This document shows positions 1 to 64,000 of a stretch of 64,000 nt of DNA, piece after piece. The position numbers were made by a program, and so were the translations under genes. The stretch covers positions 87,816 through 151,815 of the forward strand of contig JANRKO010000062.1 in the NCBI GenBank assembly GCA_033763455.1. Direction: 5' to 3'. The stretch comes from Polyangiaceae bacterium (GTDB lineage Bacteria > Myxococcota_A > Polyangia > Polyangiales > Polyangiaceae). How positions within the stretch are numbered: position 1 is the first letter of the stretch; every line of letters begins with the position of its first letter. Below the pieces are notes generated by a model, which saw only the letters and a program-made list of their open reading frames with translations, did not search any database and was not told the DNA's origin.

Positions 1-495
1 GAGGCCCTGGAGTTCATGATTTGCAGACAAAATGTCCAAGGGATCGGCCGTTAGCCAGCGGTGTATGATAGGGCCAAGGCTCGCCGCAAATAGCGGCTCG
101 AGCTTTTTGGGGACCTGAACGGGGAGGTCTAGTCCGAAGGCCTCGAGCAACGTCGGCTGGAGCAAGTGCTGCCGTTCCGTGAGATCGGAATCATACGAGT
201 AGGCGTTTTTATATTCACCGCGCCGTTCGTTGAAGATCAGATCGAAGTGCACGAACATCGTCCGACTGCCCTTGAGAGATCCCAAGCGCTGAGTGAGCAC
301 TCCGGGTTGGATGAGGTACGAAGCTTTGGGAGGGATCTCGATCGCTTGCTTTTCAACGACGATCTGTTCTGTGCCTTCGTAATTGAGCACCAGGAGATAA
401 TGGGGGAGCCTACGTTCAAGGATCTCCCACGGTGGGCGCTTGAAATCCAGAGCGTCGAGGATCCAAACGGCGTAGGGGCGTTCCAGCGCAAGCAT
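1..495 (-). CDS. AraC-family transcriptional regulator, N-terminal cupin domain (runs off the window edge)
   Basis: Not in the ORF track. Manual minus-strand translation from ATG 495 is open to base 1: MLALERPYAVW...ERRLPHYLLVLNYEGTEQIVVEKQAIEIPPKASYLIQPG...MFVHFDL, a pattern typical of AraC cupin sensor domains. The HTH would lie outside the window. Confidence 0.65.
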   Translation of the reverse strand, partial: MLALERPYAVWILDALDFKRPPWEILERRLPHYLLVLNYEGTEQIVVEKQAIEIPPKASYLIQPGVLTQRLGSLKGSRTMFVHFDLIFNERRGEYKNAYSYDSDLTERQHLLQPTLLEAFGLDLPVQVPKKLEPLFAASLGPIIHRWLTADPLDILSANHELQGL

Positions 496-792
496 CGTCT
501 ACTTCGCGTTCAGAGCAGGCATGAGCTTAGCAGTTACCAGCCCGCGGTGGACCAAAAAGGCGCACGAGGCCCTCAGATTATTGTGCGAAAAGGCCTGCTT
601 CCGGTGGCGCAATGATTCAAAAAGTGGAGTGTCAGACAAAGTGTCTACTGGCCACATCATGCCACGAACGCCCTTGCTCTTTTCTACGTACAGTCCCTCG
701 TAGTTGGCGAGCGCATCCGGTGCGTATCGGCCAGCGTAGGAAGCGTGGGCTTGCTGGGAGCTTTGCCAGGTGAGCCAACCAAGCGCCGCGGA

Positions 793-1956
793 TCACAATG
801 GGACGCGGAACGAGGGTACAGCGTTGCGCCGAAAGTGAGAAGGCGTTTGCTTCAGGACCCTGCGAAACGCCACCTGCAATTGGCGAACTTTTCCAAAACC
901 ACTTCGGTAGGCTACATTCTCCATACCGAGCTCGCTTTCGGCCAGCAGGCGCTCGGCCTCTTCGAGGCGAAAGCGGAGCCAGGCCTGGGCCGGCGAGATG
1001 CCGATCGATTCTCTGAACTTTCGCTCCAGAGTTCGGCGTGAGCAGCCAATGGTGTCGAAAAGCTCGCGTAGGCAGTTTTCGTCCGTGGCGTTTGCTTGCA
1101 AGTGGATCAGAGCTCGCGCAACCGACGGGTCACCTGCAGCAATGGCCTCCGTTGAGCGCCGGGTAACGACTCGAATGGGGGGCAACCGAATGTGCTCGGC
1201 CGGGGCTCCCTCAAGGGCCATCCGCTCAAGGAGGTTCGCAGCCACGTAGCCGCTGCGTTCACCAGCTATTTGCACGCTACTCAACGAAGGAGCCGCCAAC
1301 GCGCAGACGGGGACGTCGTTGTCGACACCTAGGAGCGCAATCTGCTCTGGGACGGAAATCCCCAGCTCTCTGCACAATTCCGTTGCGGACAGCGCCGCAT
1401 TGTCCGAGGCGCACAGGACGGCGGCTGGTTGGGGCAGGCTCAGAAGCCAACTTCTTAGCTCCTCCAGCTCACGGGTGAGCGAGCCGGTGCTGGCATAGGA
1501 CGGATGGCTTGGTGTTGCCGACGTGACAGCCACCTGACACTCATGCCCGAGCTTGCGAAGCGCTGTCTGAAATTCACGGCAGCGAGCGTCGACCGCGCCT
1601 TCAACAGTGGCATAGTACCCGAAGTGTCGGTAGCCGCGCCCCATGAAGTAACCTGCCGCCATCTTGCCGATTGCCGATTCGTCGTTATCGACGGATCCCA
1701 CGCCGGGGGACGTAGGCGCTTCGCCGAAACACACAAGAGGGATTTGGGCGCGTTGGATCAGACCTAGACATTTCGCATCTAGATGTTTGCCTAAGATGCC
1801 ATCAGGAGTTACCTGCAACAGCCGTTCAATACCTGACACGCTCGGGCTTTCCCAAGTAAATACCCACGGTTTGCTCGGTCGCGCATAGGCCGCGATCCCC
1901 CGCAGAAACATCTCGCTTGGGCCGCCCCGGCGGTCCATCGCCAAACCTACGTGCAT
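793..1956 (-). CDS. XylR-type regulator (LacI/periplasmic-binding-protein sensor plus AraC HTH)
   Basis: Motifs GISVPEQIALLGVDND, PSLSSV, PPIRVVTRRST and C-terminal SRRTLERKFRESIGISP...SGF...AFRR...TPSHFR. Start placed at MHVGLAMD by similarity to the paralogue at 42485-43615. Confidence 0.9.
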   Translation of the reverse strand: MHVGLAMDRRGGPSEMFLRGIAAYARPSKPWVFTWESPSVSGIERLLQVTPDGILGKHLDAKCLGLIQRAQIPLVCFGEAPTSPGVGSVDNDESAIGKMAAGYFMGRGYRHFGYYATVEGAVDARCREFQTALRKLGHECQVAVTSATPSHPSYASTGSLTRELEELRSWLLSLPQPAAVLCASDNAALSATELCRELGISVPEQIALLGVDNDVPVCALAAPSLSSVQIAGERSGYVAANLLERMALEGAPAEHIRLPPIRVVTRRSTEAIAAGDPSVARALIHLQANATDENCLRELFDTIGCSRRTLERKFRESIGISPAQAWLRFRLEEAERLLAESELGMENVAYRSGFGKVRQLQVAFRRVLKQTPSHFRRNAVPSFRVPL

Positions 1957-1974
1957 CGTAGCTCGCAATCGGTT

Positions 1975-2129
1975 GTGTCGCGAACAGCCGCATTCCTCAC
2001 AAACACTGGCGCAAGTATGAAGGCCCGCCGCCGGTTGCGCCAGCAGCGCAGAAGTTCTCGCACAGAAGTAGAAAAACACTGGCACTTTCTCGAGCCACCC
2101 GACGCTACGGCGTGTCGCAAATGCACGCA
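1975..2129 (+). promoter_or_regulatory. Repeated candidate operator GTGTCGCRAAYNNNCGCA in the XylR/DUF1592 divergent region
   Basis: gtgtcgcgaacagccgca at 1975-1992 and gtgtcgcaaatgcacgca at 2112-2129. A related TGGCGCAA lies at 2007-2014. Confidence 0.35.
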
Positions 2130-2256
2130 CGAAAGTCGGCAACCGGGCTTGTTTGGCATTAGTTGGCCCCGTAGATTGCCTATTATCGACACGAACCTGT
2201 CGGCCTTTTGGCGCCGAATAACGGGCGTCCAACTGTCTATTTGGAGAACCGCACCC

Positions 2257-4014
2257 ATGCGCTACGCGTACCGCGACTACACGAGCAGCTCGACCCTGCC
2301 GGGAGCCAAAGGCTCGCATGCATTGCTCCCCTCATTGCTAGGTTGCTGTCTTCTGCTGGCCGCGGGCTGCGCCAACGAGGCAGAGAGGGGGCCGGGCCGA
2401 AGTCCTTTAGGTCCGGCTACGCCAGCGGTGGGCGACCCAACTTCGATGCCCGGCGGCATGCCAAGTGGAACTCCAGGCCCAGGCCCAGGTCCAGGGGTTG
2501 TCGCTCCCGGCATGGTGCCGGTACCCGCCGGCGCGGTGGTGGGACCTGCGCTCGCGCGTCGGCTCACCAATGTGGAGTTCCTGAACACGATCCAGGATCT
2601 TCTTCACCCGCAGGCTCCTCCCTCCGCCAGCCTCACGCCCGACACGCTGACGCGCGGGTTCGATAACCTGAGCGGATCCTTGCTGGTGCCTCCGTCAACT
2701 GCGTTTGCGTACGCGGAGTTTGCCGCCGAACAGGCGAAGTCGTTTCAGGTACCCGCGTGCGCCGCGCCCGCAGCGGAGGCGGACTGTGCGCAATCGTTCA
2801 TTGCAAGCTTCGGCAAGTTGGCGTTTCGTCGTCCCCTCACCGCTGAGCAGTCGGCGCAGTACCTAGCTCTCTATACTGACCAAAAGGGTCGGAGCGATCA
2901 CGCGGGGGGCATTCGGCAGGTGGTGCAGACGATGCTGCAGTCACCGTACTTCTTGTATCGTTACGAGAACGGCACCGAGGGCGCCCAGCGGACGCTCACG
3001 CAGCATGAGATTGCGAGCCAACTCTCGTACTTCTTGACGGCCACCATGCCCGATTCAGATCTGTTCCAAGCAGCGGATAACGGCCAGCTCTCCAGCGTAG
3101 AGCAGATCACCGCACAGGCGCAGCGCCTCTTGGGCAGCGAGAAGGCAAAGCCGGCAATACGTCGGTTCGTACTGGGGTTTTCGGAGCTCCTTGCCTTCGA
3201 TCGAGTGGTCAAAGACAACGCCACCTATCCTGAGTTCACGGCCAAGCTTTCCGGAGCAATGCTGGAAGAGACCAGTCGCTTCATCGATGAGGTGCTGTGG
3301 CAAGGCGACGGCACTTACTCCACCCTCTTCTCGGCGCCCTATTCGTTCATCAATAGCGATCTCGCACCGTTCTACGGAGTGGCGGATCCCGGGCAGGGCG
3401 GCACGTTCGTCAAGACCAATCTCCCGGGCACAGAGCGTCTCGGTCTCTTGACGCAGGCATCGGTCCTTGCGAGTCACGCAAAGCCGGGTGAATCCTCGCC
3501 CATTCATCGAGGGAAGTTCGTGCGCGTCGCGCTGCTTTGCCAGAACCTGCCAGCACCGCCCGCAGTTGTGCCAAAGCTCCCACCACCTTCCCCGAATCTG
3601 ACCACTCGTGAGCGCATCACGCAGCATTCAGCAGATCCCGCGTGTTCAGGCTGCCACCAACTGATCGATCCCATTGGGTTCGGACTCGAAAACTACGACG
3701 GCATTGGTAAGTTCCGTACAGTTGAAAGCGGCATGCCCGTCAATGCGGCGGGCGCGTTCACCAGCACTTCGGACCTCAATGGCGCATTCGTGGGGGGAAC
3801 TGAGCTCGCCGCCAAGCTGGCGGCCAGTCGAGAGGCTCAGCAGTGCTTGGCCCAACGCGCTTACGGCTGGGCTTTCGGGCGCTCGGTGCTCGACCAAGAA
3901 CTTCCCAAGCTCGCGGAGTTGCTCGGCCCGTTGTCGCAGTCTGGTTTGAATATCAAAGAGGTCATGTTGGCCATCACACGCGCCGATAATTTCAGGTTTC
4001 GGTCATTCGAATGA
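2257..4014 (+). CDS. DUF1592/DUF1588/DUF1595-family lipoprotein with one c-type heme motif (copy 1)
   Basis: Lipobox LAAGC, ARRLTNVEFLNTIQDLL, FGKLAFRRPL, LQSPYFLYR, EIASQLSYFL...PD, SSPIHRGKFVR, CSGCHQLIDPIGFGLENYDGIG. GGAGA RBS precedes ATG 2257. Confidence 0.9.
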   Translation: MRYAYRDYTSSSTLPGAKGSHALLPSLLGCCLLLAAGCANEAERGPGRSPLGPATPAVGDPTSMPGGMPSGTPGPGPGPGVVAPGMVPVPAGAVVGPALARRLTNVEFLNTIQDLLHPQAPPSASLTPDTLTRGFDNLSGSLLVPPSTAFAYAEFAAEQAKSFQVPACAAPAAEADCAQSFIASFGKLAFRRPLTAEQSAQYLALYTDQKGRSDHAGGIRQVVQTMLQSPYFLYRYENGTEGAQRTLTQHEIASQLSYFLTATMPDSDLFQAADNGQLSSVEQITAQAQRLLGSEKAKPAIRRFVLGFSELLAFDRVVKDNATYPEFTAKLSGAMLEETSRFIDEVLWQGDGTYSTLFSAPYSFINSDLAPFYGVADPGQGGTFVKTNLPGTERLGLLTQASVLASHAKPGESSPIHRGKFVRVALLCQNLPAPPAVVPKLPPPSPNLTTRERITQHSADPACSGCHQLIDPIGFGLENYDGIGKFRTVESGMPVNAAGAFTSTSDLNGAFVGGTELAAKLAASREAQQCLAQRAYGWAFGRSVLDQELPKLAELLGPLSQSGLNIKEVMLAITRADNFRFRSFE

Positions 4015-4051
4015 TCACGCCGCGCAAGCTTCCCCGTAGAAAGGAAACCAC

Positions 4052-5464
4052 ATGATTTCTCGCGCAGTCCTGAAACGACGCTCACTCTTGAAGCAGCTAG
4101 GTGCCTCGGCATTCCTTGCGATTCCAGTGTTCCGCTCGGTCATCGCTGAGGCTCAGGCAACCGCGCCTAAGCGATTGGTCTTGTTTCACTTTCCAAGCGG
4201 AGTGAGCACGAAGCAACTAGGAATGGAGGAGACGGTCAAGAACTCAACTTGGGACTATGACTACGTTCTCCAGGGTCTCAAAGAGATCCAGTCTGACGTC
4301 ATTGTTTTTCAGAACATGACGCATCCCACGGGTGATATTGTAAGCTCGTTCAACGAACTCGAAGGTCACGGGGGTGGCATGCGGACAATGTTCACTGGCA
4401 GCACCGACCATGCTTCTACCGAAATTGTCCCAGTATCCCAGGCCTACGGAAAAACATCCTCGATCGATCAGCTAGTGGCCAATGCGCTCCAGCCGACGAC
4501 GCAGTTTGGCTCACTGCAGCTGGGGGTGATCACTACCGCCAACGGTACCGCAGAAGGTCGGCGTTGTATCTTCAACAACGGGACTCACCTGGAGCCTGTG
4601 GAGGATCCCCAAGCCGTATTCTCTCGGCTATTCCCTAGTGGAGCGGCAGCGCCAGCCCCTTCCAGCACCATGGCGCCCGATCCTAATGCGACAGCAGAGC
4701 TTCTGGCTGTTTACCAGCAGGGCAAGAGCCGTTTGGATCAGTTGAAAGCTGAGTTAGAAGCCGTTCGCAGTATCGTTTCCACCGAGGAGCGAGCCAAGTT
4801 CGACCTGCACCTGACGTCACTGCGCGAGCTTGAAAATGCCCTACCTCGGGTTGGGGGCTCTGGGGGCATTTCTCAAGGCGTGACCTGCCAAGCACCCAAC
4901 ATCGGCGGCATCCAAGGAACCCAGAAGAACGCGCCTGAATATTACAGTGTGGACTTCATTCAGCAGTTGGGGCCAGTCATGCAGGAGCTGGCCTATCAGG
5001 CCATCAACTGCGATTTGAGCCGCATCGTGAGCTTCCAATGGCTCTCCACGGGAGACAACAGCATCTTCCCTTTCCTCGGCATCAAAGACACTCATCACCA
5101 CCTAGAGCACGGGTGGGGTGGGGGCGCGGGGATCAAAGGGGATTACGACAAGATCCAGACATGGCTCATGGATCAGATCTCTATGTTCATCAAACGCCTG
5201 CGCATGACACCTGAGAGCAACGGCAACATGCTGGACAACAGCGTGGTTCTCGTAGCCTCTGAGATGTGGGGTGGTCACGGCCACCAGGAGTACATCGGGC
5301 TGGTGGCTGGCAAGGGCGGTGGTGCCATCCGCCCAGGGCGTGTGTTGGACGCCGGAGGTCGGTCGAACAATGATCTGCTGGTTACCATCGCCAACGCGAT
5401 GGGCGTTAACGTGAACAGCGTGGGCGACCCGATGTACTGCGCCGGGCCAATCGATCTAAGTTGA
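4052..5464 (+). CDS. DUF1552-family protein with Tat signal (copy 1)
   Basis: KRRSLLK Tat motif, PKRLVLFHFPSG, SIDQLVA, HLTSLRELE, CDLSRIVS, MLDNSVVLVASEM. Directly follows the DUF1592 gene. Confidence 0.9.
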   Translation: MISRAVLKRRSLLKQLGASAFLAIPVFRSVIAEAQATAPKRLVLFHFPSGVSTKQLGMEETVKNSTWDYDYVLQGLKEIQSDVIVFQNMTHPTGDIVSSFNELEGHGGGMRTMFTGSTDHASTEIVPVSQAYGKTSSIDQLVANALQPTTQFGSLQLGVITTANGTAEGRRCIFNNGTHLEPVEDPQAVFSRLFPSGAAAPAPSSTMAPDPNATAELLAVYQQGKSRLDQLKAELEAVRSIVSTEERAKFDLHLTSLRELENALPRVGGSGGISQGVTCQAPNIGGIQGTQKNAPEYYSVDFIQQLGPVMQELAYQAINCDLSRIVSFQWLSTGDNSIFPFLGIKDTHHHLEHGWGGGAGIKGDYDKIQTWLMDQISMFIKRLRMTPESNGNMLDNSVVLVASEMWGGHGHQEYIGLVAGKGGGAIRPGRVLDAGGRSNNDLLVTIANAMGVNVNSVGDPMYCAGPIDLS

Positions 5465-5539
5465 GGACAGTCGAGCTTGCTGCAACAACCACGACCCGTG
5501 GCAACGCCGCTCACGGTATCTGACGTGGGGCCCTCGTAC

Positions 5540-6796
5540 CTACGGGTTCCGTGATTCAAGCCCGTTCGAGATAGCGCTGTGAAGGGCGGTGAGGCTGCGA
5601 GCGCAGTCGTGGGTGAGCGGATTATCTGTGCGGCGCACATACCCACCCAACAATGACGTGAGTTGTGCTTTGGTGCGTACGAGCTTCTGTTGGCTGAAGA
5701 AAATGTCCGGGAGCATTCCCGAGTACCAACCTTCCACCAGGCCGCGGAAGACGGATACGGCCTGCCCCATGGGCACTGTGTACTCGGCATCCCAATCTAC
5801 GGGCTGCCCCGAGAGTGCTCGGTGAATAAGCTCCGCTGAGATGGTTGCCGATTCGAGCGCCAGAGTAACGCCCGAGGAAAAAACAGGATCGAGGAAGTCC
5901 CCCGCGTTTCCAGCTACCGCCCAGCGGTCCCCATGCAAGCGGTGGTTCTTTGTGGAATATTCGCGCAGGATCTGCGGCGGCAGCACAGGAACTGCCTGAG
6001 ATAGCCGCAACTGGGCGTTTGGATCGCGGCGGAGCTGGCTGAGCAGGCGCTCAAGCGGGGTACCCGGCAAGCTTTCCCAATATTCCGGGTCACACACCAT
6101 GCCGACGGACGTACGCCCGTTGGAAAATGGGATGAGCCACAGCCAACCGTTGTTGGGGTGACAGCAAACCCAAATGTCCCCCTCATCGGAGCTCGGGCGG
6201 GCGTCCCCCTCGAAGTGCGTAAAACATGCCACCCGGTGAGGAAGCCCTGTAGCCACGTCTAGCTTAAGGAGGCGAGCCAAGACGCGCCCGTAGCCGCTGC
6301 AATCCAAGACCCAACGCGCACGAAGGTTGGAGCTTCGGTTCCTCCAAGTGTCTTCGACCACAGCCGTAACCCCATCGTGATCGAAAGCTACCTCCTTCAC
6401 CTCCTGCCCAAAACGCAGATCCACGCCTTGCCGTCGTGCTTCACTGGCTAACGTCTGATCGAAATCATCTCGCGGTACCTGGTAGGTGGTAGGGAGGTCC
6501 CCCGCGAGTCCGTCGGCGAAGGCAAAACGCTCGCGCTCTTGACCACGCAGAAAGTATGCAGCCTTCTTAACCATGTAGCCGCGCCGCTCGACAGCGCCGA
6601 GGAGGCCCAGCTGCCCGAGCAACGCGTTCGCTCGCGGGAGTAGAGATTCCCCCACCACTTGTCGCGGAAAATGCCCCCGTTCCAAGCAAACGACACGGTG
6701 CCCTTTAGCCACGAGGGCGACAGATGCCGCTGATCCCGCAGGCCCCGCCCCGATCACGATCACGTCCGCCCTGTCTTCCTCTACGGTGTTCGTCAC
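5540..6796 (-). CDS. FAD-dependent oxidoreductase of the flavin-dependent halogenase family
   Basis: GAGPAG Rossmann motif, FPRQVVGESLLP, WLWLIPF (WxWxIP), GNAGDFLDPVFSSGV. Start uncertain (GTG 6796, alternatively ATG 6865). Confidence 0.85.
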   Translation of the reverse strand: MTNTVEEDRADVIVIGAGPAGSAASVALVAKGHRVVCLERGHFPRQVVGESLLPRANALLGQLGLLGAVERRGYMVKKAAYFLRGQERERFAFADGLAGDLPTTYQVPRDDFDQTLASEARRQGVDLRFGQEVKEVAFDHDGVTAVVEDTWRNRSSNLRARWVLDCSGYGRVLARLLKLDVATGLPHRVACFTHFEGDARPSSDEGDIWVCCHPNNGWLWLIPFSNGRTSVGMVCDPEYWESLPGTPLERLLSQLRRDPNAQLRLSQAVPVLPPQILREYSTKNHRLHGDRWAVAGNAGDFLDPVFSSGVTLALESATISAELIHRALSGQPVDWDAEYTVPMGQAVSVFRGLVEGWYSGMLPDIFFSQQKLVRTKAQLTSLLGGYVRRTDNPLTHDCARSLTALHSAISNGLESRNP

Positions 6797-6891
6797 AGGT
6801 TGAGTGGTTAGGCTCCGAATTGAGTTAGAGGCAAGCGATTTTCGCTTGCGGGGGTAGGGCTCCATCGGCACACTCGTTGGCTGAGATCGCA

Positions 6892-7776
6892 ATGGTGACG
6901 CTTCGTGGGTGGTTTGGGCGTACGCTGCAATTGCTGAGGATCTTGCTGTGTGGGCTGGCGTTTGTTGGGTTTGGGGTCGGCGGGGTTCTCTTGGCATGGT
7001 GTGTGTTGCCGCTAGTGGCTTTGTGGCCAGGCGGAGCTTTTGAGCGCCGTCAGCTCTGCCAGCGTCTGGTTCGCGGCGCTTGGATCGTGTTTCACGACTA
7101 TATGAGGCTTACCGGTCTGGTGGCGTTCAACCATCGGCAGGTGGAGCTGCATGTAGAGCATCCGTCGGTGATTATCGCCAACCATCCAACATTGGTTGAT
7201 ATTACGGCGCTGGGTTCGGCACTTGGTGCGGTGTGTTTTGTTGCAAAGCGGCCACTCTTCAAAAACCCCGTTTTTGGCCCCCTGTTGAGGGTGTGCGGAC
7301 ACATTTGTGGTGCCGAGCGTGACGTCGCGGAGGCAGACGGCGCTTTTGCCCAAGCTCTCCTGCGGCTCAGCGAAGGGCACAGCGTCTTGTTGTTTCCAGA
7401 GGGCACTCGGTCGCCCGTCCATGGCCTCAGGCGCTTTCGCATCGGAGCCTTTGAGCTCGCTCGCCGGGCACGCGTGCCCCTCGTGGTCATCGGGATCAGC
7501 GCCGAGCCGCGCGCCCTCAGCAAAGGTACCCCATGGTACAGAATCCCCAAGGTAGCCATGCGGCTTCAGCTTTGGCCGCTGCTCACGTTCGACAACTGGG
7601 ACGCCGTGCCAGGCCTGGAGTCGCTTTCTGAGCTAAGAACGCGCGTGCGGGAGCTCTTGTGGGAGCGCACGGTTATGCCGGTAAAAGCTGGGAGCAACGA
7701 GCCGGGGCCGGGATCCGGAGCTGCAAATTTTCAACACACGGAGGCCATTTTGGATATAGAGAAAGCCATCCCGTGA
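6892..7776 (+). CDS. Lysophospholipid/PlsC-type acyltransferase (ApeD-like)
   Basis: NHPTLVD (HX4D) and FPEGTRS motifs, N-terminal hydrophobic helix. First gene of the aryl-polyene-like operon. Confidence 0.88.
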   Translation: MVTLRGWFGRTLQLLRILLCGLAFVGFGVGGVLLAWCVLPLVALWPGGAFERRQLCQRLVRGAWIVFHDYMRLTGLVAFNHRQVELHVEHPSVIIANHPTLVDITALGSALGAVCFVAKRPLFKNPVFGPLLRVCGHICGAERDVAEADGAFAQALLRLSEGHSVLLFPEGTRSPVHGLRRFRIGAFELARRARVPLVVIGISAEPRALSKGTPWYRIPKVAMRLQLWPLLTFDNWDAVPGLESLSELRTRVRELLWERTVMPVKAGSNEPGPGSGAANFQHTEAILDIEKAIP

Positions 7777-8078
7777 CCCTAGAAGAACTAGAATCAGAGC
7801 TTCGAACGCTCATCGTTGAGGCGCTCATGTTGAAAGATACCACGCCCGAGGAAATCGAGCCGACGGCGCCACTTTTCTTTCAAGGCCTAGGCCTGGATTC
7901 CATTGATGCGCTGGAGCTCTCGATTGCGATTGAAGGGCGCTGGGGCTTCAAAATAGAAACGGACGACGCTGAAGCTCGAAAGTCCTTCGCCTCGGTGCGC
8001 ACCCTGGCCGCCTTCATTTGGGCAAACATCCAAGCCAACGCGGGTTCCGAACCTTTGACCACCACGCACCGCTCATGA
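7773..8078 (+). CDS. Acyl carrier protein (ApeE-like)
   Basis: GLGLDSIDALEL phosphopantetheine motif. GTGA overlap with the upstream stop. Confidence 0.9.
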   Translation: MTLEELESELRTLIVEALMLKDTTPEEIEPTAPLFFQGLGLDSIDALELSIAIEGRWGFKIETDDAEARKSFASVRTLAAFIWANIQANAGSEPLTTTHRS

Positions 8079-8338
8079 CCCAGCCTGAAATCCTCGCCCA
8101 CGTACAAAAGTTGATGGTTGAACTGTTTGAACTCTCACCCGCGCAAGTCACGCCTGAGGCGCACCTCGTCAACGATTTGGACTTGGACAGCCTTGATGCC
8201 GTCGATATGGCGGTGAAGCTTGAAGAGCTAACGGGGCACCGGGTTGATGAGGCCGCGTTGCGATCGGTTCGAACCGTGGGGGACGTGGTGGCATTGGTGG
8301 ACACAATTTTGAATCCTCGGGCTCCTGAGCCAAGCTGA
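8075..8338 (+). CDS. Acyl carrier protein (ApeF-like)
   Basis: DLDLDSLDAVDM motif and RTVGDVV. ATGA overlap. Confidence 0.9.
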   Translation: MTQPEILAHVQKLMVELFELSPAQVTPEAHLVNDLDLDSLDAVDMAVKLEELTGHRVDEAALRSVRTVGDVVALVDTILNPRAPEPS

Positions 8339-8354
8339 GTGCCTCACGGGGTCT

Positions 8355-8978
8355 ATGCGGAAGGTGGTAGTCGGTATCAGCGCGACCCTTCTAGCTGTGG
8401 CTTACCCGGTCGTTGTGAGCGTGGGGCTGAAGCATTGGGCGGTGTCGCGGCTGGCGTTATTGATTGCAGCGGCTGCCGTGTTCGGTGCGGCTCTGCGTTG
8501 GCTTGCCGGCTCTAAGGGGTTGGGTTCGCTCTTAGTGCCTCCCACCCTTGTCGCCGTTCTTGCTTCAATGGCCTCGTGGCAGGGCGACGCCCGCTGGCTG
8601 CTGGCGCTGCCCAGTCTGGTCAATATTGGGCTTCTCATCAGCTTTGGGCAGTCTTTGTGGCTGTCGCCGCCTTTGGTGGAACGCTTTGCTCGCCTCGTCG
8701 AGCGGGAGCTGTCAACTGCGCAAGTCGCGTATTGTCGCCAGGTAACCCGCGTGTGGTGCGGGTTCTTCATCGTGAATGCTGGCATCTCGGGGCTATTGGC
8801 CTGGCGTGGCCCGATGAATTGGTGGGTTGCCTATACGGGTCTTATTTCCTACGTGTTGGTGGGTTCTTTGATGGCGGGAGAATACGTCTTTAGAAAGTGG
8901 CGCTTCCAGAAGTTTGGAGCTGGCCTCCACGATCGTTTTCTGGCGTTTTTCCTCGCACCCCGTGCTCCGAGGCCATGA
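8355..8978 (+). CDS. COG4648-type membrane protein (ApeG-like)
   Basis: Multiple TM helices with FGQSL...PLVERFARL...YCRQVTRVWCGFF..NA...WWVAYTGLISY, typical of APE/xanthomonadin clusters. Confidence 0.8.
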   Translation: MRKVVVGISATLLAVAYPVVVSVGLKHWAVSRLALLIAAAAVFGAALRWLAGSKGLGSLLVPPTLVAVLASMASWQGDARWLLALPSLVNIGLLISFGQSLWLSPPLVERFARLVERELSTAQVAYCRQVTRVWCGFFIVNAGISGLLAWRGPMNWWVAYTGLISYVLVGSLMAGEYVFRKWRFQKFGAGLHDRFLAFFLAPRAPRP

Positions 8979-10696
8979 CGAACCTCAGTGTTGTTGATGT
9001 TCGGCGGAGGCTTCCTGTTGCGGTGGGGAGTGCGGGCGAAAAAACAGCCTCAGATCTCCTGCGGTTGGCGCATAACCTCGCTTCGCAATTGCCGAGCTCG
9101 CCGAACGCTCAGCAAGTGGCGGTGCTGTGCCTCGACCGCTACTACTTTGCGGCGGCCGTGCTGGGGGTCTGGTTGGCAGGTCATACCGTGGCGCTCCCGC
9201 CTAACGACAAGCCAGCCATGTTGGCCAGTATTCAGGCAACCCAATCCCTTTTGGCCGTCTGGGGCGATGGCCAGAATAGCGCGGACGTGGACGTCCGAAA
9301 TTGCGCCGAATTACGCGCAGATGCGCCCCCTTTCGCGGCTTTCCCCGCTGCTCGGCTAGCGGCTCGCGTCTATTCATCGGGCACCACGGGTTCTCCCGTT
9401 GCGTACGAGAAGACGTTCGCTCAATTGCTGGGCGAGGCCGAGGTGTTGGCAAATTTGTTGGGGCTCCTCGGGGCCACCGTGCTCCCCACCGTAGCGGCCC
9501 AGCACATCTACGGGTTTCTTGTAGGGGTGTTAGCGCCGTTGATAAGCGGTGGTGCATTTGTGCGGGAAACACCGCTCTACCCCGGGCACATACTCGAGGC
9601 CGCAGCGGCAGTGAAGGCAACGGTGTTGGTGAGTGTTCCTGCGCACCTCAAGGGGCTAGCCGTGCGGGCCGCCGAGGCGCCGCTTTCGGAGTTTTCAGTT
9701 CGTCGCATTGTTTCATCCGGTGCTCCACTGCCGAGGGAAACGGGAGAAAGTCTGAAGCAGCAATTGGGCGTACAAGTGGTGGAGCTGTTTGGCTCAACGG
9801 AGACCGGAGGCATCGCTCAGCGCTCACCCGGAGCCCTAGATTGGGCGCCGCTACCCGGAGTGCAAATCACCACCGCGCGCGCTTTGGGGCGCTCGGATTT
9901 TTTCGAAGATCAACTGTTCGTGCAGTCCGTGTTTACCGGTCACACGGGTTGGTTCGCCACGGGGGATCGCGTTGAGCTCTCGAAGGGGGGCACGTTCTTG
10001 CACAAGAGCAGAAGCGATAGAGTCGGCAAGGTGGGGGGAAAGCGTGTTGATTTGGGTGCGCTCGAACATCTGCTTGCGGCGGTACCTGGTGTTGAGGAGG
10101 TGGCGGTGCTGGGCCTCAGGGCACCACCACCGCGTGATGTGGAGCTCGTTTCGGTGCTTGTGGCGCCCGGTGTGAGCATAGAATCGCTCCGGGAGGCGCT
10201 CTTGCAAGTATTCGATCCGGTAGCGGTGCCTAGGCGGTGGCGGTTCGTTCAACAGTTACCGCGCCAGGCTCTCGGCAAGGTGGCTCGCGCCGAGCTTGAA
10301 GCACTTTTTGATCCGAACACGGAAGCCCCCGTACTGGGCGTTACGTGCGAAACGCGTACGTGTTTGGCCAGCAAAGAAGGCAGCGCTTTCACATTTTCCA
10401 TCTTCGCTCCCAAACAAGCTTGGTTTTTTCGGGGGCACTTTGAGGGGGACCCACTCATGCCTGCCGTGGTGCAGATAAATGATGTGGTGCTGCCCCACAT
10501 AGCGCGTTCCTTTGGGAACCTAGGCTCGCTCCGTCACGCGCAGCGCTTGAAGTTTAAGCGCCCAATCCGCCCGGGGGAGCTCTTGACGCTGGAGCTCCAG
10601 CGTCCAAACGCGGAAATGATGGTGCATTTTGAGTTGCTGGCGGGCGAGCACAAGTGCAGCAGCGGCACGCTTCTGTTTGGAGATTTGGGCGTATGA
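8975..10696 (+). CDS. AMP-dependent acyl ligase fused to a C-terminal FabZ-like hot-dog dehydratase (ApeH/ApeI-like)
   Basis: YSSGTTG, HIYG, ELFGSTETGG, TGD, KVGGKRV and LGKV motifs, then FFRGHFEGDPLMPAVVQI...LKFKRPIRPG. Confidence 0.85.
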   Translation: MTNLSVVDVRRRLPVAVGSAGEKTASDLLRLAHNLASQLPSSPNAQQVAVLCLDRYYFAAAVLGVWLAGHTVALPPNDKPAMLASIQATQSLLAVWGDGQNSADVDVRNCAELRADAPPFAAFPAARLAARVYSSGTTGSPVAYEKTFAQLLGEAEVLANLLGLLGATVLPTVAAQHIYGFLVGVLAPLISGGAFVRETPLYPGHILEAAAAVKATVLVSVPAHLKGLAVRAAEAPLSEFSVRRIVSSGAPLPRETGESLKQQLGVQVVELFGSTETGGIAQRSPGALDWAPLPGVQITTARALGRSDFFEDQLFVQSVFTGHTGWFATGDRVELSKGGTFLHKSRSDRVGKVGGKRVDLGALEHLLAAVPGVEEVAVLGLRAPPPRDVELVSVLVAPGVSIESLREALLQVFDPVAVPRRWRFVQQLPRQALGKVARAELEALFDPNTEAPVLGVTCETRTCLASKEGSAFTFSIFAPKQAWFFRGHFEGDPLMPAVVQINDVVLPHIARSFGNLGSLRHAQRLKFKRPIRPGELLTLELQRPNAEMMVHFELLAGEHKCSSGTLLFGDLGV

Positions 10697-11448
10697 GCTT
10701 TCGCCCGTGTCTTGTTATCCCCACTTACAACAATCCGGCCACCATCGGCGCCGTGGTGAAGGCAGCGCGCGAACATCTGCAAGATATCCTGGTGGTAGAC
10801 GACGGCAGCGATGCGGCCGGCCGGGATGCTGTTGCGGAGCTCGGAGCGACTGGCTTGGCCGTCGTACATCATCGCCCTCAAAATGGCGGAAAAGGGGCGG
10901 CGGTAAAAACGGGGATTCGCTTGGCTCGGGAGCTGGGCTTTTCGCATGTGCTGCAGATTGACGGCGATGGTCAACACACGCTCGGCGATATTCCGCGGTT
11001 TCTTGAGCAAGCGCGCCTAAACCCCGATGCCTTGATCTTGGGCCAGCCGAGGTTTGACAGCTCTGCGCCAAGAGCTCGGCTTTGGGGGCGTAAGCTCACG
11101 CACTTGTGGGTCCACATCGAAACCGGCGGGAAAGTGATTGCCGAACCGATGTGTGGCTATCGTGTCTATCCTGTAGCGGCGGCTTTGGCCGTGATGCCTG
11201 CGTCGAACCGTATGGATTTTGACCCTGAAATTGCAGTGCGAATGGTGTGGCATGGGGTAAAGGTGGTGAATCTTGAGACGGACGTGCGCTACCTTACGGC
11301 TGAAGAAGGTGGCGTTTCGCACTTTCAAATGGGTTGGGACAACGTGCGCATTACGTGGATGCACATTCGTTTGGTGGTGGGCGCCATCTTGCTTTTGATC
11401 ACGGGCCATACCTTGAGAGGCAAAACGTGGCGCACGCGAATTGGTTGA
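10693..11448 (+). CDS. Glycosyltransferase family 2 (ApeJ N-terminal-like)
   Basis: VIPTYNN, VVDDGS, NGGKGAAVKTG, QIDGDGQH, CGYRVYP, GGVSHF. Confidence 0.9.
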   Translation: MSFRPCLVIPTYNNPATIGAVVKAAREHLQDILVVDDGSDAAGRDAVAELGATGLAVVHHRPQNGGKGAAVKTGIRLARELGFSHVLQIDGDGQHTLGDIPRFLEQARLNPDALILGQPRFDSSAPRARLWGRKLTHLWVHIETGGKVIAEPMCGYRVYPVAAALAVMPASNRMDFDPEIAVRMVWHGVKVVNLETDVRYLTAEEGGVSHFQMGWDNVRITWMHIRLVVGAILLLITGHTLRGKTWRTRIG

Positions 11449-12332
11449 GCATTCGCGAGACCGGCAGCGTGTGGGGCATGCGCGTGCTTCTTTTTCTGAG
11501 CACCGCCTTCGGCCGTTGGCCCGCGCGCATGGTGTTGAAGCCGGTGGCGCTGTATTACGCCGTTTTTTATCGAACTGCGCGGCGCGCATCGAAGCAATAC
11601 CTTGCATACTCGGGCATTCGGCCCACCTTTTCGCACGTGTTTACCCATGTGCTGCATTTTGCTGAATGCAGCCTGGATCGGTTGTTCTTTCTTCGTGGCA
11701 ACTTCAAGCCATTCGTGATCCGGACGGTGGGCTCTCTGCACATTGAAAAGCTGGCGGCCACCAAGCGCGGTGCGATCTTGCTTGGGGCACACCTCGGGAG
11801 CTTCGAAGCGATGCGCGCCGTTGGAGAGGCTACTCAGGCTAACATCAATGTTGTGGGTTACTTTGGTAACGCACGAGCGATCAATCGGCTGCTCGATCGG
11901 GGAAGTGGTGGCAAGGTGGGAACACGTCTGCTTGAAGTCACGCCCAATTCGCTCGAATTCATTTTCAAGGCCAAAGATCTTTTGGAGCAGGGCGAGATGC
12001 TGGGGATTTTGGGGGATAGGGTGATGTCCAATCAGGTCACCGAGGTCACTTTCTTTGGAAAAAAGGCGGCCTTTCCGTCGGGGCCGTGGGTGCTCGCGGC
12101 AAGCCTGAAGTGCCCCGTGTACCTCACCTTCGGGCTGTATTTTGCTCCGAATACCTACGAGCTTCATTGCGAGCCGTTTGCGGAAGTTGTTACCCTCCCT
12201 CGCGGCACACGGGAGGCGGCTCTCCGCTCCTACGTGCAGGACTTCGCGACCCGTCTGGAGTATTACGCCCGGCTGGCACCCTACAATTGGTTCAACTTTT
12301 TTCCCTTCTGGAGTGACGAAGATGCCGGCTAG
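11427..12332 (+). CDS. LpxL-type lipid acyltransferase (ApeJ C-terminal-like)
   Basis: LLGAHLGSFEAMR, ILGDR and C-terminal APYNWFNFFPFW. GTG start with GAGAGG RBS. Confidence 0.85.
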   Translation: MAHANWLSIRETGSVWGMRVLLFLSTAFGRWPARMVLKPVALYYAVFYRTARRASKQYLAYSGIRPTFSHVFTHVLHFAECSLDRLFFLRGNFKPFVIRTVGSLHIEKLAATKRGAILLGAHLGSFEAMRAVGEATQANINVVGYFGNARAINRLLDRGSGGKVGTRLLEVTPNSLEFIFKAKDLLEQGEMLGILGDRVMSNQVTEVTFFGKKAAFPSGPWVLAASLKCPVYLTFGLYFAPNTYELHCEPFAEVVTLPRGTREAALRSYVQDFATRLEYYARLAPYNWFNFFPFWSDEDAG

Positions 12333-13848
12333 CGCGATGGTGGTGGTGGGTGAAGAACCGTTGAGCATTGAAGATATTGTGGCGCTTGCACGGGGTAATG
12401 CTGAAGCCATGCTCGCAAGTGGGGGCGAATATCACGCACGAGTGGAGGCGAGCCACGACATCTTGGTGCAGGCCACACGTAGCGGGCGCCCCATCTACGG
12501 AGTAAATACTGGTTTTGGCGTCTCGTGCGGGGTGGGTGTTGATGCGGAGTGGCTGCAACGGATGCCCGCGAATTTAGTACGGTTCCATGGTTGTGGGGTG
12601 GGGGCCTGCTTGAGCGTAGAAGACAGCGCCGGAGTGGTTGCCGTGCGCTTGGCGAGCCTCGCGCGCGGCTATTCTGGAGTTCGCCCAAGGCTTTTGGAGC
12701 ACCTGGCGGCCTTGCTCAATCAGCGCATTATCCCTCGCATTCCGAGCCAGGGCTCAGTGGGCGCCAGTGGCGATCTTACGCCGCTCTCCTACGTGGCGGC
12801 CGTGGTGATGGGGGAGCGCGAAGTGCACTATCGCGGCGCCGTTGTCCCCGCAGCACAGGCGTTAGCAGAAGCCGGGCTGGAGCCTTTGGTGTTTGAGCCC
12901 AAGGAAAGCTTGGCGATTATGAACGGCACAAGCGTGATGACGGCGCTTGCCTGTTCCGCGTTCGTTGCGGCCGAGCGTTTGTGTCGCGTAGCTGCGGCGT
13001 GGACGGCCATGCTGTGCGACGCGGTGGGCGGCAACGCTTCGCACTTTCACGAGCGCATCTTCGCGCTCAAGCCACACCCCGGGCAGATGCAGGCGGCACG
13101 TTGGATTCGCGAGGGGTTAGAGGCCCAGGTCGAGCAGAATAGCTCGGGGCAGCGGTTACAGGATCGATATTCCTTACGTTGCGCGCCGCATGTCATAGGC
13201 GTGGCGCTCGACACGCTCACCTTCGTGCGGCAATGGCTGGAAACCGAAATCAACGGCGTGAACGATAACCCAATTGTGGATCCGCTCACTGGCGAGGTTT
13301 TCATGGGCGGTAATTTTTACGGCGGGCACGTGGCCCAAGCGATGGACTCCCTGAAAACAGCCATCGCCAGTATTGCTGATCTCATGGATCGCCAGCTCCT
13401 GCTCTTGTGTGATCCGGCGGCTAACGGCGGGCTCCCGCGGGATCTCGTTGCCCCGAGTGGAGCTGCCGCGACTGCCAATTTTGGCTTTAAAGCCATACAA
13501 ATCCTCACCTCCGCGCTAGCCGCTGAAGCACTCAAGCTCACCATGCCCGCCACAGCGTTTAGCCGCAGCACTGAAGGTCACAACCAAGACAAAGTGAGCA
13601 TGGGCACCATCGCCGCTCGGGATTGCCAAACCATTATCGAGTTCACGGAGACTACCGCGGCCGCAACCCTTCTGGCCCTATGCCAGGCCATCGACCTCGG
13701 TGGGCCCGAGCGTGCTCATCAGCGAGCAAGGGAGCTACACGCATTCGTTCGCCAACACATCCCCATGGTTACCGAGGATCGGAGGATGGACGAAGACATC
13801 GGCCTCGTGCTCCAGTGGCTCCGTCGAAGCGAGCTTCCCCTTGGATAA
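12322..13848 (+). CDS. MIO-dependent aromatic amino acid ammonia-lyase (HAL/PAL/TAL family)
   Basis: YGVNTGFG, GSVGASGDL (ASG/MIO), KESLAIMNGT, QDRYSLRC, NDNP, GGNFYG, HNQDKVSMG. Confidence 0.92.
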   Translation: MPASAMVVVGEEPLSIEDIVALARGNAEAMLASGGEYHARVEASHDILVQATRSGRPIYGVNTGFGVSCGVGVDAEWLQRMPANLVRFHGCGVGACLSVEDSAGVVAVRLASLARGYSGVRPRLLEHLAALLNQRIIPRIPSQGSVGASGDLTPLSYVAAVVMGEREVHYRGAVVPAAQALAEAGLEPLVFEPKESLAIMNGTSVMTALACSAFVAAERLCRVAAAWTAMLCDAVGGNASHFHERIFALKPHPGQMQAARWIREGLEAQVEQNSSGQRLQDRYSLRCAPHVIGVALDTLTFVRQWLETEINGVNDNPIVDPLTGEVFMGGNFYGGHVAQAMDSLKTAIASIADLMDRQLLLLCDPAANGGLPRDLVAPSGAAATANFGFKAIQILTSALAAEALKLTMPATAFSRSTEGHNQDKVSMGTIAARDCQTIIEFTETTAAATLLALCQAIDLGGPERAHQRARELHAFVRQHIPMVTEDRRMDEDIGLVLQWLRRSELPLG

Positions 13849-13851
13849 ATC

Positions 13852-14517
13852 ATGAAGCAGCTGAGTCGACGCCTTTGCTTGAGCGCAGCGGTTCTAGGTC
13901 CGTTGGGGAGCTTTTTGCCCGGTCCAGCCGCCGCTGGCCCTACGCCTTGCGCGGGTGGGCTTTCTGGCATTCTCAAGCCTTTTGCCAAGCTGAAGGGGTT
14001 CTCCGTAGACTTCGTTGAAGAAAAACGGATCGCGTTGCTCCGAAAGCCGCTCGTAAACACGGGCAGCATTGTGTTCAAGGCGCCGCACCAACTGGTTCGC
14101 CGCGTTGACGCCCCTCAGCCGTCTGCGATTTGGATCAAACCCGGGCAGGTTCGTATTCGCGACGCATCGGGCGAGCGCAATTTGGATGTCACGCGTTGGG
14201 GTCCTGCGAATGTGCTAATTCAGAGTTTTCTGTACGTCCTTAGCGGGGATGCCGAGAGCCTGCGAAAGCACTACCGAATCGAAGATAGCTGTGAGGGCGG
14301 CGTGTGGAAGCTGAAGCTCACGCCTCGTGCCCCGGAGTTGGCCAAGATCCTCCGGCATTTGGTCATTGTAGGTCACGGCGCCACGCCCGAAAGCCTGGAG
14401 CTTCTGGATGGCTCGGGCGATCTTTCTGTCACGCGCTTCACTGGGCTTAATACTCAAGCGCGCTTTAACGAAGCTCAGCTAAAGAAGTTCTTCAAGGCTA
14501 CGCGGGCCAAGCCGTGA
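13852..14517 (+). CDS. LolA-like periplasmic lipid/lipoprotein carrier (ApeL-like)
   Basis: Signal peptide, FVEEKRIALLRKPLVNTGSIVF and WKLKLTP. Position just before the MMPL gene. Confidence 0.8.
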   Translation: MKQLSRRLCLSAAVLGPLGSFLPGPAAAGPTPCAGGLSGILKPFAKLKGFSVDFVEEKRIALLRKPLVNTGSIVFKAPHQLVRRVDAPQPSAIWIKPGQVRIRDASGERNLDVTRWGPANVLIQSFLYVLSGDAESLRKHYRIEDSCEGGVWKLKLTPRAPELAKILRHLVIVGHGATPESLELLDGSGDLSVTRFTGLNTQARFNEAQLKKFFKATRAKP

Positions 14518-16868
14518 ATAAGCTTCGGTTCCTCAGTGTGCTTTTTTTGCTCTTGGCGAGCGTCTATGCCCTCCGCTTCCTCAAGCTCACGACAGATCTA
14601 GAATATTTTCTGCCTGAAGGGTCCGGTGAGAGCCAGATCGATAGTGAGGTGCTGCACGCACTGTCACAGTCCGAGTTATCTCGACGGATTGTGTTGATGG
14701 TCTCAGCGGTGGAGCAGCGTCGCGCAATAGCTGTCGCCAAGGATCTGAAATCCGAGCTCGCGAGCTTGCCTGTGCGGCTCTCATCCGGGGCGGAGGTGGC
14801 TGAACCTTTGGTGGCGGCGCTGGTGCATCACCGCTACCAATTCATTTCGAATAATCCCGAAACGGAACTGCCTCGGCTCTTTTCCGCCCAAGGTCTCAGC
14901 AGAGCGGTCGGAGAGCTCAAGGCGGCCCTGGCTTCCCCCGCGGCTCCCCTGGTGCGAGCCGGCGCAGTGCAAGATCCCCTCTTGCTCTCACGCCGCGCCC
15001 TGGAGCGATTTGCCAACCTGAATACGTCCCAACTTCAGCTGGTGGACGGAGTGCTCGTAACAGCCGATGGCACCCAAGCTGTGTTGTTTGCGACAAGTGA
15101 TGCTCAAGCCTTTGATGGTCACGCGCAAACCGAGCTTTGGTCTGGCCTTGAGGCGGCTTTCGCTAAGGTTCGACGCCGAGCTTCGGGTCCGGTGATGATC
15201 GAGGCTTCAGCGCTCTCCCGCTTTGCGGTGGCCGCTGAAAAAAGCATGCGAGCAGACGTAACTCGAGTGGGAAGCATCTCTTCGATTGCCATTCTGTTGC
15301 TCCTCTGGCTGGTGTTTGTGCGGTTGCGGTATCTGCCGATCCTTATGTTGCCTCTTGGCGTGGGGTTTCTCGTTGGTACCTGCGCTTGCCAATTGGCATT
15401 CGGCCATATTCACGCCATGACGTTCGCGTTTGGTTCATCGCTCATTGGCGTCTGCATTGATTACCCTATTCACCTGGTGAATCACCTGGTGCTCCGCGAC
15501 GGTGCGAAAGGCGAGGGGTCCCAATCCGTGCTGGTGGCGTTGCTGTTGGGTTGCGTCACCACTGTGTTCGGGCTCGGAGCTATGGGCTGGGGAGGGTTGC
15601 CCGGGTTGCGAGAAATTGCGGTTTTTGGGGCCTCCGGGGTCTTTGCCGCATTTCTGGCTACCGTGCTCTGGTTGCCCTTGGCGGTAAACGACAAGGATGA
15701 AGCTCCCCCGCGGCACCGCAAGTTGGCGGCTGTATTCGGGCAAGGCTTGGAGGTCCTGCTCCGTCGGAGGGTGCCTGCCTACGTGTGCCTCGCGTTGGCC
15801 GCAGGCCTATGCCTCGTTGGTCTGCCATACGTGCGGTGGGAAGATGATCCAAGCAAGCTTTCCGTGCTCGATCCTTATATCGAGGCCGAAGATGCGCGAG
15901 TGCGCCGGGCCGCCCTAGGCCAAGAGGGATCAGAGTTTATCGTACTCATTTCACACGCCTCCGAGCAGGGGAGCCTTGTAGCGAATGATGCGCTTGCCGC
16001 GAAGTTGGACCGGCTCGTTTCGGTGGGGGCGTTGCGCGGATACAACTCCTTGCACAACGTTATCTGGTCTGAAGAGTTGCAAACACGAAACCTAACAAGC
16101 GTGAAAGAGTATCTCACGCTCGAACGGCTGCGTGCCGCGTTGGAACACGAGGGCTTTGCAAGCGAGGCTTTTGAGCCTTTTGGTGAAAATAATGTTGATT
16201 TGGCGCTGCCCCCGCTGCGTTTGGCGGACCTCAGCAAAGACGCCCATTCCGCGTTGGTGGCTCCGTGGTTCATCTCGCTTTCGGGGGGGCGGCGAGGTTT
16301 GCTCACTCGGCTATCGGGAGTAAAAGACGAGGCGGCGTTGAAGGCGCTGGTGGCGGGCATGCCCGGCGCCCGCTACGTGAACGTGGCTGAGTTTCGAGCT
16401 AACGCCTACTCTCTTTTTCGGAGCCGGATGCTGCTCCTGTTGGCGGTAGGCATGGTGGCGGTGGGCGCACTGCTCGCGGCTCACTATCGCCGTTGGCGCT
16501 TGGTGGTGTGCTCGTTCGTGCCTGCCGTGCTCGCAGCGTTATCGACAGTGGGCCTTTTGGCGTTGTCCGGGCAGCCCCTGAATCTCATGCACGTGTTGGG
16601 TCTGTTGTTGGTTTTGGGCATGGGGGTAGATTACGGGATTTTCTTGGTGGAGAGCTTGAAGGGCCGTGCGTGGCTGGGCGGGCCCGCGTTGAGCATCAGC
16701 ATGGCCTGTGCTTCCACGGTGCTGTCATTCGGCCTTTTGGCTCTGTCTGCTTCGCCAGCACTGAGCGCTGTAGGTCAGATGATTGGCTGGGGTGTGGTGT
16801 TATCGATGGTATTCGCGGTGGCCTCGGCCGCGGTATTTTTTCGCCACCCAGAAGGTACACCAACATGA
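14514..16868 (+). CDS. MMPL/RND-family exporter (ApeM-like)
   Basis: Two TM bundles with FGSSLIGVCIDYPIH and LVLGMGVDYGIF motifs. Confidence 0.88.
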   Translation: MNKLRFLSVLFLLLASVYALRFLKLTTDLEYFLPEGSGESQIDSEVLHALSQSELSRRIVLMVSAVEQRRAIAVAKDLKSELASLPVRLSSGAEVAEPLVAALVHHRYQFISNNPETELPRLFSAQGLSRAVGELKAALASPAAPLVRAGAVQDPLLLSRRALERFANLNTSQLQLVDGVLVTADGTQAVLFATSDAQAFDGHAQTELWSGLEAAFAKVRRRASGPVMIEASALSRFAVAAEKSMRADVTRVGSISSIAILLLLWLVFVRLRYLPILMLPLGVGFLVGTCACQLAFGHIHAMTFAFGSSLIGVCIDYPIHLVNHLVLRDGAKGEGSQSVLVALLLGCVTTVFGLGAMGWGGLPGLREIAVFGASGVFAAFLATVLWLPLAVNDKDEAPPRHRKLAAVFGQGLEVLLRRRVPAYVCLALAAGLCLVGLPYVRWEDDPSKLSVLDPYIEAEDARVRRAALGQEGSEFIVLISHASEQGSLVANDALAAKLDRLVSVGALRGYNSLHNVIWSEELQTRNLTSVKEYLTLERLRAALEHEGFASEAFEPFGENNVDLALPPLRLADLSKDAHSALVAPWFISLSGGRRGLLTRLSGVKDEAALKALVAGMPGARYVNVAEFRANAYSLFRSRMLLLLAVGMVAVGALLAAHYRRWRLVVCSFVPAVLAALSTVGLLALSGQPLNLMHVLGLLLVLGMGVDYGIFLVESLKGRAWLGGPALSISMACASTVLSFGLLALSASPALSAVGQMIGWGVVLSMVFAVASAAVFFRHPEGTPT

Positions 16869-17497
16869 GGCCCTCGTGGTTGCTGGCTTTATCTCTGCTA
16901 TGCGCCTGCGGGCCTGCGCCTCGCGCCACAAGGCCTGCGTTATCACCCGCAAGCTTTGCAGATCTGGCACAGGTGGATTGGGATTTTTCCTGGCGGCAGA
17001 GCATTGTCGCAACGTACGTGCGCCCGGATCACGGCGGCCGAACTGAGTCCGCTTCCTTCGAGGCGGTGTTGCAGAAGGAGGGAAGTATTCTAACCCTGGT
17101 GGGGTTAACGCCGTTTGGTTCCCGCGCGTTCGTTATTCGCCAGGTGGGGGTCGCCGTGAGTGTGATTGAAGGAAGGCGCGCCGATCTCCCGTTTGAAGCG
17201 AGCTACATTCTGTTGGATGTAAATCGCTGCTTCTTCTTGGGGCTAACCTCTAAAACGTTAGCTGATGGGTGGACCCAGCAAGAAGTGAACGGGGAGGTAA
17301 TTCGAGACTTTTGGCAAGGCGGCCAGTTGAAAGAGCGGATTTTTTTAACCAAAGGTGAGCCCACGGGGTCTCGAGTTTTGATTCGCTATACGCCGGGGTT
17401 TACTCGTTCCACGGCGCCCAAGAGTTTAGAGCTCGTGAACGAACGTTTTCGCTACCGTCTGAACATCACTCTGCTGGAAGCTGAACCGCCCCTCTAG
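16865..17497 (+). CDS. DUF3261-like lipoprotein (ApeN-like)
   Basis: Lipobox LCAC, LTLVGLTPFGSRAF, YILLDV and C-terminal YRLNI. Last gene of the + arm. Confidence 0.75.
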   Translation: MRPSWLLALSLLCACGPAPRATRPALSPASFADLAQVDWDFSWRQSIVATYVRPDHGGRTESASFEAVLQKEGSILTLVGLTPFGSRAFVIRQVGVAVSVIEGRRADLPFEASYILLDVNRCFFLGLTSKTLADGWTQQEVNGEVIRDFWQGGQLKERIFLTKGEPTGSRVLIRYTPGFTRSTAPKSLELVNERFRYRLNITLLEAEPPL

Positions 17498-18717
17498 ATC
17501 CTTTGGAAAATGAGGGAGGTGTTGATCCCGCCGAACGCGAAGTTGTTGCTCATGACGACCTTAACGGGCTGTTGGCGGGGTGCCGCCTTGATATAGTTGA
17601 GCTTGGCGCAGAGCGGGTCTGTTTCCACTAAGTTGCGCGTTTCGGGGACAAAAGCGTTTTGGATCGCCGAAATGCTGAAAATTGCCTCGATGGCGCCACA
17701 GGCTCCTAGCGTGTGCCCCGTGTGCCCCTTGGTGGAGCTGAACGCGACCTTTTCGCCAAGTATGCTCTGCGCCGCTAGGCTTTCGGCGCGGTCCCCAGCC
17801 TCAGTGCCGGTGCCGTGGGCGTTGACGTAGTCCAACTGTGAGGCATTCATGCCAGCGCTTTCCAAGGCCAGGCGGATAACCCCGGCCATGCCCTCAGCAG
17901 AAGGCGCCGTAACGTGCGTACCGTCACAATTGGTGCCGTAGCCCATGAGCTCGGCGTGAATGTGCGCACCCCGCCGGCGAGCGTGTTCGTACTCTTCAAG
18001 CACCAGCGTGCCTGCTCCTTCACCCACCACCAGCCCGTCGCGCTGGCTGTCAAATGGGCGAGGGCTGAGGTCGGGGCGGGTGTTGAACTTGGTGGAGGTC
18101 GCGAACAAGATGTCGAAGATCCCGGCGTGAACGAAGTGCATCTCTTCTGCGCCGCCACACAACATCGCATCTTGCCAGCCCGCGCGAATCGCCTCAAAGG
18201 CGTATCCGATGCCCATGCTTGCGCTCGCGCACGCGGCCACCGTGGGCTGCACTCGCCCCCGAATGCCGTAATGTTGTGCCAGGTTTGCCGCGCAGGTGTG
18301 CCCCATGAACTTCAGGTAAGAAGTGGCTGGAATGCCGCGGAAGCCCTCGTTGGCAAAGAGCGTACGCGTGAATGTTTCCAATTCCGCAGAGGACCCGTGA
18401 GTTGAGCCATAGGCCAAGCCTAAGCGCCCACTAGCTAATGAATCCGCAGGTAACCCGCTGTCAGCGAGCGCGCTGTCCGTGGCCGCGAGCGCCAATACGC
18501 CCACCCGCCCCATGGTGCGAGCGATCTTGCGCCCATAATCCAGCGGAGCGCCGACTACGGGTGCCCCAAGACGCGTGTTTAGGCTACCGATACTCTCCCA
18601 CTCCGGCATGGTCCGGATGCCGTGCTGGGAGCCAAGGAGAGCTTCGGTGACCGCTGGGAGACTGTGCCCAATGGGCGAAACGAGGCCAACGCCGGTTACT
18701 ACCACTCTGCGGTTCAT
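17494..18717 (-). CDS. Beta-ketoacyl-ACP synthase (FabF-like, ApeR-like)
   Basis: RRVVVTGVG, catalytic AACAS, NAHGTGT, GHTLGACG, NNFAFGGIN. Confidence 0.92.
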   Translation of the reverse strand: MNRRVVVTGVGLVSPIGHSLPAVTEALLGSQHGIRTMPEWESIGSLNTRLGAPVVGAPLDYGRKIARTMGRVGVLALAATDSALADSGLPADSLASGRLGLAYGSTHGSSAELETFTRTLFANEGFRGIPATSYLKFMGHTCAANLAQHYGIRGRVQPTVAACASASMGIGYAFEAIRAGWQDAMLCGGAEEMHFVHAGIFDILFATSTKFNTRPDLSPRPFDSQRDGLVVGEGAGTLVLEEYEHARRRGAHIHAELMGYGTNCDGTHVTAPSAEGMAGVIRLALESAGMNASQLDYVNAHGTGTEAGDRAESLAAQSILGEKVAFSSTKGHTGHTLGACGAIEAIFSISAIQNAFVPETRNLVETDPLCAKLNYIKAAPRQQPVKVVMSNNFAFGGINTSLIFQRI

Positions 18718-19439
18718 GCCAAGCCACCATTGATCGAGATGACCTGTCCGGTAATATAAGCAGCATCATCGCTTACGAGGAAGCGCACGAGCTTGGCAAC
18801 TTCAACGGCACGACCCACGCGGCGCAGGGGGATCTGCTTGGTGATTTCCTCCACGGGGGTGTCCACGAGCATATCCGTATCAATCAAGCCGGGAGCCACC
18901 GCATTGACCGTTATTTGGCGTTTACCAAGCTCCTTGGATAGTGATTTTACAGCGCCAATCAGGCCTGCTTTGGCTGCCGCGTAGTTCACCTGGCCGCGGT
19001 TTCCGATGATCCCGGAGATAGAAGAGATGCTAACAATGCGGCCCCACCGACGCCGCACCATCGGCATCACGAGTGGTTGGGTAACGTTGAAAAAACCATC
19101 CAGGCTCGTGCGGAGCACGGAACTCCAGTCGTCCTGTGTGAGTACTGGGAATGACGCATCTCGGGTAATTCCCGCATTGTTGATCACAACGCCGATTTCG
19201 CGGCCTTCTGTCAGCCATATATCAATGGCGGCACGGGTGGCTTCGGCGTCAGCTACGTCAAAACAGGCGAGCTCAGCTTCACCGCCGGCTGCAACAATCT
19301 CGCTCTGAACCAACAACGCCGCGGCCTCGTTACTCCGGAAATTGAGCAAGACGGGGTGGCCGGCTGCCGCCAACTCACGTGCAACCGCGGCACCAATGCC
19401 TCGGCTCGCGCCAGTGACCAAGGCCCAGGGGCGGATCAT
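18714..19439 (-). CDS. fabG: 3-oxoacyl-ACP reductase (ApeQ-like)
   Basis: TGASRGIG, NNAGITRD, YAAAK, NAVAPG, ITGQVISINGG. Confidence 0.9.
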   Translation of the reverse strand: MIRPWALVTGASRGIGAAVARELAAAGHPVLLNFRSNEAAALLVQSEIVAAGGEAELACFDVADAEATRAAIDIWLTEGREIGVVINNAGITRDASFPVLTQDDWSSVLRTSLDGFFNVTQPLVMPMVRRRWGRIVSISSISGIIGNRGQVNYAAAKAGLIGAVKSLSKELGKRQITVNAVAPGLIDTDMLVDTPVEEITKQIPLRRVGRAVEVAKLVRFLVSDDAAYITGQVISINGGLA

Positions 19440-19912
19440 GCCTCACCTAGCGGGCGCTGATTCGGTGCGAACACGGTCAAGGTTGCCTTGGCAACCACGA
19501 GCTCGTTGTGCTCCACCTTGCCCAGAAACTGCGACCCCTCCGCTCCTCCCCAGACGTGGCTCACGGTTACTAGAAGCTCTTGCCCCACCTCAAAATGATC
19601 CACAAAAAGATCCAGTTGCCTCACTCCCACGAGGTATCCGATGCGCGGTCGGGGCAAGGCGCCCGCCCCTGCCGCTTCGAGCGATGAAGTATTCGCCGTA
19701 TCTCCCGGATGCAGCGTTGCGTGGGCCGCGACGCACTGGGCCATGTACTCAAGTGCAACAACAGCCGCGACACGTCCGTGCCGCATGAACGGAGACGTTT
19801 CCGTGAGCCGCACGAACGAAGAGGTGCTCTGGGCGTCGTAACGGCAGAGTCTATCCAAGAGCCGCATAGGCGGTTGGTGGGGGAGCAGCGCGTCGATCAG
19901 GGGGAGGCTCAC
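19436..19912 (-). CDS. Hot-dog 3-hydroxyacyl-ACP dehydratase (ApeP-like)
   Basis: LLPHQPPMRLLD, LEYMAQCVAAH, GYLVGVR. GTGA overlap with the upstream stop. Confidence 0.85.
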   Translation of the reverse strand: MSLPLIDALLPHQPPMRLLDRLCRYDAQSTSSFVRLTETSPFMRHGRVAAVVALEYMAQCVAAHATLHPGDTANTSSLEAAGAGALPRPRIGYLVGVRQLDLFVDHFEVGQELLVTVSHVWGGAEGSQFLGKVEHNELVVAKATLTVFAPNQRPLGEA

Positions 19913-20646
19913 TGGGGCACGAGACAGTACTCGGTTGGGCCCGCTTCGTTCAGCGAAAAAGCATCCCTTGGCGCACGCCCGAGCCACCCCACCAGATCGC
20001 GTAGGGGTTCGCAGGGATTCGCATCGAGGGGTCTATGTTCGGAGAGCCCCATAGCGGCCCGCGGTGAGCGCTCCACCGTGAACCGAAGTGCTTCGGGGGG
20101 AGCACTCCTGGCGGGCGAAAATGCGAAAGCCGCCGCGAGGGGAGGGGAGCTCGGGCCAGAGTGAACCCTCGGCGGCGAGCCCTCATCCCCCAGCACAAGC
20201 AGCAGTTCCGCGTCGTAACAAGCCATCCACGCGGCTGCCTCCACAAACCCCATCGCCACGGTTTCTCTGCCGGCGGCCAAAGATGTTGAGAATCTGGGAT
20301 TGTGATTGGCAATCGAGAGCTGGCCAGCTGAGGCATTGTGCACGCTCGTTTGGAAACGTAGCGGTGAAACCTCGCTTTTAGGAGCCCCCAGCCCCTCCAG
20401 GAGCTGGATGAGCCGCTCCATCTCGCCAAAGGCTGAACCGTAAATAGTGGCGACCTCGCTCAAGGAGAAACGCGCAGAGCGTGCGGCTTTTTCGACAACC
20501 TCCGCGAACATCAACGTGAGCAGGCTTGCGCGGCCTCGTGCCCTCGCACCCAAGAGTGCCGCTCCTGGCCCGACACTCGCGTCGGCGCTCGGCTCCCAGA
20601 ATCCAACGCCGACCAAACACAGAGCCTGGCCGATAACGTCAGCCAT
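19909..20646 (-). CDS. Ketosynthase chain-length factor (ApeC-like)
   Basis: Short KS N-terminal domain without the catalytic Cys: SAFGE, VSPLRFQTSVHNASAGQLSI. Confidence 0.85.
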   Translation of the reverse strand: MADVIGQALCLVGVGFWEPSADASVGPGAALLGARARGRASLLTLMFAEVVEKAARSARFSLSEVATIYGSAFGEMERLIQLLEGLGAPKSEVSPLRFQTSVHNASAGQLSIANHNPRFSTSLAAGRETVAMGFVEAAAWMACYDAELLLVLGDEGSPPRVHSGPSSPPLAAAFAFSPARSAPPEALRFTVERSPRAAMGLSEHRPLDANPCEPLRDLVGWLGRAPRDAFSLNEAGPTEYCLVPQ

Positions 20647-21832
20647 TTTGGACCCTCTCGAAAACCAGACTGATGTTGCTGCCGCCGAAGGCAAAGGAGT
20701 TACTCAGTGCATAGCGTGAAAGAAACGGCGTCGCGCCATGGCTCACGCGGATATTGAGCTCGCTTTGGCCCGGCATGCTACCGAGGCTAGCCGGCGTTGA
20801 GCCTTGCTCCAGCGCTGCAACGCAAAAAGCAGCCTCGGTGGCGCCAGCGGCTCCCAGTAGGTGCCCAGTGTAGCCTTTGGTGGAGGCAACCCATGGCTCT
20901 TTGCCGAACACACGTGCAATCGCGAGAGCCTCGGCCGCATCGTTCAAGGGTGTTCCGGTGCCGTGCGCGTTGATGTAACCAATCGCAGCCGGGGTGAGCC
21001 CAGCCTGTAGCAGGGCCGCCCGCATGGCTTGCTCAGCGCCTCGCCCTTCTGGTTCCGGGGCGGAGAGGTGAAAAGCGTCGCTCGTTTCGCCACTGCCCAC
21101 TAGTGCAACGGCTGCGTCTCCGGTGCGCTCCAGCAACAACAAGGCACCACCTTCACCCAGGCTGGTGCCATCGCGGGTATCGGCAAATGGCCGGCAATTG
21201 GTTTCGGAAAGGATACCCAAGCCGTGAAACCCAAATAGCGTCAGTTCACTCAAAACATCTACTCCCCCAGTAAGCACTGCGTCTACCACTCCTGCATGCA
21301 GGAGGCGTTGCGCGCTGGCCAACGCCTTGGCGCTGGAAGAACACGCTGTGGAGACCATCCAAGCGGGCCCTCTCAGACCCAAAGCCTCCTTTAGCAACTC
21401 CGCTGTTGCCGATAAGCTGTGAGTGTTGAGAAGAGAGTAGCCCCGCGGTAGCGGTTTTTCTGCCGAAGCAGAGCGGTAGGCTTGTTCCGTTTCCAAGAGC
21501 CCACCTGTGGAGGTTCCTAGCACCACCGCTACTCGATCGGCCCCCCAGCGTTGTGTGGCGCGGGCGATTCCGGGGCGGATAGATTCAGCTAACATCAGGG
21601 CGAGCCGGGCTATGCGTGATTCCCAGCGTTCCATGCCTTGAGGCAACGGCGGCAGCAGTTCTTGTAATTCACCTACGCGGGTTTCAAACGGAAGCGCGAA
21701 CCGCGTGGGAGCGCCAAGACCGCTTTGACCGAGAGCAAGCTTCGACAGCACTTCTGTGCGCGTGGTGCCAAGGGCATTGCAAAGCGCGTAGTCGGTGCAA
21801 AACGCGGGCGCGATGGACCTTGCTAACGGCAT
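20639..21832 (-). CDS. Beta-ketoacyl-ACP synthase (ApeO-like)
   Basis: LGTSTGG, STACSSSAK, INAHGTGTPLND, GHLLGAAG, SNSFAFGGSN. Confidence 0.92.
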   Translation of the reverse strand: MPLARSIAPAFCTDYALCNALGTTRTEVLSKLALGQSGLGAPTRFALPFETRVGELQELLPPLPQGMERWESRIARLALMLAESIRPGIARATQRWGADRVAVVLGTSTGGLLETEQAYRSASAEKPLPRGYSLLNTHSLSATAELLKEALGLRGPAWMVSTACSSSAKALASAQRLLHAGVVDAVLTGGVDVLSELTLFGFHGLGILSETNCRPFADTRDGTSLGEGGALLLLERTGDAAVALVGSGETSDAFHLSAPEPEGRGAEQAMRAALLQAGLTPAAIGYINAHGTGTPLNDAAEALAIARVFGKEPWVASTKGYTGHLLGAAGATEAAFCVAALEQGSTPASLGSMPGQSELNIRVSHGATPFLSRYALSNSFAFGGSNISLVFERVQNG

Positions 21833-21857
21833 AGCGCCCGGAGGCGTACCACAAATG

Positions 21858-22889
21858 CTACCAGCCGACGCCGACCTCCAGGGCAAATTCAGTGGGGTAG
21901 TTCGCTTTGGGTTTAGGCCGACTCGGTGAGAGCCCTGTTACGGGATCGGGAAGCTCCGGGTAGTAGTAGTCTTGATCGTCCCGCCATGCGAGCACGTTCT
22001 GGGCGAGTCGAAAATCGACATATAATCGGCTAGAAGACTGCCGGAAGAACATCAAGCCCGCCTGCCCGTAGAGAGCCAGCGCTACGGGCCCGTCCATATG
22101 CGACCTCAACACGATTTGGGGCATCACCCCAGCGCCGACGTACGGTGAAACGTCGTTATTTCGAAGGTAGTAGCTCCCGCCCAGCTCGCTATACAGGCCG
22201 CCCACGCTGCCGGCGCTGCTGCCGGAGTCCGATGAGCCGCCGCCGCTCGGAAGTATGATACCGGCGCCGACTTCGAGAAAGTAGGTTTCCCCCTCAAGGC
22301 GCGCGTCGAAACCACCGCTCAAGGTGGGGTTGTAGTCTGGCGAAGAACCGAAGTTCTTAAGATATGTGTAACGCGTCTTTACGCCGATCACTTTTTCAAC
22401 GAACAGGCGATTGCGCTTCTGGCCTTCGCGTTCTGTGATCGAATCCAGAGTACGGGTTGTCTCCGGGGATCGTTGTTGATAGACGGCGGTGCTGAGGCGT
22501 GTGGCGACGGGCTCGAGATCATCGAAGGATGCGGCGGTCATGCGGGCGTGGAAGATTTGCTTGCCGTCCCATGAAAAGCGCGTGGCGCTGATAATGATTC
22601 GACTCGACAAACGTGTGGCTTTTACCACTAGGTACTCGGCAGCCCGCTTGGACCGCGCCAAGTCTGAGTAGCTTTCAGGGGTACCATCCGCCTTTGGCGC
22701 AGGCGTTGCGCGCAGCACCTGTTGATGGCTCGCCTCAGCGTACGCATCGGCAAACACAGCGCCGACGGCTTCGCCCTCTTCAGGAGTTATGTTGGCGCGC
22801 TCCACGGGCACTAACAGGACTTCCGCCTGCGCTGCTGGGGCTAACACGACTCCCAACACCACCAACCACCAACCTAACCAAGATTTCAT
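21858..22889 (-). CDS. Secreted protein, probable outer-membrane beta-barrel with N-terminal periplasmic domain
   Basis: Signal peptide (AQA|E), alternating beta-strands (SPYVGAG, YVDFRL) and C-terminal EFALEVGVGW ending in an aromatic residue. Stop lies 25 bp before the KS start. Confidence 0.65.
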   Translation of the reverse strand: MKSWLGWWLVVLGVVLAPAAQAEVLLVPVERANITPEEGEAVGAVFADAYAEASHQQVLRATPAPKADGTPESYSDLARSKRAAEYLVVKATRLSSRIIISATRFSWDGKQIFHARMTAASFDDLEPVATRLSTAVYQQRSPETTRTLDSITEREGQKRNRLFVEKVIGVKTRYTYLKNFGSSPDYNPTLSGGFDARLEGETYFLEVGAGIILPSGGGSSDSGSSAGSVGGLYSELGGSYYLRNNDVSPYVGAGVMPQIVLRSHMDGPVALALYGQAGLMFFRQSSSRLYVDFRLAQNVLAWRDDQDYYYPELPDPVTGLSPSRPKPKANYPTEFALEVGVGW

Positions 22890-22934
22890 AAGCCGCTATC
22901 TCCCGCCTCTTTTGAGAGGCTTACAGCTTAGCGC

Positions 22935-22951
22935 AGCACATTCTGTGCCAG
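22935..22951 (-). promoter_or_regulatory. Sigma54 (-24/-12) promoter candidate
   Basis: Minus strand CTGGCACAGAATGTGCT gives GG-N10-GC and matches TGGCAC-N5-TTGCW at all but one base. It lies ~45 bp upstream of the ATG at 22889, which has a GGGAG RBS. Confidence 0.6.
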
Positions 22952-23094
22952 CTAGAGGCCTCCGTTTTCTCTGCAGATACACCGCGTTTTTGAGCCGCGC
23001 GCGCAGAGGCAAGGGTGGGCTCTCCGCGAGCAGGCACGACTCGAATGTCGTGGGAAGTAGCAAGTCGAACGGGTTTACAGGATGCAACGGCGGG

Positions 23095-24150
23095 TTATGG
23101 GGGCAAACAACCAACGCGCTGGTTGTTCAACACTATGTCATCCAGATAGAGATCGGTGGCGTGGTCGACTGAGCTGAAGAGATAGAGTCCGAAAGCAATT
23201 TCCTTAAAACCATCGGTCCAGTCGTTCTCTGTACGAGTTTTGGAGCCTCGGCTTACGCCGTCGACCCAAACCTCGATTTCGCCAGGACGATCGTTAAAGT
23301 GCCATTCGATACAGGACCATTGGTTCACTGGGTATTTCGCGGTTCCGACCCCGATATCTTCACCCTTGTTGGGGCTCCAGAACGTCAGCTGCCAGCCACC
23401 GTCGTAGTTTCCCAGTTCGAGGTGTGCGGTGCCGTCCATGATCCCCCCTGAAACGAAGACGGTGTGCGACGGCGGGCCAGCTGGCTCGAGGCGGAAGTAC
23501 ATGCGACCATAGGCCTCGCGATCCAGCGCTGGGTAGGTTTTGCTTTCACTGATGTAAGCATGGGCTTTACCCGGGTCCATATGAAAATGCGCCGCGTGCT
23601 GCCCATGAGCCACCTTGGAGCTTTGCAGTGCAACCGATCCATTGTTTGAATGTTGGGTCCACACCGTTGGGTCTAGTGTTCCGCTTTCAAAGTCTTCGCA
23701 GAGGATCGCCGAGCACGCTATCGAGCCTCCGTCCGTGCCACCAGTACTAGCGCCGCCGGTCATGTTGGACTGCCCGCCGGGTGGCTCGTTGTTAACTCCG
23801 CCTCCTGACGAGGGTGCGCCGCCGGCGCCGAAGCCCCCGCTCGAGCGCCCGCTCAGCCCAGCGTTGTTGACACCACCCGATGCAGCGCGGCCGCCGGTGC
23901 CACCCGAACCTAAAGAGCGGGCCGATGGCGCGCCACCGCTGTTCCCCGTAGCTGTAGCCATTCCCGCGGATGCCACGCGGACGACCCGTGGCGTCCGTGA
24001 ATTGGTGACGTCACTCGCCGAGCACGCTCCCGTGGCTCCCGAGCATGTACCAACAAGGAATAGCGACGTGAGGGCGCGAGGCACGTGCCTGGTGGCGCGT
24101 GCGATCCTTGGGATCGCATGGGCGGAGCTCGCTGTGTTGATGGTTACCAT
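23095..24150 (-). CDS. Secreted/lipoprotein with Gly-rich linker and Cip1-like beta-sandwich domain
   Basis: C-terminal domain CEDFESG...VAHG...YGRMYFRL...HTVF...HLELG...WSCIEWH...IEVWVDG...YLDDIVLNNQRVGC follows the motif order of fungal Cip1. Start uncertain. Confidence 0.65.
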   Translation of the reverse strand: MVTINTASSAHAIPRIARATRHVPRALTSLFLVGTCSGATGACSASDVTNSRTPRVVRVASAGMATATGNSGGAPSARSLGSGGTGGRAASGGVNNAGLSGRSSGGFGAGGAPSSGGGVNNEPPGGQSNMTGGASTGGTDGGSIACSAILCEDFESGTLDPTVWTQHSNNGSVALQSSKVAHGQHAAHFHMDPGKAHAYISESKTYPALDREAYGRMYFRLEPAGPPSHTVFVSGGIMDGTAHLELGNYDGGWQLTFWSPNKGEDIGVGTAKYPVNQWSCIEWHFNDRPGEIEVWVDGVSRGSKTRTENDWTDGFKEIAFGLYLFSSVDHATDLYLDDIVLNNQRVGCLPP

Positions 24151-24324
24151 GGGTGGCTGGTGGCGCGAGTAGTACACAGGGGGTCAACGAAGGCCGCGGC
24201 CATCAGCTTGTCAGCTGTAGCGTATACAGATTAACCTCATGATAAGCGGGAAGCTTCCCGGATCTCTCTTCCAGGGTGAGGCGCAGGGTCAAAAAAACGC
24301 GAGAACGCCTGTTCCGGAACAAAA

Positions 24325-26142
24325 GTGAACCACCCTGCGAGGGTCGGGCTACTAACTCCCGTGCGCCATTGTTCCCCCCTTCTTGAGAAGCCGTTCTGGT
24401 GTTCGGCGCCGCTAGCAGTTGCCTGCGGCGTCGTAATTTTCGTCATTGGCTGCACCGGCCAGATCCCTGACAGAGCCGGTCCGACCGAGGTCGGCGTCGG
24501 TGCTACCCCGCCGGGGTCCGGTTCAGGTGGCAACCCACCAGGCACCGTGCCTTCGGGCTCCGTAGGCATGCCTGGTGCCGCGGGGGCCACGGGTGGTGGG
24601 GCGAACATGGCCCCATGCGCGCCCGGTGCTGTGGTGCCCCTCCGTAGAATCACAGCTAAGCAATATGCGGGGAGTGTCAGGGACTTGTTTCGCGATAAAA
24701 TTGCCCCCAGCGCAGCGTTTCCTGCGAGCGCCGTTTCGATCTCGCTGAGTGGCTTCAGTACAGATCCAGAATCCAACACTGTCACCCAGCTCGCTGCCGA
24801 AGATATCTTGAAGGCTGCCGAAGACACCGCGGTCGAGGTGGCAACCAAGCTCACGGATCTTTTGCCCTGCGCCGCCAGCACGCCGGATATCGCGTGTGCC
24901 GGTCAATTCCTCGACGATTACGGTGCGCGGGCACTAAGACGCGGGTTAACGTCTGAGGAACGCTCCAGTTTGCTCAAAGTGCATACTGGTTTTTCCGCGA
25001 ACGGGTTCGACGTGGGCATTGCGGCAATGACCGAAACCTTGCTGCAGTTGCCGCAGTTTCTATACCTGGTCGAAATCGGACCGAGCGACGCTCCCTCAGG
25101 AGCTGTGCAGCTCACGCCGGACGAAATTGCAACACGCTTGTCGTACTTGCTCTGGGAAACACTGCCCGACGACAAGCTGACCTTGGCGGCGCGTTCCGGC
25201 GAATTAGGCACGCCCATGGGTATTCGCGCACAAGCTCTACGATTGCTCTCGGACGCTCGAGCCACGGGGACGATCCAGCGTTTCTTTCGTGAATGGACGA
25301 ACTTCAAACAATTCCCCGCGAGCTCCAGGACGCCGCTTTATCCGGGCTTTTCTGAGATGCTTGAGGCTTCTATTCAGGCGCAGTTTGATGAATTTGCGAG
25401 TGAAAGCGTCCTTGGGCCCGATCCTTCCCTGGAGCATCTCTTCACAAGCAGCTCATTCCCCGTAGATGCGGAGCTCGCGAAGTTCTACGGGGTTGCTCAG
25501 CCTTCCGCGCCGGGGTTCTCAAACATGTCTCTCGGTGCCCCCCATGCGGCGGGTGTATTGGCGCTTCCGGCGCTCCTGGGCGGCTTGTCGCATGAGACGG
25601 TCACAAGTATCATTTTTCGCGGAAAATTCGGGTTAACTAAGCTGCTCTGCACTGATTTGCCGAGTCCGCCCGCAGGAGCTGCGAGCCAGGTACCCATGTT
25701 GCCCGCTGATGCGACTACACGACAGAAATCCGAAGCACTTCGTGCCAATCCTACGTGCGCGGCTTGCCACCATTTGATCGACAACGTGGGGCTCGGGTTT
25801 GAAGATTTTGACGCCATCGGCCGGCACCGCACACAGGATGCCCTTGGCGGGCCTGTGGATTCCCTCGGTCAGTTGCCGAACGGGGTGGCTTTCAACGGAG
25901 TCGCCGAGCTCGGTGCGCTATTGGCAAAAGATCCTGCAGTTGAGCAGTGTTTGGCCAAGCAGTGGTTTCGATTCACGTTCAGTCGGCGCGAAGCTGAAGC
26001 CGATTCTTGCACGCTTACAAGCCTACAGAGTGCCTTGGGTGCGCCTGGGCACTCTCTGAAGGAGCTCATGCTGGCGATGGTCTCGCAGCCTGCGTTCTCC
26101 AACCGTTTCGTGCGAGATACTGCTACCGGAGGTACCCCGTGA
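24325..26142 (+). CDS. DUF1592/DUF1588-family mono-heme lipoprotein (copy 2)
   Basis: Lipobox VIGC, LRRIT..QY..SVRDL, LQLPQFLY, EIATRLSYLLW...PD, CAACHHLIDNVGLGFEDFDAIG. Confidence 0.9.
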   Translation: MNHPARVGLLTPVRHCSPLLEKPFWCSAPLAVACGVVIFVIGCTGQIPDRAGPTEVGVGATPPGSGSGGNPPGTVPSGSVGMPGAAGATGGGANMAPCAPGAVVPLRRITAKQYAGSVRDLFRDKIAPSAAFPASAVSISLSGFSTDPESNTVTQLAAEDILKAAEDTAVEVATKLTDLLPCAASTPDIACAGQFLDDYGARALRRGLTSEERSSLLKVHTGFSANGFDVGIAAMTETLLQLPQFLYLVEIGPSDAPSGAVQLTPDEIATRLSYLLWETLPDDKLTLAARSGELGTPMGIRAQALRLLSDARATGTIQRFFREWTNFKQFPASSRTPLYPGFSEMLEASIQAQFDEFASESVLGPDPSLEHLFTSSSFPVDAELAKFYGVAQPSAPGFSNMSLGAPHAAGVLALPALLGGLSHETVTSIIFRGKFGLTKLLCTDLPSPPAGAASQVPMLPADATTRQKSEALRANPTCAACHHLIDNVGLGFEDFDAIGRHRTQDALGGPVDSLGQLPNGVAFNGVAELGALLAKDPAVEQCLAKQWFRFTFSRREAEADSCTLTSLQSALGAPGHSLKELMLAMVSQPAFSNRFVRDTATGGTP

Positions 26143-27533
26143 GCCAACGTTCCTCAATTCTTCGGCGTGAATTTCTACGTGGCGCAGGCGGCGTTGCCAT
26201 TGGTCTGCCGTTCCTTTCGCAGACTCAACGTTCGGTTCAAGCAGCTCCAGGGTCTCATCCTCAGCGGCTGGTGGTAGTTTTTCACGGCGAGGGCACCATG
26301 CTTGATCGCTTCACACCCACCTCTGTGGGCTCCAACTTCGAGCTTTCGCCGCTGCTACAACCCCTAACCACCCACAAGCAGAAGCTCACGGTCATAAGTG
26401 GGCTGGATAACAAGGTTGCCTCAGCCATGGGCGGCAATGGTCACAACAAGGCTGGCCGCTCCATCGTTACCGCTCAAACGTTTTCCAACGCACCCAATGG
26501 CGGCGGGGATAACGGGGATGCCAATGGCCCTTCCATTGATCAAGTAATTGCTAGCCGTATTCAAGAGGCTACAAGGCTAAAATCTGTTGGCCTCGGTATT
26601 TCATGCTCTGGGGTTGGCGAGTATCAGATCTTCTACGCGGGCAAAGACGATCCTGTTTCACTCCAAAACAATCCACTCACGGCATTCGACAGCCTTTTTT
26701 CGAGCTTACCCATGGGTGGCGCGCCGGCCCCCGCTCCCACGCTCACGCTTCGCGACCGCTTGCGGGCAGGGCGTGGCAGCATTTTGGACACTGTGGCCCA
26801 GAATTTTGATGCTCTGGTGAAGCGCGTCGGCAAAGAAGATAGAGACCGCCTAGTGCTACACGCCGAAAAGATCCGCGAGCTCGAGCGCCTTTCGAGCAGC
26901 GTGAGCATGCCACCTTCACCGGGTGCTGCGTGTGGCCGGCCTGACCTCGGGTTGGCGCAGGGGTTCAACGTGTGCGATGCCGATCAGGAGCCGCTAGTTG
27001 CCAAGGCACAAATGAAGAACGCCGCAATGGCACTTGCCTGTGATGTCACACGGGTCGCGACCGTACAATTCACCGATTACGATAGCCCTCGCTTTAGTTT
27101 TCTCGGCAAAGGGATCCCTGGGGATTATTCGAACTGGCACGCGATGATCCATCGTGACGGTGGCCTGAAGCCCGGCCGTGACGACATGGTGTTTGCAGGC
27201 ATGAGCTACTATTCATCGCAAGTTGCCCTGCTTCTGGATGAGCTAGCAGCCATCGACGACGGTGACGGCCAGACGTTGCTCGACAATACTTTGGTGCTGT
27301 GGATTAGTGAGTTTGGAGAAGGTGGGAGCCACGATACCAGTCAAATTCCGGTAGTGTTAGCCGGCGGCGCGGGAGGCAAATTGAAAACAGGGCAGCACCT
27401 GAGCTTCGCCAACCAAAACCGAACCACCAATGATCTTTTCGTAACTATGCTCAACATATTCGGCGGCACCGATACGAGTTTTGGATTTGGCGGTAGTGAT
27501 CTGAACAAAGGGCCGCTGCCCGGAATCGCCTAG
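26139..27533 (+). CDS. DUF1552-family protein with Tat signal (copy 2)
   Basis: LRREFLRGAGGVAIGLPFL, GPSIDQVIA, CDVTRVAT, LLDNTLVLWISEFGEGGSH. GTGA overlap. Confidence 0.9.
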   Translation: MSQRSSILRREFLRGAGGVAIGLPFLSQTQRSVQAAPGSHPQRLVVVFHGEGTMLDRFTPTSVGSNFELSPLLQPLTTHKQKLTVISGLDNKVASAMGGNGHNKAGRSIVTAQTFSNAPNGGGDNGDANGPSIDQVIASRIQEATRLKSVGLGISCSGVGEYQIFYAGKDDPVSLQNNPLTAFDSLFSSLPMGGAPAPAPTLTLRDRLRAGRGSILDTVAQNFDALVKRVGKEDRDRLVLHAEKIRELERLSSSVSMPPSPGAACGRPDLGLAQGFNVCDADQEPLVAKAQMKNAAMALACDVTRVATVQFTDYDSPRFSFLGKGIPGDYSNWHAMIHRDGGLKPGRDDMVFAGMSYYSSQVALLLDELAAIDDGDGQTLLDNTLVLWISEFGEGGSHDTSQIPVVLAGGAGGKLKTGQHLSFANQNRTTNDLFVTMLNIFGGTDTSFGFGGSDLNKGPLPGIA

Positions 27534-27535
27534 AG

Positions 27536-27901
27536 CTAACCTTTAGGCTTCAGCACTGACGCGTAAGCCTTCTCGTCGAAGCCCACGAGAACTTCGCGGC
27601 CGGTGTCCAATATGGGGCGTTTGATGAGCTTGCCGTCTTTGGCCAGCTCGGAAAATGCCTCCGCCTCACTCATGGTCTTCAGGCGTTCCTTGAAGTTGCC
27701 CGCTCGGTAGCTTTCTCCAGAGGTGTTGAAGAACTTCGCGATCGGAAGAAGGCTTCTCCGCTTCAGATCTTTGAGTACCGAGACGGACGGCGGCGTGAGC
27801 ACCAGATCGGTAGCGTCGGCAGCAATCTGCCTGTCCGAAAGCCATCTCGCGGCTTTTCGGCAGGTGCTGCACTTCGGATATTGGTAGAGCTTGAGAGCCA
27901 T
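27536..27901 (-). CDS. ArsC/Spx/MgsR-family thioredoxin-fold protein
   Basis: YPKCSTCRKA, FFNTSG..YR, LIKRPIL, VGF. Confidence 0.88.
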   Translation of the reverse strand: MALKLYQYPKCSTCRKAARWLSDRQIAADATDLVLTPPSVSVLKDLKRRSLLPIAKFFNTSGESYRAGNFKERLKTMSEAEAFSELAKDGKLIKRPILDTGREVLVGFDEKAYASVLKPKG

Positions 27902-27940
27902 AGCTGGAGCAGGGCGACCTTTCGGTGTGGAGTAGTAGCA

Positions 27941-29023
27941 CTATTTCTTCGGGCGCTCCAACCAACCGCGCAGATAGAAAAACCCTGTAAGCAACAGCGC
28001 CACGACAGCCATTAGACCCAGCGAGAACGGATAGCCGTAGCGCCAGCGCAACTCGGGCATATTCCAGGGGGAGCTTGCTGGGTCAAAGTTCATTCCGTAC
28101 ACACCTGCAACGAAGGTGAGGGGAATGAAGATAGTGGAGATGAGCGTGAGAAATCGCATCACGGAGTTGGTGCGATCCGCCGCGAGCGAAAGGTAAAGAT
28201 CCAGAAGGGAAGCGGCTAAATCGCGCTGGCTTTCTACGGTGTCGAGGAGGCGATTAGCGTGATCGTAGCAATCTCGCAGGTAAGGCAACGTTTCGGTATC
28301 GAAGAGCTGAAGGTCATTGCGCTGAAGGGAACTCACGACGTCGCGTGTTGGCCGCAAAATGCGCTTTAGTAGCAGCACCTGCTGTTTGGTTGCAAGCACG
28401 CGCTCGGGAGCGTCTTTGGTGAGGCGCTTGACGATTTGTGTCTCCAGGGAATCAAGCCGTTCGTCGAGCCAATCGCATATTGGAAAGTAGTGGTCGATCA
28501 CGGTGTCTACCAGGGCATACGCCAAATAATCTGCCTTCTTTTGCCTCAATACGCCGCGATTGCTCCGCAGCCTCTCGCGCAGAGCTTCCAGGCAATCGCC
28601 CGGACGATCTCCCTGAAAGCTGATCAAAAATCCGCGCCCCAGGAAAAGCGACAACTGCTCGGTAGCCAGGCTGCCAGAGGCTTCATGTAGCATGCGCATG
28701 ACCACGAATAAATGATCGTCGTAAGCTTCCACTTTAGGGCGTTGACCTAAGTTTACTACATCCTCCAGTGCCAAAGGGTGCAAGCCCAGTTGGTCGCGAA
28801 AAAACTCCAGCGTTTTGATGTCGCCGGGGCCGTCTAAGTTGAGCCACACCACCGGCCACTGTTTGAGCAAGTCTGGAATTTCCTGCACGTCTTCGAGCAC
28901 GCATTCGAGAAGGTCCGTTTCCGAATAGGCAAATGCCGTGATCTTCGAAGGGGTGTTGCCCACACAAGCATGAAAATCTCCAGCCGGGCGTGATTCACGA
29001 GCTTTGGTCTGGATGCGTTGCAT
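27941..29023 (-). CDS. corA: Magnesium/cobalt transporter CorA
   Basis: LHPLALEDV..QRPKVE, YLRDCYDH, PLTFVAGVYGMNF (GMN), MPELRWRYGY. Confidence 0.93.
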   Translation of the reverse strand: MQRIQTKARESRPAGDFHACVGNTPSKITAFAYSETDLLECVLEDVQEIPDLLKQWPVVWLNLDGPGDIKTLEFFRDQLGLHPLALEDVVNLGQRPKVEAYDDHLFVVMRMLHEASGSLATEQLSLFLGRGFLISFQGDRPGDCLEALRERLRSNRGVLRQKKADYLAYALVDTVIDHYFPICDWLDERLDSLETQIVKRLTKDAPERVLATKQQVLLLKRILRPTRDVVSSLQRNDLQLFDTETLPYLRDCYDHANRLLDTVESQRDLAASLLDLYLSLAADRTNSVMRFLTLISTIFIPLTFVAGVYGMNFDPASSPWNMPELRWRYGYPFSLGLMAVVALLLTGFFYLRGWLERPKK

Positions 29024-29294
29024 TCGAAGGTCCTAACCGATAATTTCTCTGCAGCTCAATTCGTCGCGTGTTCAGGCTAAGAGGGGCGCGGCCGCCGTTC
29101 AACCATGCCCGTCGATGATGGTGCAAAGCTTGAGCCGATCCGCTGTTTTTGCCAAAATGTCCTGTATGCACAAAGTGGGTGTTGCTCTCGGCTCGGTGCT
29201 TGTCCCTGCTGCTCGTGAGACAGCCACGGCTCAAGTTGTGAACCGTGTTAGCTACGTGAAGCCGGGTGCCGGTTGCTCGTGAACGCGAGGTCGC

Positions 29295-30029
29295 TCAATC
29301 TCCCTTGTACTTGAGCCATTGCGCCCTCTCCTCAGCCGATAGATGTTCTGTGGCATAACGCAGTGCCGTTCGAGGCATTTTGTTCGCGTGCTTTTTCAAG
29401 AAGGCGCGCAAGTGCTGAACCCCCACGTTCTTGCCAGCCTCCCGCAACATCCAGCCAACCGCCTTATGAATGAGATCTTCTTTGTCGGAAAGGAGCAGCT
29501 CAGAGATAGCAAAGGTTTCTCGGTGCTGGCCGTGTCGCAGAAATTCAAAGGTGGCGATGATGGCAATGCGGCGTTCCCACAATGAGCGCGAACGCGCTAG
29601 TTTGAGCAGGAGCTTTCGGTCTTTGTTTAATAGCCAGTGGCCAAGAATGTGAGGCGCGCTCGAATCCACGAGGTCCCAATTGTTGATGCGTGAGGTGTTC
29701 GCGAGGTAAAGCTTGGCAATTTCGGCTTGCTGCTCGGCTGAGCCCCGTTCGAATTGATGAACGAGGATCAATAGCGCCGTGAGGCGTGCTTCGTGCAGTT
29801 TGGAATGCAGGAGCTTCAGCGTTTCCCGTGGAGGCAGCTCTGCGAATTTTCGTGCAACGCTGCGCTGGTTGGGCACGGTGACGCCCATGAATACGTCCCC
29901 TTCACCGTATTGGCCCTTGCCTGTCTTGAAGAACCACTGGGAATTAGCCGCGCGTTTCGGCTCCGCAAAGTGGCTCAGGTGTGAGAGCACGGTGGCAGCA
30001 TTGAGCTTTGCAGAAGCGGTTTTGGGCAC
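29295..30029 (-). CDS. DNA alkylation repair protein (AlkD-like HEAT repeat)
   Basis: FFKTGKGQYGEGDVFMGV, INNWDLVDSSAP, LWERRIAI, DLIHKAVGWMLRE, MPRTALRYA. Confidence 0.88.
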   Translation of the reverse strand: MPKTASAKLNAATVLSHLSHFAEPKRAANSQWFFKTGKGQYGEGDVFMGVTVPNQRSVARKFAELPPRETLKLLHSKLHEARLTALLILVHQFERGSAEQQAEIAKLYLANTSRINNWDLVDSSAPHILGHWLLNKDRKLLLKLARSRSLWERRIAIIATFEFLRHGQHRETFAISELLLSDKEDLIHKAVGWMLREAGKNVGVQHLRAFLKKHANKMPRTALRYATEHLSAEERAQWLKYKGD

Positions 30030-30297
30030 GTCGGAGTTCTTTTTTCGGTGGTTGGCCGTTGTGCACGAGCTGCTTTATGGAGCGCAGCGGCGAGCGTAGG
30101 CTAGGGCGGTCATGAGGCGTAGCCAAGGTGTGCTCGGCGGGTAGCTCGGCGCACGGCGCTAATTTTGCGCGCTCTTGCCGCGATGCGAACGTTTGCGCGG
30201 TGAGGCTCCGCGCCTTGCGTGGGCCGTAGATATTGTGTTCATGTGGAGGCCGGTTGAGAGCTGCCACGTGGTTTGCGGTTGTGTCGGTTGGTGGGGC

Positions 30298-30828
30298 ATG
30301 AGTCAGTGGCGAAAGAAGTGGGCCCTCGCGCTCGCTCTTGCCATTGGCATCGGCACCGGTATTGGGGCCTACACGTTTAGGTATGCGGAGGGGCTTTCCT
30401 ATTTCAGCAAAGATCCTAGAGCGTGCGCCAATTGCCACATCATGCAGCAGTCCTATTCATCGTGGCAGATGGCGGGGCACCACACCGTGGCCGCTTGCGC
30501 GGATTGCCACCTGCCGCATGAGACCATTGCCAAATACCTAGCGAAGGCAGACAACGGCTGGCGGCACTCCCGCGCTTTTACCACGGGGAACTTTCCGGAA
30601 CCGCTAGAGATGATACCTAGAAGTCGCGCGATTCTGGAGAAGACCTGCCAAGGCTGCCACGAGGGTTTGGTGCAGGGAATGCTCAGCCAGGGCAACGAGG
30701 CGCCTGCGTGTTTGCACTGCCATAGCGATGTTGGCCACGGGGAACGCCTTGGCCTTGGGGGGCCTTTTGGTTCGACCGCTCTTGAAGCGCGGCAAATGCC
30801 TGCGCACGGCGTGAAACGGAAACCATGA
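30298..30828 (+). CDS. nrfH: Cytochrome c nitrite reductase small subunit (tetraheme NapC/NirT family)
   Basis: N-terminal TM helix and four CxxCH motifs (CANCHIM, CADCH, CQGCH, CLHCH). Overlaps nrfA. Confidence 0.9.
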
Positions 30829-32300
30829 CGACGGACAATAAAAGCCCAAGCTCAATCGCTCCAACCAGGCGCTGGTTGCTACCTTTGGCGACCCTTTCGG
30901 CAGCGGTTGTGGCTGCGCTCGTGACCGCCCTGCTCACCAATATTTTCGAGCACAAGGTGGAGCAGCAACAGGCTTGGGTCCGCGTGGTAAACGTCACGGA
31001 AAACGATACTGACCCGCTAAAGTGGGCTCCCAATTGGCCCGCCGAATACGACGGCTACAAACGCACGGCTTTGCCTACCAAGACTCGTTTTGGGGGGCAC
31101 GGTGGTAGCGAAGCCTTGCCAGAAGAAAAGCTCACGCGTGATCCTTGGCTCAAACGCATGTTTCTCGGCTACGCTTTCTCGCTGGATTATCGCGATCGGC
31201 GAGGCCATGCCTACATGCTGAGCGACCAAGAAGCTTCGCTTCGGCTAACCAAACCACAATCCGGCTCCTGCTTACACTGCCACGCGTCTATCATGCCGCT
31301 CTATCGCGAGCTTGGTAATGGCGACGCCATGCTGGGCTTGGAGAGGAGCTCTGCGTTCTCTTACGAGGAGTTAAATCAGAAGTTGCGCGCTTCGGGCCAC
31401 GCCCATCCGGTAAGCTGCGTTGATTGCCACGACCCGAAATCCATGTCGTTGCGGGTTACGCGGCCGGGCTTCTTGCGGGCAATTTCCGAGTTTGCGAATT
31501 CTGACGGCGAAGCTCAGGCCTTCCCTTCAATACAAGAGTGGCGCGTCGGAAAACGAGAAAAACCCTACGATCCGAACACCGACGCACGCCGTTCGGAAAT
31601 GCGCTCTTTTGTGTGCGGGCAGTGCCACGTTGAATATTACTGCGGCAAAAAAATGCCCCTCACATTCCCCTGGCAGAAAGGCTTAACCGCTGACGCCATC
31701 GAAGCGGTGTGGAACGAGACGACATTCAAAGACGGTACGCCGTTTTCTGATTTCGAGCACGCTGAGACGGGAGCCAAAGTGCTGAAAGCGCAGCACCCTG
31801 AGTTCGAGCTCTGGAGCCAAGGTATCCACGCACAAAGCGGAGTTTCCTGTGCCGATTGCCATATGCCCTACCAGCGCGAAGGCGCCACCAAAACGAGCGA
31901 CCACTGGGTGCGCAGCCCCCTGCTCAATGTGAACCGCGCCTGTCAAACTTGTCATCGCGCATCGGAGACGGAAATGCTTCGCCGTGTAGATGTGATCCAG
32001 CAGCGGACATATGAGCTTCTGCAACGCGGGGGTAGGGCAATGGTGGACCTTTTGGACGCGATCATGCTTGCGAAGAAGGCTGGCGTCCCTGAGGCGGAGC
32101 TTGCCCAAGCTCTGCTTCTTCAGCGCCAAGCCCAGTGGCGCCTCGATTACGTGGCTGCAGAAAATAGCATGGGTTTTCATGCCCCACAGGAGGCCGCGCG
32201 CCTGTTGGCGGTGGCAATCGATCAGGCTCGCCAGGGGCAACTCAGTGCGCTCTCAGCTCGGGCCGCTCACGAACTTACCGGCAAACCGGAGGTGCCGTAG
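30825..32300 (+). CDS. nrfA: Ammonia-forming pentaheme cytochrome c nitrite reductase, CxxCH heme-1 type
   Basis: RGHAY, five CxxCH (CLHCH, CVDCH, CGQCH, CADCH, CQTCH), [24 protein letters not shown]. Confidence 0.92.
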
Positions 32301-32465
32301 ATGAAACTCGCTATGCATCCTCTGTTGAGGGTGCAGCTAGGGCCCGTACGGAAGTCGGGTTCGACGTATAAGAAGGTGCGATGCTGCGTGTCGCAGTTCA
32401 TCTAAAATCGCGAGGAATTTGTGGGTGTGTGAGAGTGCGAACTAACGCATCATCTGGTGGCGATC

Positions 32466-33716
32466 ATGGCAAAGTGGCAACCAGTGAGCATGAGAAACAG
32501 CTCCGCCCCGAGTGTTGTGATACTGATAAGTTTGTCAGGCTTTATGGTCGTGGCCTCTTGCAGCTCCGGGGGGCCGAACGTTCCTTATGCTCCGGACCTC
32601 AGTTCAGCGACGAGCGTCGGGGGGGCCGTTGCAGGTCTGCCGTTAGGTCCTGTGCAGAAGGTAACCGGGGGGGGTGCTGGCGTAAACACGGTTCCAACTT
32701 CCACGCTTGGAACGGGCGGTGCTCCGAGGCAACCTTCCAGCGGCGGTGCGCCAGCCGTGAACCCGAATACCTCACAGACTGGTGGGAAATCCCCGGGGAG
32801 CGGTGGAACGAACCAAAATGTTGGCTCTGGCGGAGCGTCGAGTACCTGCGTGGATACCCCGCCTCCCAACGGTGACACCTGCGCGCATGCGTTGGAATAC
32901 GGTTGGTGTGGCTTGCCATGGATGAATGGCGCGTGTGCTGCCTCCTGTGGCATCTGCACCGGAGGTGGTGACGCTGGTACGGGCGGCGCACCTACCACGG
33001 GCGGCTCCTCCAACTCCGGCAATCCGGAGCTGCCGCCTCCCATCGAAGGAGGTACGCCTGCGTGGGCCTCACGCTATTGGGATTGCTGTAAGCCTGCGTG
33101 TGGCTGGAGCGACAACGTTGCCAGCAAGACCGCGATGAAGAGTTGCAACTTCCAAAATCAGAGCATCGGTGCCACTAACGCGGCCAGTGCGTGTCAAGGC
33201 GGCGGGGCTTACATGTGCTGGGATGGCGTGCCTTGGGCCGCGAGCGACAAGTTGGCTTACGGTTATGCCGCCGCTTCGGGGAGCAACTACAGCTGCGGAC
33301 GCTGCTATCAGCTTCAGTTTACTGGAACGGGTAAACACGGAAACACCCCCGGCACCGCGTCTTTGAGCGGCAAGACCATGATCGTGCAGGTCGTGAACAA
33401 TGGCGGCGTGGCCGCGGATCAATTCGATATCTTGATCCCTGGGGGCGGCGTTGGAGACTTCAACGCCTGCTCGGCTCAGTGGGGCACCTCTGATTTGGGT
33501 GCCCAATACGGAGGCTTCCTGACCGCTTGCGGCGGACAGAGCTCATGCGTTGCCGCGAAGTGCCAGAGTGTCTTCGCCGGCAAACCCGAACTCCTGGCGG
33601 GTTGCCAGTGGTTCCTCGGATGGTATGGGGCGGCCGACAATCCCAACCTCGTGTACAAGCAGGTCGCGTGCCCGAGCGCTATACTACAGAGATCTGGATT
33701 GCCGGACCCTGGCTGA
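32466..33716 (+). CDS. GH45 endoglucanase with Gly/Ser/Thr linker and small six-Cys domain, probably a lipoprotein
   Basis: SRYWDCCKPACGW and QFDILIPGGGVG (both catalytic Asp), CGRCYQLQF, GKTMIVQ, GCQWF..W..ADNP. VASC lipobox-like. Start uncertain. Confidence 0.9.
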   Translation: MAKWQPVSMRNSSAPSVVILISLSGFMVVASCSSGGPNVPYAPDLSSATSVGGAVAGLPLGPVQKVTGGGAGVNTVPTSTLGTGGAPRQPSSGGAPAVNPNTSQTGGKSPGSGGTNQNVGSGGASSTCVDTPPPNGDTCAHALEYGWCGLPWMNGACAASCGICTGGGDAGTGGAPTTGGSSNSGNPELPPPIEGGTPAWASRYWDCCKPACGWSDNVASKTAMKSCNFQNQSIGATNAASACQGGGAYMCWDGVPWAASDKLAYGYAAASGSNYSCGRCYQLQFTGTGKHGNTPGTASLSGKTMIVQVVNNGGVAADQFDILIPGGGVGDFNACSAQWGTSDLGAQYGGFLTACGGQSSCVAAKCQSVFAGKPELLAGCQWFLGWYGAADNPNLVYKQVACPSAILQRSGLPDPG

Positions 33717-33741
33717 GGCGTTTGAGTGCGGGGGACCGCTC

Positions 33742-33921
33742 TTATTGGAAAATGGAGGGCTGCGGCTCTGGCGCAGGTGCCGGAGCGGGCTCTTCGCCTT
33801 TCTTCTTTTTCTTGCCGCCGTCGCAAAGGGTATCCGCGACTGGGGAAGGGGTTGCGGCTTGAGCCAAACCGGAGATCGAAAGCATAAGGGCGCTGAGGCC
33901 GAGGACAGAGAGTTTCTTCAT
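33742..33921 (-). CDS. Unannotated 59-aa secreted peptide with a Lys5 tract
   Basis: Manual translation: MKKLSVLGLSALMLSISGLAQA|ATPSPVADTLCDGGKKKKKGEEPAPAPAPEPQPSIFQ. Textbook Sec signal (AQA). TTGACA on the minus strand at 33955-33960. Falls below the 60-aa cutoff of the ORF track. Confidence 0.7.
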   Translation of the reverse strand: MKKLSVLGLSALMLSISGLAQAATPSPVADTLCDGGKKKKKGEEPAPAPAPEPQPSIFQ

Positions 33922-34135
33922 GGTGGTCTAATGTGTGGGGTGGGAAGGGGAGGGTGTCAAGGGGGCCCGTCGCGCCTGTGGACGGCTGGCTTTAGTTCGT
34001 GCCGAGGTTTGTGGCCACGGCTTCGATAGGCCTGGGTCGAAAGGCCGACTGTCTGCGGGAGGCGTTCTGAAGGTGCCACCGTCACCGGTTAGCTAGCTGT
34101 GCTGGCCCGAGTGCTGATCTATCGTTGCCGGTCGA

Positions 34136-36040
34136 ATGAGCAGCCCCTCAGTCGCAGTACGAGGTCGAGGCCGCCGGCGTTCCAAGGCGCTCGGGCCTGT
34201 GCAAGATTACGCAGCACACGTTGAGCCAGATTGGTGGCGCCACGTCTTTGGTGCTTTGTACCTCAAGACGGATGGAGATGTTGTCGACGACGCCGCAATC
34301 ACGCGTCGCGAAGTGGATGCGTTGCTTGGTATCGTCGACCTTTCACCGACAGATCGAGTGCTTGATCTATGTTGTGGGCAAGGGCGCCACACACTTGAGT
34401 TAGCGCGTCGTGGGTTCGTTGGAGTGGAGGGCGTTGATCAATCGCGTTACCTCTTACGCCGAGCTCGCGAAACGGCCCGCAGTGAGGGGCTAGTGGTGCG
34501 CTTTCGTGAGGGTGATGCGCGAGAGGTGGGGAGCCTGCCCGGGGGACTCGATGCCGTGCTCATTATGGGCAACAGCTTCGGCTACTTCGATGCGGCTGAG
34601 GACGATTTGCGTGTGCTTGGCGGGGTGCGCAGCATCTTGAAGCCTGGCGGGAAGCTTTTCCTTGATATTACCGACGGAGAGTGGCTGCGCGAGGCATTTG
34701 AGCCGCGATCGTGGGAGTGGATCGACGCGAGCATGTTTGTATGCCGGGAGCGTTGGCTGTCGCCCGACGGTCGCATGGTATCGCGCGAGGTGATCACCGA
34801 TACCGGCAAAGGCGTCATCAAGGATCAATTTTACGCGGAGCGCCTGTACACGAGAGCAGAGCTAGCAGCGCTCCTGGCGCAGGCCGGTTTCGTCGATTTT
34901 ACGGTCCATCAAGAATTCGCGGGCAGCTCGGAGCGCAACCAAGATCTCGGGATGATGGCGCACCGCTTGTTCATTACGGCGATTGCAGGTGAGGTGCAGG
35001 CTCCGCGGCAAGCAGTTCCGCGTGAGCTTGTGGTGGTGCTCGGAGATCCGGGAAAGCCTGATCCTGTCAAGCCCGATGGTGCCTTCGGCGGGGACGATCT
35101 GGATGCCATCGGACGCATGAAGGCCGCTCTTGAGCGGCCCGGCCGGCGGGTGCGCTACCTCTCCAACCACGACGCTCTCCTCGATCAGCTGAAGCAACTC
35201 GCTGGTGGCTCTGCGTTAGTGGTCAACCTGTGCGACGAAGGCTATCGAAACCTACCGTTTTGCGAGCTCCACGTGCCGGCTTTGCTGGAAGCACTCGATC
35301 TTCGCTACACGGGCGCCGGCCCCCAGTGTTTGGCCCGGTGTTTCGACAAAGGGCTCGTGCGTGGCCTCGCGCGCGACCTTGGCATTCCGGTAGCCTCCGC
35401 AACGCTAATCGGCCAAAGTGATCCCATCCCAGCCTTCACCACCCCGGTGATCGTAAAGCCCAATCACGGCGACGGCAGCTTCGCGATCGATGAGAAATCA
35501 GTGGCGTTCAATGCCCAAGAGCTTGCTGCTGCAGTCGCCAACGTTCGCCGCCTTGCCGGGGCTAACGCGTTGATACTCGTTGAGGAGCTGCTCACCGGGG
35601 CCGAGCTCGGAGTTGGAATTTTGGGCAATCCCCCAGGGCCCCACCAGGTGTTGCCCATCATTCAAGAGGATTATTCGAGCTTGCCACCCGGGTTGCCCCA
35701 GATTTGCGGGTATCCCTCCAAGTGGGACCCTTCCTCGCCGTATTGGAACCTGCGTTCGATCCCGGCGGTGCTTCCCGAAGAAACAGCGCGCTTGATCACT
35801 GACTTTAGTGTGCGGCTTTTTGAGCGCCTGGAGTGTCGCGACTACGCGCGCTTCGACTGGCGGCTCGATACAAATGGGCGTCCGCATCTTCTAGAGGTGA
35901 ATCCGAATCCGGGCTGGTGCTGGGATGGGCACCTGGCCAAGATGGCGGCCCTTGCGGGGATGTCGTACCCCGAGCTGCTCGACGCGGTACTTCAGGCCGC
36001 CGAAGAGCGCCTGAAGGTCGAAGTTCGCGGTGCTGCGTGA
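34136..36040 (+). CDS. Class I SAM methyltransferase fused to a D-Ala-D-Ala-ligase-like ATP-grasp domain
   Basis: VLDLCCGQGRH, MGNSFGYF and LKPGG (MTase). Then YTGAGP..L...DK, IVKPNHGDGSFAI, VEELLTGAE, DYARFDWR, LEVNPNPG (ATP-grasp). Confidence 0.88.
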   Translation: MSSPSVAVRGRGRRRSKALGPVQDYAAHVEPDWWRHVFGALYLKTDGDVVDDAAITRREVDALLGIVDLSPTDRVLDLCCGQGRHTLELARRGFVGVEGVDQSRYLLRRARETARSEGLVVRFREGDAREVGSLPGGLDAVLIMGNSFGYFDAAEDDLRVLGGVRSILKPGGKLFLDITDGEWLREAFEPRSWEWIDASMFVCRERWLSPDGRMVSREVITDTGKGVIKDQFYAERLYTRAELAALLAQAGFVDFTVHQEFAGSSERNQDLGMMAHRLFITAIAGEVQAPRQAVPRELVVVLGDPGKPDPVKPDGAFGGDDLDAIGRMKAALERPGRRVRYLSNHDALLDQLKQLAGGSALVVNLCDEGYRNLPFCELHVPALLEALDLRYTGAGPQCLARCFDKGLVRGLARDLGIPVASATLIGQSDPIPAFTTPVIVKPNHGDGSFAIDEKSVAFNAQELAAAVANVRRLAGANALILVEELLTGAELGVGILGNPPGPHQVLPIIQEDYSSLPPGLPQICGYPSKWDPSSPYWNLRSIPAVLPEETARLITDFSVRLFERLECRDYARFDWRLDTNGRPHLLEVNPNPGWCWDGHLAKMAALAGMSYPELLDAVLQAAEERLKVEVRGAA

Positions 36041-36411
36041 TCGCTATTGGCCGAGGGATCCATGGGCGCGGGGTGTTTGCGCAACGCCCGTTTGTAGCCG
36101 GTGAACTGATCGAACGCGCCCCGGTGCTCGTGATTCCGGCAGCCGAGATCGAGTGGCTGGATCGCACGATGCTCTACGATTATTACTTCGCTTGGGGCCA
36201 AGATCCGGAAAACGCGGCGATAGCTATGGGCTTAGGCTCGTTCTACAACCACGCGGTGCAGCCCAATGCCGAACACGTTTGCCACATCAGTGAGCTTTCA
36301 ATCGACTTTATCGCACTTGTGGATATCGCCGCTGGCGAGGAGATCACCATTCACTACAACGCGTCGCCGGGCGATGCCTCGCCGGTATGGTTCGAGGTAC
36401 CCCGTCCATGA
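36037..36411 (+). CDS. SET-domain protein (lysine methyltransferase fold)
   Basis: HGRGVFA, GELIE, SFYNHAVQPNA (NHxxxPN), DIAAGEEITIHY. GTGA overlap. Confidence 0.88.
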   Translation: MIAIGRGIHGRGVFAQRPFVAGELIERAPVLVIPAAEIEWLDRTMLYDYYFAWGQDPENAAIAMGLGSFYNHAVQPNAEHVCHISELSIDFIALVDIAAGEEITIHYNASPGDASPVWFEVPRP

Positions 36412-37400
36412 GGCTCACCGTTCTGCTTGGTGACAGGGAACGCGCAGCAGCTGTGGTGCCGGGAATGTCGCTCGGCGAGGTCGACAGAGTGAGCTTTGAG
36501 GCACTCGATGCCGCTTTGGCTGATTTGCCCTACGCTGTTACCACGATCGCTAGCCACGCACATTTGATTGACGATCTGCGCGCGCTTGTGGGTCATACTG
36601 ATTTGGTCCTCAACCTTTGCGATGAGGGCTACCGCAACGATCTTCGGCTGGAGCTCCACGTGCCCGCGCTCTTAGAAATGTTGGAGCTGCCGTACACCGG
36701 GGGCGCACCGCGTTGCCTTGCGTATTGCTACGACAAATCGCTCGTACGCGGCATTGCCCAGGAGTTAGGCGTTCCGGTCGCCCGAGGCGTGCTTCATGCT
36801 CCCGGCGCGCCCATCGGTGAGCCTTCCTTCGGTTTCCCGGCCATCGTGAAACCAAACTTTGGGGACGGCAGCTTCGGCATCACCACTCGCAGTGTGGCCC
36901 GCGACGCCGCGGAATTCACGCGCGCGATTCTGGAGCTGCGGGAGCTCTATCGCGGCGCGATCCTTGTGGAGGAATACCTGCCCGGGCAGGATGTGGATGT
37001 CGGTGCTGTGGGCAACACGGGGGCTTGGACGATCTTCCCGCTCTCTACCGTCGACTATTCAAACGTTGCTCCCGGGGTTCCCCACATTGCGAGTCACGAA
37101 TTCAAGTGGGAAGAGGTGTCGCCGTACGAAACGACGACGATTGGACCGGCCACGCTACCCGCTGAGGTTGAGGCCGGGATCTCGGCCTGGTCGATTCAAT
37201 TGCTCGATCGTCTTGAATGTCGCGATTACGCGCGCGTCGATTGGCGGCTCGCCGCCGACGGTTCACCGCGGCTCCTCGAAGTCAATCCCAACACCGGTTG
37301 GGGAGCGGCGGGCCGCCTGGCAGACATGGCGGCCCTCGCGGGGCTTTCGTATAGAGACCTGCTTCGCACGATTATCGAAGCAGCACTCGCGCGGGGTTGA
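36408..37400 (+). CDS. Stand-alone D-Ala-D-Ala-ligase-like ATP-grasp enzyme, paralogue of the upstream C-terminal domain
   Basis: LNLCDEGYRN..LELHVPALLE, IVKPNFGDGSFGI, VEEYLPG, DYARVDWR, LEVNPNTG. ATGA overlap. Confidence 0.88.
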   Translation: MRLTVLLGDRERAAAVVPGMSLGEVDRVSFEALDAALADLPYAVTTIASHAHLIDDLRALVGHTDLVLNLCDEGYRNDLRLELHVPALLEMLELPYTGGAPRCLAYCYDKSLVRGIAQELGVPVARGVLHAPGAPIGEPSFGFPAIVKPNFGDGSFGITTRSVARDAAEFTRAILELRELYRGAILVEEYLPGQDVDVGAVGNTGAWTIFPLSTVDYSNVAPGVPHIASHEFKWEEVSPYETTTIGPATLPAEVEAGISAWSIQLLDRLECRDYARVDWRLAADGSPRLLEVNPNTGWGAAGRLADMAALAGLSYRDLLRTIIEAALARG

Positions 37401-37454
37401 AGCGGCGCACACGGCCAATTGGGTGCCCAAGTGGTAATTCAGGCTGTAAACAGC

Positions 37455-38771
37455 CTACTTGGCAACCTTTTTCACGGAGTGTTCGCCCTGCGACGTGTAA
37501 TAAACAGCGCTCGCATCGAGCGCGATGCCGGCGAGATCTACCTCGCCGGTCGCAAGCGCAACGGGAAGTGAGGCGCCCTTCTGTAGAGCCATTACCTTGC
37601 CGGAACGGTTGACCCAGTAAATACCCGATGCGTCGACAGCGAGATCTGCGGGCTCGGATGGGTCGATAGCTAGAAGTTGCGGAGTGCCGCCTGCAAGCGG
37701 AACCGTGGATACTTCGCCTGTGGCCGAATCCACCCAGTAGAGCGAATTGTTGAATAAACGGAGACCGACGGGTCGAACCAAGCCACCCACCAAAATGCTG
37801 GAGGAGCCCGGTGCCGAGACTTTGTAAATGCCCTTTGCGGCACTGAAATAGACGACACCATCTTTTGCGATGACGTCGAGTGGGCGATCGATTTTCTCAG
37901 CGAGCTTCTGCTGGCTTGTTCCGTCGAGTTTCACGGACATCACGGCGCCTTCAAGTGCACCGCTTGCACCCTCGGCGGCCCAGTAAATCGTGCCGCCTTC
38001 GACAGCGATACCTCGGGCACCATCGACGCCACCACTGATATACCGCGCAGACGTGAGGAGTGCCTTATCCCTCACCCAAGCCCCCTTGGTACCGCCGTCG
38101 TTGCAGGTCCAATAGATGCTGGTGTCGTCCGCCGTGATGCCCCATGTGTTGCCGGGGTAGCCGGCCACTTCCATTGGCATCGCACCCCCGGGCGCAGCTA
38201 GCTGGCGGACTGCGGGCGTTTGGTAGGCTCCGTTGGAGGTCCAATACACGAGGCCACCTGTGACCATTAGGTGCTTGGGCTGGTCCTGGCCGGCAGCGAG
38301 CAAGATAGAGCCGCACGCGCCAGAATTGCACGAGGCGCCCAAGCAATCGCGGCCGCAGGCTCCACAGTTCTTCGCATCGACCTGCAAATCTATCTCGCAA
38401 CCGTCACTTCCGGTCTGGTTACAGTCTGCAAACGAGCCCCTGCATTGGATCCCGCACTCTCCCGCTTCGCAGACGGGAAAGCTCGCCGGGCCCGAGCCGC
38501 ACACTTTTGCGGTGCTGCCACAGGCGCGCGGATCGCCGAAACGGCTGGGGGTACTCATGAACCCTGCCGTGCCGGCCTGTGCGTTGCCGTGAAGCTTCGC
38601 CCCACCAAAAGAACCCGCACCTCCGCTGCCAGCCCCTGAACCGATGCCCGTGCCCGCGGCGGCACCCGCACCCATACTTTCAACCGCGGCCGTGGGTGCA
38701 CAGCTTGCTGCTCCTGTCGCCGCACACAGAACTACGCTCAGAAAACGTGATGGCACGCTTAGGCCCTCCAT
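37455..38771 (-). CDS. Secreted beta-propeller protein with myxobacterial Cys-rich repeat
   Basis: Gly-rich linker, then FADCNQ..DGCEIDL..DAKNCGACGRDC, then repeated IAVD...IYW blades. Start may be GTG 38756. Confidence 0.75.
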   Translation of the reverse strand: MEGLSVPSRFLSVVLCAATGAASCAPTAAVESMGAGAAAGTGIGSGAGSGGAGSFGGAKLHGNAQAGTAGFMSTPSRFGDPRACGSTAKVCGSGPASFPVCEAGECGIQCRGSFADCNQTGSDGCEIDLQVDAKNCGACGRDCLGASCNSGACGSILLAAGQDQPKHLMVTGGLVYWTSNGAYQTPAVRQLAAPGGAMPMEVAGYPGNTWGITADDTSIYWTCNDGGTKGAWVRDKALLTSARYISGGVDGARGIAVEGGTIYWAAEGASGALEGAVMSVKLDGTSQQKLAEKIDRPLDVIAKDGVVYFSAAKGIYKVSAPGSSSILVGGLVRPVGLRLFNNSLYWVDSATGEVSTVPLAGGTPQLLAIDPSEPADLAVDASGIYWVNRSGKVMALQKGASLPVALATGEVDLAGIALDASAVYYTSQGEHSVKKVAK

Positions 38772-38821
38772 TGTGGGGGACGAGCGACACCGAGAACACC
38801 AGAAGGCACGCTTAGGCCCTC
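38752..38821. repeat. 17-bp direct repeat GGCACGCTTAGGCCCTC x2, 53 bp apart
   Basis: Exact copies at 38752-38768 and 38805-38821, spanning the DUF1552 stop and the next gene start. Confidence 0.8.
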
Positions 38822-40245
38822 AATGCTGGAAGATCGACAAAGTATTGTGGATCCCCAAAGCGATCCACGTTCACGCCCATGGCCTGGCAAAGCGCAGTTA
38901 AAAGACCAGTGTTCGAAACGTTCTCGTCCGCTTTTCCGCCCACCCAACGCAAAAATTGCCCAGTTTTGAAATAGCCACCACAGCTTCCAGCTAACACCCA
39001 AGGTAAATCTGTAATGCGGTGGGAGGCGCCCTCGGCAAATACGTTAGCGCAGAGCACTGCACTTTGGTCGAGGAGGGTCGTGCCATCCGGCTCGTGGTAC
39101 TGCTTCATTCGCTCAATAATGTAAGCAAATTGGCTGATAAACCACTGATCAACCAGGTTTTTACGTCGAGTGTGTGCTGCGTCTGTATACGCGTGGTGCG
39201 CTATCTCGTGATGCTGCCGCAGTGGCCCACCGCTTCCTGCGTTATCAGCATCACGCCCGGTAATAAATTCATCCCCCAACCAAAAGAAGGAATACCCCCA
39301 GTTGCTGGAATTCGACCACAAGAGCGAGGCCACGCGAACCAAATCACAAGCCAGAGCCGTGACTACCATGTCAGCCTGAAGCTTGTGCACGGTAGGGATG
39401 AGGGGCGTGTACTGGGAATTGACGTAATCCAAGCTGGCGTCTGGCCGCGTCGGCGCGCTGCAGGTGGCAGTGAAAGCCTGCAATTCCTGCTCTAGCTGGC
39501 GAACGGATGCGAGGTGCTGGTCGATCTGTTGGCGATCTTCGGTGCCCATGTTCTTGCCAAAAGCTTCCAGATCTCTACCCAAATAGTCGAAAACGCTCTT
39601 TCGGGCGGCCCGTATCCGCGCCAAGCGGTCAGAGGTCAGCGCGGCACCACCGAAGAGGCGATCGAAAAGCCGCACCGGATCCGTCTCGGGCTCCGGAGCA
39701 TTGGGCTGACCGCCGAGCGCGCTGCCGTGAAAAGATATGAAGCGGTCGTTGCCGTTTTGCTTAATGCACTGCAGCTGAAGGGAATGGATCGGCGTCTTTG
39801 AAGCTTTTGCGAACTCATCCGCGATGAACATATCGACAGAGGGGCCACCGGCCGAGAGAGGCACACCGTCGCTGATGGTGCCGTTGATGGCCGCGCCGTC
39901 CACGCCGGTAAACATAAACGGCATTGAAGCATGCCCTCCGCCCTGCTTCTGGTTCGGGTACGTCATGCCGCCCACGATGAGAATGTCGTTTTGGTGGGGG
40001 ATGAGGGGCTTCAAGACAGACTGCTCGTCCGTTGAAATCGTAAACGAAGCTGGGTCAGCCATCGGAAAGCCACCCGCGGGCCAGAATGCATCACCGATGA
40101 CTCCATTGGGCCAAGCCATCAAAACGAGGCGTTTGGGGAGGGTTGAATTGGCGCTCACGCCCACCCGCGCTTGGAGCAGTGGTAAGAAAGCAGCGCTCAC
40201 CCCGAGCGCTTGCAAAATAGCACGGCGCGAGAACTTGGAGTTCAT
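38812..40245 (-). CDS. DUF1552-family protein with Tat signal (copy 3)
   Basis: SRRAILQALG..AAFLPLL, PKRLVLMAWPNG, GPSVD, HLASVRQLE, CDLVRVAS, LLDQSAVL...EGASH. Confidence 0.9.
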   Translation of the reverse strand: MNSKFSRRAILQALGVSAAFLPLLQARVGVSANSTLPKRLVLMAWPNGVIGDAFWPAGGFPMADPASFTISTDEQSVLKPLIPHQNDILIVGGMTYPNQKQGGGHASMPFMFTGVDGAAINGTISDGVPLSAGGPSVDMFIADEFAKASKTPIHSLQLQCIKQNGNDRFISFHGSALGGQPNAPEPETDPVRLFDRLFGGAALTSDRLARIRAARKSVFDYLGRDLEAFGKNMGTEDRQQIDQHLASVRQLEQELQAFTATCSAPTRPDASLDYVNSQYTPLIPTVHKLQADMVVTALACDLVRVASLLWSNSSNWGYSFFWLGDEFITGRDADNAGSGGPLRQHHEIAHHAYTDAAHTRRKNLVDQWFISQFAYIIERMKQYHEPDGTTLLDQSAVLCANVFAEGASHRITDLPWVLAGSCGGYFKTGQFLRWVGGKADENVSNTGLLTALCQAMGVNVDRFGDPQYFVDLPALRA

Positions 40246-41969
40246 TGGGTTACCTCTCCCGTCGCTACTTTGCGCAGCCTGAAAGCCGGGCTTTCCGCAA
40301 TGGAAATCAAGAGCTTCGTGAGATCGAAGCCAGATGCGGCGAAAGATTGGTAGCTTGCATCCAGCGATGGCCCATCTTCGGAAACCTCAGCACGGCGCAA
40401 GGCAAAGCGGAACCATTGACGCGCCATACAGCGACGAACCTGCTCACTTTGGGCAAGCAGAGCTGCGAGCTCGGGTGCACCCGAAAAGGACACTCGTGCG
40501 CCATCCAGCCCTTCGATGAACCCTGTAGTGTCAATGGGCGTGGGCCCGGCAGCGGGGATAACCCCGCCGATAGCGTCGTAATTGCTGAAGCCAAACCCAA
40601 TTGGATCCATCAAGCTGTGGCACGTTCGGCACGGTTCCACCGTGCTGTGCATGGCCAACTGTTCCCGCTGCGAGACCCCGGCCACAGGCGCTGGGAGCTT
40701 GGGGACGTTATTCGGCGGTGGCGGTAGCGGCGAACAATTGATGAAGTGTTCACGAATCAGCTTGCCTCGCAGGATTGCCGAACCTTCGTAGGCATTGGCG
40801 TGGGTTGAGAGGATGCTCGCCTGCGTCAAGAGCCCCGCACGCTCGCTCGACTTGAGCTCCACGCGCCGAAGAGCGTTCCCCGTGACACCGGCAATTCCAT
40901 AGAGCTTCGCCGTGGATTCGTTCAAGAAAGAAAAGGGAGCTGTCATCAGTGTATCGAAGCGAGCATTGCCTTCAAAGAAGACGCTTTCAACGAACGCCAT
41001 CGTTTCTTCACGCATCGATTGCCGGAGCTCATTCGTGTAGCCAGGAAAGGCGACCGGATCTTTCACGTTGTGCGCGAGGCTATCTAGGTCGAGCCACTGC
41101 CGGTGAAAATCGCGCACGGTAGCGCGCGCACGGGGATCTAGGAGCATACGCTGCGCCTCAGCGGCTAGCTCCGAAGGGCGCGTAAGGGCATGAGCTTCGG
41201 CGCGAGAGAGGAGCGCCTCATCCGGCATGGAGCTCCAGAGGAAGTACGAAAGCCGCGAGGCAAGCTCGTAATCTGTGAGTGCGATGAGCTTTCCTGGCCC
41301 TGGAACCCCAGCGGGAGTGGCCCCGAGCTCCCAGTGGTAGAGAAACTGAGGGGACTGCAACATCGCAGACAGGACAACCTGGATACCATCCGCGTAGGTT
41401 GTTTCGGGAACAGCGCGAAATGTTGCGTACACGCCTGTGAGCTCAGCGCGCTCAGCGTCTGTCAGTGGCCGACGGAAAGCCGCTCGCCCGAATTTGCTCA
41501 AGAATGCATCAAAGCAAGCGCTTTCGCCCGTTTGCCCCGCGGTACAGGGCGCAAGGTCCGCGGTGCGGAGGGCGGCGCTGGCAGCAAGGGATTCTGCCGC
41601 ATCAAGATAACTTCTAGCGTCGATATTCGAGAAGGTTCCCGGCGTGGAATAGCCAGAACCGCCGCTTGTTTCCCCAGGGAAAGCGTCGGCTGGCCGTGTG
41701 GTATCGCCGAGCAGATCCCGAACTGTATTGTTATATTCTTCGTGTGTGAGCCGGCGCAAAGGCTGCACGGCCCCGGTGGGGTCGCCCGAGGAGCCTCCTG
41801 TGCCCGGGGTGTTAGCAGCACCTGAGGCGGAACCATCTGCTGCATTTGCTGCCCCGCCTGTGCTGTTCGCAATTTCCTGAGAAGCGGGTTTGTTTTCGGC
41901 GCAGGAAAGCGAAAGGGCCGCTGGCGCAAGAGCAAAAAGGAGGGCTGCATGTCGCCGTGAGCCGGGCAC
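40242..41969 (-). CDS. DUF1592/DUF1588-family mono-heme lipoprotein (copy 3)
   Basis: LRRLTHEEYNNTVRDLLG, AFRRPL, LQSPQFLY, ELASRLSYFLWSSMPD, CRTCHSLMDPIGFGFSNYDAIG. Confidence 0.9.
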   Translation of the reverse strand: MPGSRRHAALLFALAPAALSLSCAENKPASQEIANSTGGAANAADGSASGAANTPGTGGSSGDPTGAVQPLRRLTHEEYNNTVRDLLGDTTRPADAFPGETSGGSGYSTPGTFSNIDARSYLDAAESLAASAALRTADLAPCTAGQTGESACFDAFLSKFGRAAFRRPLTDAERAELTGVYATFRAVPETTYADGIQVVLSAMLQSPQFLYHWELGATPAGVPGPGKLIALTDYELASRLSYFLWSSMPDEALLSRAEAHALTRPSELAAEAQRMLLDPRARATVRDFHRQWLDLDSLAHNVKDPVAFPGYTNELRQSMREETMAFVESVFFEGNARFDTLMTAPFSFLNESTAKLYGIAGVTGNALRRVELKSSERAGLLTQASILSTHANAYEGSAILRGKLIREHFINCSPLPPPPNNVPKLPAPVAGVSQREQLAMHSTVEPCRTCHSLMDPIGFGFSNYDAIGGVIPAAGPTPIDTTGFIEGLDGARVSFSGAPELAALLAQSEQVRRCMARQWFRFALRRAEVSEDGPSLDASYQSFAASGFDLTKLLISIAESPAFRLRKVATGEVTQ

Positions 41970-42040
41970 TCGCGCAGGCTAGCAGGGCCCTTGGCGCGGG
42001 AGAAGCGCGAGTTTTGCCGCTGCGCGCCGTAAAAATGCAA

Positions 42041-42076
42041 GCGTGGAGGATTGCGTGGTGGATTGCGTGGTGGAGT
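42041..42076. repeat. Imperfect 12-bp tandem repeat x3 (GCGTGGWGGAKT)
   Basis: gcgtggaggatt gcgtggtggatt gcgtggtggagt, in the divergent intergenic region. Confidence 0.75.
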
Positions 42077-42124
42077 CAGAAGCAGGTAGGTGTGCTCCAC
42101 CCGCCTCGGGCTAGACTGAAAGCC

Positions 42125-42425
42125 GTGCGTGTTGGCTTAGCTGTTGAGATGAACATTGGCTACCTTCGGGATGCGCTTTCGGGCAGCGTGGACCCGTTTT
42201 CGCTTGGAGGAAGCGCAGCATCTACCAGCAGAGAGCGAACTCAAGCTGCCGCTCGTGGCGGAGCTGAGCGGTTTTCGCGAGGCCAAGTATCTCTCTGAGG
42301 CGTTCAAGAAGCTGACCGGCCAAACCCCGGGCAAGTTCAGGCACTTGGCAACCCCATCCACACAAGCGGTTCCGCCAGAGGCTGAGGAAAGTGCAGGCGT
42401 GACGCTGGCTTACCACAAGGGCTGA
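42125..42425 (+). pseudogene. XylR-type regulator remnant with a large internal deletion
   Basis: N-terminus VRVGLAVEMNIGYLRDAL (from GTG 42125) is joined out of frame near 42180 to the C-terminal HTH AAWTRFRLEEAQHL.AESEL...SGF...AFKKLTGQTPGKFR. Both pieces match the two intact XylR paralogues. Confidence 0.8.
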
Positions 42426-42484
42426 GGGATGTCTTCTAACCTGCTCCAATTTGCTCAGGTGGACGTGGTTTCGGTGACTGCCAA

Positions 42485-43615
42485 TTAACGCTTGGGTTCG
42501 GTGAGGCGTGCTCGTTTGCGAAATTCACTGGGTGTGATGCCAGCATGTTTGCGGAAATTGGCCGATAATCCGCGGGATTCGCTAAAGCCGCACAGGCTCG
42601 CCACCACCTCCATGCTGAGGTTTGTCTCGAGAAGTAGCCGCTCGGCCTCGCGCATCTTGAGATGCATCCACATGGCAGACGGGCTCATGCCGGTTTGATC
42701 TTGGAAGCGGCGCTCGAAAGTGCGGCGTGAGCAGCCCAGCTTCTTTGAGAGATAGTCGATCCCGGCTTCGACTCCGAGCTCCCTGTGCATGAGCCCGATG
42801 GCTTCACGGATCATGGGGTCGCTTGTGATCGACGCATCGGTTGAGCGTCGTTCAACGATGCGCAGCGGAGGGATGAGAAGGGTGGTGCTCGGCAGCGCGG
42901 TGCCGGAAAAAGAAGCGCTCAAGCGCTCCGCCGCGGCATAACCAATCTCTTCAGACGCAACTTCCACGCTGCTCAGGGCCGGATCGCTGAGTGAGCACAC
43001 GACTTCGTCGTTATCGACTCCTAAGATTGCGAGCTCACCCGGAATAGAGATGTTGCGCTGCCGGCAGGCTTCAGCCGCAAGCCAGGCCCGTTCATCACAG
43101 TCGCAGAAGAGCGCACACGGTTTGGGCAGCGCCACTAGCCATTCTGCAAACGCAACCTTGTTGCTGTTGATATCCGCCCGTTCGACGAATAGTGGGCAAG
43201 CGAAGTGTTTTGCCTGGATGGCGCGCTGAAAAGCCAAAACTCGGTCGTCTTGGAGCTTGCCCGCTAGCGCTGCTCCCCCGAAGTTTTGGAATCGCTGGAA
43301 TAGCAGGTAATCGGCGGCCATAGTGCCAATGGCTTCTTCATCGTGATGCACGGTGTTGAGATTGGGTGTTCGGCAGGTGCTCCCCACGCTTACTACATGG
43401 GCGAAGCTGCTCTTCGCGAGGGATAGCTCGGGCTCGTAGAGGGCACCCACAATCAAGCCGTCGATACCTTCGTCGAGCAATTGCCGAAGCCCTGCTGGCG
43501 TCGCTTCCGCGCGGTGAAGCTCCCAGTTTCGATGAGGACGCGCGTATTCGGCCACTCCGCGCAAGGCACCTCGAAAGTGCTCAACGCTCATGTCCATCGC
43601 AACGCCTATGCGCAT
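42485..43615 (-). CDS. XylR-type regulator (LacI sensor plus AraC HTH)
   Basis: IPGELAILGVDND, PALSSV, PPLRIVERRST, SRRTFERRF, CGF...NFRKHAGITPSEFR. Confidence 0.9.
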   Translation of the reverse strand: MRIGVAMDMSVEHFRGALRGVAEYARPHRNWELHRAEATPAGLRQLLDEGIDGLIVGALYEPELSLAKSSFAHVVSVGSTCRTPNLNTVHHDEEAIGTMAADYLLFQRFQNFGGAALAGKLQDDRVLAFQRAIQAKHFACPLFVERADINSNKVAFAEWLVALPKPCALFCDCDERAWLAAEACRQRNISIPGELAILGVDNDEVVCSLSDPALSSVEVASEEIGYAAAERLSASFSGTALPSTTLLIPPLRIVERRSTDASITSDPMIREAIGLMHRELGVEAGIDYLSKKLGCSRRTFERRFQDQTGMSPSAMWMHLKMREAERLLLETNLSMEVVASLCGFSESRGLSANFRKHAGITPSEFRKRARLTEPKR

Positions 43616-43741
43616 CGGGGATAGGTTAGCGCGGCCTCACGGGCGACGCGACGGAGGAGCTGAGCGAGTACGCCATTTGGGTGGGTAGCCGCGGATTTGT
43701 TGGTGCGTCACGGGGCAAAAGTCCTTGGAAGTGGAGGAAGC

Positions 43742-43769
43742 TTGACAATTAGACCAATCGGTCTAGTTT
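43742..43769 (+). promoter_or_regulatory. Sigma70 promoter overlapped by NemR-type operator palindrome TAGACC-N4-GGTCTA
   Basis: TTGACA 43742-43747, TAGACCAATCGGTCTA 43750-43765, TAGTTT 43764-43769. Confidence 0.8.
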
Positions 43770-43788
43770 GCTCAGGACTGACACAGCG

Positions 43789-44364
43789 ATGGCCTCTACC
43801 ACCAAACAGGATCTGCTAGAGCTGGGCCTCAAGCTGCTGTTAACCCACGGCTATGCGGACCTCGGTGTGGCTACCTTGCTGGAGCAGGCGGGTGTGCCGA
43901 AGGGCTCATTTTACCACCACTTCGAAGGCAAAGAGGATTTTGCGTTGCAAGCCATCGACCTCTATATGGTGGGAGTTCAGGGCGCGCTTGATGCGGCTTT
44001 TGGTGACGATGGGCGCGAGCCCGTGGAGCAGATACGGCATTTTTTCGAGATGGTTGCCGAGGGGTACAAGGGGGACGGCTATTTGGGTTGCCTCTTGGGC
44101 GGCCTTGGCCAGGAGCTCTCGGGTATTAGCCCTGCGTTTCGCAAGAAGGTAGAGGGGTGTTTCAACGTGATAGCCCGTCGCTTCGAGAAAGCGCTCACCA
44201 TTGCAAAGGCGCGTGGCGACTTGCGCGCCGGTGTGGAGCCACATGATCTTGCCGATCTGCTAGTCAATTGTTGGGAAGGCGCGGCTCTTCGTAGCCGCCT
44301 CCGCCGCAGCCCGAACCCGCTGAACCAGATGCTCGACTTTTACTTCGCCGCCGTTCGCTCGTGA
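43789..44364 (+). CDS. TetR-family regulator, NemR/LmrA-like
   Basis: AGVPKGSFYHHFEGKEDF HTH, GCLLG.L.QE, WEGAALRSR. Confidence 0.9.
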   Translation: MASTTKQDLLELGLKLLLTHGYADLGVATLLEQAGVPKGSFYHHFEGKEDFALQAIDLYMVGVQGALDAAFGDDGREPVEQIRHFFEMVAEGYKGDGYLGCLLGGLGQELSGISPAFRKKVEGCFNVIARRFEKALTIAKARGDLRAGVEPHDLADLLVNCWEGAALRSRLRRSPNPLNQMLDFYFAAVRS

Positions 44365-44407
44365 TCCTACGGATTAGCGGGTGTCGGCGGTAAGCCTTGT
44401 CCTCGAT

Positions 44408-44423
44408 TAGACCGAACGGTCTA
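44408..44423. promoter_or_regulatory. Second NemR-type operator palindrome
   Basis: TAGACCGAACGGTCTA, ending 33 bp upstream of the globin ATG. Confidence 0.8.
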
Positions 44424-44456
44424 TTTCTCACTCAACCCAAAACCAAAGGAAAAGTC

Positions 44457-44834
44457 ATGGAAACGAAGTCATTATTTGAGCGACTGGGCGGCACATCGGG
44501 CATCGAGCGCATCGTTGACGAGGTGGCGAGCCGCCACTTGGAGAACCCCGTCATCGGCGCACGCTTTAGACCCTATCTTGAGCAACCGGGAAAGCTTGAC
44601 GAGCTCAAGGTACACCTCGCACGCTTCTTGGAAATGGGAAGCGGTGGGCCCCCGCGCTACACGGGGCGCGACATGCGAAGTGCTCATAGAGGAATGAACA
44701 TTAGCCCCGGTGAATACGTGGCCGCGCTCGATGACATCCTGGCGGCTCTCGTGCAAACGGGCGTTGAAGAGCAGGCGCGCAAGGACGTGCTAGCGATCGC
44801 GTGGTCGCTCAAGGGCGAGATTATTCAAGTCTGA
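44457..44834 (+). CDS. Group I truncated (2/2) hemoglobin
   Basis: SLFERLGG, GGPPRYTGRDMRSAH (proximal His F8), AAGGA RBS. Confidence 0.88.
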   Translation: METKSLFERLGGTSGIERIVDEVASRHLENPVIGARFRPYLEQPGKLDELKVHLARFLEMGSGGPPRYTGRDMRSAHRGMNISPGEYVAALDDILAALVQTGVEEQARKDVLAIAWSLKGEIIQV

Positions 44835-44889
44835 CGAAGAAGTCGGGGGGAATAGCCCTTCGGGCACGGAACATGGTACTAGCTTTACA

Positions 44890-46104
44890 TTGACTGAACC
44901 TCGAAAGTCTCGTCGTGTTTGGGTATGGGCTTGCTTGGGGCTCCTTCTAGCCAGTGCAAGTGGCTGGGGCGTGTGGCGCTTCACTCGCAAGCCACCAGAC
45001 TCGGTAGAGCTCCGGCCACGTGAGCTGAAGCAGACAATCGTCTCCAGTGGTCAGATCATGGCCCCTGCCGAGGTGAGGCTTGACAGTATGCTCACCAGCA
45101 CCGTCAAAGAGATCCACAAGAGGGAGGGAGACGTCGTAAAAGCCGGTGAGGTTTTGATCACTCTCGATGAGCGAGAGATCGATGCAGCACGAGCCCAGGC
45201 TGAAGCGGTGCTGGCCCAGGCCCAAGCCGGCAAATCGTCGCTCAAGGTAACAACACTTCCGGAAGCCACCGAAGTCCTCGCGCAAGTGCGAGCAAACCTA
45301 GCCGAAGCGAAGCTTGAGCTTGAGCGGCAACGCAAGCTGTTCGAGGCGGGTGTCACCACCGGGAGCGCACGCGAGAAGGCCGAAAGAGCGGTCACCATCT
45401 ATGAGAGCCAAGAAAAGGCTGCACTCACTCAAGTGCAGGCGGCTTCAAGCCGTGGGTCGGGCAACCTCTCCGCATCTGCGACGGTAGCCCTCGCGGAGGC
45501 GCAGCTCGCGGTGATGAAGGTTAGCAAAGATCGCGCGAAGATCCTGGCGCCGATGGATGGAGTGATAAGCTCGCGTTTCGTTGAGGTCGGTGAAGTGGTT
45601 CGGCCTGGGTCAGCTCTACTTGTGCTCACGGCACGCGGGCGCACCCGAATTGTGCTCGAGCCCGACGAACGAAACCTCGCTCTCTTGGCTATTGGGCAAA
45701 AGGCGGCCGTATCGGCCGAAGCCTTTCCCTCCGAGTCGTTCGAGGCGCGAGTTGGGTACATTGCACCTGCAGTTAACGGCGATCGAGGAACGATCGAGGT
45801 CCGCCTCGACGTTCCGAACCCGCCAGCGAATCTCCGTCCGAACATGACCGTCTCGGTAGAGCTCTCGATTGAGACGCGGGACCACGCACTCGCAGTTCCG
45901 CTCACTGCGGTGCAAGATCTTGGAACGGCCCATCCGTGGGTGGGTGTTCTCGGACCACGCGGGGGGATCGAACACCGCGAAGTGCGCCTCGGCCTCAAGG
46001 GAGACGAACTTGTGGAAATCTTGTCTGGAGCACGGGCTGGCGAGCGAATCGTTTTCGACCCGCCGATTGCCAAGTCAACGAACGCGCTCCGCGGGGCCCA
46101 GTAG
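44890..46104 (+). CDS. Efflux periplasmic adaptor (MacA/HlyD-type membrane fusion protein)
   Basis: N-terminal TM helix, EGDVVKAGEVL, APMDGVI..RFVEVGEVV, LRPNMTV, EILSG. Confidence 0.88.
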   Translation: MTEPRKSRRVWVWACLGLLLASASGWGVWRFTRKPPDSVELRPRELKQTIVSSGQIMAPAEVRLDSMLTSTVKEIHKREGDVVKAGEVLITLDEREIDAARAQAEAVLAQAQAGKSSLKVTTLPEATEVLAQVRANLAEAKLELERQRKLFEAGVTTGSAREKAERAVTIYESQEKAALTQVQAASSRGSGNLSASATVALAEAQLAVMKVSKDRAKILAPMDGVISSRFVEVGEVVRPGSALLVLTARGRTRIVLEPDERNLALLAIGQKAAVSAEAFPSESFEARVGYIAPAVNGDRGTIEVRLDVPNPPANLRPNMTVSVELSIETRDHALAVPLTAVQDLGTAHPWVGVLGPRGGIEHREVRLGLKGDELVEILSGARAGERIVFDPPIAKSTNALRGAQ

Positions 46105-46105
46105 C

Positions 46106-47332
46106 GTGCCGGTTGGATGGTTCATCGCGCTTCGATTTATGTGGGAGCAACGAACCCAGAATGCTCTCATCGTTAGCGGTGTGGGCGCGGGGATCGGTGT
46201 GTTGGTATTCATCTCCGCACTGATCGGTGGCCTACAGGCGAGCCTCCTTGAGCGCACCACAGGCGCGCAGGCTCATATAGTGGTAACGCCTCTCGAACTA
46301 GAGGGGCGCCCCGTGCTCGCGGACGATCTGCGTGGAGAAATAGCCTATTTGCGGCGCATTGAGCGACCAGTTCAGCGGATGAACACGCTGCCCGAGTGGC
46401 GCAAGCTCGACCGCAATATATCTGAAGTGGCGAGCGTCCTCGCTACCGTGCCCATCGCCGGGGGGCCCGCGTTGGCCGTCCGGGGCTCCACCGATCGCTC
46501 GGTATCTGTGATCGGTGCCGACCCAGATCGCTTCGACCGAGTGATCGCAGTCAAAAAGAGGATGGCCGAGGGTACCTACAGTGTGAATGGCTCCGACGTT
46601 GTTCTCGGTGTCGACCTGGCTCATGATCTTGGCGTGGCCGTCGGGGATCGTGTGCGCCTCAAGACCGCGCGCGGCGACGGCCAGATGTTCATCGTGCGAG
46701 GGCTCGTCGACATGGGCAACCAGGGCCTAAACAAGACCTGGGCGCTGATGAGCCTGCGCAATGCGCAGACATTGCTTGAGCTTGGCGGCGCTGCGACGGC
46801 CGTCTACGCAAAGGTTACAGATCTCTACGAAGCTGATGTTGCCGCTAACCGCATTGCCAAGCTCACGGGCCTCACATCCAAGAGCTGGATGGAAACGAAC
46901 GCCCAGCTCCTCAGTGCGCTGAAATCGCAAACCGCATCGACTAGGATGATCCGCGGTTTCGTACTGCTCACGGTGGCAATAAGCATTGCGAGTGTCCTCG
47001 TTGTCTCCGTTATCCAGCGCTCCAAAGAGATCGGTATCCTCCGCGCTATGGGCTTCACGCGAGCCGGAATTTTGCGGGTTTTTCTGTTGCAAGGTGCTTT
47101 GATAGGTACCTTGGGCAGCGCCATCGGCTGTGGCCTAGGGGCCCTTTTGTCGCTGCTCTTTCAATCTGCGTTGAGGAACGCCGACGGTTCCCCGCTGTTT
47201 CCTTTCGCGCTGACGCCGGGGCTTTTTGCGTCGGCAGCAGGTATCGCACTTGGCGCAGGCGTCGTTGCGGCGATGCTCCCTGCTAGGCGCGCTTCCCGCC
47301 TAGATCCAGCCGAGGCGATGCGTCATGGCTGA
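46106..47332 (+). CDS. ABC transporter permease (FtsX/MacB/LolE family)
   Basis: [33 protein letters not shown]. Confidence 0.88.
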
Positions 47333-48029
47333 GTCGGTTTTAGAGCTGTTGGGAGTCGAAAAGGCATTCGGTGCGGGCGCGCTCACGAATATCGTTTTGC
47401 GCGACATTAACCTGCGCGTGGACAAAGGGGAGCTTACGGCCATTATCGGCCCTTCGGGTAGCGGAAAGAGCACCCTGCTCAACATCATCGGCTTGCTCAC
47501 GTCGCCGACCCGAGGTGATGTGCGCCTTTTGGGCGAGCAGGTAGCAGCTCTAGACGACGACAGCCTCACGCGCCTCCGCAGCCTACGTATTGGCTTCATT
47601 TTTCAGTTTCACCACCTGCTTGGCGGCCTGACCGCTGCGCAAAACGTGATGCTTCCGTTGATGATTGAGCGCGGGCGAAGGTCGGAGGATTTGCTCGAAC
47701 GTGCGATGGGGGCACTCACCGAGGTTGGCATGGCCCATAAGGCCGATGCCCGCCCTTCACAAATGTCCGGCGGAGAGCAGCAACGGGTCGCCGTAGCCCG
47801 GGCGCTCGTGAAAAACCCTCCACTAGTGCTCGCTGACGAACCCACCGGAAACCTTGACACGGAGAACTCCGAGAAGGTGTTTGAGCTGATGCGACGCTAC
47901 AACCGAGAGCGGGGCACCGCTTTCGTCATCGTTACGCACGACAACCGCATCGCCGAACGCTGCAGGCGAGTGGTTGAAGTGGTCGACGGGCGCATCCAAG
48001 AAGATCGACGTCTGGACGCGATGAGCTAA
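47325..48029 (+). CDS. ABC transporter ATP-binding protein (LolD/MacB-like)
   Basis: [38 protein letters not shown]. Confidence 0.92.
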
Positions 48030-48405
48030 GGGGTTGATTCCTGTGGCAACAGGTCTCGTCGGGTGGTGCCCCCCTTACGCGCTTTTGGGGATCAGCACCT
48101 GTGCTAAGAAATCCGCGCACCCAGGCTAACGGTGCTGCGAAGCGCCCGCTAGAGCATGTGTGGCCGGCCTACTGATTGGGTGGTGGTGGTGATTCTGGGC
48201 CTGAGTGCCTTTGCCGTCCATTGGAGAAAACTCAGTAGATTCGTAGGTGGTGGCCCCAGTTACGGGGCCGAAGGGTCGAAGGTCTTGGTCAGATTCGCCG
48301 ACGGCGGGGGCGCATCGAGATCCAGCAGAAATGTGGCGTTAGCCGGATCGCCCAGGCCATGGGTGCTCCTAGCGCCCAGGAAAGAGATGTGTTAGGGTCC
48401 CAGCC

Positions 48406-50091
48406 GTGCTCAAGCTGCCAGCCGCAAGTCTCGCGCAAACCTGGGGGTCACTTACCCTGATGGCAGCAGCGGCCGCGTTCGGATGCGGCAATTCGAAAGA
48501 ACCAAGCAAGCCTGCTCCGTTATCCGGTACACACCGGCTCCTCGCTAGCGGGTTCATGCCCGTGGGGCCCGGCGGCCACGACACTTGCAGCCATGAAGAA
48601 GGCGCTCAGACGGATCGCTGGTGCGCTTTTTATAAGACTGAGCCCACGGGCACCGAATTGTGGGTGCTCAACATGACGCAGGCTTTGGCCGGGTATGAAG
48701 TTGCGTGCGATGGTACGTCCCCGCTGTGCCGGCGGCTCACATCAAAGTTGTGGACGGAGCGAGTTGGCTCATCTGAGTATCATCCGTGGGTTCATCGCTT
48801 CGATGGCGATACGCTGATTTTTTACACGGAAACAACGGCGGTGCTGGATACCTTCTACGAGGGGGAGATCTATGGTTGGCGCCCTGGGTGGGGAGAAGCA
48901 AAGCAGTTAACTGGGAGCCACGGTGTCTCCTGCATGGGGCACCATCGTTCGGCGGCCGTGGTTTGTCGTAGTGAACCCACGGTGGAGGTCAGCCTTCAGT
49001 TCGGGGTAGAACGCCGCACAGCGAAAGACTACCGTTTCTCGCTTGGCGTTTTGCAGTCAGGCAACGAAGCCTTGGTCGATATCGGCGTGCTCCCCCTGGC
49101 GAGTGGTAGCTTGGCGAGCATCCAACAGCAGGCCGTTTTTTCGAAGAACGGTCGCTGGCTCTTTCTTGCGCAACCTGGTGTTAAGGCAGCAGACGGCTCT
49201 TTTACAAGCGATCTTCTCGGGCTTGAGCTAGCGCAGCTCGGAGCCGCTCAACCCAAGCTAATCGCGGAGCATGTTCGCCTGTGGCTACCGGCATACGACG
49301 ACCAAGGTTTGTATTTTCTCGATGGTGTCTCGACGACGGCAGAAGGCGGTAGTGAGCTTTCGCGGCTGGAGTTCGATACTGGAGTGCGAACTGTTGTCGC
49401 AACCAATGTCACTGATTATGCGCGGCTTAGCGCGCACGACGAATTTTGGCCAGAAGGGGACGAGGGCGTTTTCTACTTAGAGCGCTTGCCCGGCGAGAAA
49501 ACTGTTTCCTTGAAGTTACTCCCGGACGTCTTCAACCCCGCATCTTCGGTTCTTGTAGGGCGCGATTTGGAGAAGATCCAGGTAGCGATCGACCAAGCTC
49601 ATACCTTCCATCTCACCAGAGAGTCCGGCGGTTCGGCGGTGGCCCACGTTCGGCGCAACGATGGTTCGGGGGGAGATTGCGTACTGAGCAATCCTCATGT
49701 TGACGCCTTCAGCGGGCACTTTTCGGATGCGGGCAAACGTGTGTTCTGGCTTCAGCTTTCGGATACAGGTTTTCATGAAGGGTGGGTGGCGTTGCCAAGC
49801 TGCAGCGAACGCAAGAAGTTCGCACCGGCCGTGCTGTCTTATTTGCCGATCGGCGATGAGCTGGTGGCTTTTACGGCCGAGGAGGAGAAGGCTACGCCGC
49901 TCAGAATTGCGCGCACTTCATCGGTGGGTGATGTGCCGTTGGAGGTGCAGGAAATCCACGAGAGTGCGGACACGCCCAACCGAATTCTGACAGTCAACGG
50001 CGCGCGTTATCTTGTATTTCAAGGGTTTTCGAAGTCTCCAGAGAACGCTGGCATCTTCGTGCACGGCCCGCTTCAGGCCACGTTGCGGTAG
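48406..50091 (+). CDS. Hypothetical lipoprotein, probably a beta-propeller
   Basis: Long ORF with lipobox AFGC, beta-rich segments (FSKNGRWL, FSDAGKRVFW) and paired cysteines. No family recognised. Confidence 0.65.
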   Translation: MLKLPAASLAQTWGSLTLMAAAAAFGCGNSKEPSKPAPLSGTHRLLASGFMPVGPGGHDTCSHEEGAQTDRWCAFYKTEPTGTELWVLNMTQALAGYEVACDGTSPLCRRLTSKLWTERVGSSEYHPWVHRFDGDTLIFYTETTAVLDTFYEGEIYGWRPGWGEAKQLTGSHGVSCMGHHRSAAVVCRSEPTVEVSLQFGVERRTAKDYRFSLGVLQSGNEALVDIGVLPLASGSLASIQQQAVFSKNGRWLFLAQPGVKAADGSFTSDLLGLELAQLGAAQPKLIAEHVRLWLPAYDDQGLYFLDGVSTTAEGGSELSRLEFDTGVRTVVATNVTDYARLSAHDEFWPEGDEGVFYLERLPGEKTVSLKLLPDVFNPASSVLVGRDLEKIQVAIDQAHTFHLTRESGGSAVAHVRRNDGSGGDCVLSNPHVDAFSGHFSDAGKRVFWLQLSDTGFHEGWVALPSCSERKKFAPAVLSYLPIGDELVAFTAEEEKATPLRIARTSSVGDVPLEVQEIHESADTPNRILTVNGARYLVFQGFSKSPENAGIFVHGPLQATLR

Positions 50092-50216
50092 GGCAAACGT
50101 GGCGTTAGGGCAAAAGCCTTATGTAATGAGTGCTTGGTCACCTTAAAGCATCGCTACGTTATTCGACCTCATACAGAAATAATTCAGAAACGCATGCCTC
50201 CCTATACCCACGGGGC

Positions 50217-51389
50217 ATGACGAACTTTCGCATAAAATCCTTAACTTCTCGCCGTTCATTACTTCGATTTTCAGGTGCCTGGGCTGTCGCGGCGCTTGCA
50301 TGCAACAAGTCGAAGCCCGAGGCGTCACCGGCCGGATCTGCTGCCGCAGCGGCTTCCGAGGCCCCCAAAGCACCCGCCGCGCTCACGGTCGGATTCATCT
50401 ACGTGGGCCCGAAGGATGATTACGGCTACAACCAGGCTCACGCGGAAGGTGCCAAGAGCCTGGCATCCATGGGCGTGAAGATCCGCGAGGAAGAGAAGGT
50501 ACCGGAAACGGCGGATGTGCAGAAAACCATGGAGAGCATGATCAATTTGGACGGGGCCAAGCTGCTCTTTCCGACATCATTCGGCTATTTCGATCCACAT
50601 ATCCTAAAAATGGCGGAGAAATACCCTGAGGTTGTGTTTCTGCACTGTGGTGGCATGTACACGGAGGGTAAACACCCCAAGAACGTTGGAAGCTATTTCG
50701 GCTACATCGACGAGGCTCAGTACGTATCGGGCATCGTCGCGGGTCTCACGAGCAAGACCAACAAGCTCGGTTTTGTGGCTGCAAAGCCCATCCCCCAGGT
50801 GCTTCGGAACATCAACGCGTTCACGCTTGGAGCGCAATCGGTTAATCCGAAGATCACCACCAGCGTCATCTTCACTGGCGATTGGTCACTGCCCGTGAAG
50901 GAAGCGGAGGCTACCAACAGTTTGGTGGATCAAGGCGCGGATGTCGTGACGTGTCACGTGGATTCTCCCAAAGTTGTGATCGAAACAGCCGAGAAACGAG
51001 GCATTTTTAGTACGGGCTATCACGCCAACCAGGCGGCACTCGCTCCCAAAGGCTATTTGACCGGCGCCGAGTGGAATTGGGCTGCGGTGTATAAGGATTA
51101 CGTAGAGAAGGTGAAAGCAGGGAAGCCATGGGCTCACCTGGTGCGAGGAGGTTTCAAGGAAGGTTTCATCAAGATGTCGCCGTACGGCGCCGCTGTTTCA
51201 GCTGAAGCAAAGGCCAAGGCGGATGCTGCCAAGGCAGCGCTAACGGCCGGCACTTTGACCATCTTCAAGGGGCCAATGAAGGACAATGCCGGCAAAGAAA
51301 TTATCGGTGCAGGCACGGAGCGCGGCCAAACAGACATCGAGCTTGAGAAGATGAATTACCTGGTGGCAGGCGTAAAAGGCTCGCTCTGA
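50217..51389 (+). CDS. BMP-family ABC transporter substrate-binding lipoprotein (Tat-type)
   Basis: SRRSLL plus ALAC lipobox, VGFIYVGPKDDYGYNQAH, TSFGY, RNINAFTLGA. Confidence 0.88.
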   Translation: MTNFRIKSLTSRRSLLRFSGAWAVAALACNKSKPEASPAGSAAAAASEAPKAPAALTVGFIYVGPKDDYGYNQAHAEGAKSLASMGVKIREEEKVPETADVQKTMESMINLDGAKLLFPTSFGYFDPHILKMAEKYPEVVFLHCGGMYTEGKHPKNVGSYFGYIDEAQYVSGIVAGLTSKTNKLGFVAAKPIPQVLRNINAFTLGAQSVNPKITTSVIFTGDWSLPVKEAEATNSLVDQGADVVTCHVDSPKVVIETAEKRGIFSTGYHANQAALAPKGYLTGAEWNWAAVYKDYVEKVKAGKPWAHLVRGGFKEGFIKMSPYGAAVSAEAKAKADAAKAALTAGTLTIFKGPMKDNAGKEIIGAGTERGQTDIELEKMNYLVAGVKGSL

Positions 51390-51402
51390 GCCTGGAGTTA
51401 AC

Positions 51403-52539
51403 ATGACTGCGAGCGCTGTGCCTGGAGCAGTGCGTGGGCCCGAGGTAGAGCGTGAGGGGGCGCGTGCCTTGATGCTCCGGGCTGGCGCGTTCTTGGATGG
51501 TTTAGTGGTGCCGGGGGCGGCGGTGCTCGTATCGGTGATCCTTTTCGGTGGCTTCGTAGCGCTCGCGGGCGCGAACCCTGTGGAGGTGTTCGAGCAGATG
51601 TACCGCGGTGCTTTTGGAACGTGGTTTTCCCTGCAGAATAGCTTGCAGCGCGCCGCGCCACTGATGTTGACCGGCCTCTGCACGGCACTGCCTGCACGCC
51701 TTGGGCTCGTAGTGATAGGAGGGGAGGGCGCGCTGTATGTGGGTGGGGTAGCCGCGGCAGCTGTCGCCAGCCATTTGACCGGCTCCGATCCCTACACGGT
51801 GTTGGCCTTCATGGCTATTACGAGCATGATTTTCGGGGGCCTCTGGATAGGCACCGCGGGCGCGCTTCGTGCGAAACGGGGAGTTAACGAAACGATTAGC
51901 AGTTTGTTGCTTTCGTACATCGGCATAGCTGTTTGCAATCACCTGATCGAAGGTCCGCTCCGCGATCCACAAAGCCTAAATAAACCTTCCACTTTGCACA
52001 TCGGAGATCAGAACATGCTGGGGCCTTTGCCTGGGTTGGATGTGCACTACGGTCTGCTTTACGGGATCGTGGCGTGTCTCATTTGTTGGTTGTTGATGGA
52101 TCACTCAATCTTCGGCTTTGCGGCGCGCATCGTTGGTGGCAATCCGCGTGCGGCTCGCTTGAGTGGCCTCCGCGTTCCTCGCCTCATGATCCTAGTGTGT
52201 GCCATTGCGGGAGCGGCAGCGGGGTTGGCCGGCATGGTTGAAGTCGCAGCAGTGCACGGCAAGGCTAACGCTTCTCTCGCTGCCGGGTACGGATATACTG
52301 GCATTTTGGTGGCATTTTTGGCTCGCCATAGCCCGCTTGGGATCTTGCCTGTTGCCCTGGTGCTCGGGGGGATCAGCGCAAGCGGTGGTTTGCTGCAACG
52401 CACCTGTGATTTGCCGGATGCCACGGTGGCGGTGCTGCAGGGGATCCTCTTTGTGGTGATGCTGGCGAGCGAGACGTACCGCGGCCAGGTGAACTGGTTT
52501 TCGCGCCTGATGGTCGGTAGCAAAGGAGCTGTCGCATGA
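51403..52539 (+). CDS. ABC transporter permease (nucleoside/sugar CUT2 type)
   Basis: IGGEG, GVNETISSLLL, GGNPRAARLSG, GYGYTGILVAFLA. Confidence 0.88.
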   Translation: MTASAVPGAVRGPEVEREGARALMLRAGAFLDGLVVPGAAVLVSVILFGGFVALAGANPVEVFEQMYRGAFGTWFSLQNSLQRAAPLMLTGLCTALPARLGLVVIGGEGALYVGGVAAAAVASHLTGSDPYTVLAFMAITSMIFGGLWIGTAGALRAKRGVNETISSLLLSYIGIAVCNHLIEGPLRDPQSLNKPSTLHIGDQNMLGPLPGLDVHYGLLYGIVACLICWLLMDHSIFGFAARIVGGNPRAARLSGLRVPRLMILVCAIAGAAAGLAGMVEVAAVHGKANASLAAGYGYTGILVAFLARHSPLGILPVALVLGGISASGGLLQRTCDLPDATVAVLQGILFVVMLASETYRGQVNWFSRLMVGSKGAVA

Positions 52540-53465
52540 CTGACGCTGCAACGTTGGGTGCATGGGGCGTGCCGCTCGCAGTGATCGGGGGCGCACTGCG
52601 AGTGAGTGCGCCTTTTCTGTTCGTCAGCCTGGGAGAGTGTCTCACGGAGAAGTCAGGTCGTGTGAACCTCGGCCTTGAGGGCACGTTGGTGATGGGCGCA
52701 ATGGGCGGCTATGGGGTCTCGTACCTCAGCGGGTCACCTTGGCTGGGCGTTGCCGCGGCAGGCGCATTGGGCGCCGTGTTCGGTGCGCTGCACGGCTTTC
52801 TCTGTGGGCGTCCGCGCGTTAACGATATTGCTGTTGGCATTGCGCTGATGCTCCTGGGCGTTGGGCTCTCCTTCTTTCTGGGAAAGCCCTTGATTCAGCC
52901 CACCGCACCGCGATTGCCATCCTTTTCGCTGGGGTTCTGGAGCGATGTGCCCCAAGTCCGCTCCAATTTGCAGATCAATGCGCTTTTGGTCTTCGGCATC
53001 CTGCTAGCTCCCGGGCTGCGGTGGGCGCTCAAGAACACACGCTGGGGGCTTATTGTTCGGACGGTAGGGGAGAGTGCTGAGGCCGCACGGGCCATGGGCT
53101 ACGATGTGAACCGGGTGCGGCTTCTGGCCACCATGGCAGGCGGCGTATTGGCTGGCATCGGAGGTTCGTTTCTTTCACTCTTCTACCCTGGCAGCTGGAA
53201 CGAGGGCCTTTCGAGCGGTCAAGGCCTGATGGCGGTGGCGCTTGTGATTTTCGCACGTTGGGATCCCGTCCGTTGCTTGTATGCATCGCTCTTGTTCGGA
53301 GGCGCGAGCGCATTGGGTCCAGCGCTGCAGTCGGTCGGAGTCACTTCCGGGTACTATTTGTTCAACGCTGCTCCCTATGCACTCACTCTCGTGATCATGG
53401 TGCTTTCGAGCTCGGCCACCAAACAATCTCGGGATCTGCCCATGGAGCTCACCGTCGCGCGCTAG
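52536..53465 (+). CDS. ABC transporter permease (nucleoside/sugar CUT2 type)
   Basis: EKSGRVNLGLEG, GESAEAARAMG, GQGLMAVALVIFARW. Confidence 0.88.
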   Translation: MTDAATLGAWGVPLAVIGGALRVSAPFLFVSLGECLTEKSGRVNLGLEGTLVMGAMGGYGVSYLSGSPWLGVAAAGALGAVFGALHGFLCGRPRVNDIAVGIALMLLGVGLSFFLGKPLIQPTAPRLPSFSLGFWSDVPQVRSNLQINALLVFGILLAPGLRWALKNTRWGLIVRTVGESAEAARAMGYDVNRVRLLATMAGGVLAGIGGSFLSLFYPGSWNEGLSSGQGLMAVALVIFARWDPVRCLYASLLFGGASALGPALQSVGVTSGYYLFNAAPYALTLVIMVLSSSATKQSRDLPMELTVAR

Positions 53466-53481
53466 GCATGGGAGGAAAGCT

Positions 53482-55038
53482 ATGACTCAGTCTGCGTTCG
53501 CACAACCTAAGGAGCGTCGGGATGCCCCTCCGCCCACACTCGCCGCGGAGCACATGAGCAAACGCTTTGGCCCGCTGCTTGCGCTCGATGATGTGTCGTT
53601 CACGCTTCGTCCGGGAACCTTCCACGCACTGCTCGGTGAGAATGGCGCGGGCAAGAGCACACTCGTGAAGTGCATCATGGGCTTCTACCAAGCGGATAGC
53701 GGTCGCGTCGTGGTGGGTGATTCTGACGTGATGGTTAACAATCCCCGGGACGCGCAGCGCTACGGAATTGGTATGGTCTACCAGCACTTCACGTTGGTGG
53801 AGAACATGACAGTTGCCGAGAATCTCGTCATGGCCCGCGCGGAGGTTCCGGCTTTTATCGATTGGAAGAAGGAAGAGCAAGCCATTGAAGCGTTCATGAG
53901 TGGGATGCCTTTCCGGGTCCCAGTGCGCAAGCTGGCGCGTCAGCTTGCAGCGGGCGAAAAGCAGAAGCTCGAGATCTTAAAGCAGCTCTACCTCGGCAGC
54001 AAGATAATCATTTTGGACGAGCCCACGAGTGTGCTCACTCCTCAAGAGGCCGACGACGTGCTGGGGTTGCTCCGGGAGATGACACGACGCGGAGAGCTTT
54101 CTGTTGCCATCATCACTCACAAGTTTCGCGAGGTAACGGCTTTTGCCGACGAGGTGACGGTTCTGCGCCGCGGGGCCCTCGCCGGAAGTGGGAAAGTCAG
54201 CGACCATACCCCGGCCTCGCTCGCCGAGCTCATGGTCGGCTCGGAGCCGCCTAGCGCTTCGCTTCTGCGCCAAAGCAGCGAGCAAGGCCATGTGAGCCTG
54301 GAGCTTCACGACGTGTGCGCGGATGATGACCTCGGGCTGCCGGTGCTATCAAAGGTGAGCTTGAAAGTGCGTGCAGGTGAGATCTTGGGCATTGCGGGTG
54401 TGTCCGGCAACGGGCAGGAACAACTGGTTGAAGTCTTGGCTGGGCAGCGCCTGCCTAGTAGTGGCAAGGTGCACGTAGCTGGAAAGCCCTATTCGCCGAC
54501 ACGCACCCAAATCCGCGAAAGCCGCGTACGGCTCCTGCCTGAGGCTCCACTCAAGAACGCGAGTGTCGCGAACATGACAGTCGCCGAAAATATGGGGTTC
54601 CGGTGCTTCGACGAGCCCGGGTTCACGCTCGGGCGTTGGGCGGTGCGGCGTGGTAGATTGCGTCGAAAGGCGCTAAAGTCCATCGGCGAATACAAGATAA
54701 AGACTCCCGGGCCGGAAGCGTTGATTGGCGGCTTATCGGGTGGCAACGTTCAGCGTGCTGTATTGGCTCGCGAGCTCGACGGGGAGGTTGCAGTGTTGAT
54801 CGCTGCGAACCCATGCTTCGGGCTCGATTTTGCTGCAGTGGCGGAGATCCGTTCGCGCATCGTGGCGGCGCGGAACTCTGGAACAGCCGTGCTCCTCGTG
54901 AGCGCCGACCTAGACGAAATTTTCGCGCTTTCCGACCGCATCGTCGTGATGAGCGAAGGGGCTTTGGTGTATGAGACTCCGGCCGAAGGCGCGAACGTTG
55001 CCGAAATCGGCCGGCACATGGCCGGGCACCACGCGTAA
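53482..55038 (+). CDS. ABC transporter ATP-binding protein with two ATPase domains (CUT2)
   Basis: LLGENGAGKSTL, LDEPTSVLTP, ITHK, LSGGNVQR, LVSADLDE. Confidence 0.92.
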   Translation: MTQSAFAQPKERRDAPPPTLAAEHMSKRFGPLLALDDVSFTLRPGTFHALLGENGAGKSTLVKCIMGFYQADSGRVVVGDSDVMVNNPRDAQRYGIGMVYQHFTLVENMTVAENLVMARAEVPAFIDWKKEEQAIEAFMSGMPFRVPVRKLARQLAAGEKQKLEILKQLYLGSKIIILDEPTSVLTPQEADDVLGLLREMTRRGELSVAIITHKFREVTAFADEVTVLRRGALAGSGKVSDHTPASLAELMVGSEPPSASLLRQSSEQGHVSLELHDVCADDDLGLPVLSKVSLKVRAGEILGIAGVSGNGQEQLVEVLAGQRLPSSGKVHVAGKPYSPTRTQIRESRVRLLPEAPLKNASVANMTVAENMGFRCFDEPGFTLGRWAVRRGRLRRKALKSIGEYKIKTPGPEALIGGLSGGNVQRAVLARELDGEVAVLIAANPCFGLDFAAVAEIRSRIVAARNSGTAVLLVSADLDEIFALSDRIVVMSEGALVYETPAEGANVAEIGRHMAGHHA

Positions 55039-55043
55039 AGTTG

Positions 55044-56162
55044 CTAACTGTATTCCACCACCGTGCGGATAGATTCGCCCGAGTGCATGAGATCGAAAGC
55101 TTCGTTGATGCGCGCGAGCGGGAGCTTATGCGTGATGAGTGGATCAATGGCGATTTTCTTATCCATGTACCAATCCACCAACTTGGGTACATCGGTGCGG
55201 CCTCTGGCCCCACCAAACGCAGTGCCCTTCCAAACGCGGCCGGTTACCAGCTGAAATGGGCGTGTTGCGATTTCCTGGCCCGCGCCCGCCACGCCAATGA
55301 TAACGCTTACACCCCAGCCGCGGTGGCAGCACTCGAGTGCTTGCCGCATCAGGGTAACGTTACCGACGCATTCGAAGCTATAGTCGGCCCCGCCATCGGT
55401 GAGCGCCACGAGGTGCGGCACTAGATCAGCCTCTTTGGCCAAAGAGCGAGGGTTCACGAAATCAGTCATCCCAAATTCGCGAGCGATACCCTCGCGGGCA
55501 GGGTTAATGTCGACTCCGACGATCTTGTTGGCGCCAGCAAGGCGAGCGCCTTGGATCACATTGAGCCCTATTCCTCCAAGCCCAAACACCACGACATTCG
55601 CGCCCTCTTCAACTTTGGCCGTAAACAGCACCGCTCCAATTCCGGTGGTAACGCCACAGCCCAGGTAACAAATCTTGTCGAACGGGGCATCCTTGCGCAC
55701 CTTTGCCACGGCAATTTCCGGCAGCACGCTGTAATTGGAAAAAGTTGAGCAGCCCATGTAGTGGTGGATCTTCTTGCCGTTAATCGAAAAGCGGCTCGTG
55801 CCGTCTGGCATCAAGCCTTGGCCCTGGGTGGCTCGAATCGCGGTGCAAAGGTTCGTTTTCCTCGAAAGGCAGGATTTGCAGCCTCTGCATTCGGGCGTGT
55901 ACAGCAAGATCACGTGGTCCCCCGGAGACACACTGCTAACGCCGGCTCCAACTTCGCGCACCACGCCGGCGCCTTCGTGACCCAAAATCGCCGGGAACAG
56001 CCCTTCGGGATCGGCGCCCGAACGCGTGAATTCGTCCGTGTGGCACACACCGGTGGCTCGGATCTCGACCAGCACCTCTCCGGCTTTGGGCCCCTCCAGA
56101 TCCACGAGCTCCATCACCAAGGGTTTGCCTTGTTCGTACGCCACCGCAGCTTGGGTCTTCAT
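55044..56162 (-). CDS. frmA: S-(hydroxymethyl)glutathione dehydrogenase / class III alcohol dehydrogenase
   Basis: GVCHTD...SGADPEG.FP.ILGHEG, structural Zn Cys cluster, [25 protein letters not shown]. Confidence 0.95.
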
Positions 56163-56269
56163 GGAATCACTCCCTTTCCAAAGCGCCGAGCTTACACGGA
56201 ACTCGAACGTTGCCAACGTTGGACCGAACAAGGCTCGACGGAACGCCGCGTGGAAGGTAAGGCGCACCC

Positions 56270-56953
56270 GTGCAGATCGAATCTCTCGTGCTGGCTCCCA
56301 CCGCGGAGGCCAACGTGTTTGTTGCCCCAGACGGCAAACGGCTGAAGGCGCCGCAGGGCTGGGCGTGTCTGCCGCCTGGGGATGCGGGGCTTACGCGTCG
56401 AGTGAAGCAGCTCGGCCCATCATGGGCGGTGATTGAGAAGCGTGGCCCTAAGGCATTTTCGAAGGGATTGTGGGCGCCGCGTGAAAACATCGAGAGCGCG
56501 CGCATGGCCGTGGAGGCGGAGCGCAGCACACCCGAGTACGCCAAGAAGCTAGCCTCGGCAAAGGCGAAGCGCGAGCGCGAGCAGGCAAGCTATGTCGTGT
56601 CGTTCGAGGCTGAGATTTTGGAGCTTTTGCGATTTTCACCACGCTTCACCGATCTCGGGCGAAAAGTCGCGCGCCTGGTCACGGCGCATGCAACGCCCGT
56701 AGGCAGCGGTACGGTGGCACGAACCGAACGCATTCCGATTGAGCGGCGTGCTGAATCTGCGGTGATAGCTTGGATGCGCCACCAAACCACAGCTTACGAT
56801 CAGATGAAGATTGCACGCGTTGCTGGGCGGCGTCGCGAAATCCGCCGGGAGCTTGCGACGATATCCCGGGCCGTGCTGGACCTACATCGTCGCGACGTGG
56901 TTCACGCGGCCGGCGGGTGCCCGTTGTGCAGCGCTTTGAGGCCGAGCGGCTAG
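56270..56953 (+). CDS. DUF2293-domain protein
   Basis: [48 protein letters not shown]. Confidence 0.8.
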
Positions 56954-56963
56954 GATTACACCG

Positions 56964-58937
56964 ATGTTGAGATCCCTTAAGTACGTGAGCTTGGTGGGCA
57001 CCCTGCTGGCTATCTTGGGTTGTTCACCTGGGGCTTTGCCAAAGTCAAAGGCAGAGCCAGCTCCCGTGTCATCTGCGGACCCGAGTGTCGAACGGCCCCG
57101 GCCTTCTGCTGACCCTTCAAAGGCGGCTGGTAGCGATACTCACGAAACCGCAGTGGTGTCGGCTGCCGCACCGACGGTATTGCTTTCTTCCACCAAGCTT
57201 CTTCGCGAGCTGGAACGTCAGGGCTTCGGCTTCCTGGAGATGCTCGATCCGGAGCGCGCACTTGCCGGCGAAAGTGCGAAACCTTCAACCAACCAAGCGC
57301 TTGCCCAACGCTCTCAGCGCTACCGAGATCTCGTAAATGTGATCCGGGAGGACATCGCCCGTGCGCGGTCAAAGGATCCGTCCAGTGGAGTGGGGCTTGC
57401 GTTTTCACATCGCCTGCTAGACGCGAAGGTCCTCGTGAGCAAAGAGGCGCGCTGGGAGCTCATTGGTGTTAGCCAACGCCTGGATCGTTTGTACGTGAAA
57501 CCTGAAAAGTGCGGCGAAGTACGCTTCATTTACCGGCTCGCGTACGCCACCAGTGCGGCGGGGAAAAACGGCACTCTGCCAACGGATATCGCATCCCGCC
57601 TCCCAGCAACGGTCGCGATTTCGTATTGGAATACCGATGGTACTGCCTCCGCTAAGCCACCCTCGCCAAAGGAAACAACGAATGCCTGCAGCTTAGTTGC
57701 GAAACGTTGGATGTTTGACGAGAAGTTGGCAACGCCGAGCTCGCTCACTGCAGCCGGTGGCCCCATTCATCCCGCGTCCCGCGGAAGCCTGAAGGCCGTC
57801 GAGATGAACATCCAGATAGTCCGTTGGCCGTCCACCGTGCGCGGCAATATGGCGGGCTATGCAGAGTACGCCTTGCACGCTTTGGTGCCAGTTAACGAGC
57901 ACCTCGCACTTGGTTCGCTGGAGAATACGCCTGAGCCCGAAAGGCTTGTTCGAAAGTGGCCTACTTGGGGCAAAGCGAAGGAAGGGTTGGCGAGCGAGCA
58001 TTTGCGCTCCAAAATCGAACGCGGAACGTACTTGATGGAGGAGGGGCTGCTGGCCAAGACGGCCATCTCGGTGACGCCGCATGGCTTCGGAAGGCTGCAA
58101 AATCGTCCCTATTTCGCTCAATACAAGGATGCGTCGGCCTTGGTACGCAAGCTGGATACTCTGAGTTGTCAGGGCTGCCACGCCTCGCGCAGCATTGCAG
58201 GCTTTCACTTCTTGGGGGACGAGACGGCGCCCGAGGGAAGTGTGAATGCGATATTGGTGGGTCGCTCGCCGCATCTTCTCGCGGATCTCGCGCGCCGGAA
58301 GGGCATCGTGGCAAAGCTTGCAGGCATGGTAACGGCACCCGAGGCTTCGCTGGAGGAAGCGCTAGATATCCACGTGCCTTTTCCGGATCAAGGAGGAGCG
58401 GCCGGGAAAAAGGGGGAGCATTGTGCTCTCACCAATGATCCCGTGTTTGTTGGTTGGAAGTGCGCGGAAGGCTTGCAGTGCGAACCTTCGCCCGAGCTAG
58501 GTATGGGAACTTGTACTCCAAAAGAGCTGCATGCTGGCGATGCGTGTGAGGTTGGTACGATGAGCTTCCATGTAGATCCCCATCGTGATCGGGTCATTAA
58601 CCTCGCTAAGAAAACCTGCGAAGGTGTTTGTGAATCCAATTATGTCGGCTTTCCAAGTGGGGCTTGCGCCTCCAACTGTGGCAGTTTGGCGGCCGATGAG
58701 GTGTGCGGTGCAATCCCATTTCTGGTCGGATTTAACGGCTGTCTAGGCAAAACAACGCCGTTTGAAGATTGCATTCGGCAAAATGCAAGAGCTGCCGCGC
58801 TGCAACGCTGCGATGAAACGCGCCCGTGCAGGGATGATTACATTTGCGCCCGAACGTCAGCAGGTGAGGGGGCTTGCATGCCCCCGTATTTCTTATTCCA
58901 GTTGCGCATCGATGGGCATCCGAGCCTGGGCCGGTAG
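56964..58937 (+). CDS. Hypothetical lipoprotein with a single CxxCH heme motif and a Cys-rich C-terminal domain
   Basis: Lipobox ILGC, CGEVRFIYRLAY, SCQGCHASRSIAGFH, 16 Cys in the C-terminal region, ends FQLRIDGHP. Confidence 0.75.
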   Translation: MLRSLKYVSLVGTLLAILGCSPGALPKSKAEPAPVSSADPSVERPRPSADPSKAAGSDTHETAVVSAAAPTVLLSSTKLLRELERQGFGFLEMLDPERALAGESAKPSTNQALAQRSQRYRDLVNVIREDIARARSKDPSSGVGLAFSHRLLDAKVLVSKEARWELIGVSQRLDRLYVKPEKCGEVRFIYRLAYATSAAGKNGTLPTDIASRLPATVAISYWNTDGTASAKPPSPKETTNACSLVAKRWMFDEKLATPSSLTAAGGPIHPASRGSLKAVEMNIQIVRWPSTVRGNMAGYAEYALHALVPVNEHLALGSLENTPEPERLVRKWPTWGKAKEGLASEHLRSKIERGTYLMEEGLLAKTAISVTPHGFGRLQNRPYFAQYKDASALVRKLDTLSCQGCHASRSIAGFHFLGDETAPEGSVNAILVGRSPHLLADLARRKGIVAKLAGMVTAPEASLEEALDIHVPFPDQGGAAGKKGEHCALTNDPVFVGWKCAEGLQCEPSPELGMGTCTPKELHAGDACEVGTMSFHVDPHRDRVINLAKKTCEGVCESNYVGFPSGACASNCGSLAADEVCGAIPFLVGFNGCLGKTTPFEDCIRQNARAAALQRCDETRPCRDDYICARTSAGEGACMPPYFLFQLRIDGHPSLGR

Positions 58938-58968
58938 GTCGCGCGTGGCCTGGCAAAATGGCGAGTAC

Positions 58969-59718
58969 TTACGGCACCGCACCGTACGGCACAGGCGTCA
59001 CCCTGCAACCCCCGAAACCCCAGGTGTACTCCTCACCGTCCACAATGTGCCCCTGCAGCGTGAGCCGCAGCTCGCCGGCCCTTTCAGCGAGGTACGTGAC
59101 CATGAAGCGCCCGAGCCGTGCGCTATTGGCGCGCGTTTCTACGGTGCTAAAGCGAGACCCTGTGGCGGCGAACTCCAAGCGGTGATGCCCGCCGCCGACA
59201 CCGGTGATCGGGCAATCGAGCACGTAGAGGCGCGAGGGCTCAACGCTTAGGGTTACCTCCACGCGCGGGCGCTCCGGGCGAAAGCTAGCCTCTACGGTGG
59301 ACTTGAAACTCACGGATTTGTAGGGCGAGAGCTTCACGCGTTCAGGCCGGAAAAGCTCTAAGCTTGAGCCGGGGGCCTGCGTTTCGAGCGAGATAGTGAG
59401 CGCCAGTGCTGGGGCGCTCGCGGGGGCGGCCGTCTTTTGAAGGGAGGCGAGCCGAGCGTTGGCGATCTTGCGCACCTCCGCCAGGGAAGTGAACGCCGGA
59501 GGCGTGCTAAGGGTACGCTGGGCATCAGGTGAAAGCTGCGGTTGCGTCTGCTGTGCCGGCACTGGAGTGGCTGGGGCCGTTGGCGTGGCCTTCGTGCCAG
59601 AGGCTGACGGCGCGGCCAACGCTTGGGCGCCGCCGAGCGTGGCGCATGCAATGATGGTGGATCGCAGCACGCGACCCCTACGTGAATTGAGTCCAGAGAA
59701 GAGGTGGGTTGCGGTCAT
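58969..59718 (-). CDS. Hypothetical secreted protein
   Basis: Signal-like N-terminus (..AQALA), Pro/Ala linker and a beta-rich C-terminal domain. ATGA overlap with the upstream gene. Confidence 0.6.
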   Translation of the reverse strand: MTATHLFSGLNSRRGRVLRSTIIACATLGGAQALAAPSASGTKATPTAPATPVPAQQTQPQLSPDAQRTLSTPPAFTSLAEVRKIANARLASLQKTAAPASAPALALTISLETQAPGSSLELFRPERVKLSPYKSVSFKSTVEASFRPERPRVEVTLSVEPSRLYVLDCPITGVGGGHHRLEFAATGSRFSTVETRANSARLGRFMVTYLAERAGELRLTLQGHIVDGEEYTWGFGGCRVTPVPYGAVP

Positions 59719-61244
59719 GGCTTGTCCTTGCCAGGTAGGGTGAGTGTCTTCGGTAGTGGAACTCGTGCGTTCGGGGTTAACGCCTGCTTGGCCTTCGGCG
59801 ACAGCGTGGGCGTTCCCGTGCTGGCTGTTGAAGCAGGGGGTGCAGCAGGCCCCGGTGGAACGGGCGCAAGCAGGGCACCAGGCGCGGGAGCGGTAAAGCC
59901 ATAGATGTCGGAGTAGCCGGCACGCGCATCGTTCCAAAGCAGCGTTACCGTTCCGTTTCCAACAACCCAAGCGTGCCCCGGGGGATAAGCGGTGCAACGG
60001 CCTGCTCGCACCGGCTCCGTGCCCCAAGCGCTCGTGCCGGTGGGCCCGAGCCAGCGCATTCCAAGGCAAGGCCTGGCTGCGACGCTCGCAGTGGTTGGTT
60101 CCGATTTCCAGGAAAGAAACGCTCCGCCTTTTCCGTCCGACGCGAACACTGGGATCCGCGAGTTGTAGTCAGCCCCCTCTGCTATCGAGGTGGCCCCCGC
60201 GCCGTAAGCGACGCTGCCGTCGCGAGCTACTCGCATGCTGGCCATCTGACGGGCGATTCCCCGCCCACTCGCGATGGTGTACGCGAAGTAGCCACCTTGC
60301 GCTCCGTCGGTGGCAACCTCAACGCCGCCGGTATCCTGAGCAAGCGCGATCCCATTGGCTGGCCACAAGGCGCGCCCCGTTGCGTCCAGCACCTGGCCAA
60401 ACGCATCCCGAAGGCCTGGGCCGCGGCGCGCGTCCGTCCAACCAAGAACCACACCGCCCTTGGCATCGCAAGCGATCGATACATCTCCCTTGTGTCCAAA
60501 TACCGAGGTTACACTCACTCCATCGGTGCCCCAAAGCGGAGCGCCTGTCGCGCTGAACTTAAGGACTTTCAACTGGGTGAGTGGCAATGCCACTATAGCT
60601 TCACCGCTTGGGGTGCGGCACAACCGGGGTTGCCCCGCAGCACCAGAAGCACCTTCGACGACTTTGCCGAGCGGCGCCGTATTAAAGGCTACGACTCCTG
60701 CTTCGGTGTACCTAGTGAGCACGATGTCATCACCCATGGGCGCTAGCCGCCGCTCCAGCACGAAGACCCCATTCCCGCTGTCTGCGGTGCCATCCACCAT
60801 TCTGACCTGCCCTCCGGCACCAGGCGCAGCCAACACGCGCTCACCGCTCGGTCGAAAGCGCTGCACGTGGACACGCGTGATGCTTCCGGCAGAGAGCCAC
60901 ACCACTACGGCTCCGCCGTCATGCGTCCGGTGCACACGGGGAGAATGATGATTGAGAGTTCCGTCGGAGATGCGGATCGGAGCGGACCATGGCGCAGGTC
61001 CGCCGATCCGCTGGATGAAGACGTCCCCGTTCGTGCCGTCTCGGGACTGCACATACGCTACGTAAGCCCCCCCGGCGCCGTCAGACGCTGCACTACGAAG
61101 ATCCTGAGGCCCCTCACCGGTAACCAGCGGGCCTTCCACGCCGACGGAAGCCGGTGCCGGTGGTGTTTCCTCGCTCGCGAGCGCTGCTTGCGGCATCAGC
61201 AACAAGGCCCCAATGCCTGCGAACGGGAACAGTAGTTTTTTCAT
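59715..61244 (-). CDS. Secreted beta-propeller-like repeat protein
   Basis: Signal MKKLLF...ALA and repeats SDGAGGAYVAY, DGGAVVVW, DAKGGVVLGW, DGAQGGYFAY, SDGKGGAFLSW with W.D.R...D.F/Y.Q. Confidence 0.75.
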   Translation of the reverse strand: MKKLLFPFAGIGALLLMPQAALASEETPPAPASVGVEGPLVTGEGPQDLRSAASDGAGGAYVAYVQSRDGTNGDVFIQRIGGPAPWSAPIRISDGTLNHHSPRVHRTHDGGAVVVWLSAGSITRVHVQRFRPSGERVLAAPGAGGQVRMVDGTADSGNGVFVLERRLAPMGDDIVLTRYTEAGVVAFNTAPLGKVVEGASGAAGQPRLCRTPSGEAIVALPLTQLKVLKFSATGAPLWGTDGVSVTSVFGHKGDVSIACDAKGGVVLGWTDARRGPGLRDAFGQVLDATGRALWPANGIALAQDTGGVEVATDGAQGGYFAYTIASGRGIARQMASMRVARDGSVAYGAGATSIAEGADYNSRIPVFASDGKGGAFLSWKSEPTTASVAARPCLGMRWLGPTGTSAWGTEPVRAGRCTAYPPGHAWVVGNGTVTLLWNDARAGYSDIYGFTAPAPGALLAPVPPGPAAPPASTASTGTPTLSPKAKQALTPNARVPLPKTLTLPGKDKP

Positions 61245-61456
61245 GACGATACCAGCTTTCTCGGCCCCTATTGGGACGAAACGTGACGCCCATCCTACGC
61301 CGACATCCTTCGGGTGTCGATCTAGCAAGATGGCAATGCGCGTACGTCTGGCACCCTGAAGAACTTCCCTGAGCGCCTGTCAGCCGCTCGGCCGCGTACA
61401 CGGCCACGCACGGAGCGACGAGTGTCTACCAAGCAAGAGCTGCCATCGCTTCGATG

Positions 61457-61783
61457 TTAGTCGAAAATGTCGCCCAGCGATTCCACCCACGTCTTCTTCC
61501 GTTTGTGCCGGTACTTGTAGTCGTCTTGATCGCGGGGGCGGTAGTCCTGCTCGTATCGAGCGCGGTCGTACCTATAGTCTTCCTGATGGAGTGCGGGCCT
61601 ATCGAACCTGGCACGTTCTGGCGGCACGAATAGCTGGTCGACTTCAGAATTCGTCAGATGGATCAACTTTTCAAGCTCGCCTCGATCGAGCCAAATACCT
61701 CGACAGCGGGGGCACGGGTCGATTGAGATGCCTTCTCTTTGGGTTTCATTCAGCGTGACGTTTTCGCAGCGTGGACAGTTCAT
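61457..61783 (-). CDS. zf-TFIIB-type zinc-finger protein
   Basis: MNCPRC...IDPCPRCRGIWLDRGELEKL and C-terminal KRKKTWVESLGDIFD. Confidence 0.85.
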   Translation of the reverse strand: MNCPRCENVTLNETQREGISIDPCPRCRGIWLDRGELEKLIHLTNSEVDQLFVPPERARFDRPALHQEDYRYDRARYEQDYRPRDQDDYKYRHKRKKTWVESLGDIFD

Positions 61784-61948
61784 GGGTGTTCCTCTCGATG
61801 AGTCATAGTGGGGCCCATTCATTGTGTCGGCAATTACGGAACTACGACGAGAAGTGTCTATAAAACCGACATGTCTTGCGGGTGCCGCGGGCTCGGATGC
61901 ATGGGCGAAAACGAGTTACCGGGATGAAGCGGAGTTGCAGTCCAGTGA

Positions 61949-63247
61949 TTACCGCGTAGCGTCCCGGTTATCGCACCGTGCACGTTTTTGCTCGAAGATG
62001 TGCCGCTCTGCTTGTGTGGGTGCGGATTCGATGGCGCGGTCAAGGTAGCGCCTGGCCTCCTCGAATGCGCTAGCGCGCCGTAACAACTCGCCGTGCGTGG
62101 CATCCCACAGGTAATATCCGGCGAGCCACCGCGGTGGCTCGCATTGCGCGAGCAGTTCGAGCCCAGCCTCGGGCCCCTTCCATTCTGCCAACGCAATGGC
62201 GCGGTTCAACGTGTGAATCGCTGAGGGCTGACGCGCGTCGAGCATCTCGTAAAGCGCGACGATTTCGCCCCAGCGAGTCTGCTCGAAGGTTGGGGCGATG
62301 CAGTGCTCGGCCACAACGGCGGCTTCGGCGTGGTAGCGCGAAAAGTTGTCGCCATCCGCAGCACGCGCAAGACAGACAAAACCACGTTGAATTCCGGCGC
62401 GATCCCAAAGCGTTCGATCTTGCTGTTCGAGCATGAGCAACCCACCCTGGCCGTCCCTGCGAGATGCCAGCCTTGCAGCATGCATCTCCATCAAAGCAAG
62501 CAGCGCCCACGCTTCTGGTGTTGCGGTAGCAGGGTGCTGAGTCACCAAACGACCCAGGCGGAGAGCCTCTTCACACAGTTCCTGGCGAATGGGGGCATGA
62601 TGTTCCAGGGAGCTATACCCTTCGTTAAACAGTAGGTAGATGACGCTCAATACCGTCTCCGTTCTGGAGAGGATTTGTGGAAGAGCCGGGGAATCGGCCC
62701 ATTCCGGGCGAAGCGACCAGACCTCCTTCAAACGAGCACGACCGCGGCTCAGCTGCTTCTGAACGTTCTCCTCGTTGGTAAACAAGCGCGTTGCGATTTC
62801 GCGGGTGCTGAATCCGCAGAGAAGCTTCAGTGCTAGAACCAGCTGACTCTGGGAACTGAGCTCGTCATCGCAGCAGACGAACAGCATGCGCAGTTGGTCG
62901 TCCTCAATTTCGGAAAGTGAATACGGCGTCCGCGGTTCTGGCAGTTCTTGCAGAGCTGCATCTGCAAGATCAGAGCTGGCGTTGTTTACGGTTTTTTGTC
63001 GACGAAATGTGTCCAGTACGGTGTTTCGAGCGACGCTTGTCAACCACGCAGATGGATTGTCGGGTAACCCATCCCGACGCCAAGTCGACAGCGCCTTCGC
63101 CAGTGCGGTTTGCACCGCGTCCTCAATGGTCTCAAGCCCCGCAGACGGAAACGCGCGCATCAGGGTTGCCACCAGTCGTCCGTATTCATGACGAAAGAAG
63201 TGGTCGACCAACGAGCCAGCGTTGGACCCTAATGCGCCCGATTCCAT
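61949..63247 (-). CDS. ECF sigma factor with C-terminal TPR-like extension (ECF42 type)
   Basis: EDAVQTA..W..G.PDNPSAWL..ARN, DDQLRMLFVCC, IYLLFNEGY, QDRTLWD, LNRAIA. Adjacent to a DGPF gene. Confidence 0.88.
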   Translation of the reverse strand: MESGALGSNAGSLVDHFFRHEYGRLVATLMRAFPSAGLETIEDAVQTALAKALSTWRRDGLPDNPSAWLTSVARNTVLDTFRRQKTVNNASSDLADAALQELPEPRTPYSLSEIEDDQLRMLFVCCDDELSSQSQLVLALKLLCGFSTREIATRLFTNEENVQKQLSRGRARLKEVWSLRPEWADSPALPQILSRTETVLSVIYLLFNEGYSSLEHHAPIRQELCEEALRLGRLVTQHPATATPEAWALLALMEMHAARLASRRDGQGGLLMLEQQDRTLWDRAGIQRGFVCLARAADGDNFSRYHAEAAVVAEHCIAPTFEQTRWGEIVALYEMLDARQPSAIHTLNRAIALAEWKGPEAGLELLAQCEPPRWLAGYYLWDATHGELLRRASAFEEARRYLDRAIESAPTQAERHIFEQKRARCDNRDATR

Positions 63248-63254
63248 TGAGGGC

Positions 63255-63590
63255 TCAGAATCCCATCATTTCCCGTATTTCGATGACCGAATTGGGCATG
63301 TAAACAATTGGGCATTCTCGCGCAACGGCGATCGCGTCATCAATTGTCTGAGCTTGAATGATCGAGAAGCCACCGATGATCTCCTTGGCTTCGGGCAAGG
63401 GACCGTCGCTCACCTTGCCGTTGGCTAGCAGCTTGGCCCCGTGTTTGAGCCCATCACCCACATCCACCACTTGGGCTTTGAATTTTTCCTTCCACGCATT
63501 CCACTGAGCAAACATTTTCTGCATTTCCTCAGGCGACGGCTGGTAATCTGGCGAGGGTGGATTCCGATACAAGAACAGATACTTTGTCAT
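63255..63590 (-). CDS. YciI/DGPF-family protein
   Basis: SDGPLPEAKEIIGGF...ARECP...IEIR. AAGGA RBS. Confidence 0.88.
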   Translation of the reverse strand: MTKYLFLYRNPPSPDYQPSPEEMQKMFAQWNAWKEKFKAQVVDVGDGLKHGAKLLANGKVSDGPLPEAKEIIGGFSIIQAQTIDDAIAVARECPIVYMPNSVIEIREMMGF

Positions 63591-63666
63591 TTGATCTTCC
63601 TTTCGAGGCGAAATTGTGACGGCAAGGGCCTCATGCTCGGGCCGTCGCAAGTCCTACTGCCCTAAC

Positions 63667-63693
63667 GACGCCCACCCGGGACAATACCGGACA
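63667..63693 (-). promoter_or_regulatory. ECF-type promoter candidate for the DGPF-ECF42 operon
   Basis: Minus strand TGTCCG-N17-CGTC preceded by an A-rich tract. Resembles the TGTCGA/CG(A/T)C promoters described for ECF42. Confidence 0.5.
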
Positions 63694-64000
63694 TTCGGGA
63701 TCCGATTTTTTGATTTTTTTTCCGGGGCGACTCTGCCTGGTAACCATGTTGGCCTACCCGTCCCGTTGGGCTCCCTGGAGGGCGTTATTTTTTTGCTGCT
63801 CCTCGAACGGGGGCTGGGGGCACGGCCGGCCGTGCTCGCCCGGGGCTGCGCGCGGCCGAGCCCCTCAACGACTATGGGGTGGCACAACAGTCAAAGACAA
63901 AGTTCTCCCTACGATCGGGTGTTGGTCGTTATGAGGCAGGTCTTGGGCTAGACAGAGGCAAAAAAACGGGCTGTCGCAATCGACTATCCGCGCTCGTGGT

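What the first reader, a model, noticed from the sequence alone, without database searches (positions are those of the whole stretch)
793..43615. Repeated XylR-regulated module: mono-heme DUF1592 lipoprotein plus Tat-exported DUF1552, three diverged copies in 42 kb
Seen: the pairs at 2257-5464, 24325-27533 and 38812-41969 always have DUF1592 (lipobox, Gly/Pro tether, one CxxCH) upstream of DUF1552 (twin-arginine signal). Copies 1 and 3 are divergent from a XylR-type gene (intact or decayed), copy 2 is divergent from a Cip1-like gene, copy 3 is followed by a beta-propeller gene, and a GH45 cellulase lies between copies 2 and 3. Established: both DUFs are uncharacterised and expanded in Planctomycetota and Myxococcota, and XylR-type sensors bind sugars. 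Inference: a sugar-inducible extracytoplasmic two-subunit redox or metalloenzyme system tied to polysaccharide use, with paralogues tuned to different substrates.
Basis: partly seen in the sequence, partly recalled or inferred. Interest (0 to 1): 0.75.

Follow-up and report, generated by a model that had tools for sequence, protein, structure and literature searches.

The report
Haem lipoprotein plus phosphatase-fold enzyme pairs
The window holds three ordinary members of a family of about 72 co-evolving gene pairs (a lipid-anchored one-haem protein and an exported metalloenzyme-like protein) whose function is still unknown; in this bacterial genus they are unusually numerous and often sit beside their own sugar-sensor-type regulators.

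Summary
All three pairs, the one-CxxCH lipoprotein architecture, the twin-arginine signals, two XylR-type regulators, a decayed third, the GH45 and weak Cip1-like and propeller matches are at the stated places.

Three copies in 42 kb is not special. The genome carries 72 such pairs, against 0-16 candidates in 80 other sampled genomes of the phylum.

DUF1552 models as an alkaline-phosphatase/sulfatase-superfamily core without the sulfatase formylglycine motif. The haem protein has no solved-fold match.

The two partners co-evolve (Mantel r 0.76, 0 of 2000 shuffles). A complex is predicted (ipSAE 0.74, best control 0.00).

AraC-family regulators are strongly enriched: 29 of 50 lie within 2.5 kb, against 4.4 expected. 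Only 23 of 72 pairs have one, and the link was not seen in other genera.

The carbohydrate link is moderate: 19/161 against 4/149 by a broad definition, not significant by a strict one.

The pair itself is already in print as an unexplained pair (PMC5615132), and this scan has noted it in at least 35 other genomes. Function remains unproven.

The parts
1..495 (-). N-terminal part of a second AraC-family regulator; the gene runs off the window start
   Evidence: HTH_18 hit at G000:C62:87447-87680 just before the window. My gene call spans -380..495.
793..1956 (-). XylR-type regulator (periplasmic-binding-protein-like sensor domain + AraC HTH), intact, divergent from copy 1
   Evidence: Peripla_BP_3 E 8.6e-32 and HTH_18 E 6e-19. 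The 387-aa start fits the 376-392 aa of the paralogues. No NCBIfam model reaches its cut-off.
1957..2256 (.). Divergent intergenic region between the regulator and copy 1; presumed promoter/operator
   Evidence: Position only. No operator was identified.
2257..4014 (+). Copy 1 haem lipoprotein (PSD3-PSD5-PSD4-PSCyt3-PSD2, one CxxCH)
   Evidence: Pfam; translation. Nearest paralogue is the module at C92:17547, which also has a divergent XylR-type gene.
4052..5464 (+). Copy 1 DUF1552 (HXXSHH), twin-arginine signal
   Evidence: PF07586 E 8.6e-49; KRRSLL motif.
23095..24177 (-). Cip1-like/polysaccharide-lyase-like gene divergent from copy 2
   Evidence: PF21340 E 3.7e-6, 26.9 bits against a cut-off of 27. 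It belongs to a BLAST cluster in which 3 of 4 genomic copies lie within 3 genes of a module.
24325..26142 (+). Copy 2 haem lipoprotein (start codon uncertain)
   Evidence: Pfam; translation. Nearest paralogue is at C89:34959, similarity 0.79.
26139..27533 (+). Copy 2 DUF1552; its start overlaps the upstream stop (GTGA)
   Evidence: PF07586 E 1.4e-55; LRREFL motif; junction read.
37455..38771 (-). Putative beta-propeller gene 41 nt downstream of copy 3, same strand
   Evidence: DUF5050 E 5.3e-6, 26.3 bits, below the cut-off of 27. Gap and strand.
38812..40245 (-). Copy 3 DUF1552; alkaline-phosphatase-superfamily core with a helical hairpin insertion
40242..41969 (-). Copy 3 haem lipoprotein; its N-terminal PSD3/PSD5 part is predicted to dock on the DUF1552 hairpin
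   Evidence: Pfam. Model pLDDT 86.8. Complex ipSAE 0.74 against a best control of 0.00. ATGA overlap.
42156..42425 (+). Decayed C-terminal remnant of a XylR-type regulator, divergent from copy 3
   Evidence: HTH_18 E 2.6e-11 (protein 82). Stops lie upstream in frame, and the 7 best BLAST hits other than itself are all XylR-type; the best is the copy-1 regulator, 48% over 66 aa.
42485..43615 (-). Intact XylR-type regulator upstream of copy 3 on the same strand
   Evidence: Peripla_BP_3 E 4.2e-28 and HTH_18 E 1.1e-23.

Best explanation
The three loci are ordinary members of a very large, genus-specific expansion of the known but uncharacterised PSD/PSCyt3 (DUF1592-type) + DUF1552 gene pair. This genome has about 72 complete pairs.

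Shown or computed:
- The two genes are co-oriented, often translationally coupled, and duplicate and diverge as a unit.
- DUF1552 has a twin-arginine signal and an alkaline-phosphatase/sulfatase-superfamily core with a conserved His/Asp set.
- The partner has a lipoprotein-type signal, a flexible Gly/Pro/Ser tether and one invariant c-type haem motif.
- A 1:1 complex is predicted through the partner's N-terminal PSD3/PSD5 part and a helical hairpin inserted in DUF1552.

Inferred:
- The metal-loaded subunit leaves the cytoplasm folded by Tat. The haem subunit leaves by Sec and is lipidated and haem-loaded outside. They assemble into a membrane-tethered periplasmic enzyme in which the haem passes electrons to or from the metal centre.
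- Each paralogous pair acts on a different small organic or glycan-derived substrate.
- In this genus about a third of the pairs are switched on by an adjacent one-component AraC-family sensor (XylR-type or cupin-type), and others perhaps by ECF sigma factors.

The chemistry is unknown.
For: Family size and order:
- 83 PF07586 and 80 PF07631 hits. They form 72 pairs, all on the same strand, 70 with DUF1592 upstream.
- Exactly one CxxCH in 77 of 79 haem genes. C447, C450 and H451 are invariant in 73 of 73 aligned paralogues.
- Cys at the lipobox column in 61 of 73. The next 45 residues are 76% G/P/S/T/A/N.

Structure:
- Models: pLDDT 83.6 and 86.8.
- Conserved H105, D138, D220, H346, H350, D393, H409, and Ser/Thr at position 136 in 72 of 72.

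Partnership:
- Mantel r 0.76 over 71 pairs, 0 of 2000 shuffles reaching it. The nearest paralogue agrees for both genes in 35 of 71.
- Complex: ipSAE 0.74 (median of 3 runs), best of 3 controls 0.00. The mark was reached by 116 of 157 solved complexes and 2 of 215 mismatched pairs. Runs agree in at least 64% of contacts, and the partner pLDDT is at least 78. I supplied my own alignments and a haem rode along, so the calibration holds only roughly.

Regulators:
- 29 of 50 HTH_18 hits lie within 2.5 kb, against a mean of 4.4 and a maximum of 14 in 2000 random placements.
- 24 of 161 first neighbours against 1 of 149 controls carry HTH_18, Fisher P 9e-7.
- ECF sigma factors: 11 of 30 lie within 3 genes, against an 8.2% background, P 1.4e-5.

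Substrate hints:
- All 4 ThuA and both 3-keto-disaccharide-hydrolase genes of the genome lie 550-1248 bp from a module.
- Carbohydrate-like first neighbours, broad definition: 19 of 161 against 4 of 149, P 0.002.
- Malectin- and CBM-fused relatives occur in other phyla (PMC5615132, section 13).
Against: - No biochemical or expression datum exists for any member.
- By a strict definition (named GH/PL/CE families) carbohydrate neighbours are 8 of 161 against 4 of 149, P 0.38.
- 49 of 72 pairs have no AraC-family gene within 2.5 kb.
- The AraC link was not found in other genera: 0 of 15, 0 of 19, 0 of 1 and 1 of 66 HTH_18 hits near a DUF1552 hit. The last genome is very fragmented.
- Regulators and modules do not co-diverge in general: r 0.18 overall and -0.04 for cupin-type. 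Only the 5 XylR-type cases give r 0.95.
- The predicted interface does not name the haem region (residues 412-470), so electron transfer to the metal site is not shown.
- No distal haem ligand is conserved. The best candidate, H441, is present in 53 of 73.
- Alkaline-phosphatase-superfamily enzymes known to me (recalled) are hydrolases, transferases or mutases, not redox enzymes.
- Gene calls came from a home-made caller, and carbohydrate classes were assigned by eye.
Confidence: 0.5

Rival explanations
1. DUF1552 is a plain hydrolase of the alkaline-phosphatase superfamily, acting on sulfate, phosphate or phosphonate esters of glycans or other organic matter. The haem lipoprotein is a non-redox anchoring, substrate-binding or sensing subunit.
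For: The fold matches are sulfatases, NPPs and phosphatases. Ser/Thr136 is invariant and sits just before helix 137-148, where the superfamily's nucleophile usually lies (that position is recalled; the residue counts are). Asp/Glu/His ligand candidates are conserved. One module is followed by an FGE-sulfatase-domain gene (protein 48). Sulfatase genes were reported next to PSCyt genes in Verrucomicrobia (PMC5615132, section 13).
Against: No conserved C/S-x-P-x-R formylglycine motif: 19 of 72 have such a pattern somewhere, at scattered places. The end of strand 1 reads P-N-G where the superfamily usually has a metal-binding Asp (that position is recalled). The CxxCH is invariant in 73 of 73 paralogues that are only 21-40% identical to the first sequence of the alignment, which argues that the haem is essential to function.
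Confidence: 0.22
2. The pair is an envelope sensing or signalling device, not a catabolic enzyme. It would report an extracytoplasmic cue, for example redox state or a ligand bound by the phosphatase-fold subunit, to ECF sigma factors.
For: ECF sigma factor genes are enriched near modules: 11 of 30 within 3 genes. One FecR-domain neighbour was found (protein 67). No distal haem ligand is conserved, as in some haem sensors (the comparison is recalled).
Against: About 72 co-evolving pairs with conserved catalytic-type residues look like an enzyme family. AraC-family neighbours are cytoplasmic one-component sensors that need no envelope relay. Neither partner has a transmembrane signalling domain in Pfam.
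Confidence: 0.08
3. The neighbourhood of regulators and carbohydrate genes is incidental. The pairs simply accumulate in accessory, regulator-rich regions of the genome, and the XylR genes control other genes.
For: The link is absent from other genera. Regulators mostly do not co-diverge with modules. Many first neighbours are housekeeping genes such as LeuRS, GroEL, GreA, UvrD and PEP carboxylase.
Against: 24 regulators are immediate neighbours. 13 of them lie directly upstream of the DUF1592 gene, 9 divergent and 4 co-directional. 29 of 50 against 4.4 expected is far beyond any of 2000 random placements. Copy 1 and its nearest paralogue both keep a divergent XylR-type gene.
Confidence: 0.12

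Closest known systems
PSCyt3/PSD ('group III planctomycete-specific cytochrome', DUF1587-1595-1592-1588-1585) gene next to a DUF1552 gene. He et al. 2017, mSphere, PMC5615132 (section 13 read). The domains were first defined in Rhodopirellula baltica (recalled: Studholme et al. 2004).
   Same: The same Pfam domains in the same order, a DUF1552 gene beside it, high copy number in some genomes, and unknown function with a suspected carbohydrate role.
   Different: Here the haem protein is a one-haem lipoprotein with a Gly/Pro tether and no extra cytochrome or CBM domain. There are about 72 pairs in one 6.6-Mb genome. AraC/XylR-type regulators and ECF sigma factors are enriched beside them, which the passages I read do not mention.
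Cytochrome-DUF1552-ankyrin triads noted earlier by this scan in Acidobacteriota and other phyla (notes e1-723764, e1-4745489 and others)
   Same: The same core pair, the same alkaline-phosphatase-type fold for DUF1552, and several old paralogous copies per window.
   Different: The haem proteins there have two or three haem motifs and a constant exported ankyrin partner. Here none of 161 first neighbours has an ankyrin match. The genome's four Ank_2 hits lie at two places, neither beside a module.
DUF1501 + PSCyt1/2-PSD1 (DUF1549/DUF1553) pairs
   Same: A parallel arrangement: a haem-motif PSD protein next to a gene of a second unknown family (PMC5615132, section 13). That DUF1501 is Tat-exported and has an alkaline-phosphatase fold is recalled, not tested here.
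   Different: A different pair of families. This genome has only 3 DUF1501 hits, so the expansion is specific to the DUF1552 type.
Type I sulfatases, NPP and PafA enzymes of the alkaline-phosphatase superfamily
   Different: 7-13% identity. No formylglycine motif. A His-rich conserved set, a long helical hairpin insertion used for partner binding, Tat export, and an obligate haem partner.
E. coli XylR-type regulators (periplasmic-binding-protein-like sensor fused to an AraC HTH)
   Same: The same two-domain architecture, and placement divergent from the regulated genes.
   Different: No NCBIfam regulator model reaches its cut-off. The ligand is unknown, and the neighbouring genes are not xylose genes.

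Membership tests
PSD/PSCyt3 (DUF1592-type) haem protein | Pfam PSD3, PSD5, PSD4, PSCyt3 and PSD2 above the gathering scores, in that order | tested here: met
   All five domains are above cut-off in all three window proteins.
PSD/PSCyt3 (DUF1592-type) haem protein | c-type haem attachment motif CxxCH | tested here: met
   One motif in each window copy. Invariant in 73 of 73 aligned paralogues. Actual haem attachment is not testable with these tools.
DUF1552 (HXXSHH, PF07586) | Full-length Pfam match above the gathering score, with the His cluster | tested here: met
   167-190 bits against a cut-off of 30. H346, H350 and H409 are conserved in 90-96% of paralogues.
Alkaline-phosphatase superfamily | Core alpha/beta fold | tested here: met
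Alkaline-phosphatase superfamily | Canonical metal ligands and nucleophile at the superfamily's positions | tested here: inconclusive
   Ser/Thr136, D138, H346, H350, E/D402 and H409 are conserved, but the end of strand 1 reads P-N-G rather than Asp. No coordinates were available for superposing the sites.
Type I (formylglycine) sulfatase | C/S-x-P-x-R motif at the nucleophile position | tested here: not met
   No conserved motif. 19 of 72 paralogues have such a pattern somewhere, at scattered positions.
Tat substrate | Twin-arginine motif followed by a hydrophobic stretch at the N-terminus | tested here: met
   3 of 3 window copies. 49 of 72 genome-wide, using approximate start codons. No dedicated predictor was run.
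Bacterial lipoprotein | Signal peptide ending in a lipobox Cys | tested here: inconclusive
   A lipobox-like Cys in all three window copies and at the aligned column in 61 of 73. Copies 1 and 3 have non-canonical residues before the Cys. No predictor was available.
XylR (xylose regulator) | Periplasmic-binding-protein-like domain + AraC-type HTH | tested here: met
   Peripla_BP_3 + HTH_18 in both window regulators, and in 11 genes genome-wide.
XylR (xylose regulator) | Orthology to a characterised XylR, or xylose as ligand | tested here: inconclusive
   No NCBIfam model reaches its cut-off; the best hits are partial matches to GntR, FtrA and RhaS models. The ligand is not testable here.
Two-subunit complex of the pair | Physical binding of the two proteins | tested here: met
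   Prediction only: ipSAE 0.74 against a best control of 0.00. Co-evolution r 0.76. No experiment.

The most novel reading that the evidence does not exclude
The pairs are a new class of haem-coupled redox enzymes built on the alkaline-phosphatase fold. This genus would use about 72 substrate-specific versions of them, many under their own one-component AraC/XylR sensors or ECF sigma factors. That would make them a periplasmic oxidative toolkit for breaking down diverse glycans and other organic matter, a functional counterpart of polysaccharide utilisation loci that works by electron transfer rather than hydrolysis alone.
Probability: 0.2. Interest if true: 0.8.

Novelty: new variant of a known kind. 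Interest (0 to 1): 0.45.

Why it matters
The DUF1592-type/DUF1552 pair has been an unexplained, widespread and often highly multiplied feature of Planctomycetota, Verrucomicrobiota, Acidobacteriota and Myxococcota genomes for about twenty years.

This genome adds three usable handles:
- A confident predicted heterodimer, with a defined interface that can be mutated.
- A clear fold assignment for the Tat subunit, with a short list of candidate catalytic residues.
- Dedicated ligand-binding regulators beside a third of the pairs. Their inducers could reveal the substrates without knowing the chemistry in advance.

It also shows that the regulator link is lineage-specific, which warns against generalising from one window.

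Tried and rejected
- Expression: no RNA holder was listed for window 37455-43615. Six DNA runs from sediment and soil metagenomes hold parts of it, none half of its words.
- Taxonomy: a GroEL-based scan of genome contigs gave only 51-56% identical hits from many phyla. The only hint is that the nearest Atlas clusters are mostly Myxococcota.
- Sequence search of solved structures: nothing convincing. Best for A1 were sulfatases at E 0.03; best for A2 were phycobilisome linkers at E 0.003-0.17.
- NCBIfam: no hit for 10 of 12 window proteins, and only sub-threshold hits for the two regulators.
- CBM or extra domains in the four longest DUF1592-type genes and one long DUF1552 gene of this genome: none found.
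- Ankyrin third partner, reported by earlier scan notes: not found among 161 first neighbours. The genome's Ank_2 hits are not beside a module.
- Pfam on 18 unexplained neighbour genes at E 0.05: only weak Cip1-like and DUF5050 matches and PSD fragments.
- Co-duplication of regulator and module as a general rule: rejected.
- Local tandem amplification as the origin of the three window copies: rejected, since each has its nearest paralogue on another contig.
- Literature searches for DUF1552, DUF1592, PSCyt2/3, DUF1501, DUF1553, DUF1588, DUF1587, DUF1595, DUF1585, HXXSHH and DUF1549 found no functional study. I read only passages of PMC5615132 and one table row of PMC6004670. The supplements of PMC5615132 (Text S1, Fig. 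S7), which hold its detail on these genes, were not opened.
Full report
**What is in the window**

A Pfam scan of 37 ORFs confirms three gene pairs.

| Copy | Haem protein | DUF1552 protein | Strand |
|---|---|---|---|
| 1 | 2257-4014 | 4052-5464 | + |
| 2 | 24325-26142 | 26139-27533 | + |
| 3 | 40242-41969 | 38812-40245 | - |

- The first gene of each pair carries PSD3, PSD5, PSD4 (DUF1592), PSCyt3 (DUF1588) and PSD2, all above the gathering scores. The second carries DUF1552 (HXXSHH) at 167-190 bits.
- The translations show one CxxCH per haem protein, a lipobox-like Cys followed by a Gly/Pro/Ser-rich stretch, and a twin-arginine motif at the start of each DUF1552.
- In copies 2 and 3 the start of DUF1552 overlaps the upstream stop by 4 nt. 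That suggests translational coupling.
- XylR-type regulators (Peripla_BP_3 + HTH_18) lie at 793-1956 (-) and 42485-43615 (-). The first is divergent from copy 1. The second is upstream of copy 3 on the same strand.
- An 89-codon HTH remnant at 42156-42425 (+) is divergent from copy 3. Its seven best matches in the genome other than itself are all XylR-type regulators.
- The Cip1-like and propeller matches fall just under Pfam's cut-offs, at 26.9 and 26.3 bits against 27.
- GH45 is clear, but it is separated from both neighbouring pairs by unrelated genes.

One nuance: the intact regulator at copy 3 is not divergent.

**Is three in 42 kb special?**

No.
- The window's genome (6.56 Mb, 92 contigs, 93.7% complete) has 83 DUF1552 hits and 80 PSD4 hits.
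- They form 72 pairs, all co-oriented. In 70 the haem gene is upstream.
- Three or more pairs in a given 42.8-kb span has Poisson P of about 0.012. One contig carries seven DUF1552 hits in 38 kb.
- The three window copies are not each other's nearest relatives. Copy 1 is closest to a module on C92 and copy 2 to one on C89, at similarity 0.85 and 0.79 for the two genes. Copy 3 has no close paralogue.

The expansion belongs to the genus.
- Three same-genus genomes have 79-88 hits. Other genera of the family have 0-14, and others of the order 0-24.
- In 80 other genomes sampled across the phylum, all at least 90% complete, the first-look candidate counts were 0-16, against 86 here. In that call the 'matches' column used a strict E-value and is not comparable.
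- The parallel DUF1501 family has only 3 hits here.

**The proteins**

I aligned the window proteins with 69-70 paralogues from the same genome (A1 and A2). Identity to the first sequence is 19-40%.

*DUF1552*
- The model is confident: pLDDT 83.6, pTM 0.85.
- It matches the alkaline-phosphatase superfamily. Foldseek's listed hits are sulfatases and other superfamily members, with prob of about 0.8-1.0 for all but one down to rank 45, though TM is only 0.3-0.4.
- Conserved polar residues are R39, H105, D138, D220, H346, H350, D393 and H409, plus a Cys pair (C262, C300).
- Position 136 is Ser or Thr in 72 of 72, directly before helix 137-148. Position 402 is Glu or Asp in 64 of 72.
- There is no conserved C/S-x-P-x-R motif, so it is not a formylglycine sulfatase.
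- I could not superpose active sites because no coordinates were available.

*The haem protein*
- The model is also confident (pLDDT 86.8) and almost all-helical.
- It has no convincing solved-structure match.
- CxxCH is invariant in 73 of 73. No distal Met or His is conserved; the best candidate, H441, is present in 53 of 73.
- The lipobox column holds Cys in 61 of 73, and the following 45 residues are 76% G/P/S/T/A/N.
- Genome-wide, 77 of 79 genes have exactly one CxxCH.

**Do the two proteins work together?**

- Similarity matrices of the two genes over 71 pairs correlate at r 0.76. None of 2000 label shuffles reached this (maximum 0.19).
- The nearest paralogue is the same module for both genes in 35 of 71 cases. 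The pair therefore duplicates and diverges as a unit.
- One complex prediction was run: copy 3, mature parts, my own alignments, with a haem riding along. It scored ipSAE 0.74 (runs 0.77, 0.74, 0.74) against 0.00 for all three controls.
- The tool's mark was reached by 116 of 157 solved complexes and 2 of 215 mismatched pairs. The runs share at least 64% of contacts, and the partner's pLDDT is at least 78. The tool warns that the calibration holds only roughly for my inputs.
- The interface joins residues 70-215 (PSD3/PSD5) and 568-570 of the haem protein to residues 154-254 of DUF1552. That stretch takes in the long helical hairpin (helices 205-230 and 235-258) inserted in the phosphatase-type core.
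- The haem region is not among the confidently touching residues, so the prediction says nothing about electron transfer.

**Regulators**

- Of 50 HTH_18 hits in the genome, 29 lie within 2.5 kb of a DUF1552 or PSD4 hit. Random placement gives a mean of 4.4 and a maximum of 14 in 2000 trials.
- For the 11 XylR-type genes the figure is 8 of 11.
- I called genes with a simple codon-usage model (5316 genes). I then scanned all 161 immediate neighbours of the DUF genes with Pfam at E of 1e-6 or better.
- 24 of them carry HTH_18: 7 XylR-type, 4 fragments, and the rest mostly with the cupin-type AraC ligand domain. One is a LacI-type regulator.
- The control was 149 of the 163 genes in ten random 20-kb regions at least 15 kb from any module; 14 were dropped for the size limit. 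It had 1 HTH_18 gene. Fisher P is 9e-7.
- 13 of the 24 lie directly upstream of the haem gene: 9 divergent and 4 co-directional.
- BLAST clustering of the 436 genes within three positions of a module finds 34 of the 50 AraC-family genes and 11 of 30 ECF sigma factors there. The background is 8.2%.

Limits on this link:
- Only 23 of 72 pairs have an HTH_18 hit within 2.5 kb.
- Regulators do not co-diverge with modules in general (r 0.18). Only the five XylR-type cases do (r 0.95, n = 5).
- In four other genera the link is not seen. By comparing contigs and coordinates by eye, 0 of 15, 0 of 19, 0 of 1 and 1 of 66 HTH_18 hits lie within 5 kb of a DUF1552 hit. The last genome has 1110 contigs with many AraC genes at contig ends, so it is a weak test.
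- No NCBIfam regulator model reaches its cut-off. 'XylR-type' therefore describes architecture, not ligand.

**Carbohydrate link**

- Among the 161 first neighbours I counted 19 with carbohydrate-related families: 3-keto-disaccharide hydrolase x2, ThuA x2, GH78, GH31, GH77, pectate-lyase-like RHGA x2, Pectate_lyase_4, Beta_helix, Cip1-like, Laminin_G_3 x2, PA14 x2, SASA esterase, GDSL and BNR.
- The control had 4 of 149: GH39, GH113, GlgB and GH43. The odds ratio is 4.9, P 0.002.
- With only named GH/PL/CE families it is 8 against 4, P 0.38. The classes were assigned by eye.
- More telling, all 4 ThuA genes and both 3-keto-disaccharide-hydrolase genes of the genome lie 550-1248 bp from a module hit. 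A random 600-bp placement lies within 1.5 kb of a module hit 6.7% of the time.
- Several genes tightly coupled downstream of DUF1552 encode GH78, GDSL, Cip1-like or pectate-lyase-like proteins.
- Outside this genome, relatives fused to malectin or other carbohydrate-binding modules exist (PMC5615132, section 13). A CBM2-bearing DUF1592 protein of Cellvibrio appears in a table of a lignocellulose multi-omics study of a microbial community (PMC6004670, one table row seen).
- He et al. also reported an inverse correlation between PSCyt and GH gene densities.

I read the link as plausible but not established.

**What is known**

- PMC5615132 (section 13 read) already states that PSCyt3 genes usually sit beside a gene of one unknown family, that nothing is known of their function, and that CBM fusions hint at carbohydrate metabolism.
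- This scan has noted the same pair in at least 35 other genomes. There it usually has two or three haem motifs and a constant exported ankyrin partner, and in some cases HiPIP or multihaem partners.
- Here there is no ankyrin partner. The haem protein is a one-haem lipoprotein.
- Three full-text searches found no functional study.

**Verdict**

Its 'repeat' aspect is ordinary for this genome. The reading as a two-subunit extracytoplasmic metalloenzyme is supported by computation, and the link to sensors is real but confined to this genus and to a third of the pairs.

I commit to a tethered periplasmic haem-metal enzyme whose paralogues act on different organic, probably glycan-derived, substrates. 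My confidence in the whole statement is about 0.5. It is much higher for the complex and the fold, and lower for redox chemistry and for carbohydrates.

Noticed in passing
window 5540-22889: An aryl-polyene or flexirubin-like lipid pigment cluster lies between copies 1 and 2. It holds a halogenase-like FAD enzyme, acyltransferases, an AMP-ligase with a FabA-like domain, GT2, an aromatic amino acid ammonia-lyase (E 1e-158), a LolA-like protein, an RND/MMPL-like exporter, DUF3261, three ketosynthase-type genes, a ketoreductase and an ApeP-type dehydratase.
   Followed up: no
window 30175-32300: A NapC/NirT-type tetrahaem gene followed by a cytochrome c552 (NrfA-type nitrite reductase, E 3.6e-118).
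   Followed up: no
window 32457-33716: A GH45 endoglucanase domain (residues 204-414) preceded by about 200 residues without a Pfam match. It is not adjacent to any of the pairs.
   Followed up: no
window 34136-37400: A fused methyltransferase/ATP-grasp (D-Ala-D-Ala-ligase-like) gene, a small ORF and a second ATP-grasp gene. This may be a small peptide- or metabolite-ligase cluster.
   Followed up: no
L052:1236-2096, L063:1-891, L047:7141-7941, L072:18666-19631, L032:7805-8380: An unnamed protein family of 191-321 aa with no Pfam match at E 0.05. All 5 genomic copies lie within three genes of a module, and four are first neighbours of a DUF1552 gene on the same strand. It is a candidate third component.
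   Followed up: partly
G000 C45:88335, C23:344850, C89:41201, C42:6872; C6:75007, C19:66333: Every ThuA gene (4 of 4) and every 3-keto-disaccharide-hydrolase gene (2 of 2) of the genome lies 550-1248 bp from a DUF1552/DUF1592 hit. Two of the ThuA genes sit beside 'orphan' DUF1552 genes that have an AraC gene but no haem partner.
   Followed up: partly
genome-wide: ECF sigma factor genes are enriched near modules: 11 of 30 within three genes, against an 8.2% background. One FecR-domain neighbour was also seen.
   Followed up: partly
G000 C45:81848-119737: Seven DUF1552 hits within 38 kb, a denser cluster than the one in the window.
   Followed up: no
G010, many contigs: In this fragmented relative (1110 contigs) many AraC-family HTH hits lie within the first 100-600 bases of their contigs. 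The assembly may break repeatedly next to these genes.
   Followed up: no
window 43768-48029: A TetR-family regulator followed by HlyD-type and MacB/FtsX-type efflux genes, directly beyond the copy-3 regulator.
   Followed up: no

What the first reader, a model, noticed from the sequence alone, without database searches (positions are those of the whole stretch)
33742..37400. Candidate peptide/amide-modifying system: MTase-ATP-grasp fusion, SET domain and second ATP-grasp, divergent from a small secreted peptide
Seen: three translationally coupled genes (GTGA and ATGA overlaps) encode two methyltransferases of different folds (class I and SET) and two paralogous Ddl-like ATP-grasp domains sharing a LNLCDEGYRN..ELHVPALLE block. 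No peptidoglycan genes are nearby. Established: ATP-grasp enzymes form amide or ester bonds, SET domains methylate Lys amines, and SET/ATP-grasp neighbourhoods have been noted in bacteria, though I know of no defined product. Inference: the operon builds a methylated short peptide or modifies a protein substrate. The divergent poly-Lys peptide is a possible substrate.
Basis: partly seen in the sequence, partly recalled or inferred. Interest (0 to 1): 0.78.

Follow-up and report, generated by a model that had tools for sequence, protein, structure and literature searches.

The report
Methyltransferase-ligase operon with small SET protein
Three overlapping genes encode two amide-bond-forming ligases and two methyltransferases that most likely build a small methylated peptide-like molecule of unknown identity, and the central enzyme belongs to a large uncharacterised family found in many bacteria and archaea.

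Summary
Window 34136-37400 (+) carries three overlapping genes: a class I methyltransferase fused to a Ddl-like ATP-grasp ligase (634 aa), a 124-aa SET protein, and a second ligase (330 aa, 48% identical to the first). Neither ligase is a D-Ala-D-Ala ligase. Both score about 95 bits against a 245.65-bit cut-off and lack the D-Ala-binding residues, and the genome has two true Ddl genes elsewhere.

The fusion is the core. At least 593 species genomes encode it, across many bacterial phyla and archaea, at about 55% identity and with no universal neighbour. SET and the second ligase are rare accessories. SET lies within 6 kb in 5 of 80 fusion loci, and a second family ligase in 0 of 80. Seen from the SET side, 16 of 80 mini-SET loci sit beside such ligases, in several arrangements.

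The methyltransferase domain is closest to NmbA, which N-methylates a small-molecule amine. I favour a cytoplasmic pathway making an N-methylated dipeptide-like metabolite (confidence 0.5). Modification of a protein is the main rival.

The Lys-rich peptide is not a partner. Two same-genus genomes that lack the operon keep it, next to different genes.

The parts
34136..36040 (+). Bifunctional protein (634 aa): N-terminal class I SAM methyltransferase fused to a C-terminal Ddl-like ATP-grasp ligase. It is the conserved core of the system.
   Evidence: Pfam and NCBIfam. More than 100 full-length homologues at 54-68% identity. 593 confirmed stretches in species genomes. AF2 model mean pLDDT 80.1, pTM 0.55.
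34238..34930 (+). Methyltransferase domain (residues 35-265), NmbA-like, with Rossmann core plus cap.
   Evidence: phmmer against PDB: 9RI2 (NmbA) E 7.6e-26 over query residues 35-265. Weaker matches to glycine/sarcosine N-MT, CypM and DesVI. SAM motif residues are invariant in A1.
35027..36013 (+). ATP-grasp ligase domain 1 (residues 298-626).
   Evidence: BLASTP against the second ligase. Foldseek top hits are Ddl structures, TM by target 0.7-0.8, 22% identity. ATP, Mg and catalytic positions are kept; D-Ala positions are replaced.
36037..36411 (+). Mini-SET protein (124 aa), GTG start overlapping the fusion's stop codon (GTGA).
   Evidence: Pfam SET 57.6 bits. GxG, NH and C-terminal Tyr columns are invariant in A2. 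Nearest solved structures are S. pombe Set7 (5h6z, E 2e-23) and chlorella virus vSET (1n3j).
36408..37400 (+). Second, stand-alone ATP-grasp ligase (330 aa), ATG start overlapping the SET stop codon (ATGA). It is a divergent paralogue of the fusion's ligase domain.
   Evidence: 48% identity to domain 1. Only three close homologues, at 64-67% identity. It forms a 4-row clade on a long branch inside the fusion-family clade. Catalytic residues are kept, but the substrate loop reads GWGAAGR instead of GWCWDGH.
33922..34135 (.). 214-bp intergenic region upstream of the operon; presumed promoter and 5' UTR.
   Evidence: Read directly. No sigma-70-like site and no Rfam match, so its role is inferred from position only.

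Best explanation
This is a cytoplasmic three-enzyme operon that most likely makes a small N-methylated, amide-linked (dipeptide-like) metabolite.

Proposed mechanism:
1. The fusion protein is the core. Its ATP-grasp domain activates a carboxylate as an acyl phosphate and joins it to an amine.
2. The fused NmbA-like domain then N-methylates a free amine of that product with SAM.
3. In this lineage two accessory genes extend the chemistry. The paralogous second ligase, which has a different substrate loop, adds or accepts a different building block. The mini-SET adds methyl groups to a lysine-type side-chain amine.

Shown: domain identities, intact catalytic residues, loss of D-Ala-specific residues, family distribution, and the recurrent SET-ligase linkage.

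Inferred: that the substrate is a small molecule, the order of steps, a lysine or other cationic building block, and any role of the product (osmolyte or other abundant metabolite).
For: 1. Both ligases keep the ATP, Mg and catalytic positions of E. coli DdlB (K97, K144, E180, K215, R255, D257, E270, N272). They lack E15, and carry W for Y216 and G-H or G-R for S281-L282 (the residue roles are recalled).

2. The methyltransferase domain's best solved relative is NmbA (E 7.6e-26), which methylates the cysteine amine of bacillithiol (PMC12719100, abstract and sections 9-10 read). Other matches are also amine-directed small-molecule or peptide N-methyltransferases.

3. The fusion has no universal neighbour in 80 loci. 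This fits an enzyme that uses common metabolites.

4. Relatives of the ligase sit in amino-acid or small-molecule contexts:
- L144: methyltransferase, lysine 2,3-aminomutase, SET, ligase, ligase-GNAT, all on one strand.
- L157: ligase, ligase, SET, ligase, GNAT.
- L204: ectoine-synthase-like/ATP-grasp, M20 peptidase, a ligase-containing protein, GNAT.
- L201 and L202: ligase beside an S15 dipeptidyl-peptidase-family gene.

5. SET-ligase linkage: 16 of 80 SET loci; ATP-grasp is the commonest true neighbour cluster, in 17 of 80; 5 changes on the 97-row fusion tree, at least 4 of them forced.

6. The family-invariant GWCWDGH loop, the CDEG motif and the EEDYS motif replace Ddl's substrate-site residues with acidic and aromatic ones. 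This is compatible with a cationic substrate (inference).
Against: - No product, substrate or expression data exist.
- All characterised SET enzymes known to me act on protein lysines (recalled), and the nearest solved SETs are histone methyltransferases. This favours a protein target.
- The lysine/beta-lysine hint rests on one locus of 80 (L144).
- 46 of 50 fusion-bearing genomes showed no mini-SET, so SET may be only loosely tied to the ligase chemistry.
- Identity of about 55% between archaeal and bacterial copies could also reflect contact with a conserved macromolecule.
- The model's domain arrangement is uncertain (pTM 0.55), so coupling of the two active sites is not shown.
- Many loci in the SET sample come from a few lineages: seven of the 16 are the Methanoculleus type.
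Confidence: 0.5

Rival explanations
1. A protein-modifying system. The SET methylates a lysine of a cellular protein. The ATP-grasp ligases add amino acids to that protein, as RimK or tubulin tyrosine ligase do. The class I domain methylates its N-terminus or another amine.
For: The nearest solved SETs are protein (histone) lysine methyltransferases. A eukaryotic protein, TTLL12, combines SET-like and ATP-grasp (TTL-like) domains (PMC3520985; listing and abstract seen). The very high conservation of the fusion across domains of life would fit a conserved macromolecular target.
Against: No candidate substrate gene is conserved beside the fusion in 80 loci. The ligases fall with Ddl, not RimK: Pfam lists only Dala_Dala_lig_C and ATP-grasp_4, and the ligase tree agrees. 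The methyltransferase's closest characterised relative acts on a small molecule. Related ligases lie with GNAT, aminomutase, ectoine-synthase-like and peptidase genes.
Confidence: 0.25
2. SET is not part of the chemistry. It either methylates and regulates the ligase itself, or is merely carried along with it by gene transfer. The fusion and the second ligase act alone.
For: SET was found in only 4 of 50 fusion-bearing genomes and within 6 kb in 5 of 80 loci. Its position varies: upstream, downstream, or 3 kb away on the other strand.
Against: Translational coupling in this window. Linkage arose at least four times and extends to other Ddl-like ligase families. That is hard to explain without a shared function.
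Confidence: 0.1
3. The operon modifies the divergently encoded Lys-rich peptide in a RiPP-like manner.
For: Adjacency and divergent orientation. The peptide has five consecutive lysines, which a SET could in principle methylate.
Against: Homologous peptides occur in G002 and G003 beside yggX-like and PP2C-like genes (names by my reading of the translations). Those genomes have no match to the operon. The peptide has no match in 80 fusion loci, 80 SET loci or 13 further loci. It has one copy in the genome and no Pfam family. Its N-terminus looks like a Sec signal peptide, not a RiPP leader (by eye).
Confidence: 0.03
4. The ligases are variant cell-wall D-Ala-D-X ligases (Ddl/Van type).
For: The best HMM and structural matches are Ddl and VanA.
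Against: Scores are 95.9 and 92.8 bits against a cut-off of 245.65, and two genes elsewhere in the genome pass it. The D-Ala-binding positions are replaced. The family is present in archaea that lack murein. No mur or fts genes are nearby.
Confidence: 0.03

Closest known systems
D-alanine--D-alanine ligase (DdlB, VanA)
   Same: Same ATP-grasp fold (Foldseek TM by target about 0.8). The ATP, Mg and catalytic residues are shared. It is the best-scoring HMM family.
   Different: About 22% identity. Scores lie far below the family cut-offs. E15, Y216, S281 and L282 are replaced, and there are two insertions. It is fused to a methyltransferase and occurs in archaea. There is no cell-wall gene context.
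NmbA, bacillithiol N-methyltransferase (PDB 9RI2)
   Same: It is the closest solved relative of the methyltransferase domain, aligned over Rossmann core and cap (E 7.6e-26). It is an amine-directed small-molecule methyltransferase (PMC12719100).
   Different: NmbA is a stand-alone 266-aa enzyme of bacillithiol producers. The paper found no archaea with the Bsh pathway (passages read), whereas this fusion is common in archaea. The substrate is therefore probably different.
Minimal SET lysine methyltransferases (chlorella virus vSET; S. pombe Set7)
   Same: Same size class and the same conserved SAM and catalytic motifs.
   Different: Those enzymes methylate histone H3. Here the gene is coupled to amide ligases in a bacterium, and the target is unknown.
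Ngg, the bifunctional enzyme of N-acetylglutaminylglutamine amide synthesis (recalled; not seen in any call)
   Same: As I recall it, one polypeptide joins an ATP-grasp dipeptide ligase to an amine-capping domain and makes an N-capped dipeptide osmolyte. This is the closest functional analogy for the fusion.
   Different: The cap there is an acetyltransferase (GNAT), not a methyltransferase. No sequence comparison was made here. GNAT-ligase fusions do occur beside SET in L144.
TTLL12 (eukaryotic SET-like plus tubulin-tyrosine-ligase-like protein)
   Same: It combines a SET-like module and an ATP-grasp module (PMC3520985, abstract seen in listings).
   Different: It is a eukaryotic single polypeptide whose ligase belongs to the TTL branch, not the Ddl branch. 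No homology test was done.

Membership tests
D-alanine--D-alanine ligase (TIGR01205 / NF002378) | Score at or above the curated family cut-off | tested here: not met
   95.9 and 92.8 bits against 245.65. Two other genes in G000 score 315.1 and 252.6.
D-alanine--D-alanine ligase (TIGR01205 / NF002378) | D-Ala-binding residues (DdlB E15, Y216, S281, L282; roles recalled) | tested here: not met
   Alignment with E. coli DdlB: gap at E15, W at 216, G-H (fusion) or G-R (second ligase) at 281-282.
ATP-grasp superfamily, Ddl-like branch | ATP-grasp fold with ATP, Mg and catalytic residues (DdlB K97, K144, E180, K215, R255, D257, E270, N272; roles recalled) | tested here: met
   All eight positions are kept in both ligases. 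Foldseek top hits are Ddl structures. Pfam Dala_Dala_lig_C 77 bits against a cut-off of 24.
Class I SAM methyltransferase, NmbA-like amine-directed group | SAM-binding Rossmann core plus cap homologous to NmbA | tested here: met
   Methyltransf_25 62.2 bits against 27. 9RI2 E 7.6e-26 over residues 35-265.
NmbA proper (bacillithiol N-methyltransferase) | Co-occurrence with bshA, bshB and bshC, and bacillithiol as substrate | not tested
   The bsh genes were not searched for. Presence of the fusion in archaea, where the paper found no Bsh pathway, argues against membership by inference only.
SET-domain lysine methyltransferase | SET domain above threshold with GxG, NH and catalytic Tyr motifs (motif names recalled) | tested here: met
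   PF00856 57.6 bits against 22.4. G10, G12, N71, H72 and Y107 are invariant in 20 sequences.
SET-domain lysine methyltransferase | A protein lysine as substrate | not testable with these tools
   No substrate can be read from sequence. The complex prediction gave no verdict.
RiPP / graspetide-type ATP-grasp system | A precursor peptide gene that travels with the ligase | tested here: not met
   The peptide was not found in the 173 related loci searched. It is present in relatives that lack the operon.
RiPP / graspetide-type ATP-grasp system | Ligase belongs to the RimK-like or graspetide branch | tested here: not met
   Only Ddl-type models match. The ligases form a clade next to Ddl. No graspetide ligase was placed in the tree.

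The most novel reading that the evidence does not exclude
The methyltransferase-ATP-grasp fusion is the synthase of an unrecognised N-methylated dipeptide-like metabolite (an osmolyte or a low-molecular-weight thiol or buffer). The metabolite would be made by hundreds of mostly anaerobic bacterial and archaeal species, Asgard archaea and methanogens among them. Prokaryotic mini-SET proteins that travel with these ligases would methylate the lysine-type amine of that small molecule rather than a protein. That would be the first small-molecule SET methyltransferase, and a biochemical role for bacterial SET proteins.
Probability: 0.25. Interest if true: 0.85.

Novelty: new variant of a known kind. 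Interest (0 to 1): 0.6.

Why it matters
First, the fusion is one of the more widespread enzymes still without a function. It has at least 593 species-level genome hits across many bacterial phyla and several archaeal lineages, at about 55% identity. Curated libraries name it only 'methyltransferase domain-containing' or, wrongly, 'D-alanine--D-alanine ligase'. Finding its product would correct thousands of annotations and could reveal a common metabolite of anaerobic microbes.

Second, what SET-domain proteins do in prokaryotes is an old open question. Their recurrent coupling to amide ligases gives a concrete in vitro test: ligase product plus SAM plus SET.

This window is the richest version of the system so far, with fusion, SET and second ligase translationally coupled. 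That makes it a good construct for heterologous expression.

Tried and rejected
- Complex prediction of SET with the two ligase domains: no verdict, score 0.00. It is not used as evidence either way.
- RNA evidence: no RNA holder was listed for the stretch. The laid runs were short DNA contigs only, so nothing can be said about expression.
- Riboswitch or leader search: no Rfam match in window 33500-37800 at E up to 0.1. Only two tRNAs were found in 15 of the 80 fusion loci at gathering thresholds.
- Promoter and terminator scan: 0 promoter-like sites, and terminator-like sites at the chance level.
- PADLOC: only a generic methyltransferase match (mad2, residues 42-188) for the fusion, and nothing for the others. 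I do not read this as a defence role.
- Earlier findings of this scan: nothing by place or by sequence.
- Literature: nine full-text searches found no description of the fusion family or of bacterial SET-ATP-grasp operons. Two papers that might discuss them (PMC3268129, PubMed 21507350) are not held. I therefore cannot say the association is unpublished.
- Linking the closest SET and second-ligase homologues to shared contigs: the cluster look-up gave no accessions. That P0002 (68% fusion) and P0125 (67% SET) share one contig rests only on equal source and contig length (3269), which is an inference.
- The closest SET relatives (85% and 70% identity) were not among the 80 metagenome loci returned, so their neighbours remain unseen.
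- Distant Ddl-like genes in relatives of G000, including frames with two tandem ligase matches, have no SET within the 1.5 kb fetched on either side. I set them aside.
- I considered a bacillithiol-type thiol pathway because of NmbA. I did not adopt it, because the family occurs in archaea. The bsh genes were not searched for.
Full report
**What is in the sequence**

The ORF list and direct reading of the junctions confirm three same-strand genes:
- 34136-36040, 634 aa.
- 36037-36411, 124 aa. Its GTG start overlaps the previous stop codon as GTGA.
- 36408-37400, 330 aa. Its ATG start overlaps the SET stop codon as ATGA.

Pfam finds a class I methyltransferase domain (Methyltransf_25, 62 bits) and a Dala_Dala_lig_C ATP-grasp domain (77 bits) in the first protein. 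It finds SET (57.6 bits) in the second and Dala_Dala_lig_C (77 bits) in the third. The two ligase parts are 48% identical over 330 residues (E 8e-95).

The surrounding genes are unrelated:
- a NapC/NirT-type and a cytochrome c552 pair
- a secreted GH45-domain protein
- a DUF5050-like protein
- a DUF1552/DUF1592 pair

A 491-base contig from a run of a different study covers the fusion/SET junction without a difference (X3 record 20). The arrangement is not peculiar to one assembly.

**The ligases are not D-Ala-D-Ala ligases**

Against NCBIfam the best models are Ddl and Van families, but at 93-103 bits against cut-offs of 243 and more. A whole-genome search with TIGR01205 finds two genes elsewhere that pass the cut-off (315.1 and 252.6 bits). 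The two operon ligases score 95.9 and 92.8.

I aligned both ligases with E. coli DdlB, taken from NC_000913.3. They keep the positions I recall as ATP-, Mg- and transition-state-binding: K97, K144, E180, K215, R255, D257, E270 and N272. They differ at the D-Ala positions:
- The GGxSxEHEVS motif with E15 is absent.
- H63 is E.
- Y216 is W.
- S281-L282 is G-H in the fusion and G-R in the second ligase.

The AlphaFold2 model of the fusion has mean pLDDT 80.1 and pTM 0.55. Its best Foldseek hits are Ddl structures, at TM by target about 0.8 and 22% identity. Both ligases thus look catalytically competent, but for other substrates.

The loop that lines the second-substrate site is GWCWDGH and is invariant in 15 diverse fusions. 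It reads GWGAAGR in the second ligase. The two ligases should therefore differ in specificity.

**The fusion is the core, and it is a very large uncharacterised family**

A search of 5.8 billion proteins returned 120 listed full-length homologues. All carry both domains, at 54-68% identity. They are named, where named at all, 'methyltransferase domain-containing protein' or 'D-alanine-D-alanine ligase'.

The 80 loci kept carry titles from more than twenty phylum-level groups:
- Bacteria: Planctomycetota, Thermotogota, Atribacterota, Calditrichota, Bacteroidota, Chloroflexota, Desulfobacterota-type groups, Omnitrophota, Sumerlaeota and others.
- Archaea: Methanoculleus, Methanosarcinaceae, Asgard lineages and Nitrosotalea.

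Mean column identity in a 15-sequence alignment is 73%. In a 97-row tree, archaeal and bacterial sequences are interleaved, which points to frequent transfer. The window's copy is a lone long branch.

Within the window's own phylum, 12 of 401 sampled genomes (G000 included) carry a full fusion and 4 more a ligase-only relative. None of the 29 other genomes of its family does. The three same-genus genomes, 94-95% complete, have no match. The operon was probably acquired by this lineage.

**Neighbours of the fusion**

All-against-all clustering of ORFs from the 80 loci found no neighbour shared beyond single lineages. The largest true cluster covers 14 loci, all but one (Sumerlaeota) Planctomycetota by their titles.

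A second ligase of this family is present in 0 of 80 loci. Two loci have a distant Ddl-like gene at 25-30% identity. A mini-SET lies within 6 kb in 5 of 80:
- Four are Methanoculleus-type loci. There SET lies 3 kb upstream on the other strand, separated by an ABC transporter pair.
- One (L077) has SET directly downstream.

Only 4 of the first 50 fusion-bearing genomes have a mini-SET anywhere at E up to 1e-10. The other 30 were not searched. In the phylum sample, 5 of 9 fusion loci have SET directly upstream. All five are from one genus.

The second ligase has only three close homologues (64-67% identity), all on short contigs. In the ligase tree these four form a clade with 100% support on a long branch inside the fusion-family clade. 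The three-gene set as such was not seen in any other locus.

**The view from the SET side**

The SET protein belongs to a family of proteins of about 124 aa found in many bacteria. The SAM-binding and catalytic columns are invariant. Its closest solved relatives are S. pombe Set7 and chlorella virus vSET.

Eighty metagenome loci encode SET relatives at 42-56% identity; 17 of these loci are shorter than 2.5 kb. Sixteen of the 80 have a fusion or another Ddl-like ATP-grasp gene beside SET. ATP-grasp is the commonest true neighbour cluster, in 17 of 80 loci. The arrangements differ:
- SET then fusion (L102, L103, L141).
- The Methanoculleus type (seven loci).
- ligase, ligase, SET, ligase, GNAT (L157, and probably L130).
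- L144: methyltransferase, lysine 2,3-aminomutase, SET, ligase, ligase-GNAT, bestrophin, all on one strand.
- Single adjacent ligases (L146, L147, L100).

On the 97-row fusion tree, SET linkage needs five changes, at least four of them forced by well-supported branches. Eight of those rows were chosen because they carry SET. The count of origins is therefore meaningful, but the frequency is not. The other SET-linked ligases share E at DdlB position 63 and mostly W at 216.

SET and this branch of ATP-grasp ligases are therefore functionally tied. The tie is optional for the ligase.

**The Lys-rich peptide**

The 59-aa ORF is a real gene. G002 and G003 encode close homologues with the same signal-like N-terminus and the motif CDGGKKKKKGEEP. 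There they sit between other genes, which by my reading of the translations are a yggX-like gene and a PP2C-like phosphatase.

Those genomes have no match to the operon. The peptide has one copy in G000, no Pfam family and no counterpart in any related locus. It is an unrelated neighbour, apparently exported.

**What the system most likely does**

The methyltransferase domain's best solved relative is NmbA (9RI2, E 7.6e-26, aligned over core and cap). NmbA methylates the cysteine amine of bacillithiol. That paper groups it structurally with amine-directed natural-product methyltransferases such as CypM, CcbJ and DesVI (PMC12719100; abstract, sections 9 and 10, and passages read). Weaker matches here are to glycine/sarcosine N-methyltransferases and a daptide N-methyltransferase model.

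Four further points fit a small-molecule product:
- The ligases have a Ddl-type closed active site.
- The fusion has no conserved partner gene.
- Related ligases lie with small-molecule genes (aminomutase, GNAT, ectoine-synthase-like, M20 and S15 peptidase genes).
- The remodelled pocket is acidic and aromatic.

The most economical model is a bifunctional synthase that ligates two common building blocks and N-methylates the product. In this window a second ligase and a SET then tailor it further. The analogy I have in mind is the acetyltransferase-ligase enzyme of N-acetylglutaminylglutamine amide synthesis. That analogy is recalled, not tested. I put this model at 0.5.

The main rival, at 0.25, is modification of a protein. 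It is favoured by everything known about SET domains and by the extreme conservation of the fusion. Regulation of the ligase by SET, or mere co-transfer, gets 0.1. Modification of the neighbouring peptide and a cell-wall role get about 0.03 each.

**What remains open**

No product, substrate or expression evidence exists. The lysine link rests on SET chemistry and one aminomutase-containing locus. The contexts of the closest homologues of all three genes could not be retrieved. I found no paper describing the system in nine searches, but two likely sources were not available.

**Verdict**

This is a real, compact and unusual operon. Its core enzyme belongs to a large, mis-annotated family of unknown function. 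The SET linkage is genuine and recurrent, but neither the exact three-gene set nor the peptide partner is conserved. I rate it a new variant of a known kind (ATP-grasp amide ligation plus methylation) with interest 0.6.

Noticed in passing
window 33742-33921 (-); L179 192-446 (+); L180 576-803 (+): A small protein is conserved within the genus. It has a signal-like N-terminus, then CDGGKKKKKGEEP and a Pro/Ala-rich tail. In G002 and G003 it lies beside a yggX-like gene and a PP2C-like phosphatase (names by my reading of the translations), not beside the operon. Its function is unknown.
   Followed up: partly
L144 5-7044 (+): A metagenome operon on one strand: class I methyltransferase, lysine 2,3-aminomutase-like radical SAM enzyme, mini-SET, Ddl-like ligase, ligase fused to GNAT, bestrophin. 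It looks like a lysine/beta-lysine-derived small-molecule pathway.
   Followed up: partly
L157 143-3356 (+); L130 77-3390 (+): Mini-SET flanked by three Ddl-like ATP-grasp genes and followed by a GNAT acetyltransferase (GNAT confirmed by Pfam in L157 only).
   Followed up: partly
L204 4305-12084 (-): A genome of the same order as G000 carries, in order: an ectoine-synthase-like domain fused to an ATP-grasp, an M20 peptidase, a 1008-aa protein whose C-terminus is a ligase of the fusion family (its N-terminal 800 residues have no Pfam match), a GNAT, and a 398-aa unknown.
   Followed up: no
L201 2853-6005; L202 1538-6036: In two genomes of the phylum, a stand-alone ligase of this family lies next to an S15 (X-Pro dipeptidyl-peptidase family) gene.
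   Followed up: no
L052 2779-7962 and the like (L045, L068, L079, L128, L139, L140, L154, L161, L163): Methyltransferase-ligase fusion and mini-SET on opposite strands, 3 kb apart, in the Methanoculleus-type loci. L052, the one locus annotated, carries an ABC ATPase, an ABC-2 permease and a 125-aa protein without a Pfam match in the gap, and a 255-aa ORF cluster (the permease's length) recurs in these loci. The pair might export the product.
   Followed up: no
relatives of G000, e.g. G025:C35:250552-252465 and G028:C33:36925-38838: Open frames of 650-756 aa that hold two tandem Ddl-like ATP-grasp matches (30-35% identity to the second ligase) occur in several genomes of the family and order. 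No SET lies within the 1.5 kb fetched on either side.
   Followed up: partly
ESM Atlas clusters: Clusters with the same methyltransferase plus Dala_Dala_lig_C make-up are labelled mostly eukaryotic (Chytridiomycota; Ascomycota, feature score 0.92). This is a lead that the fusion also exists in fungi. It was not checked.
   Followed up: no
window 32457-33716 (+): A secreted protein with a long Gly/Ser/Thr-rich region and a C-terminal GH45 endoglucanase domain (130 bits). As far as I recall, this family is uncommon in bacteria.
   Followed up: no
window 30175-32300 (+): A NapC/NirT-type tetrahaem cytochrome followed by a cytochrome c552 (NrfA-like, 396 bits). This is a nitrite-ammonifying pair.
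   Followed up: no
window 38812-41969 (-): A DUF1552 protein followed by a multi-domain DUF1592/1588/1595/1585/1587 protein, a pairing whose function is unknown.
   Followed up: no
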